The notes under the pieces: generated by a model
Databases searched by the model: none
What the model was told of the DNA's origin: nothing
What the model saw: only the letters and a program-made list of their open reading frames with translations
Shown: piece by piece, positions 1 through 50,406 of the stretch
Numbering within the stretch: the first letter of the stretch is position 1
How the letters are laid out: every line of letters starts with the position of its first letter
DNA from: Chiloscyllium plagiosum
Lineage: Eukaryota
Direction of reading: 5' to 3'
Assembly (NCBI RefSeq): GCF_004010195.1
Contig: NC_057756.1
Location: 10,595,165 to 10,645,570 of the forward strand
DNA length: 50,406 nt
Made by a program: the position numbers and the translations under genes

Positions 1-3000
1 ACACTGAATACTAAACACTGAATACTGAACACTGAATACTGAACACTGAACACTGATCCCTGAACAATGAATACAGAACACTGAATACAGAATATTGAAC
101 ACTGAACACAGAATACAGAACACTGAATACTGAACATTGAACACAGAATACTGAATACTGAACACTGAATATTGAACACTGAATACTAAACACTGAATAC
201 TGAACACTGAATACTGAACACTGAATACAGAACATTGAACACAGAATACAGAAGACCGGATACAGAAAACTTAATAGTGAATACAGAACACTAAATACAG
301 AATACTGAACACTGAATGCTGAACACTGAACACTGAATACAGAACAATGAACATTGAATACTGAACACAGAACACTGACACTGAATACAGAACACTGAAC
401 ACTGAACACTGAATACTGAATACAGAACACTGAAAACTGAACGCTTAGTACAGAACACTGAATACTGAACACTGATTCCTGAACAATGAATACAGAACAC
501 TGAATACAGAATACTGAATATTGAACACTGAACACAGAATACAGAACACAGAATACAGAACACTGAATACTGAACACTGAACACTGAATACTGAGAACAC
601 TGAACACTGAATACTGAATATTGAACACTGAATACAGAACACTGAAAACTGAACGCTTAGTACAGAACACTGAATACTGAACACTGATTCCTGAACAATG
701 AATACAGAACACTGAACACAGAATACTGAATATTGAACACTGAACACAGAATACAGAACACTGAATACTGAACATTGAAGACTGAACACTGAACACTGAA
801 TACTGAACACTGAATACAGAACATTGAATACAGAAGACTGGATACAGAAAACTTAATAGTGAATACAGAACACTAAATACAGAATACTGAACACTGAATG
901 CTGAACACTGAATACTGAATACAGAACACTGAATACTGGACACTGAACATTGAATACTGAACACCGAATACTGAATGCTGAATATAGAACACTGAATACT
1001 GGACACTGAACATCGAATACTGAATGCTGAATACAGAACACTGAATACTGGACACTGAACATTGAATACTGAACACCGAATACTGAATGCTGAATACAGA
1101 ACACTGAATACTGAACACTGAATACTGAACACAGAATACAGAATACAGAACACTGAATACTGAACACTGAATACTGAACACAGAATACAGAATACAGAAT
1201 ACTGAATACTGAACACTGAATATTGAACACTGAATACTAAACACTGAATACTGATCACTGAAAACTGAACGCTGAATACAGACCACTGAATACTGAACAC
1301 TGAATATTGAACAATGAATACAGAACACAGAATACAGAACACTGAACACTAAATACTGAATATTGAACACTGAATACTAAACACTGAATACTGAACACTG
1401 AATACTGAACACTGAATACAGAACATTGAACACAGAATACAGAACACTGAATACTGACCACTGAATACTGAACACTGAATACTGAATACTGAAAACTGAA
1501 CACTGAGTACTGAACACAGAACACTGAAGACTGAAACTGAATACTGAAAACTGAAAACTGAAAACTGAACACTGAACACTAAAAACTGAATACTGAACAC
1601 TGAATACTGAACACTGAATACAGAACATTGAACACTGAATACAGAATACTGAATACTGAATGCTGAACACTGAACACCGAATACTGAATACAGAACACTG
1701 AATACTGAATACAGAACACTGAACACTGAATACTGAATACTGAACACTGAATACAGAATACTGAATTCATGTAATTGAACACTGAATAGAGTGCTGTGAA
1801 TACTGAACACTGAATACTGAACAGTGTATACTGAACATTGAAGACAGAACACTGAACACTGAACTCAAAATCTGAACACTGAATACTGAATATTGAACAC
1901 TGAATACAGAACACTGAACATTGAATACGGAAACTGAACACAGAATACAGAAGGCTGGATACAGAACACTCAATAGTGAATACAGAACACGAAATACTGA
2001 ACATTGAACACTGAATCCAGAAGACTGGGCATTTTGCACTGGACATTGAACACTGGGCACTGTGCTTTGAGCACTGTGCATTGAACACAACACTGCATTG
2101 AACACTGGGTACTGTGCTTTCATTACTGTGCATTGAACAATGTGCACTGAACATTGAACACTAAACACTGTGCATTGAACACTGGGCACTGTGCATTGAA
2201 CACAGAGCACGGTGCACTGAACATTGAACACTGGGCACTGTGCGCTGAACATTGCACACTAAACACTGTGCATTGAGCACTGGGCACTGAGCTCTTAACA
2301 CTGTTCACTGTACACTGAACACAACTCTGTGCGTTCAACACTGAGCACTGTGCACTGAATGTTTAAGACAACACTGTGCTATGAACACTGGTCACTGGGC
2401 ACTGAACATTAAACACAACACTTTGCATTGGACAGTGGGCACTGGGCAGTGACCATTGAACACTGAACTCTGTGCATTGAACATTGGGCACTGTGCACTG
2501 TACACTGAACACAACACTGTACTGAACACTAGGCATGGTGCACTGAACGTTGAAACAGCACTTGTTCATTGAACACGGCACTGGGCACTGAATATTGAAC
2601 ACTGGACACTGTGCACTGAACATTGATCACTGGGCACTGTGCATTGAACACTGGGCACTGATCATTGATCACTGGGCACTGAATATTGAACACTGGACAC
2701 TGTGCACTGATCATTGATTACTGGGCACTGTGCATTGAACACTGGGCAATGGGCACTGATCATTGATCACTGGGCACTGAATATTGAACACTGGACACTG
2801 TGCACTGAACATTGATCCCTGGGCACTATGCATTGAACACTGGGCAATGGGCACTGATCATTGAACACAACACTGTGCACTGAACATTGAACACTGTACA
2901 TTGAACCCTGGGTACTGTGCACTGAACACTGGGCACTGTGCACTGAACATGGGCACTGTGCACTGAACACTGTGCATGAAACACTGGGCAATGTGCACTG

Positions 3001-6000
3001 AACATTGAAGCCTGGGTACTGTGCATTGAACACTGGGCACTGTGCACTGCAGATTGAACACAACACTGTACACTGAACACGGGGAACTGGGCACTGAACA
3101 TTGAACACAACACTGTGCACTGAACACTGGGCAGTGTGCACTGAGCATTGAACACTGTGAAATAAACACTGGGCACTGTGCACTGAACACGGCACTGGGC
3201 ATATGCTCTGAACATTGAACACTGGTCACTGTGCACTAAACATTGAACACTGAACACTGTGCATTGAACACTGGGCAATGGGCACTGCTCATTGATCACT
3301 GGGCACTGTGCATTGAACACTGGGCAATGGGCACTGATCATTGAACACAACACTGTGCACTGAACATTGAACACTGGGCACTGTGCATTGAACACTGAAC
3401 ATTGTGCATTGAATGCTGGGCACCGAATATTGAACACATCACTGTGCATTAAACACTGGACACTGTGCACTGAAAATTGAACACTGAGCAGTGTGAACTG
3501 AGCATTGTACACTGGGCACTGAACATTGAACACAACACTTTGCATTGAACACAGGGCACTGTGCACTGAACATTGAACACTGTGCACTGTACACTGGGCA
3601 CTGAACAACAAGCATTGAACACTAGGCACTGTGCACAGAACACTGGGTACAGTGCACTCAACACTGGGCACTGTGCACTGAACATCGAACACTATGCACT
3701 AACACAGGGCACTGTGCACGGAACACTGGGCACTGTGCACTGAACATTGATCACTGGGCACTGTGCATTGAACACTGGGCAATGGGCACTGAACATTGAA
3801 CACTGTACATTGAACCCTGGGTATTGTGCACTGTGCACTGAACACTGTGCACTGAACATTGAACACTATGCATTGAACACCGGACAATGGGCACTGATCA
3901 TTGATCACTGGGCACTGATCATTGATCACTGGGCATTGAATATTGAACACTGGACACTGTGCACTGAACAGTGTTCACTGGGCACTGTGCATTGAACACT
4001 GGGCACTGATCATTGATCACTGGGCACTGTGCATTGAACACTGGGCAATGGGCACTGATCATTCATCACTGGGCACTGTGCATTGAACACTGGGCATTGA
4101 ATATTGAACACTGGACACTGTGCACTGAACAGTGTTCACTGGGCACTGTGCATTGAACACTGGGCACTGATCATTGATCACTGGGCATTGAATATTGAAC
4201 ACTGGACACTGTGCACTGAACAGTGTTCACTGGGCACTGTGCATTGAACACTGGGCACTGATCATTCATCACTGGGCACTGTGCATTGAACACTGGGCAA
4301 TGGGCACTGCTCATTGATCACTGTGCACTGAACACTGGGCACTGTGCACTGAACATGGGCACTGTGCACTGAACATTGAAGCCTGGGTATTGTGCATTGA
4401 ACACTGGGCACTGTGCACTGATCATTGATCACTGGGCACTGTGCATTGAACACTGGACAATGGACACTGATCATTGATCACTGGGCACTGTGCATTGAAC
4501 ACTGGGCAATGTGCACTGCTCATTGATCACTGGGCACTGTGCATTGAACACTAGGCAATGGGCACTGATCATTGAACACAACACTGTGCACTGAACATTG
4601 AACACTGTACATTGAACCCTGGGTACTGTGCACTGAACACTGGGCACTGTGCACTGAACATTGAAGCCTGGGTACTGTGCATTGAGCACTGGGCACTGTG
4701 CACTGCAGATTGAACACAACACTGTACATTGAACACTGGGCACTGTGCACTGAGCATTGAACACTGTGAAATAAACACTGGGCACTGTGCACTGAACACT
4801 GCACTGACCACTGGACATTGTGCACTGAACACTGGACATTGTGTACTGAATATTGAACATTGAACACAGGGCACTGCGCACTGAGCATTAAACAGTGAAC
4901 ACTGTGCATTGGACATTGGGCACTGTGCATTGGACACTGGGCACTGTGCACTGAGCATTGAACACTGAACACTGTGCATTGGACATTGGGCACTGTGCTT
5001 TGGACACTGGGCACTGTGCACTGAACACTGGGCACTGTGCATTGAACACTGAGCACTGTGCACTGAACATTGAACACTGTGAAATAAACACTGGGCACCA
5101 TGCATTGAACATTGCACACTGAACACTGCACATTGAACATTGGGCACTGTGCATTGAACACTGGGCACTGGACATTGAACACTGTACATTGCATTAAACT
5201 TTGGGCACTGTGCATTGAACACTGTGCAATGGAAACTGGGCACTGAACACGGCACTGTGCTTTGAGCACTATGCATTGAACACTGAACTCTGCATTGAAC
5301 ATTAGGCACTGTACACTGAACACAACACTGTACTGAACACTAGGCATGGTGCACTGAACGTTGAACACAACACTTGTGCATTGAACACGGCACTGGGCAC
5401 TGAATATTGAACACTGGACACTGTGCACTGAACATTGATCACTGTGCACTAGGCACTGAACATTGAAGCCTGGGTACTGTGCACTGAACACTGGGCACTC
5501 TGCACTGAACATTGATCACTGGGCACTATGCATTGAACACTGGGCACTGATCATTCATCACTGGGCACTGTGCATTGAACACTGGGCAATGGGCACTGAT
5601 CATTGATCACTGTGCATTGAACACTGGGCAATGGGCACTGATCATTGATCACTGGGCACTGTGCATTGAACACTGGGCAATGGGTGCTGCTCATTGATCA
5701 CTGTGCATTGAACACTGGGCAATGGGCACTAATCATTGATCACTGGGCACTGTGCATTGAACACTGGGCAATGGGCACTGATCATTGATCACTGGGCACT
5801 GTGCGTTGGACACTGGGCAATGGGCACTGATCATTGATCACTGTGCACTGAACACTGGGCAATGGGCACTGATCATTGATCACTGGGCACTGTGCATTGA
5901 ACACTGGGCAATGGACACTGATCATTCATCACTGTGCACTGTGCATTGAACTCTGGGCAATGGGCACTGATCATTGAACACAACACTGTGCACTGAACAT

Positions 6001-9000
6001 TGAACACTGTACATTGAACCCTGGGTACTGTGCACTGAACACTGGACACTGTGCACTGAACACTGGGCACTATGCACTGAACACTGTGCACTGATCACTG
6101 GGCACTGTGCATTGAACACTGGGCACTGTGCACTGAACATTGAAGCCTGGGTACTGTGCACTGAACACTGGGCACTGTGCACTGAACACTGGGCACTGTG
6201 CACTGAACATTGAAGCCTGGGTACTGTGCATTGAACACTGGGCACTGTGCACTGCAGATTGAACACAACACTGTACATTGAACACTGGGCACTGTGCACT
6301 GAACATTGAACACAACACTGTGCATTGAACACTTGGCACTGTGCACTGAGCATTGAACACTNNNNNNNNNNNNNNNNNNNNNNNNNNNATTGAACCCTGA
6401 ACATTGAACACAACTTTGTGCATTGAACACTGGGCACTGTGCACTGAACACTGGGCTTGGTGCACTGAACACTGTGAACTGTGCATTGAACACTGATCAC
6501 TGTGCATTGAACACTGGACACTGAACATTGAACACTGGGCACTGTGCATTGAACACTGGGCACTGTGCACTGAACACTGTGAACTGAACATTGAACACTG
6601 ATCACTGTGCATTGAACACTGGGCACTGTGCATTGAACACTGGGCACTGTGCACTGAACACTGGGCATGGTGCACTGAACATTGAACACTGTACACTAAC
6701 ACAAGGCACTGTGCACTGTGTACTGAACATTGAACACAACACTGGGCACTGAGCACTGTGCAAGAATACTGGGCACTGTGCATAAACACTGAATATTGAA
6801 CCCTGAACATTGAACACAACATTGTGCATTGACCACTGGGCACTGTGCATTGAACACTGGGCACTGTGCATTGAACACTGGGCACTGTGCATTGAACCCT
6901 GGGCACTGTGCACTGAACACTGGGCATGGTGCACTGAACACTGTGAACTGAACATTGAACACTGATCACTGTGCATTGAACACTGGGCACTGTGCATTGA
7001 ACACTGGGCACTGAACATTGAACACTGTACACTGTGCATTGAACATGGAACACTGAACACTGTGCACTGAACATGGAACGCTGAACACTGGGCACCGTGC
7101 ATTGAACACTGGGCACTGAACATTGAACACTGTACACTGTGCACTGAACATGGAACACTGAACACTGTGCACTGAACACAGCGCACTGAATATGGAACAC
7201 TGAACGCTGTGCACTGAACATTGAACACTGTACACTAACACAGGACACTGTGCATTGAACACTGATCACTGTGCATTGAACACTGGACACTGAACATTGA
7301 ACACTGGGCACTGTGCATTGAACAGTGGGCACTGTGCACTGAACACTGTGAACTGAACATTGAACACTGATCACTGTGCATTGAACACTGGGCACTGCGC
7401 ATTGAACACTGGGCAGTGTACACTGAACACTGGGCATGGTGCACTGAACATTGAACACTGTACACTAACACTGTGCACTGTGTACTGAACATTGAACACA
7501 ACACTGTGCACTGAGTACTGTGCAAGAATACTGGGCACTGTGCATAAACACTGAATATTGAACCCTGAACATTGAACACTGGGCACTGTGCACTGAACAC
7601 TGGGCATGGTGCACTGAACATTGAACACTGTACACTAACACAGGGCACTGTGTACTGAACATTGAACACTGATCACTGTGCACAGAGCACTGTGCAAGAA
7701 TACTGGGCACTGTGCATAAACACTGAACATTGAACCCTGAACATTGAACACAACTTTGTGCATTGAACACTGGGCACTGTGCATTGAACACTGGGCACTG
7801 TGCATTGAACACTGGGCACTGTGCACTGAACATTGGGCATGGTGCACTGAACACTGTGAACTGAACATTGAACACTGATCACTGTGCATTGAACACTGGG
7901 CACTGAACATTGAACACTGGGCACTGTGCACTGAACACTGGGCATGGTGCACTGAACATTGAACACTGTACACTGTGCACTGAACATGGAACACTGAACA
8001 CTGTGCACTGAACATTGAACACTGTACACTAACACAGGACACTGTGCATTGAACACTGATAACTGTGCATTGAACACTGGGCACTGAGCATTGAACACTG
8101 TGAAATAAACACTGGGCACCGCGCACTGAACACTGGGCACTGAACATTGAACACTGTACACTGTGCACTGAACACTGTGCACTGAACATGGAACACTGAA
8201 CACTGCGCACTGAATATGGAACACTGAACGCTGTGCACTAAACATGGAACACTGAACACTGCGCACTGAACATGGAACACTGAACACTGGGCACTGAGCA
8301 TTGAACACTGTGAAATAAACACAGGGCACTGTGCACTGAACACTGGGAAATGTGCACTTAACATTGAACACTGATCACTGTGCATTGAGCATTGGGTGCT
8401 GTGCACTGAACACTGGGCAATGGGCACTGAGCATTGAACACTGTGAAATAAACACTGGGCACCGTGCACTGAACACTGGGCACTGAACATTGAACACTGT
8501 ACACTGTGCACTGAACATGGAACACTGAACACTGCGCACTGAACATGGAACACTGAACACTGCGCACTGAATATGGAACACTGAACACTGCGCACTGAAT
8601 ATGGAACACTGAACACTGTGCACTGAACATTGAACACTGTACACTAACACAGGACACTGTGCATTGAACACTGATAACTGTGCATTGAACACTGGGCACT
8701 GAGCATTGAACACTGTGAAATAAACACTGGGCACCGTGCACTGAACACTGTGCACTGAACATGGAACACTGAACACTGCGCACTGAATATGGAACACTGA
8801 ACACTGTGCACTAAACATGGAACACTGATCACTGGGCACTGAGCATTGAACACTGTGAAATAAACACTGGGCACCGTGCACTGAACACTGGGCACTGAAC
8901 ATGGAACACTGAACACTGTGCACTGAATATGGAACACTGAACACTGTGCACTGAACATTGAACACTGTACACTAACACAGGACACTGTGCATTGAACACT

Positions 9001-10450
9001 GATCACTGTGCATTGAACACTGGGCACTGAACATGGAACACTGAACACTGTGCACTGAACATGGAACACTGAACACTGCGCACTGAATATGGAACACTGA
9101 ACACTGTGCACTGAACATTGAACACTGTACACTAACACAGGACACTGTGCATTGAACACTGATCACTGTGCATTGAACACTGGACACTGAGCATTGAACA
9201 CTGTGCATTGAATACTGGGCACCGTGCACTGAACACTGGGCACTGTGCACGGAATATTGAACATTGAACATTGTGCATTGAATACTGGACACTGTGCACT
9301 GAACACTGCACTGAACACTGGACATTGTGCACTGTACACTGTGCACTGAACACTGGGCATGGTGCACTGAACATTGAACACTGTACACTAACACAGGGCA
9401 CTGTGCACTGTGTACTGAACATTGAACACAACACTGTGCACTGAGCACTGTGCAAGAATACTGGGCACTGTGCATAAACACTGAGTATTGAACCCTGAAC
9501 ATTGAACACAACATTGTGCATTGAACACTGGGCACTGTGCATTGAACACTGGACACTGTGCACTGAACATTGAACACTGTACACTAACACAGGCACTGTG
9601 CATTGAACACTGTGCACTGTGCATTGAACACTCGACACTGAACATTGAACACTGTGCATTGAATACTGCGTACTGTGCACTGAACACTGCACTGAACACT
9701 AGGCACTGTACATGGAATATTGAACATTGAACATTGTGCATTGAATACTGGACACTGTGCACGGAACACTGGACATTGTGCACTGAACACTGCAGTGAAC
9801 ACTGGACATTGTGCACTGAACAATGGGCATTGTGCACTGAACACTGGACATTGTGCACTGAACACTGGGCACTGTGCACTGAATATTGAACATTGAACAC
9901 TGGGCACTGTGCACTGAACACTGCATTGAACACTGGACATTGTGCACTGAACACTGTGCATTGAATACTGCGCACTGTGCACTGAACACTGGACATTGTG
10001 CACTGAATACTGCACTGAACACTGGGCACTGTGCACTGAACATTGAACATTGTACACTGAACACTGTGCATTGGACATTGAACACTGAACACTATGCATT
10101 GAACACAGGGCACTGTGCATTGACCACTGAAAACTATATATTGAACACTGGGCACTATGCACTGAACATTGAACACAACACTGCATTGAACACTGGGCAC
10201 TATGCACTGAACACTGGTCACTGTGCACTGAACATTGAACACCGTGCACTGTGCTCTGAACATTGAACACAACACTGCATTGAACACTGGGCACTGAACA
10301 TTGAACACTAAACACTGAATACTGAACACTGTGCACTGAACGCTGCACCCTAAACACTGAACACTGCACACTGAACATGGAACACTGAACACTGTGCACT
10401 GAACATGGAACACTGAACACTGCGCACTGAACATGGAACACTGAATACTG
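1..10450. repeat. 7-bp minisatellite/satellite array (CTGAAYA, CAGAAYA, CTGTGCA, CTGGGCA, TTGAACA variants), interrupted by an N gap at 6362-6388
   Basis: Continuous 7-bp periodicity read directly. The long minus-strand ORFs (VQCSVFS-type peptides) are a by-product of the repeat. Confidence 0.97.
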
Positions 10451-11147
10451 NNNNNNNNNNNNNNNNNNNNNNNNNNNNNNNNNNNNNNNNNNNNNNNNNN
10501 NNNNNNNNNNNNNNNNNNNNNNNNNNNNNNNNNNNNNNNNNNNNNNNNNNNNNNNNNNNNNNNNNNNNNNNNNNNNNNNNNNNNNNNNNNNNNNNNNNNN
10601 NNNNNNNNNNNNNNNNNNNNNNNNNNNNNNNNNNNNNNNNNNNNNNNNNNNNNNNNNNNNNNNNNNNNNNNNNNNNNNNNNNNNNNNNNNNNNNNNNNNN
10701 NNNNNNNNNNNNNNNNNNNNNNNNNNNNNNNNNNNNNNNNNNNNNNNNNNNNNNNNNNNNNNNNNNNNNNNNNNNNNNNNNNNNNNNNNNNNNNNNNNNN
10801 NNNNNNNNNNNNNNNNNNNNNNNNNNNNNNNNNNNNNNNNNNNNNNNNNNNNNNNNNNNNNNNNNNNNNNNNNNNNNNNNNNNNNNNNNNNNNNNNNNNN
10901 NNNNNNNNNNNNNNNNNNNNNNNNNNNNNNNNNNNNNNNNNNNNNNNNNNGTCATCTCCATCACTCGCTGTGGGAACGAATTCCAACTGTGTACAGGCCG
11001 ACCAAAGACATCTCCTTGGGCTACACTGGGGCTGGAAAGAGATGGCTCGCCACCTAACGTTTCCAAAGAACGACCTGAAATTTTATGGCATGATCCATTT
11101 CTTCTGTTACAGATGGATTCAAGGTTCAAGTAGAAATCATAAGAGGG

Positions 11148-11468
11148 GGGCGGCACGATGGCTCAGTGGGGTAGCACTGCTGCCTCACAGCACCAGGGTC
11201 CCAGGTTCGATTCCAGCCTCGGGGCGACTGTCTGTGTGGAGTTTGCACATTCTCCCCATGACTGCGTGGGTTTCCTCCGGGTGCTCCGGTTTCCTCCCAC
11301 AGTCCAAAGATGTGCAGGTCAGGGTGGATTAGCCGTGCTAAATTGCCCATCATGTGAGGTGCATTAGTCAGAGGGGAAATGGGTCTGGGTGGGTTACTCT
11401 TCGGAGGGTCGGTGTGGACTTGTTGGGCTGAAGGGCCTGTTCCCACACTGTGGGGGATGTAATCTAAA
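11148..11468 (+). mobile_element. HE1-type V-SINE, full length
   Basis: tRNA-like head (TGGCTCAGTGG A box, GGTTCGATTCC B box), V-domain GTGTGGAGTTTGCACATTCTCCCC...TTTCCTCCCACAGTCCAAAGA, LINE-like tail ending TAATCTAA. Confidence 0.93.
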
Positions 11469-11505
11469 ACAGGAGCAGAAATTAGGCCATTCGGCCCATC
11501 GAGTC

Positions 11506-11674
11506 TCCCTACCTTTTATCTTAACCTGCTGGACAAACTTTCCTCATTCCTGAAGAAGGGCTTATGCCCGAAACGTCAATTCTCCTGTTCCCTGGATGCT
11601 GCCTGACCTGCTGCGCTTTTCCAGCAACACATTTTCAACTCTGATCTCCAGCATCTGCAGACCTCACTTTCTCC
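11506..11674 (+). mobile_element. Penelope-like element terminal-repeat fragment with hammerhead core
   Basis: CCTGAAGAAGGGCTTATGCCCGAAACGTC...GATGCTGCCTGACCTGCTGCGCTTTTCCAGC; same family as copies at 14391, 16799, 17836 and 41014. Boundaries approximate. Confidence 0.8.
11550..11577 (+). ncRNA. Minimal hammerhead ribozyme core (PLE-associated)
   Basis: CUGAAGA-A-GGGC-UUAU-GCCC-GAAA-CG-UC: conserved core, 4-bp helix II, palindromic ACGU in place of helix III. Confidence 0.75.
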
Positions 11675-12498
11675 TGATACATCTCTCAACCCCATTCTCC
11701 CCTGGCTCATCTTTACAATCAAGAACATATCTATCTCCATCCTCAGTGACCTGGCCTCCACAGCCTTCTGTGGCAGTGAATCCCGTAGATTCACCACTCT
11801 CTGGCTGAAGACGTTTCTCCTTCTCTCCATTCTAAAGGGTCTTCCCTTTACTCTCAGGCTGTGCCCTTAGGCCCTCGTCTCTCCCGCCAATGGAAACACC
11901 TTCCCAAAATCCACTGTGTCCAGGCCGTTGGCTATTCTGTAGGCTTCAATTAGATCCCTCACATCCTTCTAAACTCAATGGAGTTTAGACCCAGACTCCT
12001 CAAACGTTCCTAATATGTTAAGCCTATCATTCCTGGGATCATTCCCGTGAACCTTCTCCGGACCCGCTCCGGGATCAGGATATCCATCCTGCGATATGGG
12101 ACCCAAAATTATTTGCAATACTCCAAATGTGGTCTGACCAGAGCCTTATAGAAGTACATCCCTGCTATTATATTCCAGCCCTTGCGAAATGAGTGCCAAC
12201 GTTGTATTTGCCTTTCTGACTACTGACTCAACCTGCAAGTTTACCTTGAGAGAACCCTGGCGTAGAACTCCCAAGTCACTTTGCACTTCAGATTTCTGAA
12301 TTTTTCCTCCATTTAGAATATAGTCCATGGCTGTATTCCTCCGAACCAAGTGCATGACCCCACACTTTACTGCGTTGTACTCCATTACTATTGCAGTATC
12401 AGTGTTACCGGAGGTATATTTTTACATTTGACTTGTATTTCTGTACTATTTATGTGTTTTACGGAGGAGGCGTGGCTTTAGATTAAATTTTCCATCTT

Positions 12499-13168
12499 AG
12501 AGTCATAAGAGACATACAGCATCGAAACAGACCCTTCAGTCCAACCCGTCCATGCCGACCAGATATCCCAACCCAATCTAGTCCCACCTGCCAGCACCCG
12601 GCCCATATCCCTCCAAACCCTTCCTATTCATATACCCATCCAAATGNNNNNNNNNNNNNNNNNNNNNNNNNNNNNNNNNNNNNNNNNNNNNNNNNNNNNN
12701 NNNNNNNNNNNNNNNNNNNNNNNNNNNNNNNNNNNNNNNNNNNNNNNNNNNNNNNNNNNNNNNNNNNNNNNNNNNNNNNNNNNNNNNNNNNNNNNNNNNN
12801 NNNNNNNNNNNNNNNNNNNNNNNNNNNNNNNNNNNNNNNNNNNNNNNNNNNNNNNNNNNNNNNNNNNNNNNNNNNNNNNNNNNNNNNNNNNNNNNNNNNN
12901 NNNNNNNNNNNNNNNNNNNNNNNNNNNNNNNNNNNNNNNNNNNNNNNNNNNNNNNNNNNNTGCACTCCAAGGTCTCTTTGTTCAGCAACACTCCCTAGGA
13001 CCTTACCATTAAGTGTATAAGTCCTGCTAAGATTTGCTTTCCAAAATGCAGCACCTCACATTTATCTGAATTAAACTCCATCTGCCACTTCTCAGCCCAT
13101 TGGCCCATCTGGTCCAGATCCTGTTGTAATCTGAGGTAACCATCTTCGCTGTCCACTACACCTCCAAT
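12499..13168 (-). mobile_element. CR1/HER1 LINE 3' fragment spanning an N gap
   Basis: Minus strand encodes IGGVVDSEDGYLRLQQDLDQMGQWAEKWQMEFNSDKCEVLHF and HLDGYMNRKGLEGYGP, followed by the 3' UTR. Confidence 0.9.
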
Positions 13169-13289
13169 TACATCCTGTGAAATGTTTGGATTTTAACGAG
13201 GTTCTCCATCTTTTGAGGTGACACGTTCAGTGTATTTGGAGGGAGAAAGGGCGAAGGAGAAGTCTGTTGCCCACTGACAGGAGTCACGG

Positions 13290-13426
13290 GGATGGCACGG
13301 TGGCTCAGTGCTTAGCGCCAGGGACCCGGGTTTGATTCCAGCCGCTGGGGCGACTGTCTGTGTGGAGTTTGCACATTTTCCTCGGGCCTGCGTTGGTTTC
13401 CTCCGGGTCTCCAGTTCACTCCAAAC
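13290..13426 (+). mobile_element. HE1 SINE head (tRNA-like region plus V-domain) leading directly into the 52-bp array
   Basis: GGATGGCACGGTGGCTCAGTG...GGGTTTGATTCC...GTCTGTGTGGAGTTTGCACATT...GGTTTCCTCCGGG; small deletion after the A box relative to other copies in the window. Confidence 0.88.
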
Positions 13427-14390
13427 GTTATGGAGGTTACGGTGGATTGGCCATGCTAAATTACCCATAGTGCCCAGGGATGTGCAGGTTACGGTGGATT
13501 AGCCATGCTAAATTACCCATAGTGCCCAGGGATGTGCAGGTTAGGGTGGATTGGCCATGGTAAATTACCCATAGTGCCCAGGGATGTGCAGGTTACAGTG
13601 GATTGGCCATGGTAAATTACCCATAGTGCCCAGGGATGTGCAGGTTAGGGTGGATTGGCTATGGTAAATTCCCCATAGTGCCCAGGGATGTGCAGGTTAG
13701 GGTGGATTGGCCATGCTAAATTACCCATAGTGCCCAGGGATGTGCAGGTTAGGGTGGATTGGCCATGGTAAATTACTCATAGTGCCCAGGGATGTGCAGG
13801 TTAGGGTGGATTGGCCATGCTAAATTACCCATAGTGCCCAGGGATGTGCAGGTTAGGGTGGATTGGCCATGGTAAATTACTCACAGTGCTCAGGGATGTG
13901 CAGGTTAGGGTGGATTGGCTATGGTAAATTACTCATAGTGCCCAGGGATGTGCAGGTTAGGGTGGATTGGCCATGGTAAATTACCCATAGTGCCCAGGGA
14001 TGTGCAGGTTAGGGTGGATTGGCAATGGTAAATTACTCATAGTGCCCAGGGATGTGCAGGTTAGGGTGGATTGGCCATGGTAAATTACTCATAGTGCCCA
14101 GGGATGTGCAGGTTATGGTGGATTGGCCATGCTAAATTACCCATTGTATCCAGGATGTGCCAGTTAGGGTGGATTGACTATGCTAAATGGCCCATAGTGC
14201 CAATGGATGTGCAGGTTAGGGTGGATTGGCCATGCTAAATTACCCATAATGCCAATGGATGTGCTGGTTAGGGTGGATTGGCCATGCAAATTTACCCATA
14301 GTGCACTGGTATGTGCAGGTTAAGGTGGATTGACCATGCAAAATTACCCATAGTGCACCGGTATGTGCGGATTAGGGTGGATTGACCATG

Positions 14391-14484
14391 GCTGGAAATG
14401 TGTTGCTGGAAAAGCGCAGCAGGTCAGGCAGCATCCAGGGAACAGGAGAATCGACGTTTCGGGCATAAGCCCTTCCTCAGGAAA
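14391..14484 (-). mobile_element. 94-bp PLE terminal-repeat insertion in the satellite, 7-bp TSD, hammerhead core at 14453-14480
   Basis: GACCATG duplicated at 14384-14390 and 14485-14491; minus strand reads CTGAGGA-A-GGGC-TTAT-GCCC-GAAA-CG-TC. Confidence 0.88.
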
Positions 14485-16798
14485 GACCATGCTAAATTGA
14501 ACCATAGTGTCCAGAGATTTGCAGGTTCGTGTGGATTGGCCATGCTAAATTACCCGTAGTGCCCAGGGATGTGCCAGTGCGGGTGGATTGCCCATGCTAA
14601 TTTGTCCTGGAGTACCCAGGGGTGTGGAGGTTTGGGTGGATTGGCCTTGCTAAATTACCTGTCGTGCTCAGGATGCACAGTTTTGGGTGTGCAGACCATG
14701 TTAAATTGCCCATAGTGTCCAGGGATGTGCAGGTTACGGTGGATTGGCCATGTTAAATTACCTGTAGTGCCCAGAATGCGCAGTTTACGGTATATTGTCC
14801 ATGCTAAATTACCCATAGTGCCCAGGGACGTGCAGGTTCGGATGTATTGCCCATGCTAATTTGTCCCAGAATGCTGAGCGATGTGCAGCTTCAGGTGCAT
14901 TTGGCCATGCTAAATTGTCCCACAGTGCCTAGGGATGTGGGGGTTAGGGGGAATTGGCCATGCTAAATTAGCCACAATGCCCAAGGATGTGCATGTTAGG
15001 ATGGATTGACCATGCTAAATTTTCCTATAGTACACTGGTATGTGCAGGTTAGCGTGGATTGGCCATGTTAAATTGTTCCATAGTGCCCAGAGCTGTGCAA
15101 GTTAGGTTGGATTGGCTGTGCTTATTTGACCCATAGTGCCTAGGGATGTGGTGGGTAGGTGGGGAATTGGCTGTGCTGAATTAGCCACAATGCCCAGGGA
15201 TGTGCAGGTTAGGGTGGGATTGGCCATGCTAAATTACCCATAGTGCCCAGGAATGTGCAGGTTAATGTGGAATAGCCCTGCAATATTAGCCATACCATCC
15301 AGCGATGTGCATGTTAGGGTGGATTGGCCATGCTAAATTACACATAGTGCCCAGCGATGTGCATGTTAGGGTGGATTGGCCATGCTAAATTACCCATAGT
15401 GCCCAGCGATGTGCATGTTAGGGTGGATTGGCCATGCTAAATTACCCATGATTCCCCGGATGCGCAGGTTACAGTGTATTGGCCATGCTAAATTACCCAT
15501 AATGCCCAGCGATGTGCAGGTTAGTGTGGATTGGCTGTTCTAAATTGTGCCATAGTGCCCAGGGTTGTGGAGGTTAGCGGGGAATTGGCTGTGCTAAGTT
15601 AGCCACAGTCCCACAGTGCTCAGGATGTGCAGGTTCGGGTGAATTTGCCATGCCAATTTAGCCGTAGTGCCTTGGGATGTTCAGGTTAGGGTGGATTGGC
15701 CAAGCAAAATTGTCCCATAATGCACAGGAATATATAGGTTAGGGTGGATTGGCCGTGCTGAATTACACCACAGTGCCCAGGGATGTGCAGGTCAGGGTGG
15801 ATTAGCCATGCTAATTTAACCATTGTGCCCATGGATATGCTGGGTAGGTGAATTGACCATGCTAAATTGTTGCATAGTGTGCAGGGATATGCAGGCTCGG
15901 GTAGATTGGCCATGCTAAATTGTCCCACAGTGCCCAGGGATGTGCATGTTTGGATGGACAGGCCATGCAAAATTGTCCCACAGTGCCCAGGGATGTGCAG
16001 GTTAGGGTTGATCGACGCTGCTAAATTACCCCAGTGCCCAGGGATGTGCACATTCTGATGGATTGGCCATGCTAAATTGTCCCATAGTGCCCAGGGACGA
16101 GCCGTGTTCGGTGGATTGACCATGCTAAATTACCCATACTTTCAAAGGATGTGCAGGTTTGGGTGGATTGGCCATGCTAAGTTACCCGTAGTGCCCAGGG
16201 ATGTGCAGGTTAGGGTGAATTCGCTGTGCTAAATTCCCCATAGTGCTCAGGGATAACTCTGTTAGGGTGGATTGGCCTTCCTAATTTGCCCATTGTCCAT
16301 AGGGATGTGCGTGTTCTGGTGATTTGCCCATGCTAATTTGTCCCTTTGTGACCAGAGGTGTGCAGGTTTGGGTGTTTTGGCCATACTAAAATGTCCCACA
16401 GTGCACAGGGATGTGCAGTTTCGGGTGGATTGGCCATACTAAATTACCCATAGTGCCTAGGGTTGTGCAGGTTTGGGTGGATTGGCCATTCTAAATTACC
16501 CAAAGTGCCACGAGATGTGCAGGTTCTGGTGGATTGACCTTGCTATATTGTCCTGTTGTGTCCAGGGTTGTGCAGCTTTGGGTGGATTTGCCATGCGAAA
16601 TTTCACATAGTGCCCAGGGATGTGCAGGTTATGGTGGATTGGCCTTGCAGAATTACCCATAGTGCCCAGGGATGTGGACGTTGGGGTGGATAGGCCATGC
16701 TCAATTAGGTGCACAGCTCAGGGTTGTGCAGGTTAGGCCATGCCAGATTTTCCCATACTGCCCAGGGATGTGCCGGTTAGGGTGAATTGGCCAAGGTA

Positions 16799-17641
16799 AA
16801 AACAATGACTGCAGATGCTGGAAACCAGATTCTGGATTACAGTGGTGCTGGAAAAACACAGCAGTTCAGGCAGCATCTGAGGAGCAGGAAAATCGACGTT
16901 TCCGGCAAAAGCCCTTCATCAGGAATAAAGGCAGAGAGCCTGAAGGGTGGAGAGAAAAGCTAGAGGATGGTGGGGGTGGGGATAGAGTAGCATAGAGTAC
17001 AATAGGTCAGTGGGGGAGGAGATGAAGGTGATAGGTCAGGGAGGAGAGGGTGNNNNNNNNNNNNNNNNNNNNNNNNNNNNNNNNNNNNNNNNNNNNNNNN
17101 NNNNNNNNNNNNNNNNNNNNNNNNNNNNNNNNNNNNNNNNNNNNNNNNNNNNNNNNNNNNNNNNNNNNNNNNNNNNNNNNNNNNNNNNNNNNNNNNNNNN
17201 NNNNNNNNNNNNNNNNNNNNNNNNNNNNNNNNNNNNNNNNNNNNNNNNNNNNNNNNNNNNNNNNNNNNNNNNNNNNNNNNNNNNNNNNNNNNNNNNNNNN
17301 NNNNNNNNNNNNNNNNNNNNNNNNNNNNNNNNNNNNNNNNNNNNNNNNNNNNNNNNNNNNNNNNNNNNNNNACCAGGTCGTCACGGAGGGAATGGTCTTT
17401 GCGGAAGGCGGAAAGGGGTGGGGAGGGAAATATATTCCTGGTGGTGGGGTCAGGTTGGAGGTGGCGGAAATGTCAGCAGATGATTTGGTTTATGCGAAGG
17501 TTGGTAGGGTGGAAGGTGAGCACCAGGGGCGTTCTGTCCTTGTTACAGTTGGAGGGGTGGGGTCTGAGGGCGGAAGTGCGGGATGTGGACGAGATGTGTT
17601 GGAGGGCATCTTTAACCACGTGGGAAGGGAAATAGCGGTCT
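16799..17641 (-). mobile_element. 5'-truncated Penelope-like element (Neptune-like) inserted in the satellite; N gap inside; hammerhead core at 16895-16922
   Basis: Minus strand of 17372-17640 translates DRYFPSHVVKDAL...KDRTPLVLTFHPTNLRINQIIC*HFRHLQPDPTTRNIFPSPPLSAFRKDHSLRDDLV, resembling the PLE RT thumb/linker; terminal repeat has CTGATGA-A-GGGC-TTTT-GCCG-GAAA-CG-TC. Confidence 0.85.
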
Positions 17642-17835
17642 ATGCCCAGGGATGTGCAGGTTAGGGTGGACTGGCCATGCTAAATTACCCATTTTGTCCC
17701 AGGATGTGGAGGTTCGGGTGGATTAGCCCTGCTAACTTAGCCATCGTGCCCATGGATGTGCCGGTTCGGTGGATTGGCCATGCTAAATTGTCGCATAATG
17801 TGCAGGTTCGGATAGATTGGCTATGTTAAATCGTC

Positions 17836-18158
17836 GCTGAAAATGTGTTGCTGGAAAAGCACAGCAGGTCAGGCAGCATCCAAGGAGCAGGAGAATCGAC
17901 GTTTCGGGCATAAGCCCTTCTTCAGGAATCGGCTGAAGAGCTTCTGTGCAGAGGAGATGACCTGGGGTGTGCAGTGAGAGAGGGACTCACTGAAATCCTT
18001 GTAGTGGGAGGAAGAAAGCTTCTTCAAGGAAGGCATCCTTGCAAGAGGATTCGCAGTAGATTAAAATCTTCGAGGACAAAGTGAGGACTGCAGATGCTGG
18101 AGATCAGAGCTGAAAATGTGTTGCTGGAAAAGCACAGCAGGTCAGGCAGCATCCAAGG
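17836..18158 (-). mobile_element. 323-bp PLE-derived insertion with 50-bp terminal direct repeats, 7-bp TSD, hammerhead core at 17898-17925
   Basis: TSD AATCGTC at 17829-17835 and 18159-18165; identical 50-mers at 17836-17885 and 18109-18158. Confidence 0.88.
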
Positions 18159-21100
18159 AATCGTCCCACAGTGTGTAGGGATGTGCAGGTTAGGGTGAAT
18201 TGGCCATGCTAAATTAGGCATACGGCCCAGGAATGTGCAGGTTAGGGTGAATTGGCCATGCTAAATAACTTACAGTTCCCAGGGATGTGCAGGTTATCGT
18301 AGGGTGGCCGTGCTGAATTACCCATAGTGCCCAGGAATGTGCATTTTAAGGTAGAATGGCTGTGCTAAATTGTCGCATAGTGCCCAGGATGTGCAGGTTA
18401 GGGTGGACTGGCCGTGCTAAATTACACATGGTGTCCAATGATGTGCAGGGTAGGCTGGATTGGCAATGCAAAATTGCCTGTCGTGTCCAGGGATGCGCTG
18501 GTTAGGGTGGATTTGCCATGCTAAATTACCCTTAGTGCCCAGGGATGTACAGGTTCGGGTGGATTGGCCGTGCTAAATTACCCTTAGTGCCCAGAGATGT
18601 ACAGGTTCGGGTGGATTGGCTGTGCTAAATTAGCCATAGTGCTCAGAGATGTGCAGGTTTGGAGTGGATTGGCCAGGCTAAATTACCCATAGTGTCCAAA
18701 GATGTGCAGGGTAGGAGGGGTTATCCATGCTCAATTGTCACATAGTGCCCAGGGATGTGCCGGTAGGGTGGAGTAGCCATTCACAATTACCCGTTACATC
18801 CAGCGATGTGCAGGTTAGGGTGGATTGGCCATGCCAAATTGCTCATAGTGCCCTCGGATGTACAGGTTCAAGTGGATTGGCCATGCTAAATTACCCATAG
18901 TGCTCAGGAATGTGCAGGTTTGGATGGATTGACCATGTTAAACTATCCGTAGTATCCAAGGATGACCCAGTTAGGGTGGATTGGCCATGCTAAATTGCCC
19001 ACAATGCTCAGGGATGTGCATGTTTGGGTGGATTGGGAATGCTCAATTATTGCATAGTGCCCAGGGATGTGTAGGTTAGGGTGAATTGGCCAGGCGAACT
19101 TAGCCACAGTGCCCAAGATTTGCAGGCTTGGGTGGATTAGCCCTGCTAGATTAGCCATCGTCCCCAGGGATGTGCAGGTTAGGGTAGATTGGCCATGCTA
19201 AATTAGCCATAGTACCCAGGGATGTGCAGGTTAGGGTGGATGCTCCATGCTAATTTGACCCATAGTACCCAGGGATGTGCAGGTTAGGGTGGGTTGGCCT
19301 TGCTAAATTACCCAGTGCCCAGGGATTGCAGGATAGGATGGATTAGCCCTGCTAATATAGCCATAGTGCCAAGGGATGTGCCAGTTAGGTTGATTGACCC
19401 TGCTAAATTGTCCCACAGTGCATTGGGATGTGCAAGTTAGGGTGGATTGGCCATGCTAAATTGTCCCATAGTGCCCAGCGCTGTGCAGGTTATCGTAGAT
19501 TGGCCATGCTGAGTTACCCACAGTTCCCAAGGATGTGTAGGTTAGGGTGAACTGGCCATGCTAAAGTTTCCCATAGTGCCCAGTGTTGTACAGCTTAGGG
19601 AGGATTGGTCATTCTAAATTTTCCCATAATGCCCAGGGATGTGCAGGTTGGGTGAATTTGTCATGCTAAATTACCCAGTGCCCAGGGATGAACAGGATAG
19701 GGTGGATTAGCCCTATTAATTTTACCCAGTGCCCAGGGATGTACAGGATAGGGTGGATTAGCCCTATTAATTTTACCATAGTGCCCAGGGATATGCAGGT
19801 TAGGGTAGATTGGCTGTGCTAATGTACCCACAGTGTCTAGGGATGCACAGGTTCAGTGGATTGGCCATGGTAAATTACACAGTGTTCAGGGATATGCAGG
19901 TTAGGGTGGATTGGCCTTGCTAAATTATCCATACTGTGCAGGGATATACAAGATACCATGGATTTACAATACTAAATTGCCCATAGTGCCCAGGGATGTG
20001 CAAGTTAGGGTGGATTGCCGTGCTAAATTGTCCCATAGTGCCCAGCGCTGTGCAGGTTATCGTAGATTGGCCATGCTGAGTTACCCACAGTTCCCAAGGA
20101 TGTGCAGGTTAGGGTGAACTGGCCATGCTAAAGTTTCCCATATTGCCCAGTGGTGTACAGGTTAGGGAGGATTGGTCATTCTACATTTTCCCATAATCCC
20201 CAGGAATGTGCAGGTTGGGTGAATTGGCCATGCTAAATTACCCAGTGCCCAGAGATGTACAGGATAGGGTGGATTAGCCCTATTAATTTTACCATAGTGC
20301 CCATGGATGTGCTGGTTAGGTGGATTGGCCCTGCTAAATTGTCCCAGAGCACGTGGGGATGCACAGGTTTGGTGAATTGGCCATGCCAAATTACCCATAG
20401 TGCTCAGGGATGTGCAGGTTAGGGTGCATTGGCTGTGCTAAATTATCCATAGTGTCCAGGGATGCACAAGATAGTGTAGATTGACAAACTAAATTGTCCA
20501 TAGTGCCCAGGGATGCGCAGGTTAGTGTGAATGTCCCATGCTAATTTGACCCATAGTGCTCAGGGATATGCAGGTTTGGGTGGATTAGCCCTGCTAAATT
20601 ACCCATAGTGCCCAGGGATGTGCAGGTTCAGATGGACTGGCCCTGCTAAATCATCCATAGTGCCCAGGGATGTGCAGGTTCAGATGGACTGGCGATGCTA
20701 AATTGTCTCATAGTGTGTAGAGAATCCAATTTCAGGTGGATTGGCCATGCTTAATTACCCATAGTGCCCAAGGATATTCAGGTTAGGGTAGATTGGCAAT
20801 GCTAAATTAGCCATAGTACCCAGGGATGTGCAGGTTATGGTGGATTGGCCATGCTAAATGACCCATAGTGTCCAGGAATGTGCGTGTTTGGGTGGATTGA
20901 CCATGCTAAATTTTCACACAGTGCCTGGGATGTGCAGGTTAGGTTGAACTGGCCATGTTAAATTTTCCCATAGTGCTCAGAGATGTGCAGGTTTGGAGCG
21001 GATTGGCCGGGCTAAACTACCCATAGTGTCCAAAGATGTGTAGGGTAGGAGGGGTTGGTCATGTTCAATTGTCACATAATACACAGAGATGTGCAGGTAG

Positions 21101-24100
21101 GGTGGAGTGGCCATTCACAATTGCCTGTAACATCCAGCGATGTGCAGGTTAGGGTGGATTGGCTGTGCAAATTTGTCCCATTTGCCCAAGGATGTACAGG
21201 TTAGGGTGGATTGGCCATGCTAAATTACCCATAATGCCCAGGGATGTGCAGGTTAGGGTGGATTGGCCGTGCTAAATTACCCATAGTGCCCAGCGATGTG
21301 CAGGTTAGGGTGGATTGGCCGTGCTAAATTAACCATAGTGCCCAGGAATGTGCAGGTTAGGGTGGATTGGCCGTGCTCTTTTGTCCCATTTGCCCAGGGA
21401 TGTCCAGCTGAGGGTGGATTGGCCATTATAACTTATCCGTGGTGTCGAAGGATGACCCAGTTAGGGTGAATTGGCCATGCTAAATTGCCCATAGTGCTCA
21501 GGGATGTGCATGCTAGGGTAGATTGGACATGCTAAATTGTTCTGTTGTACCCAGGGATGTGCAGGTTAGGGTGTATTGGCCATGCTCAATTGTCGCATCG
21601 TGCCCAGGATGTGCAGGTTAGGGTGGATTGGCCATGCTAAATTACCCATAGTGCTCAGGGATGTGCAGGATAGGGTGGATTAGCCATGCTAAATTACCCA
21701 TAGTGTCCAGGGATGTACAGGATAGGGTGGATTAGCCCTGCTAATATAGCCATAGTGCCAAGGGATGTACCAGTTAGGTGGATTGGCCCTGCTAAATTGT
21801 CCCACAGCACGTAGGGATGTACAGGTTAGGGTGGATTGGCCATGCTCAATTGTCGCATAGTGCCCAGGGATGTGCAGGTTAGGGTGGATTGGCCATGCTC
21901 AATTGTCGCATAGTGCCCAGGGATGTGCAGGTTAGGGTGGATTGGCCGTGCTAAATTGTCCCATAGTGTCTGTGGATGTGCAGGTTAGGGTGGATTAGCC
22001 GTGCTAAATTACCCATAGTGTCCAGGGATGTACAGGATAGGGAGGATTGGCCATGCTAAATTACCCATAGTGTCCAGGGATGTACAGGATAGGGTGGATT
22101 AGCCATGCTAAATTACCCATAGTGTCCAGGGATGTACAGGATAGGGTGGATTAGCCCTGCTAATATAGCCATAGTGCCAAGGGATGTACCAGTTAGGTGG
22201 ATTGGCCCTGCTAAATTGTCCCACAGCACGTAGGGATGTACAGGTTAGGGTGGATTGGCCATGCTCAATTGTCGCATAGTGCCCAGGGATGTGCAGGTTA
22301 GGGTGGATTGGCCAGGTTAACTTAGCCATAGTGACCAGGGATTTGCAGGCTTTGATGGATTAGCCATCGTCCCCAGGGATGTGCAGGTTAAGGTGGAAGC
22401 CCCATGTTAAATTGTCCCATAGTGCGTAGGGAGTCCAGTTTTGGGTGGATTGGCCATGCTTAATTACCCATAGTTCCCAGGGATAACCAGGCTAGGGTGG
22501 ATTGGCCTTGATAAATTTTCAGTGCCCAAGGATGTGTAGATTAGGGTGAACTGGCCATGCTAAAGATTCCCATACTGCCCAGTGATGTGCAAGGTAGGGT
22601 GGATTGGCCATGCTAAATTACCGATCGTGTCCAGGGATGTGTGCAGGTTAGGGTGGATTGGCTGTGCTAAATTATCCAGTGCCCAAGGATGTACAGGATA
22701 GGATGGATTAGCCCTGCTAATATAGCCATAGTGCCAAGGGATGTACCAGTTAGGTGGATTGGCCCTGCTAAATTGTCCCACAGCACATAGGGATGTACAG
22801 GTTAGGGTGGATTGGCCATGCTAAATTACCCATTCTGTCCAGGGATGTGCAGGATAGGGTGGGTTGGCTTTGCTAAATTACCCAGTGCCCAGGGATTACA
22901 GGATAGGATGGATTTACCTTGCTAATATAGCCATAGTGCCCAGGGATGTAAAAGTTAGGTTGATTGACCCTGCTAAATTGTCCCACAGTGCATTGGGATG
23001 TGCAGGTTAGGGTGGATTGGCCGTGCTAAATTGTCCATAGTGCCCAGCACTGTGCAGGTTAGGGTGGATTGGCCATGCTAAATTGTCCCACAGTGCATAG
23101 GGATGTGCAGGTTAGGGTGGATTGGCCATGCTAAATGGTCCCATAGTGTCCAGGGGTGTGCAGGTTATCGTATATTGGCCATGCTGAATTATCCTTAGTG
23201 CCCAGGGATGTACAGGATAGAGTGGATTAGCCCTACTAATTTAGCCAAAGTGCCCATGGATGTGCTGGTTAGGTGGATTGACCCTGCTAAATTGTCCCAC
23301 AGTGCATAGGGATGTGCAGGTTAGGATGGATTGGCCAGGCTAAATTACCCATAGTGCCCAGTGATGTGAATGTTAGTGTGGATTGGCCATGCTAAATTAC
23401 CCATAGTGCCCAGTGATGTACAGGTTAGGGTGGATTTGCAATGCTAAATTACCCTTAGTGCCAAGGAATGTGCAGGTGAGGATGGATTGATTGGCTGTAC
23501 TAAATTACACATAGTGCACAAATATGTGTAGGTTAGCATGGTTTGGCCACACATAATTGCCCATAGTGTCCAGGAATGTGCAGGTTAGGGAGGATTGCCA
23601 TGCTAAATTACCCATAGTGCCCAGGGATTTATATGATAGGGTGGATTGGCCGTGTTAAATTACCCATAGTGCCCAGGGATTTCCATGATAGGGTGGATTG
23701 GCCATGTTAAATTACCAATAGTATCCAGTAATATGCAGGTTTGGATGCTTTGCCCATGTTAATTTGTCCCATAGTGCCCAGGGATGTGCAGATTTGGGTG
23801 GATTGGCCGTGCTAAATTGTCCCACAGTACGCACGGATGAGCAGGTTAGGGTGGATTGGCCAAGCTAAATTACCCATTTCATCCAGAGATTCACAGGTTT
23901 GGGTGGATTGGCCGTGCTAACTTACCCATAGTTCCCAGGGATGTGCAGGTTAATGTAGTTCGGCTATGCTAAATTACCCATATTGCCTAGGGATGTAAAG
24001 ATTCCGGTGGATTCACCATGCCAAATTGTCTCACAATGCCCAGGAATGTGCAGGTTTGGAGTGGATTAGCTGTGCTAAATTACCCATAATGTCGAGGGAT

Positions 24101-27100
24101 GTGCAGGTTAGGATGGATTGGCCATGCTAAATTGCCACCTCGTGCTCAGGGATGTGCAGTGTCGGGTGGATTGGCCGTGCTAAATTACCCATAGTTCACA
24201 GGATGGCCAGGTTATGGTGGATTGGCCCTGCAAAATTACCCATAGTGCCCAAGTATATGCAGGTTGGCGTGGTTTGGCCATACTAAATTGCCCGTTGTGT
24301 CCAGGGATGAGCAAGTTAGAGTGGATGCCCCATGGTAATTTGACACATATTGCCCAGGGATGTGCAAATTACTGTGGACTGGCCATGCAAAATTAGCCAT
24401 CGTGCCCATGGATGTGCATGCAATGGGTAGATTGGCCATGTTAAATTGTTCCTTAGTGTGCAGGGATGTGCTAAATTACCCATACTGTCCAGTGGATGTG
24501 CAGGTTAGGGTGGATTGGCCATAATAAATTGCCAGTTGTGTCCAGGGATGAGCAGAATAAGGTGGATGTGGATGCCCCATGGTAATTTGACTCATAGTGC
24601 CCAGGGATGTGCATGTTTGGGTAGATCGGCCATGTTAAATTGTTCCTTCGTACCCAAAGAGATGTGCAGGTTAGGGTGGATTGGCCACACTAAATTGTCC
24701 CATAGTGCCCAGGGGTATGCAGATTAGGGTGGATTGGCCATACTAAATTGTCCCATACTGCCCTGTTTATGCAGGTTAGGGTGGATTGGCCATACTAACT
24801 TGTCCCATCGTGTCCAAGGAGGGGCAAGGTATGGTGGATTGGCTAGGCTAAATAAGGAATAGTACCCAGGGAAGTGCAGGTTAGGGTGGATTGGCAATGC
24901 TAAGGTACCCACAGTGCCCAGGGATGTGCAGGTTAGGGTGGATTGGCAATGCTAACGTACCCATAGTGCCCAGGAATGAACAGGTTACGATGGATTGGCC
25001 ATGCTAAATTACCCATCGTGCCCATGAATGTGCAGGTTACAATGGATTGGCCGTGCTAAATTATCCCATAGTGCCCAGGAAGTGCAGGTTACAATGGATT
25101 GGCCGTGCTAAATTATCCCATAGTGTGCAGGGATGTGCAGGTTACAATGGATTGGCCATGCTAAATTATCCCATATGCCCAGGAATGTGCAGGTTACCAT
25201 GGATTGGCTGTGCTAAATTGTCCCATAGTGCACAGGGATGTGCAAGTTCTGGTGGATTGGCCATGCTAAATTACCCATAGTGTATAGGAATGTGCAAGTT
25301 ACGATGGATTGGCCGTGCTAAATTGTGCAGATTAGGGTGGATTAACCATGCTAAATTTTTCTATATTGTCCAGGGATGTGCAGGTTAAGATAGATTAGCC
25401 CTGCTAAATTAGCTGTAGTGCCCAGACCTGTGCAGGTTCGGGTGGATTGGCAATGATCAATTACCCATAGTGCCCAGGGATGTGCAGGTTAGGGTGGATT
25501 GGCCATGCTAAATTGTCCCATAGTGCCCAGGGATGTGCAGGCTAGGGTGGATTGACCATGCTAAATTACCCATAGTGCCCAGTGATGTGTAAATTAGGAT
25601 GGATTGGCCATGCTAAATTGTCGGATACTGCCCACAGATTTGCAAGATCTGGTGGATTGTCCATGCTAAATTAGACCTAGTGCTCAGATATGTGGAGATT
25701 AGGGAGGATTGGCCATGTTAAGTTTTTCCACAATTCCCAGGGATGTGCAAGGTACGGTGGATTGGCCATGCTAATTTACCCATTGTGTCCAAGGATGTGC
25801 GGGTTAGGGTGGATTGGCCATGCTAAATTACCCATTGTGTCCAAGGATGTGCAGGTTAGGGTGGTTTGCCCATGTTAATTTGTCCCACAGTTCCCAGGAA
25901 TGTGCAGCTGAGGGTATATCTGCCATGCTAAATTCACCGTAGCACGTAGGGACGTGCAGGTTAGGGTGGATAGGCCATGCTAAATTACCCATAGTGTCCA
26001 GGGATATGTAGGTTAGAGTGGATTGGCCATGCTAAATTACCCATAGTGTCCAGGGATATGCAGGTTAGGGTGGATAGGCCATGCTAAATTACCCATAGTG
26101 CCCAGGGATGTGCATGTTAGGGTGGATTGGCAATGCTAACGTACCCTTGTGCCCAGTGACGTGCAGGTTGCGATGGATTGGCTGTGCTAAATTACCCATA
26201 GTGTACAGGGATGTGCACATTAGGGTGAATTGGCCATACTAAATTGTTGAATAGTGCCCAGCAATGTGTCAATTTAGTGTGGATTAGCCGTGCTAAATAA
26301 CCCATTGTGTCCAGGGATTTGCAAGTTAGGATTGACTGGCCATGCTAAATTACCCATAGGACTCAGGGATGTGTAGGTCAGGTAGATTGGCCACGCTGTA
26401 TTACCCATACTGCCCAGGGATTTGCAAGACCTGGTGGATTGCCCATGCTAAGTTAGACATAGTGCTCAGAAATGTGAAGGTTAGGGAGAATTGGCCATGC
26501 TAAATTTTCCCACAGTTCCCAGGGATGTGCAAGGTATGGTGGATTAGCTGTGCTAAATTACCCAAGGTGCCCAGGTATGTGCTGTTAGGGTGAATTGGCC
26601 ATGCTAAATTATCCCTAGTGCCCAAGGATCTGCAGGTTCGAGTGGATTGGCCATGCTAAATTGCCCATAGTGCCCAGGGATGTGCAGGTTATGGTGGATT
26701 GGCCATGCTAAATTACCCATAGTGCCCAGGGATGTGCAGGTTATGGTGGGTTGGCCATGCTAAATTATGCATTGTTCACAGTATGGACAGGTTATGGTAG
26801 ATTGGCATTGCAAAATTACCCATAGTGCACAAATATGTGCAGGTTAGCATATTAAATTGCCCATAGTGTCCAGGGATGAGCAGATTAGGGTGGATGTCCC
26901 ATGGTAATTTGACCCATACTGCCCCTGGGGTGAATATGTTTGGGTAGATTGGCCATGTTAAATTGTTCCTTCATCCCCAGAGTTGTGCAGATTAGGGTGG
27001 ATTGGCCATATTAAATTGTCCCACAGTGCCCAGGAATGTGCAGGTTAGGGTGGATTCGCCATGCTGCATTTTCCCACAGTGCCTAGGGATGTGCAGGTTA

Positions 27101-29330
27101 GGTTGAATTGGTCATGCTAAATTACACGCAGTACCCAGGGATGTACAGGTTCAAGTGGATTAGCCCTGCTAAATTATTCATTTTGTCCAGGGATGTGCAG
27201 GTTAGGGTGGATTAGCATTGCTATGTTACCCATACCGCCCAGCAATGTGCAGGTTAGAGTGGATTGGCCATGCCAAATTTCCCCTAGTGCCTAGGGATGT
27301 GCAGGTTAGGGTGGATTGGCTGTGCTAAATTACCCATGATGTGCGGGTTACGGTGGGTTGGCCATGCTAAATTACTCACAGTGCCCAGGGATGTACATGT
27401 TAGGGTGGATTGTCCATGCTAATTTGTCCCTTTTGCGCCCAGGGATGTGCAGTTTTGGCAATTTTGGCCATGCTAAATTACCCAGAGATGCGCAGGGTAG
27501 GGTGGATTGGCTATGCTTGTTTGTTCCTTAGTGCCCAGGAATGTGCAGGTTCAGGTGGATTGGCCATGCTAAATTACCCTTAGAACCCAGCGCTGTGCAG
27601 GTTAAGCTGGATTTGCTGTGGTAAATTGTCCCATCATGCCCAGAGATATGAAGGTTAGGATGGATTGGCCGTGCTGATTTAACCATAGTGCCCAGGGATC
27701 TACCGGTTAGGGTGGATTGGCCGTGCTACATTGTTTCATAGTGTCCAGGGACGTGCAGATTAGGGTGGATTGGCCATGCTAATTTGTCCCATTGTGTCCA
27801 ATGATGTGCAAGGTACAGTGGATTGGCCATTCTAAATTACCTATAATGTTCTGGATTGTGTAGCTTGGAGTGGATTGGCCATGCTAAATTGTCCCACAAT
27901 GCCCAGAAATGTGCAGGTTAGGGTGGATTGGTGATGCTAAATTACCTGTAGTGCCCAGGGATGTGCAGGTTTAGTTGGATTGGCCATGCTAAGTCACCAA
28001 TACTGCCCAAGGTGCGCAGGTTACGGTGTATTGGCTATGCAGAATTGTCCCATAGTGCCCAGAGATGTGCAGATTAGGATGGATTGGCCATGCTAAATTG
28101 ATCCATAGTGGTCAAGGATGTGCAGGTCACGGTGTATTGGCCATACTAAATTACCCATAGTGCTCAGTGGTGAGCAGCTTGGGTTGGATTGGCCATTCTA
28201 ATTTGACTCATAGTGCCCAAGGAAGTGCAGGTTAGTGAGGATTGGCCACGCTAAATTGTCCCTTTGTGCTCAGGGATGTGTATTTTAGGGTGAATTATCC
28301 GTGCTAAAATACGATAGTTTCTCGGGATGTGTAGGTGAGGGGGCATTGACCATGCTAAATTATCCATTGTGCCTAGCGATATCCGTATTAGGGTGGATGG
28401 ATGTTGCTAAATTGCCGATTATCAACAATGATGTGCAGCTTAGGGTGGATGCTCCATGCTAATTTGTCCCTTTGGTCCCAGGGATGTGCAGGTTAGGGTG
28501 TCTTGGCCATGCGAAACTGTCTCTCCGTGCCCAGGGATGCGCAGGTTAGGGTAGATTGGCTCTACCAAATTACCCATTGTGGCCAGGTGTGTGCAGGTTA
28601 GGGTGGATTGGCCATGGTAAATTATCCATACTGTGCAGGGATGTGCACATTAGGGTGGATTCGCCATGCTAAATTGTCCCATACTGTTAAGGGATGTGCA
28701 GGTGTGGGTGGATTGGACGTATTAAATTACCCATAGTGCCTGGGATGTGCAGGTGGGGATGGATTGGCCATGCTAAATTGTCGCATAGTGCCCAGGGTTA
28801 TGCAGTTCGTGTAGATTGGCCATACTAAATTGCCCATAGTGCCCAGGGATGTGCAGGTTAGCGTGGGTTGCCCATGCTAATTTGTTCCATAGTGCCCCAG
28901 AATGTGCAGTTGTAGGTGTATCAGCTGTGCCAAATTCTCCATAGTGCCCAGGGATGTGCGGGTTAGGGTTGCATACTTTTCCCACAGTGCCCAGGGATGT
29001 GCCCAGGTTTGGGTAGATTGGCCATGCTAAATAATCCATAGTGCCCAGCAATATCCCTGTTCGGGTGGATGGGCATTGCTAAATTGGCGATTAGCAACAG
29101 TGATGTGCAGCTTAGCACTCTATGCTATTTTGTCCCTTTGTTCCCAGGGATGTGCAAGTTAGGATGGATTGCCCATGCGAAATTGGGCCAGAGTGCCCAT
29201 GGATATGCAGGTTAGGATAGATTAGCTAAACTGCCACATAGTGCCCAGGGACGTGCAGTTTCGGGTAGATTGGCCATGCCAAATTACCCATAGTTCTCTA
29301 GGATGTGCAGGTTAATTGGGTTAGCCATGG

Positions 29331-29448
29331 GAAATGTGGGGTTACAGGGTTAGGGTTGGAGAGGCTGAGTCTGTGCGGGCTCTCTTCGGAGTCTCGGCGT
29401 GGATCCGATCGGCCAAGTAGCCTCCTCCCCACACTGTTGGCAGTCTGT
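29331..29448 (+). mobile_element. Diverged HE1 SINE 3' tail closing the 52-bp array
   Basis: GGGAAATGTGGGGTTACAGGG...TGAGTCTGTGCGGGCTCTCTTCGGAG..TCGGCGTGGA...GGCCAAGTAGCCTCCTCCCCACACTGT aligns by eye with HE1 tails such as 11378-11451. Confidence 0.8.
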
Positions 29449-29537
29449 GCTGGTAAAAGACCGAGACCTTTAGAAGCAGTCAGGCAATGTGCAGGTCTCC
29501 GTCCGGGAGAAAAGGCCTTTTGCTGTTGGGTGAGTGC

Positions 29538-30468
29538 AGAACTAGAGGGCGTAGGTTTAAGCTGAGAGGGGAAAGATTTTAAAAAGGGACCCCAGGGGTA
29601 ACTTTTTCACGCAGAGGGTGGTATGGGTATGGAATGAGCTGCCAGAGGAAGTGGTGGAGGCTGGTACAATGACAACATTTAAAAGGCATCTGGATGGGTA
29701 TATGTGGGATAAGATTTGCTAACCCACGATAGGCCCACAACAGCAAATTGGCCAAATTGTACCAGGACACCCAGAATTCCCGAGCAGCTCACGAACTGGG
29801 TCAGACGGTACGCAGGCAATGGAATACGCTTTCAAGCTCCCATGGACATGACAAGAGATCTCAAAGCCCTCAGGGCAGTTTCACAACCCAGCAATACCCT
29901 AAAGCCACACAAAGAGCAGGACAGACAGACAGACAGGCACCACAGGACAATGGAAGCACCTCACCACTTCAGGAAAGACTTTAACACCGACCTGGGAAGA
30001 TGAATGGAACTGTGATACTGTCAGGATGTTGCATTGTGTGAAGGAACAGATCATTCATCCAATAAACTGTTTTCCAATTAGCACCCTTGCAACTAAAATA
30101 CTCCATTTCCAGAAACATTGTAGTTTCCCATTTCTTAATCAGTGTCATTGTGCAGCATTACTATCATCCTCAGCTCTGGGAGGAGAAATCAAATTCTCTG
30201 TGCAGACTGTCAGTTCTGTGTCAGCTGGTCGGTTTTCTCCTCCAGCGATATCGCTTGCAATAAACTGTTTGTCAATTTCACTTCGAGCTGTGTTTTGTGA
30301 TCTCTAACCTACTGGGCAAATTTCTCCGACAGTGTATGAATAGGAAGGGTGGAGCGGGATATGGGCCAAGTGCTGGGAAATGGGACCAGATTAGTTTGGG
30401 ATATCTGGTCGGCATGGACGAGTTGGAGCAAAGAGGCTGTTTGCTTGCTGTACATCTCTGACTCTGAG
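29538..30468 (+). mobile_element. CR1/HER1 3' end, split by a 629-bp insertion at 29703-30331
   Basis: AGAACTAGAGGG...CATCTGGATGGGTATA stops at 29702 and resumes as TGAATAGGAAGGG at 30337. Confidence 0.88.
29703..30331 (+). mobile_element. Probable solo LTR (629 bp)
   Basis: TG...CA ends, imperfect terminal inverted repeat (TGTGGGATAAGATTTGC / GCAAATTTCTCCGACA), 5-bp TSD GTATA/GTGTA, AATAAA at 30061 and about 30259. Confidence 0.72.
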
Positions 30469-30504
30469 CTGAGCTATCCGCTTGTATTAGGGCGTTGGGG
30501 TAGT

Positions 30505-30600
30505 GGAGAGAGTAGCGGGTGGAATCTGCCGACTTTACCTGGTCTGGCCTCCGTGCGACTCCAGACCCACAGCGATGTGGTTGACTCTGAGCTGCCTGTC
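30505..30600 (+). mobile_element. Fragment of the second SINE family (see 32532-32858)
   Basis: GGAATCTGCC...ACCTGGTCTGGCC...GACTCCAGACCCACAGCGATGTGGTTGACTCT matches 32718-32785. Confidence 0.6.
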
Positions 30601-30709
30601 TGCGTAATTGCAGTTTGCCCTAGCCCTTGACACCCAGATAGCTATGAATGAATTCCTAGAAAGAGACAGGGCAAATCTACATGAAACAGCATTGAGGTGA
30701 ATCGTACAG

Positions 30710-31800
30710 TTGTAGAGTCGGACAGCATGGAAACATACCCTTTAGCCCAACCTGGTCTATGCTGAACAAAACATCCATCCACGCTATCCCTATTTCCCTA
30801 CACTTCCCGATCCATGTATTTGTCCAAATGCTTTTAAGTGTTGTTATTGTACCCACCTCAACCACTTCCACTGGCAGCTCATTCCATATTTGCACCACCC
30901 TTGATGTTTTTAAAAAAAAGTTGCTCCTCAGATTCCCTTTTATTCTTTCCCCTCTAAACTGATGGCCTCTAGTCCTTGATTCCCCAGCCCTGCGGTAAAA
31001 GACTGAGTGCACTCACCCTATCCATGCATCTCATCATCTTGTACATTTTTATAAGGTTTCCCCCCCACCCCCCTCAGTCTCCTACACTCTAAAGAGAAAA
31101 GTCCTCGCTTGTCCAACCTCACCCTATAACTCAGACCGTCGAGTCCTGGTAACATCCTTGGAAATTTCTTCTGCACTCTTTCCAGTTTGGCGGCACGGTG
31201 GCACAGTGGTTAGCACTGCTGCCTCACAGCGCCAGAGACCTGGGTTCAATTCCCAACTCAGGCGACAGACTGTGTGGAGTTTGCACATTCTCCCCGTGTC
31301 TGCGTGGGTTTCCTCCGGGTACTCCGGTTTCCTCCCACAGTCCAAAAATGTGCAGGTCAGGTGAATTGGCCATGCTAAATTGCCCGTAGTGTTAGGTAAG
31401 GGGTAAACATAAGGGTATGGGTGGTTGCGCTTCGGCGGGGCGGTGTGGACTTGTTGAGCCAAAGGGCCTGTTTCCATACTGTAAGTAATCTAATCTAATA
31501 ATATCCCTCCTCTAACAAGGTGACCAAAACCGAACACAATACTCGACTCAGCCTCTCTCTATACCTCAAACCCTGCAATCCAGGCAACATACTCATAAAT
31601 CTTGTCTGCACTCTTTCAAGTTTTGCAACATCCTTCCCACAGCAGGGAAACCAGAATTGAATGTGGTACAGCCTCACTAAAGCCCTGTACAACTGTAACA
31701 TAACTTCCCAACTTCTGTACTCAGTGCCCTGACTGATGAAGGCCAGTGGGCCTAAAGCCACCTTCACTGCCCTGCGTCTACCTGTGACTCCACTTTTAGT
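30710..31800 (-). mobile_element. CR1 LINE 3' fragments, interrupted by an HE1 SINE
   Basis: Minus-strand peptides ESRTRGH...RVVQIWNELP and LAFISQGTEYRSWEVMLQLYRALVR...LERVQ. Confidence 0.85.
31189..31498 (+). mobile_element. HE1 V-SINE, full length, nested in CR1
   Basis: A/B boxes, V-domain, TAATCTAATCTAA tail. Confidence 0.93.
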
Positions 31801-31989
31801 ATGCAAAACGCTGCTGTCCAGGTACCAGTTGCAGTGGGGACAGTTGAACAAGGAGCATAGAACTGGGGACACGGTGACCCTCCACTGTGAGCTGAGCTGT
31901 TGTTGAGGATAAATGGGGTGAAATATTCTTTCTGATGTTTGCAGTAAGACCATTTCAAGTGGTTATGTAGTGTGACATAGTTATTTATA

Positions 31990-32340
31990 AAGTCATAGAG
32001 ATGTGCAGCACGGAAACAGACCCTACAGTCCAACCCGCCCATGCCGACCAGATGTCCTAACCAAATCCAGTCCCCATTTGTCAGCACTTGGACCATATCC
32101 CTCCAAACCCTTCCTATTCATATACCCCTCCAGATGCCTTTTTAATGTTGCAATTGTACCAGCCTCCACCACATCCTCTGGCAGCTCATTCCATACACGT
32201 ACCACCCTCTGCGTGAAATAGTTGCCCCTTAGGTCCCTTCTATATCTTTCCCCGCTCACCCTAACCCTATGCCCTCTCGTTCTGGACTCCCCCACCCCAA
32301 GGGAAAGACTTTGTCTATTTACCTTATCCATGCCCCTTTT
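31990..32340 (-). mobile_element. CR1/HER1 3' end
   Basis: ORF 32023-32448 contains GESRTRGH...FTQRVVRVWNELPEDVVEAGTIATLKRHLEGYM. Confidence 0.9.
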
Positions 32341-32531
32341 GGGTAATACGTTTTCCATGCCCCTTTTGGGTAATACGTTTTCCTTTCTTTTGTTAAAAGC
32401 ATATTGCAGCCCCTTGCGAAGATGCTCAGTGACTGGCCTGGCCACCACGGGAAGCTCACAGACCGTCCGGTTTTATTTTCCATATTCAGCCAAGTTTGCT
32501 CTTGGAGCAGCCACATGCAGTAATGCAGCAA

Positions 32532-32858
32532 GGGGAGGCGATGGCCTAGTGGTATAATCTCTGGACTGTGAACCCGGAGACCCAGGTAACGTTCTGGGGG
32601 GTTAGAATCCCACCAGGGCAGACAGTGCAATTTGAATTCAGTGGCAAAACAAAACCATCTGGGGTTTGAGTCGAACGGTGAAAAGACCCATCTGGTTCAC
32701 TAATGCCTCATAGGGAAGGAAATCTGCCGTCCCTGACCTGGTCTGGCCGACGTGTGGCTCTCGACCCATTGCAGTGTGGTTCATTTTTGAACTGGGACAA
32801 TGAATGTGGTCTGGCCAGTGACGCCTTTATCCTGTGAGTGAATTCAATGGAAAAAAAT
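32532..32858 (+). mobile_element. tRNA-derived SINE of a second (non-HE1) family
   Basis: TGGCCTAGTGG A box, GGTTAGAATCCC B-box-like motif, A-rich tail; central part recurs near 30520. Confidence 0.7.
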
Positions 32859-33154
32859 ACACTCTGGGAGCAGAGGAATATGCTGGAAGTCTTGCACTGG
32901 ACGGGTGAAGGAGCTGGGAAAGCTCACTTTGAGTATAGTCCAATGGGACGTTCCAATTTGGTGTTCACCACAGGCTGGTTATAGTCGGGAAAGCGTTGAT
33001 AACACTGAGGGGAGGAGAGCTTCCTCTTGGAATGCAATTTAGTTTTTATCGAGGAGCTCTTTATACGACAGGAAACCGCATCTGATATCCCTGGCCTCCT
33101 GGAAGTATCAGAGGGAGACCAGCAAAGATCTTCAGGACAGACATGCCTGCATAG

Positions 33155-33649
33155 GGCACTATCCACAACTCCACCATCCTTAGTGTTGTCTGCAAATTTA
33201 CTAACCCACCCTTCTACACCCTCATCCAGGTCGTTTATAAAAATGGCAAACAGCAGTGGCCCCAAAACCGATCCTTGTGGTCCACCACTAGTAACTGAAC
33301 TCCAAGATGAACATTTCTCATCAAACACCACCCTCTGTCTTTTTTCAGCTAGCCAATTTCTGATCCAAACCGCTAAATCACCCTCAATCCCATGCCATAG
33401 CCTATCCTGGGGAACCTTATCGAACATCTTACTGAAATCCATATACACCACACCAACCGGTTTTCCCTCATCTACCTGTTTGGTCACCTTCTCAAAGAAC
33501 TCAATAAGGTTTGTGAGGCACGGCCTACCCTTCACAAAACCGAGCAGACTATCCCTAATCAGCTTAGTCCTTTCCAGATGATTATAAATCCTTCTCTTAT
33601 CACCTTTCCCAACACTTTACCCACAACCGAAGTCAGGCTCACTGGCTTA
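33155..33649 (-). mobile_element. CR1 RT core fragment (downstream part of the CR1 split by R2)
   Basis: [10 protein letters not shown]...[12 protein letters not shown]...[19 protein letters not shown]...SKFADNTK; begins with [10 protein letters not shown]. Confidence 0.92.
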
Positions 33650-34185
33650 TTTTGAAACACTCTGGGAATGCCTTTTCCAAGTCTTTACATCGCTCGTCGA
33701 TGTTTTGTACTGTCCAGCATCACCACAGGCTAAGGGCCAGGTGTTACTGGTGTTACATGAGGCTCGGTGCTTTCGTCAATTAGCGGGTTTTACGACTTAT
33801 TGGTGTTGGTGGACCGGCGTACCCCGTTTTTTTTTTTTTTTACTTTTATATCCCTTTTTTTTTGGTGGGGGGGTTAGCCGATCCTTGTCTCGGCGAAAGA
33901 TCTTGTCTGACCGTTTGCGGTTATTTGCTGACTTGTCACTGCAGAGTTGTAAGAGTTTGCGTGTCAGTGACAGAGTGAGTCTTGATCTCTTTTTGGCGAA
34001 CGTCTCGTATCTCTCGATGCCGAGGAATTTCACGAGGCGGTTAGTCAGGCCCAGCCACTTGCCTCGTGCGCCCATCACGCAGCCAAAGTATTTTGGGGTC
34101 CGCGCCTCCCGTCAATTCCGTGACCTCGGCATTTAGCTGTTTATGTTTGTCACTTTTTTTCCCCCCGCCATGCTGTTTCCAGTGT

Positions 34186-34650
34186 TTTCCTGTCGTTTTT
34201 GTACCGCACTGTGACAACCGCAATCTTCTGATTTTTTTTTTTAAAATATGAGACTTATTTATGTTTGGTTTTTGTTTTGGTTTGGTGCTGACTGCTTCTC
34301 GCGGAAGCATGTCTCCAATTCCTCTTTTGAGACAGGACAAGTGGAAGAGGTCGGCGCCCCCATGATCTCGCGAGCTGGTTGGCGCCGGTTAGTTTTGTAG
34401 AGCTGCTGTGTCGCTCTATTTCCTGTCGTTTTTGTACTGCACTGTGACAACCGCAATCTTCTGATTTTTTTTTTAAAATATGAGACTTATTTATGTTTGG
34501 TTTTTGTTTTGTTTTGGTGCTGACTGCTTCTCGCGGAAACATGTCTCCAATTCCTCTTTTGAGACAGGACAAGTGGAAGAGGTCGGCGCCCCCATGATCT
34601 CGCGAGCTGGTTGGCGCCGGTTAGTTTTGTAGAGCTGCTGTGTCGCTCTA
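34186..34650. repeat. Near-perfect tandem duplication of about 233 bp inside the R2 remnant
   Basis: 34186-34418 is repeated at 34419-34650 with few differences. Confidence 0.95.
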
Positions 34651-35496
34651 CGTGCTGCCCACCGTATTTTGTCTCCGGTATTGCTACCGGTCCTCCTTGC
34701 CTCTTTCGGCCCAATCTTGTTGAGGCCTCTTGCGTTTGCTCTGTCCTTTCCTACTATTCAATAGCAGGTCAGTAATACTTCCCACAAGGCCCACCCCCAA
34801 GGGCAAGGGTGTCCAGGTCATTCCTCGCCATCAGGAGCTCCTCCGCTTGTGTCAGCTGGTCACCTACGTCCCGACGTTTCGGGATCGAAGCCGATGTTCT
34901 TCAGCCGGCTCTTTGGCGCAGGTTTTGATCGTTGGGATTTTCCTGGACGCTGCCTCTGATTCGTGCCAGTCTACACCTGTCATTGACTTGTTGGTGGTCG
35001 GCACCTCCGTCAGGAGCCCTGCGTTTGTCTGAGATTTGTTTCAGAGTGTTTGTTTTTAAGGATGCTGGCGATGGATTTGTTTATAAAATCTGCATCCTGC
35101 GAATCTCCCTTCCACGTTCCCTCGGGAGTGCCACCCCCTCCTGTGACCATACGCGGATCACTTCTCCCTGGTTTGCCAAAGACTTGGGGTGCAAGGTTTG
35201 AGGCATTTTTCGTTTTTGTAGAATCGGCTGTCTGTGCCTCTCGTGTTGACCGAGGCCCGACTGAGTAGAAAGCTGTTAGTCACACGCGCTGCGTGCAAAG
35301 TCCCCTGTTGGGGGCTTATGTTTGTGCCTTTGCTTTTTGGATCGTGGTAGGAGATTGCATGATATTCTCCCGCTTTGTCGCAGCCTGAATATTTTGTTTG
35401 AATGCTCTTTACTCCGTGCACTTTAGTCAAATGAACAGGCTCACTGTGGGGAAGAGGGTGTCAGAGTCCTTGCAGGACAGCCCATCAATGGGGTAT

Positions 35497-35820
35497 GATT
35501 AGATTAGATTAGATTAGATTTAGATTAGATTAGATTACAGTGTGGAAACAGGCCCTTCGGCCCAACAAGTCCACACCGCCCCGCCAAAGCGCAACCCACC
35601 CAGACCCCCTACATTTACCCCTTACCTAACACTACGGGCAATGTAGCATGGCCAATTCACCTGACCCTGCACATCTTTGGACTGTGGGAGGAAACCGGAG
35701 CACCCGGAGGAAACCCACGCAGACACGGGGAGAATGTGCAAACTCCACACAGTCAGTCGGCTGCGGTGGGAATTGAACTCTGGCGCTGTGAGGCAGCAGT
35801 GCTAACCACTGTGCCACCGT
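35497..35820 (-). mobile_element. HE1 V-SINE inserted in the R2 ORF, TSD GGGGTA
   Basis: (GATTA)n tail at 35497-35536; GGGGTA at 35490-35495 and 35821-35826; removing it rejoins VVIHYP to IDGLSC. Confidence 0.92.
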
Positions 35821-36012
35821 GGGGTAGTGGATAACTACCTCTGGGACAAATGTTCTGTCGTACGCTGGCTCGATAACAACTCCTTCCATGAAGGTAGTTG
35901 CATCAGCTGTTTCCTCGCCAGTCTCACTTATAGTCTTTTTGTAGTCTGTGCCCCGTCAGGTCTTGATAACTTCAGTTGGAGAAGGTTTGGGTGGTGATGC
36001 TTATGGAGACCA

Positions 36013-36070
36013 TGACCAGATTCATCTCTACTCCCCATCTTGAACAAGGTGACGACATTTGCTAGCCTTC
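36013..36070 (-). mobile_element. CR1 fragment, upstream part of the CR1 split by R2
   Basis: RLANVVTLFKMGSRDESG is the segment that precedes NYRPVSLTS in CR1 ORF2. Confidence 0.8.
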
Positions 36071-36387
36071 CAGGCATGATGATCTTTTGACAAGCTGACC
36101 TGAAGGTTGAGGCCGTGCAGCGGGAGGTCGGTGGGAGCGTGAGGGGATTGGTGCTGGGTCTGCAGTGGAGACCGGGCCCCAACCCCGAGCCTATAGAAAA
36201 AAGCCAGACAGGAAACGGTTAAGGTGGCCCTGGGAGTGGGGGAGGGGGAGGTGACACAGCGCTGTGTCCTCAACGCAACAGTGACGCGGGAGAAACTGAC
36301 TTCAGGCCGTCAGGAAGAGAATTGAACCGGCTGTCAGCGAGCCCATTGGACAGGGGGCAAAGCTGTCTGCATTGTCGCCATACGAGC

Positions 36388-36575
36388 GAGGAGCAGAAAT
36401 CAGGCCAGTCGGCCCATCCACCCCGCCACTCGATCGTGGCTGATGGATTTTTCAACCCTGTTTTCTCCTTGATTTTCCCCCTTGGCAATCAAGAGCCTCT
36501 CTATCTCGGTTTTAAATATTCTCAGTGACCTGGCCTCCACACGCTTCAGAGCAATGCGTTCCGCCACTGTCTGGC
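36388..36575 (-). mobile_element. Diverged CR1 3' end
   Basis: GAGGAGCAGAAATCAGGCCAGTCGGCCCATC tail, similar to those at 11470 and 42510. Confidence 0.7.
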
Positions 36576-36583
36576 TAAAGGTT

Positions 36584-36814
36584 GGATTCCCTGCAATGTG
36601 GAAACAGGCCCTTCGGCCCAACAAATCCACACCGACCCTCCGAAGAGTAACCCACCCAGGCCCATTCCCCTACCCTATATTAACCCTTGACTAATGCACC
36701 TAACACTACGGGCAATTTAGCATGGCCAATCCACCCTTAACCTGCACGTCTTTGGACTGTGGGAGGAAACCGGAGCACCCGGAGGAAACCAACGCAGACA
36801 CGGGGAGAACGTGC
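36584..36814 (-). mobile_element. 5'-truncated HE1 SINE
   Basis: Reverse-complement tail and V-domain; no tRNA-like head. Confidence 0.88.
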
Positions 36815-37124
36815 ATTAGGTAGAAACAGTTGAGTCCGTGTAACCCCTAGGGAGGACCAGAACAGACCTGGATTTAATAGCGGGATAATGGAGTGGGAGA
36901 ACTACCCTCCCTCAAAGTGCGCACTGTCAGGATCTGAGGAATCTCCCACCACCCCCCACCACCTTTGGATTTGCTTGCTAATTCGAATCATTGAATCCCC
37001 ACGGTGCGGAGGTAGCGTATTCAGCCCATCATGTCAACGCCAACCCTCTGAACAGCATCCCACCCCTGACCCTGTAAGCCGACATTTCCCCACAGGGAGT
37101 TGTAAGGAGATTTGCGAATGAACC

Positions 37125-37392
37125 GGGAGACGCGCGGGAATTCCGAGAGGTCTGGCATTCAAGCCGCAACTCCCGTCAATAAGCGCATCGCTTTGGACCC
37201 CGTTTACCAGCCTCTGAGCGAAAGAACTGGAGATGATATCCCCCCCCCACCTTAAGAGCCGAAGACACACCAGTAGAAAGCGGGCTACGCCACCAGCGCT
37301 TCAGCGGGGGCTCACTGATGATGTTACCGAGGATGGTGACGAAACGTCTGAACACGAGCCTTCCAGCACAGTGAGCCAACTCGCAACCTGAG
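37125..37392 (+). mobile_element. Penelope-like element 3' fragment of a distinct family (GIY-YIG C-terminus plus terminal repeat)
   Basis: Frameshift-corrected AREFREVWHSSRNS.NKRIALDPVYQPL resembles the Penelope/Poseidon endonuclease end; followed by a hammerhead core. Confidence 0.7.
37315..37348 (+). ncRNA. Minimal hammerhead ribozyme with canonical core
   Basis: UCA-CUGAUGA-U-GUUACC-GAGGAU-GGUGAC-GAAA-CG-UC-UGA: 6-bp helix II, 3-bp helix I, palindromic ACGU. Confidence 0.78.
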
Positions 37393-37402
37393 GGAGAAGG
37401 AG

Positions 37403-37702
37403 AGATTAGAATCCCTACAGTGTGGGAACAGGTCATTCGGCCCAACAAGTCCAGAGTGACCCTCTGAAGGGGAACCCACCCAGACCCGTTTCCCCCTACC
37501 CAATATTCACCCCTGACTAATGCACCAACACTACGGGCCGATTCACCTAGCTTGCGCATCATTGGACTGTGGGCGGAAACCCATGCAGACACGGGGAGAA
37601 TGTGCAAACGCCACACAGACCGTCGCCCTCGAGGCCGGAATCGAACCTGGGACCCTGGTGCTGTGAGGCAGCAGTGCTAACCACTGAGCCACCGTGCCGC
37701 CC
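37403..37702 (-). mobile_element. HE1 V-SINE with small internal deletions
   Basis: Reverse-complement head ending CCACTGAGCCACCGTGCCGCCC, V-domain and tail. Confidence 0.9.
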
Positions 37703-38144
37703 CTTAGTTTAGGGCTATGGACTGGTCAGACCAACGTGCTGCATGACTCTGTGACCCAGAGAACATTGAATCGAAGTGTTTTCCCGGTGTGGTTGTGCTC
37801 CAGATGGTTACAGGGGACAGGCTGGGTGGGGGGCAGGGGGGAAACTGGTGGCTTTGGGCCACCATTGACTGCAAATCCTATCGATCCAGCAGCTTGAGAA
37901 GAGACCAAGACGTTCCGCAGAGTTGAGGACAGAGGACTTTGCCGTGCGGGAACAGGGAGATAAAAACAGCTCCCAGAAGAAAGGGAAAAACGAGAATCGG
38001 TGAGGTCAAACTTTAAGGGCAGGTTCAAAGTCTTCCCCCTGGAACGCTAGATGTTTGAGAGTGGAGGGGAAACAAAGTGCCGGTGCTTTTTCAGCCAGTG
38101 GCCCGTTGCGTGAAGTTTTGCAGAACGATTCTGGGGCTGGCTTC

Positions 38145-38435
38145 AAGAAACATCGAGTACAGGAGTTGGGAGGTCATGCTGCGGCTGTACAGGACATTGG
38201 TTAGGCCACTGTTGGAATATTGTGTGCAATTCTGGTCTCCTTCCTATCAGAAAAATGTTGTGAAACTCGAAAGGGTTCAGGAAAGGTTTACAAGGATGTT
38301 GCCGAGGTTGGAGGGTTTGAGCTACAGGGAGAGGCTGAACAGGCTGGAGCTGTTTTCCCTGGAGCGTCGGAGGCTGAGGGGGTGACCTTATAGAGGTTCA
38401 TACAGTCATGAGAGGGGCAGGGATAGGGTAAATAG
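38145..38435 (+). mobile_element. CR1 RT C-terminal fragment
   Basis: [30 protein letters not shown]...LERVQERFTRMLP...LFSLERRRLRG. Confidence 0.92.
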
Positions 38436-38493
38436 GGTTGGGGTGAGGAAGGCTATGAAGACTGACTTAATCCAGTCACCATTGAACTATCGT

Positions 38494-38833
38494 GGGCGGC
38501 ACGGTGGCTCAGTGGTTAGCACTGCTGCCTCACAGCGCCAGAGACCCGGGTTCAATTCCCGCCTCAGGCGACTGACTGTGTGGAGTTTGCACGTTCTCCC
38601 CGTGTCTGCGTGGGTTTCCTCCGGGTGCTCCGGTTTCCTCCCACAGTCCAAAGATGTGCAGGTCAGGTGAATTGGCCATGCTAAATTGCCCATATGGTTT
38701 AGGGATGTGTAGGTTAGGTGCATTAGTCAGGGGTAAATGTAAGGGAATGGGTCTGGGTGGGTTACTCTTCGGTGGGTCGGTGTGGACTGGTTGGGCCGAA
38801 GGGTCTGTTTCCACACTGTAGGGAATCTAATTC
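38494..38833 (+). mobile_element. HE1 V-SINE, full length, with one full plus one partial internal unit
   Basis: A/B boxes and V-domain; GATGTGCAGG...AAATTGCCCATA...GGGATGTGTAGGTTAGG. Confidence 0.93.
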
Positions 38834-38835
38834 TA

Positions 38836-39040
38836 ATACCTGCATCCACCACTTCCTCTGGCAGCACATTCCACACACAAGCCACCCTCTGTGTGAAAAA
38901 GCTGCCCCTCCTTTATATTCTCGCCTTAAGAATATGCCCCTCTTGTCTTGAAATCTCCCACCCCAGGGAAAAGACACCTGCCAGTCACCTTATCTGTACC
39001 CCTCGTGATTTTATAAACCTCTATAAGGTCACCCCCCCCC
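38836..39040 (-). mobile_element. CR1 fragment
   Basis: CCACCACTTCCTCTGGCAGC...ACCCTCTGTGTGAAAAAG...CTCTATAAGGTCACCCC. Confidence 0.75.
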
Positions 39041-39068
39041 ATCAACCTGCAGCACTTCACTTGTGAAT

Positions 39069-39378
39069 ATTAGATTGGGCTCCCTACAGTGTGGAAACAG
39101 GCCCTTTGGCCCAACAAGTCCACACTGACCCTCCACAGAGAAACCCACCCCCCTATATTTACCCTTGACTAATGTACCTAACACTATGGACAATTTAGCA
39201 TGGCCAATCCACCCTAACCTGCACATCTTTGGTGGGAGGAAACCGGAGCACCCGGAGGAAACCCACACATACAAAGGGGAGGGGAATGTGCAAACTCCAC
39301 ACAGACAGTCGCCCGAGGCTGGAATCGAACCCGGGTCCCTGGCGCCGTGAGGCAGCAGTGCTAACCACTGAGCCGCCC
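39069..39378 (-). mobile_element. HE1 V-SINE
   Basis: Reverse-complement head, V-domain and tail. Confidence 0.9.
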
Positions 39379-39631
39379 ATATTAAGTATGGTCTACATCC
39401 CATCTCCAAACCGAATTCCATTGACAAACTGGTCTGACAGCACGCAGGTGACTGTAGCAGGTCATTGTGCACTAGACTTACAAGTCACTCCTGATCCCTT
39501 CATTACTACATACAAGAGATTTGGTCTGGCCTGAATGTTAGCTGAAAAATCTCACCTCGATCCAGACCCGATCAGTTAAATACTTCACCTTTGGTATATG
39601 TTGGATGAGACACTTTGGAAAATGCTAACTT

Positions 39632-39770
39632 GGCGCGGTGGCTCAGTGGTTAACACTGCTGCCTCATGGCGCTGGCAACCCGGGTTCGATTCCACTCTCA
39701 GGCGGGTGTGTGTGTGTGCGCGCGTGCTAGGTGCTCCCACAAAGATATGCAGGTTAGATGGATTAGCCAG
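39632..39770 (+). mobile_element. Partial HE1 SINE with V-domain partly replaced by (GT)n(GC)n
   Basis: GGCGCGGTGGCTCAGTGGTTAAC...GGTTCGATTCC then GTGTGTGTGTGTGCGCGCG. Confidence 0.75.
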
Positions 39771-40481
39771 GATGTAAGGGGAAAGTCCTGGGGGCTGTTG
39801 CTGAGCAAGGAGATCTTGGAGTACAGGTTCATAGCTTCTTGAAAGCAGAGTTGGAGGTAGATAGGAGAGTGAAGAAGGCTTTTAGTATGCTTTCCTTTAT
39901 TGGTCAGAGTATGGGAGGTCACGTTGCAGCTGTACAGGACATTGGTTAGGCCACTTTTGGAATATGGTTTGCAATTCTGGTCTCCCTCCTGTCAGAAGGA
40001 TGTTGCAAAACTTGAAAGGGTTCAGAAAAGATTTACAAAGATATTGCCAGGGTTGGAGGGTTTGAGCTACAGGGAGAGGCTGAATAGGCTTGGTCTGTTT
40101 TCCCTAGCGTGTCGGAGGCTGAGGGGTGACCTTATAGAATTATGAGGGGCATGGATAGGGTAAATAGACAAAGTCTTTCCCCCTGGGGTGGCGGAGTCCA
40201 GAACTAGAGGGCGTAGGTTTTAGGTGAGCGGGGAAAGATTTAAAAAGGGACCTGAGGGGTAAGTTTTTCACACAGAAGGTGGTACGTGTATGGAATAAGC
40301 TGCCAGAGGAAGTGGTGGAAGCTGGTACAATTGCAACATTTAAGAAGCATTTAGATGGGGATATGAATAGGAAGGGTTTGGAGGGATATGGGCCGGTGCT
40401 GGCAGGTGGGACTAGATTGGGTTGGGATATCTGGACGGGTTGGACCGAAGGGTCTGTTTCCACGCTGAAACAATTCTATGC
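39771..40481 (+). mobile_element. CR1/HER1 3' portion
   Basis: ORFs 39900-40145 and 40279-40524 give [17 protein letters not shown] and VRVWNKLPEEVVEAGT; 3' UTR follows. Confidence 0.92.
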
Positions 40482-41013
40482 AATCAGGAAAAATCCAATA
40501 AGATTGAATCTTTCTGATTTGTGAAATGTTTATTCGTGAAACAGAACCTCACGAAAGGCTGTGAACGTTGTTCTGGAACCAAACACATTCCCTTTGGTTC
40601 CTCTGTTCCCCTGACCCTTGCATTGGGCAGAGCATCACTGAACCATGAGATTCACGGAATAGCAGTCCCTGGGCTGCCTCTGGTAGCCCATTCAATCGGA
40701 GGCACATTTCCCAGTCTCGTCATAGAGCTGTACAGCACAGAAACAGACCTTTCAGTCCAACCCGTGAGTCCAATGTTTAAGAAAAAAAAATCACATTTCA
40801 TCTTGCTGAGGATTATAATCCGCAGGCTTGAACACGTTACGTCAATTCAGATCACTATTTCAATGAGCTCACGTTTCTTTTCATAATTACCACATCGTTG
40901 AACTTTACGTCAACTGCAGCTTTGACAGTGATTAGCTTCCATTTGCTGGCACTTGAGGTGGAGTACACCTACACGTCGCATTCTCCTCGAAGTTGGCCGC
41001 AAAGAATAAATGG

Positions 41014-41137
41014 GCTGAGGAAGGGCTTATGCCCGAAACGTCAATTCTCCTGTTCCTTGGATGCTGCCTGACCTGCTGCGCCTTTCCAGCAACACATTTC
41101 CAGCTCTGATCTCCAGCATCTGCAGTTCTCGCTTTCT
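41014..41137 (+). mobile_element. 124-bp PLE terminal-repeat insertion, 17-bp TSD, hammerhead core at 41015-41042
   Basis: CCGCAAAGAATAAATGG at 40997-41013 and 41138-41154; core CTGAGGA-A-GGGC-TTAT-GCCC-GAAA-CG-TC. Confidence 0.9.
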
Positions 41138-41261
41138 CCGCAAAGAATAAATGGTTCCGTAGCCAAAAGCACTTTTTTTTTTCCAAAGGTTGATGTGTTA
41201 ATAACATCTCAGGGATGATACTCGGTCCCACTTTGGAGCATTTAACCCAAGAAATGTAAAT

Positions 41262-41586
41262 GCGGCACGGTGGCACAGTGGTTCGCACTGCTGCCTCACA
41301 GCGCCAGAGACCCGGGTTCAATTCCCGACTCAGGCGACTCTCTGTGTGGAGTTTGCACGTTCTCCCCGTGTCTGCGTGGGTTTCCTCCGGGTGCTCCGGT
41401 TTCCTCCCACAATCCAAAAATGTGCAGGGGTTAGGTGAATTGGCCATGCTAAATTACCCGTAGTGTTAGGTGAAGGGGTAAATGTAGGAGAATGGGTCTG
41501 GGTGGGTTACGCTTCGGCGGGTCGGTGTGGACTTGTTGGGCCGAAGGGCCTGTTTCCACACTGTAAGTAATCTAATCTAAAAAAAA
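41262..41586 (+). mobile_element. HE1 V-SINE, full length
   Basis: A/B boxes, V-domain, TAATCTAATCTAAAAAAAA tail. Confidence 0.93.
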
Positions 41587-41849
41587 TAGATAACAGTAAG
41601 TGAAAAGTGTAGTCTTTTGGGGGTTTTTGTTATTTTTGTGAGATTAAATGAAGAACTGTGAAGTTTATTAGTGAATTATGATCAGAGTTTTTTTGAAATA
41701 AGTGCCTCACCGTGGAGTTCTGACTTTTTTCTCTCCCCCCCCCCCACCATTACAATTAATATATTACATGGAATATATTTGCAGATACATTCTATTTTGC
41801 TCAAACAAAATTCACAATTTGCAAGCAGTCGTCTTGTGTTTTCCCACTT

Positions 41850-42100
41850 CTTCCATTGGTGCAGTGACCGAAACGTTTTCCCAACTGAGGCGCTGTCCCG
41901 TTTACCCTCCCCTTACTTCAGCCTGGGCCCCTCCTCCCGACAGGATTTACTCCAGAGGGAGCGTGACGGGAATATGACATGGCGGAAGGGGTAGGAAGAC
42001 GCAATGCGGACCGATTGCCATTGTCCCGGCTCACCCTGTAGAACCGAAGGACCTGGGCCGGTGGACAGAGACTGGCGAAGATGACGGGGCGTAGAGAAGA
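41850..42100. promoter_or_regulatory. Possible CpG-rich promoter-like segment
   Basis: Non-repeat CpG-rich stretch with YY1-like ACATGGCGG overlapping ETS-like GCGGAAG, ATTGG and GACGCAAT. Motifs only. Confidence 0.25.
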
Positions 42101-42202
42101 TTGAGCACAGCAGATGGGGTCTTGGGCTTCAGGAATGGGAAGGATTAAGGGCAAAGGCAGAAACATCTGTGGAACCTTTCGGAAGTTCTTGCTACGGAGT
42201 GA

Positions 42203-42503
42203 TAGCATTGCTCAGCGCGGAAACGGACCCTTCGGTCCAACTCATCCGTGCCAACCAGATATGCCAACCGAATCTAGTCCCATCTGCCAGCATTTAGCCC
42301 ATATCCCTCTAAACCGTTCCTATTCACATACCCATCCAGATGCCTTTTAAATGTACCAGCCTCCGCCACGTCCTCTGGCAGCTCATTCCACTACCCTCTG
42401 TGTGAGAAGGTTTCCTCTTGGGTCCCTTTTTAAATCTTCCCCCACCCCCCCCCCCCAAACCTACGCCCTCTGACTTTGGATTGCTGTACCCTGAGAAAAA
42501 GAC
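42203..42503 (-). mobile_element. Degenerate CR1/HER1 3' end
   Basis: GGAAACGGACCCTTCGGTCCAAC...TTCCTATTCACATACCCATCCAGATGCC. Confidence 0.82.
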
Positions 42504-44640
42504 CATAAGACATAGGAGCGGAAGTAAGGCCATTCGGCCCATCGAGTCCACTCCGCCATTTAATCATGGTTGATGGGTATTTCAACTCCACTTACCCGCA
42601 CTCTCCCCATCGCTCTTAATTCCTTGCGATACCAAGAATGTTTCAATCTCTGCCTCAAAGACATTTAATGACCCGGTCTCCACTGCGCTCCATGGCAATG
42701 AATTCCACAGGCCCACCACTCTCTGACTGAAGTAATGTCTCCTTATTTCCATTCTAAATTGACCCCCTCTAAATATCAGGCTGTGCCCATGGGTCCTAGT
42801 CTCCCAGCCTAATGGAAAAACACTTACCAGCATCCACGCTTTTTAAGCCATGCACTATCTTGTAAGTTTCTATTAGATTTCCCCTCAACCTTCTAAACTC
42901 TAATGAATATAATTCCAGGATCCTCAGCTGTTCATCGTCTGTTAGGCCTATGATACCAGCGATCATCGCGTGAATCTCCGCTGGACACGCTCCAGTGCCA
43001 CTATGTCCTTACTGAGGTGTAGGGCCCAAAATTGGACACAGTATTCTAAATGGAGCCTGACCAGAGCTTTATAAAGTCTCAGTAGCACATCGCTGCTTTT
43101 ACATTCCAACTCTCTTGAGATAAATGACAATATTATATTTGCTTTCTAAAGCACGGACTCAACCCGCAAGCCAACCTTTAGAGAATCCTGGACTAGCAGT
43201 CCCAGATCCCTTTGTACTTTGGCTTTATGAATTTTCTCACTGTTTAGAAAATAGTCCATGCTGTACTCTTTTTTTCTGAAGTGCAAGACCTCACATTTGC
43301 TTACATTGAATTTCATCAGCTATTTCCTGGACTACTCTCCTAAACTGTCCAAATCTTTCTGCAGCCTCCCCACCTCCTCAGAACTACCTGACTGTCTGCC
43401 TAACTCTGTATCATCAGCGAACTTCGTGGGAATGCCCCCAGTCCCTTTATCCAGATCATTAANNNNNNNNNNNNNNNNNNNNNNNNNNNNGCACATCGCT
43501 GCTTTTACATTCCAACTCTCTTGAGATAAATTACAACATTATATTTGCTTTCTTAAGCACGGACTCAACCCGCAAGTCAACCTTTGGAGAATCCTAGACT
43601 AGCAGTCCCAGATCCCTTTGTACTTTGGCTTTATGAATTTTCTCACTGTTTAGAAAATAGTCCATGCTGTATTCTATTTTTCTGAAGTGCAAGACCTCAC
43701 ATTTGCTTACATTGAATTTCATCAGCTATTTCCTGGACCGCTCTCCTAAACTGTCCCCAGTCCCTTTATCCAGATCATTAATATATAAAGTGAACAGCTG
43801 CAGCCCCAACACTGAGCCCTGCGGGACACCACTTGTCACCAGCTGCCATTCCGAAAAAGAACCTTTTATCCCAACTCTCTGCCTTCTCTCAGGCAACCTA
43901 TCCTCAATCCATGCCAGTAGCTCAACTCGAATACCATGGGCCCTCAGTTTACTCAGCAGCTCCTGTGTAGGTACCTGATCAAAGGCCTTTTAGCAGTCTA
44001 TAACATCCACTGCGTTTGCCTTCTCTCTTTCGAACTGCAGGCTGAACTCTACCATATTATGATCGCTGCATCCTAAGTGTTCCCTTACTTTAAGATCTTT
44101 TATAAAGTCTGGCTCATGACATAGCACTAAGTCCAGAATAGCCTGCTCCCTTGTGGGCTCCATGACAAGCTGTTCCGGAAAGCCATCCTGTAAGCATTCC
44201 ATGAATTCCCTCTCTTTGGATCCACTGTCAACATTACTCACCCAGTCCATTTGCATATTGAAGTCCCCCCATGATCACCGTGCCCTATCAATTTCCTGGT
44301 ACATCTTGCGCCCCTGATCCTGGCCACTGCTGGGAGGTCTGTACATAACTCTCATTATGGTTTCTTTTTGCCTTTGTGGTTCCTCAACTCCACCCACACA
44401 GACTCCACATCATCTGACTCCATGACATTCAGTACCATAGATTTCATCTCATTCTTAACTAACAAGGCCACCCCACCCTCTCTGCCCACCTCCCTGTCTT
44501 TTCGATAAATTGTAAATCCTTGGATGTTTAACTGCCAGTCCTGAATCACGTCTCTGTGATGCCTACCACATCATAATCATTCATGATGATTTCTGCCGTT
44601 AATTCATCTACTTTGTTACGAATACCATGAGTAGTCGGAT
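42504..44640 (-). mobile_element. CR1 LINE with an internal deletion joining the AP-endonuclease region to the RT 3' half
   Basis: ORFs 44355-44549 (YRKDR...GGVALLVK...ESVWVEL) and 43990-44256 (EPTREQAILDLVL...SDHNMVEF) are APE; they run straight into AVDVI..KAFDQVP; tail CATAAGACATAGGAGC at 42505. Confidence 0.88.
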
Positions 44641-45004
44641 AAAGAGCCTTAATGCTAATTTTCTTATCCTCATGATTTCCATTGCCACGATCTTGGCTGT
44701 TCACTCTATCCAGCCCCCCCTAATGAATTACAAACCTCTTTGAGGTCACGGAATACAGACACTTTCATCCAACCGGTCTACGCTGACCATAACCCCAAGT
44801 TAGATCGCAAGTGGAGGATTGTGTCCAGTTCTGCGTCCATACCTTGCGAAGGATGTGACACCCTTTGAGAGGCTGCAGAACAAGGAATTTTAGCTGCAAC
44901 CGTTAATGTGAAGAGTGTGGGGATATTCCCTTTGGAATGAAGAAGTTGCGGCTTCAATAAGACTTCCTTCCATTTGCTGACTAAACAAAGCCAGATAGCA
45001 TTAC

Positions 45005-45850
45005 AGACATAGAACATGGGACAATACATGTTGCGCCAACCTGTGAACTATTCTGAGCTCGTTCCCCCTACACCATCCCATCACCATCCATGTGCTTATC
45101 CAAGGATTGTTTAAATCTCCCTAATGTGGCTGAGTTGACTACCTTAGCAGGTAGGGCATTCCACGCCCTTACCACTCTCTGAGTAAAGAACCTGCCTCTG
45201 ACACCTGTCTTAAATCTATCGCCCCCTCAATTTGTAGTTATGCCCCTCATACAAGCTGACATCATCATCCTAGGAAAAAGACTTTCACTGCCTACCCTNN
45301 NNNNNNNNNNNNNNNNNNNNNNNNNNNNNNNNNNNNNNNNNNNNNNNNNNNNNNNNNNNNNNNNNNNNNNNNNNNNNNNNNNNNNNNNNNNNNNNNNNNN
45401 NNNNNNNNNNNNNNNNNNNNNNNNNNNNNNNNNNNNNNNNNNNNNNNNNNNNNNNNNNNNNNNNNNNNNNNNNNNNNNNNNNNNNNNNNNNNNNNNNNNN
45501 NNNNNNNNNNNNNNNNNNNNNNNNNNNNNNNNNNNNNNNNNNNNNNNNNNNNNNNNNNNNNNNNNNNNNNNNNNNNNNNNNNNNNNNNNNNNNNNNNNNN
45601 NNNNNNNNNNNNNNNNNNNNNNNNNNNNNNNNNGTGTCATCTGCAAATTTACTAATCCATCCGCCTATGCCTGCGTCTAAGTCACTTATAAAAATTACAA
45701 ACAGCAGTGGTCCCAAAACAGATCCTTGTGGCGCACCACTAGTAACCGGACTCCAGGCTGAATATTTTCCATCAACCACCACTCGCTGCCTTCTTCCAGA
45801 AAGCCAGTTTCTAATCCAAACTGCGAAATCCCCCTCAGTCCCATGCCCCT
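45005..45850 (-). mobile_element. CR1 3' portion spanning an N gap
   Basis: [17 protein letters not shown]...[19 protein letters not shown]...SKFADD. Confidence 0.88.
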
Positions 45851-46023
45851 GCCCAGAGTAGGTGACAGCATACAAACACACAGGGGAGGTGAATGGGCAA
45901 AACTGTGGCAAATGGAGCTCAATGCCAGCAAGTTGTGAGGTTATCCATGTTGTACAACACATATATAGCTCAGGGTACTTTCTGGATGGTATGATGTTAA
46001 ATACAGTGCCTGGTTAAATACAT

Positions 46024-46610
46024 ATGTCCTGGTTGGTCAATGGGAGGAATGGATCCCACTTGGTGGCAGGGAGCAGTGGGGGAGAGAGGGGCTGGGATGA
46101 GGAGGGAGGTTATTTGAAATTGGAGAACTCAGTGTTGAGACCAAACATAAACTTGGGGAAGGTTCACCAACCATCTCAACTGCGTCCACACAGGCCGACC
46201 GGACCTCCCAGTCACCGCCCATTTTAATCCCCCTTCCCACTCCCTTTCTGACATGACCATCTTAGGCCTCCTCCGTTGCCAGAATGAACAACGCCGCAAG
46301 TCGGAGGAACACCACCTCATCTCGTGCCTGGGCAGCCTCCAGCCTGGAGGGCTCAACATTGAGTTTCCCAATTTCAAATAACTACCCTGCCCATCCCCCC
46401 TCCCTTCCACTGCTCCCTGCCGCCTGGCAGATCCATCCCTCCCATTGACCAACCAGGTCATACCCTCTACCTGTCTTCACCTCTTCCCCAGTCCCCCACC
46501 TTGCCTCTGCCATCCCCTTTATCTGCAGTTTCCCCTAAACCCACCCCCAGTCCCGAGGAAGAGTTACACCAGAAACGTTGACTTCTCCCTCTCCTGATGC
46601 TGCCTGGCTT
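46024..46610 (+). mobile_element. Neptune-like PLE 3' end with an inverted upstream partial copy
   Basis: 46155-46381 translates RFTNHLNCVHTGRPDLPVTAHFNPPSHSLSDMTILGLLRCQNEQRRKSEEHHLISCLGSLQPGGLNIEFPNFK* (GIY-YIG C-terminus); 46026-46140 is a diverged reverse complement of about 46352-46460; decayed hammerhead at 46553-46579. Confidence 0.82.
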
Positions 46611-46993
46611 CCATTATCTCATGGCCAGAGGGGCTGGGTGGGGTACTCCTATTCTTATCTGAAGTCTCTCATGTCTACGGGCCCAAACTGCTCACCTTCC
46701 CCTCAAAAGACAGTAACTTCTGCCCAGGATGTAGAGTAGTGATCCCTCACTGAACTGTTCCAATATGATTCTTTACCTCTATAAGAAAGGAGACTAAAAT
46801 TGTCCTCAATACTCCAAATGTAGTCCTATCATTTTCCTAAACACCGTTGTAACAAAGCCTTCTTACTTCTCTGCTCCACCCCTCTTGAGGTAAGGACAAC
46901 ATTAAACTGGATTCCTCATTAGCTGTTTTTCACCCCTACTGACACATTGAGATTTCAGTGTGATCTCTCTGCATTGCAGCATTCTGCCACTGT

Positions 46994-47275
46994 GGGGCAG
47001 CACGGTGGCCCAGTGGTTAGCACTGCGGCCTCACAGAGCCAGGGACCCAGGTTCAATTCCAATCTCTCATGACTGCGGGGAATTTGCACATTCTCCCTGT
47101 GTCTGCATGGGTTTCCTCTCAGAGCCCAAAGATGTGCAGGGTAGGGTGGATTGTCTGTGCTAAATTGTCCCGCAGTGTTCAGGGTTGTGTAGTCAGGGTA
47201 AGGGGAATGGGTCATGGTGATTTACTCTTCGGAGGGTCAGTGTGGACTTTTTGAGCTAAAGGACCTGTTTCCAAA
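46994..47275 (+). mobile_element. Diverged HE1 V-SINE
   Basis: GGGCAGCACGGTGGCCCAGTGGTTAGC head, partial V-domain, tail. Confidence 0.85.
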
Positions 47276-47540
47276 CTCTCTTCATGTGCTTTCCGATACA
47301 TCTGCTAACGTGGCCATCCTCACAAGTCGCACAGTAAAAGCCAACTTCCAATTTTGTTTTGTCCAGTCTTTTCACCTGTCGCTATCCTTTTGCAGACTCC
47401 TTGTCGTCTCCTCAGAACTGCTTTCCTCCTTGTATCTGAAACATCAGTAAATCTTTGACTGCAATCTTTTTGGGAAACCAAAAACGGTGCCATCGACTGG
47501 TACCCGTCTTTTCTCCCACGTCCAGCTCAAATCAATCAAG

Positions 47541-47821
47541 GGTGGCACGGTGGCTCAGTGGTGAGCACTGCTGCCTCACACCACCAGGGTCCCAGGTTCA
47601 GTTCCAGCCTCGGGTGACTGACTGTGTGGAGTTTGCACATTCTCCCCTCCCGTGTCTGCGTGGGTTTCCTCCCACAGTCCAAAGGTATACAGGTCAGGGT
47701 GGACTGGCCATGCTAAATTGCCCGTAGTGTTAGGTGCATCAGTCAGAGGGAGATGGGTCTTGGGTGGGTTACTCTTCGGAGGGTCGGTGTGGACTGGTTG
47801 GGCCGCTGTAGAGAATCTAAA
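47541..47821 (+). mobile_element. HE1 V-SINE with deletions
   Basis: Head, V-domain, tail ending GAATCTAA. Confidence 0.88.
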
Positions 47822-48265
47822 CTACAAAAACATTGAACGAGCAAAGCAAGATATTTTGTTGAAGTGGAAGGGAAATGCAAAGGACCGTGCAGACTGGCGA
47901 TGAAACATCTCACGGACAGGAGTAGCTGAGACTCCAACAGCAGCTGGTTGAGGAATAGAAACTGGGAGCTGGAGTAGGCCCATTTAGCTCTCAGACATTC
48001 AAAATAATGGCTGCTGACCCTCAATGCCATATTCCAAGGTAAAATGCAGCAAACACCAGTGTGCAGTGATGCTGGTCCCTGGTTGCAAACTTTTTATTTC
48101 AAAATATACTTTATTCATAGAAATAAATCTTTGATACTTGTACAATTTGTCATGTCGTTCATAGATATATACATTGCATGTCTTAACATTACAAAGCACA
48201 GATTGAATGCCTGAGAGCTAAATGGGCAAGCTCAGTGTCTCGCCCTTTCCCTCCCCCTACCACAG

Positions 48266-48372
48266 CTCCGCGTGCACGTGCAGTCTCAGTGAGTCCCAGA
48301 CTCAGCCTGAGGGCCTCGTCCACTTCCTGCTTGGAATGGTCCTCAGATCCTTGTGTCCTTGGGTAGGAAGAG
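48266..48372 (+). other. Candidate 107-nt upstream exon of the zinc-finger locus
   Basis: Pyrimidine tract CCCTTTCCCTCCCCCTACCACAG acceptor and consensus donor GAG|GTGAGT. Confidence 0.4.
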
Positions 48373-48544
48373 GTGAGTGTGGATCTGTCAATCAGCATCA
48401 GTTCGACCCTTCAGGAGAAAGGGGAAGGGGATACTCAGTGCTGCATGGAGGGAGAGTGTGTAGGATGGGATTTTACAGATTTTGGGGAATGAGGGAGGAA
48501 GTGGATGTCCCAAACTAGAATTGCCTGTGCTGAATTATACTCGT

Positions 48545-48743
48545 GATGTGGAGGAGCCGGCGTTGGACTGGGGTGAACACAGTTAAAAAATCACACAACA
48601 ACAGGTCCGACAGGTTTACCTGGAAGCACTAGCTTTCGGAGCGCTGCACCTTCAGCAGGTAGCTATTGATGAAGGAGCAGTGCTCCGAAAGCTAGTGCTT
48701 CCAGATAAACTTATTGGAACCTGGTGTTGTGTGACTTTTAACT
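48545..48743. mobile_element. Palindromic PLE-derived element with two opposed hammerhead-like cores
   Basis: 48581-48658 is the approximate reverse complement of 48666-48743; plus arm TTGATGA-A-GGAGC-AGT-GCTCC-GAAA-GC-TA. Confidence 0.78.
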
Positions 48744-49100
48744 AAATTGCACTGACGACGCTGACTTTTGCAATCTCCTTTTGCAGGACGTTAGAAAGGG
48801 AGGATTTGTGGACGGAGGGCTGACTGGGACACTTGATTCTTTGGAGATCTGAACGTGATCGGGCCTCTGAATCAGAAGACAAAAATGTTTCTCTGTTCTG
48901 GCTACCGCACCAAAGATTTCAAAACCGTTGAGGCGACTGGGAAGGCACTGGGGCACTGCCTGGAGTGAGCGTGTCCCAGTAGACTGACCGCGGAAGGAAG
49001 TTTGACCGGTTAAGCAGCCTGGGGAAAATGCATCTCGCCGAGGCGAGAGGCGTTCTGTGTGGAGGCAAGACCCTGACGCTGAACCTGGGAGAGACTCAGG

Positions 49101-49910
49101 ATGGAGAAACCGTGGAATTGCAAGGATTGTGGGAAGGAATTCAGATTCCCATTTAAACTGGAGGTTTGCCGAATGCCTTCCCACCGGGGACCGGCCGTTC
49201 ACCTCCTCGGAGTGCGGAAAGGGGTTCAGCCAGTTGTCCACCCGACTGTCCCACCAGTTCACCACCGAGAGAAACCCTTCAAGTGCACCGACTGTGGGGG
49301 TGGCTTCAAAAACCCTCAAGACGTGATGGTACACCGGTGGCTTCACACAAGGAGGGGCCGTTCGCCTGCTCTCAGTGCGCCAGGATAGTGTCCGGCCTGC
49401 GGAGACACCAGCTCGTCCACACCGGGGAGGGGCCGTTCGCCTGCTCTCAGTGCGCCAGGATAGTGTCCGGCCTGCGGAGACACCAGCTCGTCCTCACCGG
49501 GGAGAGGCCGTTCACCTGCTCTCAGTGCGCCAGGATAGTGTCCGGCCTGCGGAGACACCAGCTCGTCCACACCGGGGAGAGGCCGTTCACCTGTGCCGTG
49601 TGCGGGAAGGGCTTCGGCTGCTCGTCCACCCAGCAGCAACACCAGCTCGTCCACACCGGGGAGAGGCCGTTCACCTGTGCCGTGTGTGGGAAGGGCTTCG
49701 GTGAATCCTCGGGGCTGCTGACTCCGCCGCGTCCACACCGGGGAGAGGCTGTTCCCTTGCGCCGTGTGCGGGAAGGGCTTCGATGAATCCTCGGGACTGC
49801 TGACTCACCGCCGCGTCCACACCGGGGAGAGGCCGTTCCCTTGCGCCGTGTGCGGAAAAGGATTCACTCAGTCCTCCAGTCTGGTGAGACACCAGCAGGT
49901 TCGCAAGTGA
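49101..49910 (+). pseudogene. C2H2 zinc-finger gene (about 10 fingers, MEKPW start), disrupted by several frameshifts
   Basis: HTGERPF linkers and CxxC...HxxxH units spread across different frames (shifts near 49180, 49260, 49350, 49723); TGA at 49908-49910; acceptor CTCCTTTTGCAG ending 48786 with CTGAC branch motifs upstream. Confidence 0.82.
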
Positions 49911-50109
49911 TCGATTGGATTCTGCTGGCCCTGCTGGTCTGAATCACGCCCAGGACTGAACCATCCTGACACGGAGTGGTGGCGGTGGGGGGGCGGTGGA
50001 TTAGTTTCTGTTGGACTGGCCACTCTCACCCACTTCGCTTCCAGTGGGGCTGATGCTGTCTGAGCCCAGGACTCTACATTCCCACTGATAGGATGCACAA
50101 AAAAAACAC

Positions 50110-50406
50110 ATAAAGTCATACACCCTTCGGTCCGACCCGTCCATGCCGAGCAGATATCCCAACCCAATCTAGTCCCACCTGCCAGCACCCGGCCCATATC
50201 CCTCCAAACCCTTCCAATTCATATACCCATCCAAATGCCTCTTAAATGTTGCAATTGTACCAGCCTCCACCACTTCCTCTGGCAGCTCATTCCATACACC
50301 CACCACACTCTGCATGAAAAAGTTGCCCCTTAGGTCTCTTTTATATCTTTCCCCTCTCACCCTAAATCTATGCCCTCTAGTTCTGGACTCCCCCACCCCA
50401 GGGAAA
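50110..50406 (-). mobile_element. CR1/HER1 3' end running off the window
   Basis: ORF 50169-50396 GESRTRGHRFRVRG...WNELPEEVVEAGTIATFKRHLDGYM. Confidence 0.92.

What the first reader, a model, noticed from the sequence alone, without database searches (positions are those of the whole stretch)
11550..41042. One PLE family carries a hammerhead core that varies mainly at the free position 7
Seen: five related cores at 11550-11577 (+), 14453-14480 (-), 16895-16922 (-), 17898-17925 (-) and 41015-41042 (+) read CUGA[N]GA-A-GGGC-UU[A/U]U-GCCC-GAAA-CG-UC, with N = A, G, U, A, G. One helix II mismatch occurs at the 16895 copy. Known: position 7 is the unconstrained core base; PLEs carry minimal hammerheads; a palindromic ACGU in place of helix III implies dimer-dependent cleavage; an extra A after A9 is tolerated in a natural viroid hammerhead. 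Inference: the ribozyme was under selection in the active elements.
Basis: partly seen in the sequence, partly recalled or inferred. Interest (0 to 1): 0.7.

Follow-up and report, generated by a model that had tools for sequence, protein, structure and literature searches.

The report
Penelope minimal hammerhead, known kind
The five motifs are real copies of a known miniature hammerhead-ribozyme motif at the end of a Penelope-like jumping gene that has over 87,000 copies in this genome; the copies are decaying like ordinary dead repeats, the motif was likely kept by selection in the parent elements, and the copies' left ends suggest the element's RNA likely starts, capped, at the ribozyme's first base and was likely copied mostly uncut.

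Summary
All five cores are there letter for letter. They are the minimal type I hammerhead of Penelope-like elements (PLEs) described by Cervera and de la Pena 2014, lying in the terminal repeat of an RT + GIY-YIG element with 87,506 exact-core copies. The headline needs correcting. The 16895 copy belongs to another subfamily. Position 7 differs between subfamilies (A or U) but hardly within one: G7 is 291 against 36,007 copies, only twice the 144-146 seen at A9 and A6. Genomic copies vary most at CpG sites, core included (149 of 1038 against 25 of 1730). Selection in parent elements is still supported, by better evidence: lineage changes avoid core and stem, and sister families show compensatory pairs. 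Beyond the finding: 84 of 307 copies begin within two bases of ATTC, four bases before the core, and G precedes ATTC in 66 of 100 junctions (26% expected), which fits a capped start and uncut templates. Cleavage is untested. The scan noted this start-site reading before, in this genome and others.

The parts
11505..11674 (+). Subfamily A pLTR copy with tail; TTTATC at 11515-11520, ATTC (helix I 5' arm, likely RNA start) at 11546-11549, core at 11550-11577; position 1.1 is A (CpG decay), which breaks the first helix I pair
14391..14484 (-). Short subfamily A copy, G7, core 14453-14480, begins 4 bases before C3, no tail; 7-bp target duplication 14384-14390 / 14485-14491, inside the 52-bp satellite
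16795..17640 (-). Subfamily B 5'-truncated copy: broken coding remnant between RT and endonuclease (17374-17472 matches L143 protein 25 of 33), N gap 17053-17371, core 16895-16922 with U7 and one helix II mismatch, tail
17836..18158 (-). One insertion of two joined pieces (target duplication 17829-17835 / 18159-18165): a truncated pLTR + tail + about 150 bases of ORF start, then an extra G at 17930, ATTC and the core 17898-17925
41014..41137 (+). 124-bp subfamily A copy, G7, core 41015-41042, tail; lacks the helix I 5' arm; 17-bp target duplication 40997-41013 / 41138-41154
37315..37348 (+).
48586..48739 (.).

Best explanation
These are minimal hammerhead motifs in the terminal repeat of an RT + GIY-YIG Penelope-like retrotransposon, present as decaying genomic copies; the fold was likely kept by selection in the parent elements, likely forms the first 36 bases of a capped transcript, and would cut after GUC only as a dimer or with protein help, likely too rarely to shape most insertions. 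Steps: (1, shown) the motif sits 3' of the ORF in the pLTR. (2, inferred) A TATA-like box 31 bases upstream drives a capped RNA from the A of ATTC. (3, inferred from shown 3' ends) The element's RT primes internally at one of two sites 35 bases apart, about 90 and 125 bases into that RNA, runs off the cap adding one base, and leaves the short copies and inverted pairs. (4, inferred) A full transcript holds two motifs, one per pLTR, whose ACGU palindromes could pair to form helix III. (5, shown) After insertion the copies mutate at CpG sites of the core as freely as elsewhere.
For: Architecture equals the published min-HHR: extra base between 9 and 10.1 in 157 of 160 descriptor hits, CG or GC at 15.2-16.2 in 112 of 160 and CpG-decay forms CA or TG in 38 more. 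RVT_1 (E 7.9e-5, under cut-off) and GIY-YIG (over cut-off) in frames upstream of the core. Subfamily majorities differ at N7, two loop bases, 1.3, 1.5 and four flank bases, and at none of the invariant core or helix II stem positions; common within-group variants touch one stem position only. Sister families: helix I TCA/TGA 5, CCA/TGG 4, GCA/TGC 7 of 19 copies; AGCU in 18 of 18 family 2 hits (the pattern asked for it); helix I pairs C-G, U-A in family 1, C-G, A-U, C-G in family 2, A-U, C-G in family 3. 5' ends: 84 of 307 within two bases of ATTC, 24 in the next 4 bases, 8 in the 30 bases beyond (22, 9 and 2 of 99 in position-blind stretches). G before ATTC in 66 of the first 100 listed junctions against 26% expected. 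TTTATC at -35 from C3 in 26 of 122 copies, TATAAA at -36 to -40 in family 2. 3' ends at two clusters, 64 and 41 of 121, as in the anole PLE (PMC11167929), where uncut RNA was the main substrate and the ribozyme needed the protein.
Against: No cleavage and no RNA start were observed directly. Helix I is weak in the two largest subfamilies (U.U at 2.3-1.3 in 82 of 122) and the dimer hammerhead is not the lowest-energy dimer for any of six units folded. The extra G is clearly outside the target duplication in only 1-2 of the 10 non-inverted G junctions inspected; in 4 or more the G lies inside the duplication, and in some inverted pairs it belongs to the other arm. There is a 2-3 fold local excess of apparent 5' ends at the cut site (10 of 307; 468 against 103 and 273 raw counts), so some templates may have been cut. 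No intact ORF was read: RT and endonuclease come from different loci.
Confidence: 0.72

Rival explanations
1. The ribozyme cuts efficiently in vivo and the cut, perhaps circularised, RNA is the normal template for new copies (the model proposed by Cervera and de la Pena).
For: Strong structural conservation across families. Small excess of 5' ends at the cut site: 10 of 307 against 0-4 at neighbouring positions; genome counts scale to roughly 1,250 against 400-700 (my scaling by the allowed letters).
Against: Of 30 such junctions inspected, 21 are inversion junctions (14 flagged by script, 7 by eye), 3 are deletions inside a core and 6 are plain 5' ends. Ends at ATTC outnumber ends at the cut about eight to one. 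Copies made from circles would not be pinned at either place, so rare full-length copies could still use this route.
Confidence: 0.12
2. The conserved bases are kept mainly as a core promoter (initiator plus downstream element); the ribozyme in subfamilies A and B is weak or vestigial.
For: The motif lies at +5 to +32 of the inferred start, and ACGT falls at +28 to +31; Drosophila Penelope has a downstream promoter element RGACGTGY (PMC2377424, passages). Helix I carries a U.U mismatch in A and B.
Against: Families 2 and 3 keep the same catalytic core at other distances from their TATA box (-36 to -40 and -47 to -53), with AGCU in place of ACGU and with compensatory helix I pairs; a promoter element would not require base pairing.
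Confidence: 0.12
3. The short hammerhead-led copies are a separate non-autonomous element (SINE- or retrozyme-like) that spreads by itself.
For: Many copies are 90-130 bp with their own target duplications; animal retrozymes are proposed PLE derivatives (bioRxiv 10.64898/2026.07.22.740005, passages).
Against: Short and long copies share the same subfamily marks and the same two 3' ends; 72 of 307 copies run on 85 bases or more upstream of the anchor, and several carry ORF remnants; copies that start at ATTC lack the TATA-like box; no tandem arrays of the unit in the window.
Confidence: 0.04

Closest known systems
[quoted passage not shown]
   Same: Type I, no helix III, palindromic 15.2-16.2, one base between 9 and 10.1, G10.1-C11.1, mostly solo copies, several families per genome, found in fish Xena, Poseidon and Neptune elements.
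   Different: Helix II is 4 bp in the focal family (7-8 bp in Schistosoma); helix I has a U.U mismatch in two subfamilies; 87,506 exact copies against 4,000-9,000 reported for coelacanth and Xenopus; cartilaginous fish are not named in the parts read (supplements not seen).
PAc, Poseidon element of Anolis carolinensis, Frangieh et al. 2024 (PMC11167929; parts 1-2 of 4 read)
   Same: Two internal RT start sites that define a 30-40 bp tail; hammerhead in the pLTR; uncut RNA is the dominant substrate; no reads at the cut site.
   Different: In PAc the ORF begins inside the ribozyme; here the ORF start lies after the tail and the ribozyme is at the inferred RNA 5' end; this element has the CX4CxxC linker that Poseidon lacks.
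Drosophila virilis Penelope promoter (PMC2377424, passages) and Adineta Penelope pLTRs (PMC3846280, passages)
   Same: Start site inside the pLTR; TATA- and Inr-like motifs; inverted 5'-truncated partner, tail and target duplications.
   Different: In D. virilis a 46-base exon and an intron precede helix I; here no intron is apparent and helix I begins at the inferred start.
Dimer-cleaving small hammerheads of PLEs, Lunse, Weinberg and Breaker (seen only as a citation and a summary sentence in PMC6765202; paper not held)
   Same: Short palindromic helix III, cleavage as dimers.
   Different: Could not check whether shark examples were included.

Membership tests
PLE minimal hammerhead (min-HHR) | Core CUGANGA...GAAA..UH without helix III | tested here: met
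PLE minimal hammerhead (min-HHR) | One base between A9 and 10.1; G10.1-C11.1 pair | tested here: met
   offset of one in 157 of 160 hits; G-C in all five window copies
PLE minimal hammerhead (min-HHR) | Palindromic 15.2-16.2 | tested here: met
   CG 99, GC 13, CpG-decay CA/TG 38 of 160
PLE minimal hammerhead (min-HHR) | Short helix I (4-5 bp in the source paper) | tested here: inconclusive
   3 of 4 pairs with a U.U mismatch in A and B, 4 of 4 in C, 3 bp in families 2 and 3
PLE minimal hammerhead (min-HHR) | Self-cleavage as a dimer after N17 | not testable with these tools
   needs in vitro assay; fold energies do not favour the active dimer
EN+ Penelope-like element | RT followed by C-terminal GIY-YIG endonuclease, pLTR downstream | tested here: met
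   RVT_1 in L108 (under cut-off) and GIY-YIG in L143 (over cut-off), both upstream of the core on its strand; window remnant matches L143
EN+ Penelope-like element | Single continuous ORF between two pLTRs | tested here: inconclusive
   L142 has pLTR end, ORF start and a second pLTR 3.7 kb on, but the middle reads N
EN+ Penelope-like element | Optional 30-40 bp tail, inverted 5'-truncated partner, target duplications | tested here: met
   two 3'-end clusters 35 bases apart; 137 of 307 copies flagged as inverted; duplications in 3 of 5 window copies
Neptune clade | CX2-5CxxC linker before the endonuclease (shared with Nematis; PMC8557442 passages) | tested here: met
   C-x4-C-x2-C read by eye in the L143 frame
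Neptune clade | RT groups with Neptune on a tree | not tested
   no reference set held; the Neptune label is provisional
Non-LTR retrozyme | Tandem non-coding units with canonical type I hammerhead | tested here: not met
   dispersed or inverted copies, no helix III, attached to ORF remnants
Rfam hammerhead families | Match to a covariance model | tested here: not met
   no hammerhead family at E <= 5 in the window

The most novel reading that the evidence does not exclude
The hammerhead is the first 36 bases of the capped element RNA, so its job is a switch, not genome processing: when the 3' pLTR copy (or the element protein) pairs with it, the cut removes the cap and a 32-base leader from full-length transcripts only, turning off translation or licensing circularisation, while uncut capped RNA yields the tens of thousands of short insertions. 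The shark-type genome then records start site, priming sites and cut frequency of a PLE in about 100,000 natural reaction products.
Probability: 0.25. Interest if true: 0.6.

Novelty: new member of a known kind. Interest (0 to 1): 0.3.

Why it matters
As found, little: minimal hammerheads in PLE repeats have been known since 2014, and the position-7 argument is weaker than it looked. What has some value is that the role of these ribozymes is still open (PMC8557442 says so), and this family offers a very large in vivo record agreeing with the one in vitro study: templates are mostly uncut. If the ribozyme really begins at the cap, one short construct and a CAGE library would test what the cut is for. 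Natural helix I variants (U.U in A and B, U-A in C) give a ready comparison.

Tried and rejected
Rfam scan found no hammerhead model; its MIR5062 hit (40.6 bits, gathering 140) is the inverted family 2 pair. A genome search with PF01541 gave one weak unrelated-looking match and no full element. No RNA holder was listed by the run search. Raw RNA reads of X20 (about 2 in 100 read) covered both strands, 94-95% ran on into unlike sequence, and showed no pile of starts at ATTC or at the cut; X21 laid 0 reads; contigs of X1 and X2 cannot show starts: no test of start or cleavage. An apparent peak of 5' ends at the cut site shrank on inspection to mostly inversion junctions. A first per-site tally included core-selected loci and inversion junctions and was replaced (329 copies; 184 reach the core's 5' side; 11 dropped by a junction filter; 173 counted). 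Some of the 40 flank-chosen stretches were placed so as to include known intact cores too, a slight bias towards intact cores. A 3' splice site at ATTC, as in D. virilis, was rejected: the element has no AG there and upstream flanks of short copies are unrelated. Literature: searches for hammerhead + Penelope-like (37 papers), Penelope + pLTR + transcription start + hammerhead (3), shark + Penelope + hammerhead ribozyme (1, irrelevant use of 'shark'), Penelope-like + Neptune + shark + genome (0) and Penelope-like / untemplated G / cap (no listed paper held the first two together) found no printed account of a capped start at a PLE hammerhead; the library lacks most subscription papers and Repbase, and the Lunse paper was not available.
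Full report
Observation. The five 28-base cores are present exactly as written, with N7 = A, G, U, A, G, loop TTAT or TTTT and a GCCG mismatch at 16895. They are far beyond chance: the pattern has 87,506 exact matches in the 3.56-Gb own genome and its reversed control none. The surrounding repeats look like those of a shark (recalled, from no call).

What it is. Frames upstream of the core, on its strand, match RVT_1 (E 7.9e-5, below the curated cut-off) and GIY-YIG (above it); the coding remnant in the window's 16895 copy is 25 of 33 identical to one of them. A C-x4-C-x2-C linker precedes the endonuclease (by eye), which PMC8557442 gives as a mark of Neptune and Nematis (passages). Copies end at two places 35 bases apart (64 and 41 of 121), the optional tail of PLEs; 137 of 307 are arms of inverted pairs; three window insertions have target duplications. 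So this is the pLTR of an endonuclease-bearing Penelope-like element. The motif matches each trait listed for the minimal hammerhead by Cervera and de la Pena: no helix III, a palindrome at 15.2-16.2, one base between 9 and 10.1 (157 of 160 descriptor hits, 0 hits in reversed sequence) and G10.1-C11.1.

One family, varying at position 7? Only in part. The copies fall into subfamilies A (A7, loop TTAT/TCAT), B (U7, loop TTTT) and C (A7, loop CTGT) plus older copies; 16895 is a B copy. Within A1, N7 differs in 4 of 73 copies, within B1 in 0 of 31. Genome-wide, the subfamily A 35-mer occurs 36,007 times with A7, 291 times with G7, 144 times with G at A9 and 146 times with G at A6. G7 is thus rare, and only twice the background at positions where the change should be harmful; several G7 hits come as both arms of an inverted pair, which points to a minor parent with G7. 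Two G7 copies among five is a local accident. Among 173 copies chosen by their flank or by position alone, 73 keep an intact core; CpG sites in or at the core (11.1, G12, 15.2, 16.2, 17, 1.1) differ in 149 of 1038 cells, the other invariant bases in 25 of 1730. Genomic copies therefore decay neutrally, catalytic G12 and the palindrome included.

Selection in parent elements. Subfamily majorities differ at N7, two loop bases, 1.3, 1.5 and four flank bases, and at no invariant core or helix II stem base; common variants within groups fall on N7, the loop and ten of fifteen 3' flank positions, and on one stem position in the mixed old group (my reading of the table). Across families in 1.2 Mb of fetched sequence, helix I is C-G, U-A in family 1, CAC/GTG or TAC/GTA in family 2, and TCA/TGA, CCA/TGG or GCA/TGC in family 3 (5, 4 and 7 of 19), and family 2 has AGCU for ACGU. 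These are few independent events, counted over related copies, but they are two-sided changes. Against a strong ribozyme: helix I has a U.U mismatch in 82 of 122 family 1 copies, the active dimer is not the lowest-energy dimer in any of six units folded, and three of the five window copies have further breaks in helix I or lack its 5' arm.

Where copies begin. Of 329 sampled copies, 307 have a readable 5' junction. 84 begin within two bases of the ATTC that precedes C3, 24 in the next four bases, only 8 in the 30 bases beyond; 86 begin inside the core and 10 at the predicted cut. The position-blind subset shows the same edge (22, 9 and 2 of 99). In the first 100 of 2,311 junctions where two non-element bases precede ATTC, the adjacent base is G in 66, A in 23, T in 11 (counted by eye), against 26% G expected. 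In 30 inspected, the G is clearly outside the target duplication in one or two, inside it in several (compatible with pairing of an added base to the target, but not proof), and sometimes part of an inverted arm. The window's 17898 copy shows such a G at 17930. A TTTATC box lies 31 bases before that A in long copies, family 2 has TATAAA about 30 bases before its own short-copy starts, and TCATTCC fits the initiator consensus (consensus recalled). I read this as a capped transcription start at the first base of helix I. It is an inference; RNA reads gave no test.

Is the RNA cut? Apparent 5' ends at position 1.1 number 468 in the genome, against 103 and 273 for the neighbouring positions under patterns of unequal breadth, with about 100,000 copies bearing the flank. 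Of 30 inspected, 21 are inversion junctions, 3 core deletions and 6 plain ends. A small excess remains, so rare use of cut RNA is not excluded, but most templates were not cut. This agrees with the anole PLE, where uncut RNA was the main substrate and the ribozyme needed the element's protein (PMC11167929).

Mechanism, committed. A pLTR promoter makes a capped RNA that opens with the hammerhead. The element protein primes inside the RNA at one of two sites; on the 5' repeat this gives 90-130 bp copies that run off the cap, on the 3' repeat long 5'-truncated copies. Two repeats in one transcript could pair their ACGU palindromes and cut after GUC, slowly or with protein help. Placement, 5' and 3' ends and neutral decay are shown; start site, cap, selection and cleavage are inferred or untested.

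Novelty. A new member of a known kind. I found no printed account of the capped start at the ribozyme in five searches of a library that lacks most subscription papers, and supplements of the 2014 paper were not seen. The scan's own notes hold the same start-site reading many times, in this genome and others; I had reached it before that look-up, and one note gave the lead to measure the TATA distance. Interest 0.3.

Noticed in passing
window 13434-29314: A 16-kb satellite of 52-bp units (about 305 copies) that resembles a stretch of the dispersed SINE-like repeat at 11299-11381 (61-62%); three of the five hammerhead copies are inserted in it.
   Followed up: no
window 1-10450: A 7-bp-unit satellite (ACACTGA-like, periods 7, 14, 21).
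   Followed up: no
window 17836-18158 (-): A single insertion made of two joined copies, the second starting with an extra G + ATTC and the first reaching about 150 bases into the ORF start; looks like a template jump that builds a partial tandem. L191 shows a similar join after about 125 bases of ORF start.
   Followed up: partly
window 34873-34904 (-): A CUGAAGA...GAAACGUC stretch with no convincing helix I or closing pair of helix II; no relatives looked for.
   Followed up: no
window 46546-46610 (+): A decayed core of an older related family with a different helix II.
   Followed up: no
window 49157-49860: C2H2 zinc-finger-like frame with HTGERPF linkers and 75- and 84-bp tandem units; naming by eye.
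   Followed up: no
window 11490-11680, run X20: RNA reads show more A>G and T>C places (11 and 6) than other changes, including A14 and A15.1 of the core in about 8% of reads; could be A-to-I editing of inverted pairs or copy differences in another species.
   Followed up: no
G000, one search list: About half of the first 100 matches read CGCG before ATTCTCC, which may be a recurring one-base loss at U16.1 or an inversion junction; not inspected.
   Followed up: no
window 34186-34650: A 232-bp direct duplication, 98% alike, inside a region with several open frames of unknown nature.
   Followed up: no
window 32924-33616 (-) and 45285-46013 (-): Broken LINE-type reverse transcriptase frames (family name not tested).
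   Followed up: no

Follow-up and report, generated by a model that had tools for sequence, protein, structure and literature searches.

How does a satellite array come to lie between the head and the tail of a SINE, and did it grow there out of a single copy? We examined a locus of the shark Chiloscyllium plagiosum (NC_057756.1, assembly GCF_004010195.1) where an HE1-type V-SINE head (13290-13426) is followed by 280 units of 52 bp and then by a SINE tail (29334-29448). All the coordinates refer to the window, that is, the whole stretch of 50,406 nt that was analysed. The array is the longest seen of many in this genome, not a one-off, and a single old SINE copy probably expanded in place through repeated unequal recombination close to a chromosome end, a mechanism suggested by position and by analogy. 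For the present locus in particular, we lean slightly towards an origin from one copy. The sequence-only reading had proposed that one SINE expanded in place, which holds as a general process, but the locus is no unique capture of it: the class of such arrays is large and the process is known in frogs and squamates.

Structure of the array

The tandem array spans 13427..29334 on the forward strand, as do all the features below unless otherwise stated, and comprises 280 unit matches of 52-53 bp. The unit profile search recovered them in blocks of 19, 45, 4 and 212 units, which agrees with the number of about 280 first proposed. TRF placed the array at 13434-29314 with a period of 52, in line with the claimed 52-bp unit, although many units are 53 bp long. 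When the array was cut into wrap-around segments, 271 out of 308 matched at least 38 of the 52 bases (mean identity 86%), and 103 TTAGGG hexamers were found on the forward strand. The head match ends 5 bp before the first unit match, and the head does run into the array, but the array itself is not unbroken: three insertions interrupt it, and therefore the units make up about 14.6 of its 15.9 kb.

All three insertions lie on the reverse strand and belong to a dispersed repeat that, judging from its motifs, is probably Penelope-like. The first (14389..14486) is an end-piece, about 95% identical to other copies in the window and with a 7-bp duplication at its ends. The second (16795..17642), a longer piece of such a repeat, contains a hammerhead-like motif and 319 consecutive N; two short open pieces in it gave no match in Pfam. 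The third (17835..18162) consists of two end-pieces of the same repeat as the other two; a hammerhead-like motif is present, and 7 bp are duplicated at its ends.

The N run raises the question of whether the length of the array, or the join of its head and tail, is a product of assembly or scaffolding. There are 101,977 pieces and many N runs in the assembly, the full span of the array is that of the assembly, and the run of 319 is shorter than the 531-551 bases that other copies of the repeat imply there. Nevertheless, we consider an artefact very improbable. At 3 other loci, the sequences that flank the N run occur colinearly within one element, and the variant spectrum to its left correlates 0.59 with that to its right, compared with 0.25-0.41 with 14 other long arrays (the right side itself reaches up to 0.56 with other arrays). 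A contig from a different study carries the tail together with its 3' flank, and both are present in contigs of the runs X2 and X9. Finally, any two array units differ by 23% on average and no exact repeat is longer than 230 bp, thus the units are not multiplied copies.

That pairwise difference is the same at every distance. A higher-order repeat was looked for and rejected, as divergence stays flat from lag 1 to lag 200. The units are, however, not of one age. Units 1-13, next to the head (13427..14102), form a young block only 3.4% from its own consensus, compared with 13.8% in a star-like pattern for the remaining units. The two consensus sequences are 1 base apart; that of the young block is close to the ancestral unit, and only 4 out of 253 old units differ from it by at most one change. 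Two multi-unit duplications were also detected: a later one of six units (19427..20305; copies from 19427 and 19995, 4.9% apart) and a recent one of four units (21660..22314; copies from 21660 and 22079, 0.5% apart), the latter containing the 230-bp exact repeat. The last, partial unit (29302..29334) is the SINE's own second partial repeat and joins the tail.

Head, tail and seed repeat

The head (13290..13426), consisting of a tRNA-like part and a central domain, shares 71-85% identity with the ordinary copy at 38494 and with other copies of the window, and carries 16-bp and 8-bp deletions relative to these. The central part is presumably the V-domain, as in the first reading of the sequence. 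The tail (29334..29448) matches an older long-tailed HE1-type subfamily from one end to the other; when 29325-29450 was compared with the tail of the 38494 copy, the score was 88, while shuffled sequences had a mean of 43 and a maximum of 64 and none of the 2000 reached 88. Both ends of the element had thus been correctly recognised from the letters. The name HE1 is our working assumption, taken from the generally known form of the element and from PMC3747384 and PMC4824008, and the alignments had a reference other than the published consensus.

The family has several properties of a V-SINE. A and B boxes were located in the head, and the best Rfam match of an intact relative (38498-38570) was a tRNA, although a weak one (E=1.6). 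About 50 bases of the tail of the 38494 copy align (score 77) with the 3' terminus of a LINE fragment (12480-12646), so the 3' end common with the partner LINE is seen on that copy; the tail of the array itself, which is more decayed, gives a poor alignment with it (33). Judging from its motifs, this fragment presumably belongs to the CR1 clade. The element is dispersed, about 300-350 bp long and of high copy number, with 1143 and 431 exact genome matches to two head-unit motifs. The window holds 10 head-plus-tail elements in 50 kb, and the 9 apart from the array have one unit match each, as the earlier reading had it.

This reading had also placed the seed of the expansion in the repeat of the copy at 38494-38833. 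That repeat is shorter, and a better seed is found in the older subfamily, where one unit is accompanied by a near-perfect 33-bp direct repeat at 51-bp spacing. Mispairing between the unit and this partial repeat would duplicate exactly the unit of the array.

Another suggestion was that Pol III might transcribe from the head into the array until the first T4 run. A-box-like (13301-13311) and B-box-like (13329-13339) motifs are indeed recognisable (13301..13339 together), but each has one change compared with the intact copy: the A box has lost its last G and the B box a C that is invariant in tRNA genes. Because of the 16-bp deletion in the head, the start-to-start distance of the boxes is reduced from 44 to 28. 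Furthermore, the first T4 run (13376..13379) is located inside the head, ahead of the array. Rfam gave no tRNA-like match in the array's own head, in contrast to the weak one of the intact copy, and nothing useful on 13200-18300. With a damaged promoter and a T4 run within the head, read-through is unlikely, and an active promoter here that yields a satellite RNA seems to us extremely improbable. The array is most likely non-functional, not transcribed by Pol III and past retrotransposing.

Arrays elsewhere in the genome

Many other expanded HE1 copies exist genome-wide. Among the arrays of at least 8 units with both ends visible, 26 out of 38 have head and tail, the present one included, and in 12 the head, the tail or both are missing. 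The tails of 27 head-plus-tail arrays were of the old type in 15 cases and of the young type in 12. The consensus unit is nearly common to arrays at many loci (0-3 changes apart), and each long array is almost purely of one unit type, with or without an extra G, as one founder per locus would give. Array units are on average 5% from the consensus of their array, and head plus tail 11% from their own consensus at non-CpG sites; the units are therefore younger than their hosts, pointing to growth after insertion. Homogeneity is mildly higher on the head side (20 out of 26 arrays, p=0.03). Target-site duplications of at least 8 bases were at chance level, with 2 out of 131 ordinary copies and 1 out of 15 arrays (null 1.5%), so that they say nothing on whether the two ends of an array stem from one insertion.

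We also considered a different route, in which a retrotransposed multi-unit master SINE seeded the arrays and the repeat was already long on arrival. SVA is a retroposon of this kind, with an inner variable tandem repeat that travels along when SVA moves. The near identity of consensus units across loci and the unrelated flanks of the arrays fit such a route. A single subfamily of multi-unit copies was not what we found, however: the host tails are of two subfamilies, and the heads plus tails of arrays lie 0.215 apart from each other, no nearer than to ordinary young copies (0.201). In addition, the units are younger than their own heads and tails, and a 16-kb Pol III transcript would hit many T4 runs. 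We regard this route as highly unlikely; SVA moves with its VNTR, whereas the shark evidence points to growth at the site of insertion.

Spread of the arrays by segmental duplication was rejected, with no common flank among 15 arrays. Exchange of units between the present array and others was likewise rejected, as only 1 out of 137 units with at least 4 private changes had a twin elsewhere, within the shuffled range. Over all arrays, 57 out of 727 such units had a twin in another array (0-8 in shuffles), though nearly all of these pairs include unplaced scaffolds, which could represent alleles or fragments of a single array. A pair located on two chromosomes, C11 and C16, has 6 in common.

Chromosomal position

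Most arrays are located in the direction of scaffold ends and on small chromosomes. Between the present one and the end of C47, a scaffold of 10.7 Mb, there are 87.7 kb. Twelve out of 18 array clusters (C2-C36) were in the outer 15% of a scaffold end, compared with 36 out of 95 ordinary copies (C1-C2; p=0.005), with the proviso that scaffold ends may not equal true telomeres. The 10 kb flanking the window on each side contained no telomeric repeat. Copies with at least 3 units made up 8 out of 49 bystanders next to arrays and none of the 29 copies elsewhere (p=0.023). Small and large chromosomes did not differ significantly in the unselected sample (8 out of 46 and 0 out of 8, p=0.34).

One copy or two

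The sequence-only reading had mentioned, as its alternative, that the head and tail come from two copies joined by recombination, and this gains support from our results. The head differs at 9 out of 107 non-CpG sites (8%) and the tail at 24 out of 103 (23%; p=0.004). This age gap and the near-ancestral consensus of the young block both fit a join of two copies: the head and its 13 young units would derive from a younger copy or small array just upstream, or from an ectopic donor, and recombination between units would have removed the younger tail and the older head, so that the array grew in place but not inside a single copy. The young block differs strongly in age from the remainder (3.4% versus 13.8%) with nearly the same consensus, and together with the head it resembles the younger arrays, whose heads average 11% and units 5%. 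SINE copies are dense in the window, and the arrays that lack an end elsewhere are in keeping with such joins. In contrast, no direct mismatch of head and tail was found (the heads have almost no subfamily-diagnostic sites), and a gap this extreme also occurs in 4 out of 131 ordinary single copies and in 3 out of 27 arrays. Moreover, since head-side homogeneity is general among the arrays, polarity alone can yield a young 5' block. We thus judge the join of two copies to be the less probable account, although a serious one.

Under growth from one old copy, which we prefer, an early and fast expansion from one almost unchanged unit may have been followed by a long decay of the units without homogenisation. 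The three retroelements would then have inserted into the array, and the multi-unit duplications would have come later. Finally, the 13 units adjacent to the head may have been renewed recently, either because they expanded again locally or because another array acted as donor in a conversion.

The TTAGGG-creating variant

All the unselected arrays use a one-base variant of the unit, an extra G, that creates TTAGGG. Only the unselected set counts for the founder test; in the selected arrays it gave 10 private changes where 73 were expected, but this set is biased because its arrays were found by likeness to the present consensus. The extra G was rejected as a sufficient cause of expansion: only 1 out of 24 extra-G copies on C1-C6 has at least 3 units, and some long arrays lack it (98, 54 and 53 units). 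Beside known arrays, the contrast was not significant (5 out of 20 and 1 out of 16, p=0.20). The gain in G-quadruplex score is small (1.16 versus 1.04).

Comparison with known systems

In frogs, Xenopus tropicalis included, a 52-bp minisatellite has grown inside subtelomeric SINE/tRNA-V copies (Bredeson et al. 2024, PMC10794172). According to the available parts of that paper, it resembles the shark array in its V-SINE superfamily, in its 52-bp unit and in drawing this unit from the 3' region of the SINE; copies of the ordinary kind are everywhere and expanded ones towards chromosome ends, and unequal recombination was proposed. The host here is a shark, and the likeness of the units is one of length and of place in the SINE. 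Within the main text as available (PMC10794172), there is no mention of a one-base variant marking expanded copies, or of retained heads or tails.

The squamate SINE-derived satellites sSat1-3 (Vassetzky et al. 2023, PMC10702118, available parts) reach 320, about 950 and more than 1200 units per array. As in these, the shark array repeats an inner SINE segment in tandem, is subtelomeric and is attached to SINE ends. In particular, an sSat has at least 4 tandem middle units, homologous to the SINE and shorter than it, and the shark array has 280; the terminal monomer extends to the SINE termini, here at both ends; and the subtelomeric preference is reflected in the distance to the scaffold end and in the 12 out of 18 clusters given above. 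There are also differences. As far as the parts consulted describe them, most sSat arrays keep one SINE end and those with both are a minor variant, whereas both are kept in 26 out of 38 shark arrays. Homogeneity in sSats rises with array length, a trend and not part of the definition (94% at 320 units in those parts), while longer shark arrays are more diverged (rho 0.72, 27 arrays). The shark SINE has a built-in direct repeat as seed, unlike the sSat hosts. Human VNTRs show a subtelomeric bias and an occasional polarity of expansion (PMC8327921, available parts).

HE1, with its partner LINE HER1, is named as a V-SINE of sharks and rays in the accessible parts of PMC3747384 and PMC4824008. 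The present family shares with it the tRNA-like head, the abundance in a shark-type genome and the 3' end common with a LINE; in ordinary copies a single unit is accompanied by a partial one, while the present locus has 280. The original description of HE1 is said to have noted an inner tandem-repeat region. Our literature search retrieved no report of SINE-borne satellite growth in cartilaginous fish. The process itself is known in frogs and squamates; what is new is its extension to cartilaginous fish, a candidate sequence determinant in the TTAGGG-creating variant, and a consensus unit common to arrays of different hosts.

The origin of satellites from transposons is usually inferred after the ends have been lost, and here many loci keep head and tail. 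With 1 to 280 units in one genome and known founder subfamilies, place, age and unit sequence become testable as causes of growth. We tentatively propose, as a broader and rather doubtful reading, that the inner repeat of V-SINEs may be a satellite seed used independently in sharks and frogs, that growth in the shark may be gated by sequence and place, with the gain of TTAGGG marking the unselected arrays, and that arrays from different hosts may converge on one near-ancestral unit rather than inherit the mutations of their hosts. If so, a telomere-like motif, or exchange among chromosome ends, would keep renewing hundreds of separate SINE-borne arrays, and the graded series from 1 to 280 units would open the birth of a satellite to direct study.

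Structure of the array

The locus is a large, real satellite array derived from a SINE. Tandem Repeats Finder placed an array of period 52 at 13434-29314, and a profile made from the window's own units detected 280 of them, grouped into blocks of 19, 45, 4 and 212, in agreement with the roughly 280 copies of a 52-bp unit counted in the sequence-only reading. Wrap-around alignment of the array gave 308 segments with a mean identity of 86%, 271 of which matched at least 38 of 52 bases, and 103 TTAGGG hexamers remain in the array. The HE1-type head (13290-13426) can be aligned with ordinary copies elsewhere in the window, carries deletions of 16 bp and 8 bp, and joins unit 1 directly in the assembly; beyond this junction the array is not unbroken, as that reading had it, but is split into the four blocks by three insertions, at 14389-14486 and 17835-18162 (both flanked by 7-bp duplications) and at 16795-17642 (containing a run of 319 N). 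We take these insertions to be Penelope-like by their motifs; two hammerhead-like motifs were found in them on the minus strand, and Pfam gave no match for two short pieces of them. The tail (29334-29448) aligned with that of an ordinary HE1-type copy (38494-38833) at a score above 2000 of 2000 shuffles, and it aligned end to end with an older, long-tailed subfamily that a genome search turned up (29 loci aligned), which bears out the HE1-like tail proposed for the array end. Each of the nine further copies detected there with both head and tail had one unit hit, also as proposed.

Several other features were observed in the window. Penelope-like end-pieces with a minimal hammerhead-like motif are common, at 11544-11675 and 41015-41146 as well as in the three insertions, and the whole window holds five of these motifs. 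The 3' end of a CR1-like LINE (12480-13175, minus strand) is located immediately upstream of the head, and its final 50 bases align with the tail carried by the younger SINE copies. A second satellite (1-10450), with a 7-bp unit and 14- and 21-bp multiples, ends at a run of 500 N, and its motif occurs a further 128 times in the 10 kb preceding the window. At 34186-34650 a 232-bp segment is duplicated in tandem almost perfectly (98%), which could be a recent event or an assembly effect. Finally, a C2H2 zinc-finger coding stretch was found at 49301-49900 (Pfam zf-H2C2_2, E=1e-29). It begins with repeats that are 75 bp long, 97% alike and without part of the usual 84-bp finger, and its frame shifts further on.

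The longest exact repeat in the array is 230 bp, so the array length was not built from multiplied copies; the homogeneous 5' block may have been collapsed in the assembly. At three other loci the sequences on either side of the N run lie colinearly within one element, 531-551 bases apart. Contigs of four sequencing runs were compared over 29270-29560: an X2 contig spans 29327-29560 with 11 differences, an X1 contig matches 29270-29330 exactly (X1 may be the source sample), and X10 did not cover 29370-29519. The X9 contigs, which carry another organism label, span 29376-29560 and thus reach the tail and the 3' flank, making the tail-flank junction common to a second organism. None of the listed pieces of the four runs bridged the last unit and the tail with 31 bases on each side.

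Type 2 promoter and terminator rules make a shortened box distance, altered boxes and an early T4 unfavourable for Pol III read-through. The A-to-B-box distance in the head is 28 instead of 44, each box has one change, and the first T4 (13376) is within the head; judged from these motifs, the transcription into the array suggested earlier is unlikely.

Birth and history of the array

Copies of the older subfamily carry, in this order, one 51-bp unit, a near-perfect partial repeat of its first 33 bases, and the tail. The array is laid out alike, except that the full unit has been multiplied; the partial unit again comes just before the tail. The array unit carries one extra G that creates TTAGGG. 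Mispairing of the full unit with the 33-base partial repeat would duplicate exactly this unit.

Pairwise unit divergence was 23% at any distance within the array, and the 253 older units were 13.8% from their own consensus, which points to an early burst and later decay and not to concerted evolution. Later duplications involved six units (copies 4.9% apart) and four units (0.5%). Among 27 arrays, divergence rose with array length (rho 0.72).

Growth within a single SINE, as first proposed, was upheld in part: growth in place is favoured, but head and tail differ in apparent age (non-CpG changes at 9/107 and 24/103 sites, respectively; p=0.004), and we consider an origin from one copy only somewhat probable. 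Among ordinary copies 4 of 131 were as uneven, and among arrays 3 of 27. Units 1-13 were 3.4% from their own consensus, itself one base from that of the older units. A join of two SINE copies, or conversion of the 5' end, predicts just this pairing of a young head with young units and of old units with an old tail; however, mild homogeneity on the head side is general (20/26 arrays) and subfamily markers are nearly absent from heads, and we regard such a join as possible but rather doubtful. Target-site duplications were uninformative as a tie between the array ends.

Other arrays in the genome

An exact 46-base unit-to-unit junction had 1184 genome matches, three of them in the window (reversed control, 0). 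We sampled 40 stretches from the first 100 listed matches, 28 around long arrays and two beside the window, and found 59 arrays of at least 8 units, window array included, when looking, as suggested earlier, for other many-unit HE1 copies. Both ends were visible in 38: head and tail were both present in 26, just the head in 3, just the tail in 4 and neither in 5; one further array, with too few alignable units for this tally, is counted elsewhere as a 27th head-plus-tail case. The window array was the longest seen; the next in length had 161 units (filling a whole scaffold), 158 units (with both head and tail) and 148 units, and longer ones may exist, since sampling covered a small fraction of the genome. 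Head-plus-tail hosts had 15 old-type and 12 young-type tails, no flank was common to 15 arrays with complete ends, and hosts were no closer to one another than to ordinary young copies, which favours many separate births in place.

Chromosomal position

Between the window array and the end of its 10.7-Mb scaffold (C47) lie 87.7 kb. The outer 15% of either scaffold end held 12 of 18 one-megabase array clusters (C2-C36) and 36 of 95 ordinary copies (C1-C2; p=0.005), the two sets coming from different scaffolds and listed matches on C37-C43 being left out. The first 100 listed unit-unit matches extend into C43, so the other 1084 of the 1184 belong to the smallest chromosomes and to unplaced scaffolds. 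At least 3 units were present in 8 of 49 copies adjoining arrays and 0 of 29 elsewhere. An unselected sample of C43-C48 and C51 (40 stretches, 46 elements) had 8 elements with at least 3 full units, and one from the middle of C1-C6 (20 stretches, 8 elements) had no arrays (p=0.34). GC and tandem repeats are higher on small chromosomes and chromosome ends of sharks (PMC10620051).

Dense extra-G copies and arrays were also observed towards an end of a large chromosome (G000:C8:92-104 Mb; L071-L078, L224, L225), a cluster with 26 of the first 100 listed head-unit junction matches; in this the region resembles a small chromosome, and it might represent one that was fused or misplaced.

Known systems and the shared unit variant

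SINE-derived satellites are already known, and the shark array joins them. HE1 is the V-SINE of sharks and rays, with HER1 as partner (PMC3747384, PMC4824008), the SINE-derived satellites of squamates reach more than 1200 units, are subtelomeric and in a minority keep both SINE ends (Vassetzky et al. 2023, PMC10702118), and bivalve tandem SINEs are multimers of the whole element (PMC11481361). The closest kind is the 52-bp frog minisatellite, which grew from the 3' part of SINE/tRNA-V in subtelomeric copies only (Bredeson et al. 2024, PMC10794172); its unit sequence may bear on homology with the shark unit and on novelty. Unlike the squamate satellites, the shark arrays are more diverged when longer. 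HE1-derived arrays of sharks did not turn up in our literature searches, which covered few subscription journals, and the original HE1 descriptions may already note variable unit number.

Head-unit junctions numbered 1143 matches without the extra G and 431 with it, and the trend was reversed at unit-unit junctions (21 and 1184; matches, not loci). The extra G was present in 8/8 unselected array blocks and 8/29 classifiable single copies of the same stretches (p=0.0003, which is too small, the blocks lying in 6 stretches and possibly 6 arrays). Consensus units of these blocks were 1-3 of 52 bases from that of the window array, and single copies were about 13% off. The extra G as simple cause of expansion is opposed by several results: on C1-C6 just one extra-G copy in 24 was expanded, some long arrays are without it, single extra-G copies are also enriched near ends (27/38), and the G-quadruplex score is nearly unchanged. 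Long arrays of 51-bp units that lack the extra G were observed in L184 and L186-L189 (C16:23.31 Mb; C11:0.98 Mb), and several derived units are common to extra-G-free arrays on two chromosomes, a possible exchange between arrays. The window array and other arrays had 1/137 derived units in common, no sign of sharing.

Either near-ancestral extra-G units expanded preferentially or sequence was exchanged among arrays. The more novel part of the finding would be that expansion is linked to the variant that forms TTAGGG, with one consensus shared across hosts, a proposal that we advance very tentatively and consider unlikely.

Follow-up and report, generated by a model that had tools for sequence, protein, structure and literature searches.

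Structure of the R2 copy in the window

R2 is a mobile element whose insertions are normally confined to ribosomal DNA. The stretch of the Chiloscyllium plagiosum genome analysed here (the window, 50,406 nucleotides) carries a decayed R2 copy on the minus strand, between 36004 and 33650, and a search of the window with Rfam gave 0 rRNA matches, in agreement with the original prediction of an R2 element outside rDNA. The window was searched by tblastn with named vertebrate R2 proteins. Matches were obtained for ZnF3 and ZnF2 (35507-35335, minus strand, with the R2 order kept), for ZnF1 plus Myb (35290-35018; sum E 1.5e-8 with P0001 of a shark and 8e-10 with P0002 of a turtle), twice for the pre-RT motif (34649-34500 and 34438-34268; E 1e-8 to 5e-8), and for the C-terminus of the endonuclease (34239-33935; E 2.4e-9). 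The predicted assignments to R2, read from the domain order, and to lineage A, read from the three fingers, were supported. With the full-length copy L063 as the reference (792-5072), the window copy covers positions 1319-2513 and 4459-5072.

All features of the locus lie on the minus strand. The 5' flank (36012..36072) is a stub of the host repeat, a LINE which we take from its motifs to be of the CR1 type; it ends 3 nt before the inferred nick, includes the GGGAGTA motif mimicking 28S, and is 81-90% identical to empty sites. At the 5' junction stands a 7-nt filler (36005..36011) that agrees in register with neither CR1 nor the element; the target lost 2 nt and was not duplicated. The N-terminal part of the R2 ORF (35821..36004) is 5'-truncated at reference 1319, and about 530 bp of the 5' end are missing, the ribozyme and the 5' UTR included. 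Directly before ZnF3 lies a later insertion of about 325 bp (35496..35820), a SINE presumably of the tRNA type, with a (CTAAT)n tail, a target duplication of TACCCC, membership in repeat families D1, D5 and I1, and a gap at its place in the alignment with L063. Remnants of ZnF3, ZnF2 and ZnF1 (35232..35495) are frameshifted and contain stops, the CCHH/CCHC/CCHH pattern being intact in sister copies, and are followed by the Myb remnant identified by tblastn, with the end KQISDKRR (35018..35160), and by the spacer and pre-RT (NTE) region (34486..35017), which reaches the left deletion breakpoint at reference 2513. A deletion of about 1.95 kb took the RT, thumb, linker, zinc knuckle and the PD of the PD..D motif; nothing is present between reference 2513 and 4459, as expected from the predicted loss of the whole RT. 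The C-terminal part of the restriction-like endonuclease (33930..34252) and the 3' UTR (33650..33929) complete the copy, which ends at 33650 with CAAAA, the 3' end of all family copies. The 3' part of the host LINE (33155..33649) starts with TAAGCC at the nick, codes for RT (Pfam RVT_1, E 1.4e-13), and is 75-85% identical to empty sites.

Empty CR1 sites match the two flanks in register, and the proposed nesting in a CR1 is supported, but the supposed 5' half of the host is a stub of only about 60 bp. The SINE, the 5' truncation, and the recurrence of this CR1 position across a large dispersed family were absent from the first reading. Elsewhere in the window, a 7-bp-period satellite (TGAACAC) occupies 1-10450, a 16-kb satellite with a 52-bp unit resembling the middle of the local SINE occupies 13434-29314, and C2H2 zinc-finger coding repeats lie at the right end (49351-49855).

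The internal deletion and the 232-bp tandem repeat

The abrupt jump from the pre-RT region to the endonuclease end was confirmed. Its junction is present twice, near 34253 and near 34485, a little lower than the predicted 34255-34280 and 34488-34515. The two junctions belong to a 232-bp tandem repeat (34186..34650). One base is exactly shared at the junction, and CTCATA is found at both sides with a four-base offset. More than half of the words of the window copy were present in eight read runs from six samples of two studies, one of the samples possibly being the source of the assembly. In X1 and in X6 the junction is crossed by a single contig whose depth is that of single-copy sequence (9.8 vs 9.3-10.0, and 27.4 vs 27), and these contigs mix variants of both repeat copies of the assembly. 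The deletion is therefore real, and the tandem repeat is unlikely; no piece bridging the repeat boundary was found among the contig pieces listed for X1 and X6, and it probably reflects an error of assembly or a variant carried only by the animal that was assembled. In raw-read run X10, sampled at about 4%, the junction was not covered. X5, from another species (share 0.04), gave family contigs at about 85%, among which no orthologue of the window locus was callable. The 5' end of the window copy would have been lost at insertion, and the internal loss of about 1.95 kb may go back to template skipping while the copy was being inserted, or to a later deletion of DNA. Taken alone, the window copy is an ordinary dead element.

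A dispersed family of lineage A R2 copies

Loci of the same family, referred to as family A, were collected from the 3.56-Gb assembly by three DNA searches (the best 40 of 67, 50 and 93 candidates) and two junction patterns. At least 70 element-bearing loci were identified including the window, or about 65 without duplicates, which is a lower bound, and they were found on most large contigs. Among the 29 matches of the 3'-end pattern, seven were dropped as untied to the element (6 matches were obtained in the control; L151 is possibly a divergent member). The copies are 68-90% identical, with reading frames broken in all; 28 of them retain the 5' end, and a full-length copy measures about 4280 nt.

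The RT half of the family matched PlaMe R2 (E 1e-100) and R2Tg (E 3e-93) far better than BoMo (E 1e-39), and the N-terminus matched R2Tg with E 1e-30. The pattern CCHH-CCHC-CCHH-Myb is intact in L062, L070 and L075. Family copies thus show the organization of R2 lineage A, with ZnF3 (CCHH), ZnF2 (CCHC), ZnF1 (CCHH) and Myb placed ahead of the RT and a restriction-like endonuclease at the C-terminus; the window copy shows the ZnF/Myb remnants and only the endonuclease end, the RT being deleted. A Utopia/NeSL identity, suggested by the pre-RT motif, was dropped, the Myb domain and three fingers being present and the best matches being R2-A.

The DNA tree, built from the terminal 590 nt of 46 copies after nine loci had been excluded (duplicates, very short or internally deleted ends), was ladder-like, as expected of one evolving source lineage, and the window copy had a terminal branch of 0.085. 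L086, L087 and L095 (on C28, C1 and C17) lie on three chromosomes and show 100% identity along 2-4.3 kb, 3' flank included, by very recent duplication or assembly error; L086 and L095, together with L160, were removed as duplicates before junctions were counted. At four loci (L083, L096, L165 and L168) the element resumes at points no more than about 25 nt from a common RT position, close to the 28S-target-like sequence GATTCCTAAG, two being internal deletions and two 5' ends.

R2 coding sequence was also found fused into unrelated gene models of other vertebrates, namely P0030 (a zinc-finger gene of Mustelus), P0002 (PDE3B of a turtle) and P0021 (ENOSF1 of a cuckoo), which hints at non-rDNA copies of R2 in these animals. 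P0030 groups with family A (100/98). Long contigs and gene-model fusions (P0030 of Mustelus; P0121-P0132, mostly of Chiloscyllium punctatum; P0123 of Scyliorhinus) give a similar hint of dispersal in other sharks.

28S-derived sequences at the ends of family A copies

Full-length copies begin with a head of upstream 28S sequence, which starts exactly at -28 in 13 of the 28 and in none beyond -29. The pattern of an HDV-like ribozyme was matched in 22 of the 28 copies with a 5' end, and its P1' strand pairs with 28S -28..-23 in 125 of 132 possible pairs; from pattern and pairing, a 5' HDV-like ribozyme is predicted for family A. The position -28 is the commonest cleavage site of R2, and duplications at the junction are propagated from rDNA, according to the portions consulted of an earlier study (PMC3774820). 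Older copies carry 28S -28..-11 only. Copies of a younger clade carry, ahead of this old head, a new and near-perfect one reaching to -5 to -1, in several junction forms, and the added heads therefore require re-insertion into real 28S.

Downstream 28S was found at three of 52 junctions, amounting to 14 nt at L077, to 63 nt followed by (GT)n at L153, and to 1.0-1.4 kb of decayed 28S at L158/L160. The last is a decayed rDNA locus with the 3' junction at the canonical 28S site. Canonical 28S insertion was not observed for the window copy or for most others, and is represented only by this 3' junction and by the 5' junction of a published orthologue. No intact or young family A copy was found at the six 28S-site loci examined, which are empty or occupied by another lineage, few rDNA units being assembled. 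No 3' transduction of non-28S sequence was seen, the sole shared flank being the 100% identical duplication of L086, L087 and L095.

Two further arrangements were noted. The 28S tails of L153 and L175, which belong to two different lineages, have almost the same end point (+62/63), following CCCACTG, and that of L200 stops at +55. At L101 (551-1124) and L161 (oriented), the 3' end of an R2 of another lineage, an 18-nt 28S remnant and a family A 5' end stand in tandem at a non-rDNA site, which was probably copied from an rDNA unit carrying two insertions.

Target preference and a hot spot within a CR1-type repeat

Among the 52 distinct 3' junctions, T was found at +1 in 47, A at +2 in 41 and G at +3 in 29, the 28S target being TAGC. 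One position of the CR1-type repeat, before TAGACCAGTGAG, holds 15 of these junctions, the window copy being one of the residents; with L108 (5' side only), L232 and L234 added, the total is 18 loci. The chance expectation for matches to this site is below 0.001 even with 100,000 sites, and the CR1 junction pattern gave 12 matches against 1 in the control. With no more than one mismatch allowed, 3357 empty sites were counted. When the empty CR1 site AAGAAGGGGAGTAGAGACAACCCTGGTAATTA|TAGACC was compared with 28S AAACGGCGGGAGTAACTATGACTCTCTTAAGG|TAGCC, 17 of the 32 upstream bases agreed, with one extra spacing base. The hot-spot position was the top or tied-top mimic of 28S among 5976 positions in each of the four CR1 loci scored, with a small margin (20 vs 18-20). 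L166 is inserted in reverse at the same place, and the reverse-strand site was the second-best mimic in one of the four loci.

The seven full-length copies at the CR1 site have differing heads, and the nine truncated ones are all truncated at different points. Labels for the CR1 site are scattered over the tree, 11 changes being forced by well-supported branches against a mean of 12.4 after shuffling. These heads, truncation points and forced label changes show the insertions at the CR1 site to be independent. In six of the nine truncated copies the target is kept to -1..-3 without duplication, in agreement with the top-strand nick 2 bp upstream described for R2 in the available part of a recent report (PMC12180492). 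L065 and L097 share a second position, in the RT 3' region of a CR1-type element (SLKV|A.QV..VKKAY by eye), with upstream sequence like TCCCTGAAAG|TAGC; a second CR1 hot spot is possible there.

Outside the CR1 site, a GGGAGTA-like motif was found 11-18 nt upstream of the 5' junction. At least six of its seven bases occur within the last 32 nt at 12 of the 36 non-CR1 sites against 1.1 expected (maximum 6 in 2000 draws); the motif was chosen after the CR1 site was seen, the 5' junctions were set semi-manually and partly by eye, and some of these 5' flanks may be secondary. The enrichment was also obtained with the 16 5'-truncated copies alone (p 0.0008), which could not have carried the motif in themselves. 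The preference for T at +1, the enrichment of the upstream motif and the CR1 hot spot set family A apart from R2NS elements, defined by lack of target preference. Nor is the CR1 site a strict new target, such as those of retargeted R2s of the R8 and R9 type, since it takes only 15 of the 52 junctions.

Comparison was made with the R2Bm RUM/RASIN model, as far as its source was available (PMC10499050). Family A has in common with it T at +1 (47/52), the primer-complementary TAG, an upstream motif for which a +1 spacing is tolerated, and a top-strand cut about 2 nt upstream; its natural motif GGGAGTA (-25..-19) overlaps the RUM core but is shifted downstream. The CR1 site itself fits the BoMo RASIN poorly (T-6 and T+1 only), and the +1 spacing is required. 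Apart from the bases that pair with the primer, off-targets of PRINT reportedly have little in common with 28S in the passages at hand (PMC11371274), whereas the natural strays of family A retain the upstream motif.

A second R2 lineage as a control

The R2s now located at 28S in the assembly form a second lineage (B), with about 50% amino-acid identity to family A. They were considered and rejected as its source, there being no long DNA match and a separate well-supported clade with P0001. Of 25 lineage B 3' junctions identified by pattern, 17 continue at least 55 nt into 28S and eight are strays, and none of the 25 is at the CR1 site; the equivalent pattern for family A gave 28S at 3/22 (Fisher p 0.0003), a contrast that may be due in part to the loss of A from rDNA. 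Straying is common to A and B, but use of the CR1 site is peculiar to A in these samples. On ordinary chromosomes, L205, L208, L209, L211, L212 and L213 (C16, C24, C26, C27, C37) have lineage B 3' ends that run on into 28S for 217 to >1497 nt, and are either dispersed R2-28S read-through copies or rDNA fragments. L179, L181, L182 and L183 consist of lineage B R2 in head-to-tail tandem arrays with no 28S between units.

Origin of the dispersed copies

Most probably, family A represents off-target fossils of masters that resided in rDNA, and the window copy is a dead, singly deleted member at a CR1 site mimicking 28S. Such masters would have been co-transcribed with 28S and released by the ribozyme at -28; the R2 protein would have bound GGGAGTA-like DNA through a ZnF/Myb/RT-6a surface and nicked before a T(AG) able to pair with the 28S-derived tail of the RNA, and the top strand would have been nicked about 2 nt upstream. 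Repeated insertion at the CR1 site would follow from its being a good mimic and from its presence in thousands of copies. Turnover of rDNA would later have erased family A from the rDNA seen in the assembly, leaving the strays. Off-target insertion is argued by the 28S heads and tails, by an orthologue resident in 28S, and by signatures the same as those of off-target R1 in Drosophila as described in the consulted portions of that study (PMC2718515). The predicted off-target or specificity-relaxed R2 is supported.

Three points count against masters in rDNA and speak for a lineage that left rDNA in this host, spread from dispersed copies and was partly retargeted to CR1, either as a generalist resembling R2NS or in the early stage of a target switch: no live family A copy was seen in rDNA, 49 of the 52 junctions lack a 28S tail, and dispersed full-length copies with the whole ribozyme are possible sources in principle. 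The contrast with lineage B points in the same direction, but is partly expected from the extinction of A in rDNA. Departure from rDNA is nevertheless unlikely in view of the fresh, near-perfect -28..-1 heads in the younger clade, the 28S tails at L077, L153 and L158/L160, the DNA-binding region about 85% identical to that of the 28S-resident orthologue, and the lack of any non-28S 3' transduction among the loci. It is to the same small degree probable that family A was an intrinsically loosely targeting vertebrate R2 with a site in the CR1 LINE, the most abundant LINE of the host, as a second standing target, its CR1 copies sustaining the family outside rDNA by read-through transcription and captured ribozyme, in a half-way target switch that possibly extends across sharks.

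The original prediction had also raised a non-autonomous, internally deleted family, of which the window copy would be a member mobilised in trans. The copy has no RT but retains the 3' UTR on which priming depends, and such elements (SIDEs) are known from Drosophila, with a similar internal deletion and retained 3' end (PMC3414825, in the portion available); these, however, have a ribozyme, are multi-copy and reside in 28S, and the window copy is none of these. In a genome-wide pattern search its deletion junction matched exactly at the window locus only (six 3-mismatch matches against 13 in the control), the deletion was present in 1/69 aligned family loci, and the deletions in L083, L096 and L089 have other breakpoints. 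Since the deletion is unique and the copy, starting at reference 1319, has no ribozyme, the idea fails and membership in the SIDE class is very improbable. Least credible is a false hot spot made from a single R2-in-CR1 chimera amplified by the CR1 machinery or by duplication: the CR1-site copies are all flanked by one repeat family and assembly duplicates exist at other loci, but the independent 5' junctions, with CR1 in register on both sides, refute it, and the dispersal of these copies in the tree and the reversed copy at the second-best mimic also stand against it.

Relation to known systems

The nearest published element is R2-1_STig of the zebra shark, a lineage A R2 entered with upstream 28S and an ORF cell of 1317 characters (PMC13188248 Table S2). 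Over its first 400 letters, its 5' head and ribozyme sequence pattern are the same as those of family A, its length is 4226 against about 4280 nt, and between ZnF3 and Myb it differs from L062 at 28 of 181 residues by eye (about 85% identity). R2-1_STig is listed with upstream 28S and a long ORF, whereas family A copies are dispersed and decayed. In that study R2s were chosen by their 28S flanks, and its passages and rows examined include no dispersed shark copies (PMC13188248).

Stray R2s and non-specific R2 families are already known from the accessible parts of two sources (PMC5035012, PMC13580325). Off-target R1 in Drosophila carries 7-28 bp of upstream and at most 14 nt of downstream 28S, often within repeats bearing 28S-like bases, and non-rDNA R2 copies occur in five Drosophila species (PMC2718515). 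The detailed set there is R1, the R2 strays being few and incomplete, in contrast to the about 65 vertebrate R2 strays, spread over a long lineage, and the single-nucleotide hot spot in a retrotransposon described here. R2NS-1_SMed and R2NS-1_CSi, flatworm families of the D and C clades called non-specific, resemble family A in their many copies outside 28S (PMC5035012), but family A is a vertebrate lineage A family that retains a 28S-like target preference and 28S-derived ends. Within the literature covered, with Repbase and subscription journals outside its scope, neither dispersed R2 copies in sharks nor a hot spot in CR1 were found described. As far as this literature reaches, the element lineage is already known, and the dispersal and the CR1 hot spot are apparently undescribed.

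Implications

R2 proteins of lineage A are under development for safe-harbour gene insertion, and the drivers of their off-target events are poorly known. The specificity of R2 is probably a continuum, with few R2s known to stray, as stated in the section seen of a 2026 review (PMC13580325). The present collection offers about 50 off-target junctions that a single lineage A R2 left naturally in the germline of one genome. Their upstream motif can be measured and their hot spot lies in a repeat, and the collection is likely to be a natural record of the mistakes made by an enzyme class in gene-therapy development. With a sister lineage that avoids the CR1 spot and a published orthologue that is apparently intact, the determinants of off-target insertion become directly testable. 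The hot spot is also a warning that abundant CR1-type repeats can act as decoy targets. For the host genome, family A constitutes a record, dated by divergence, of an rDNA parasite whose copies in rDNA have been erased.
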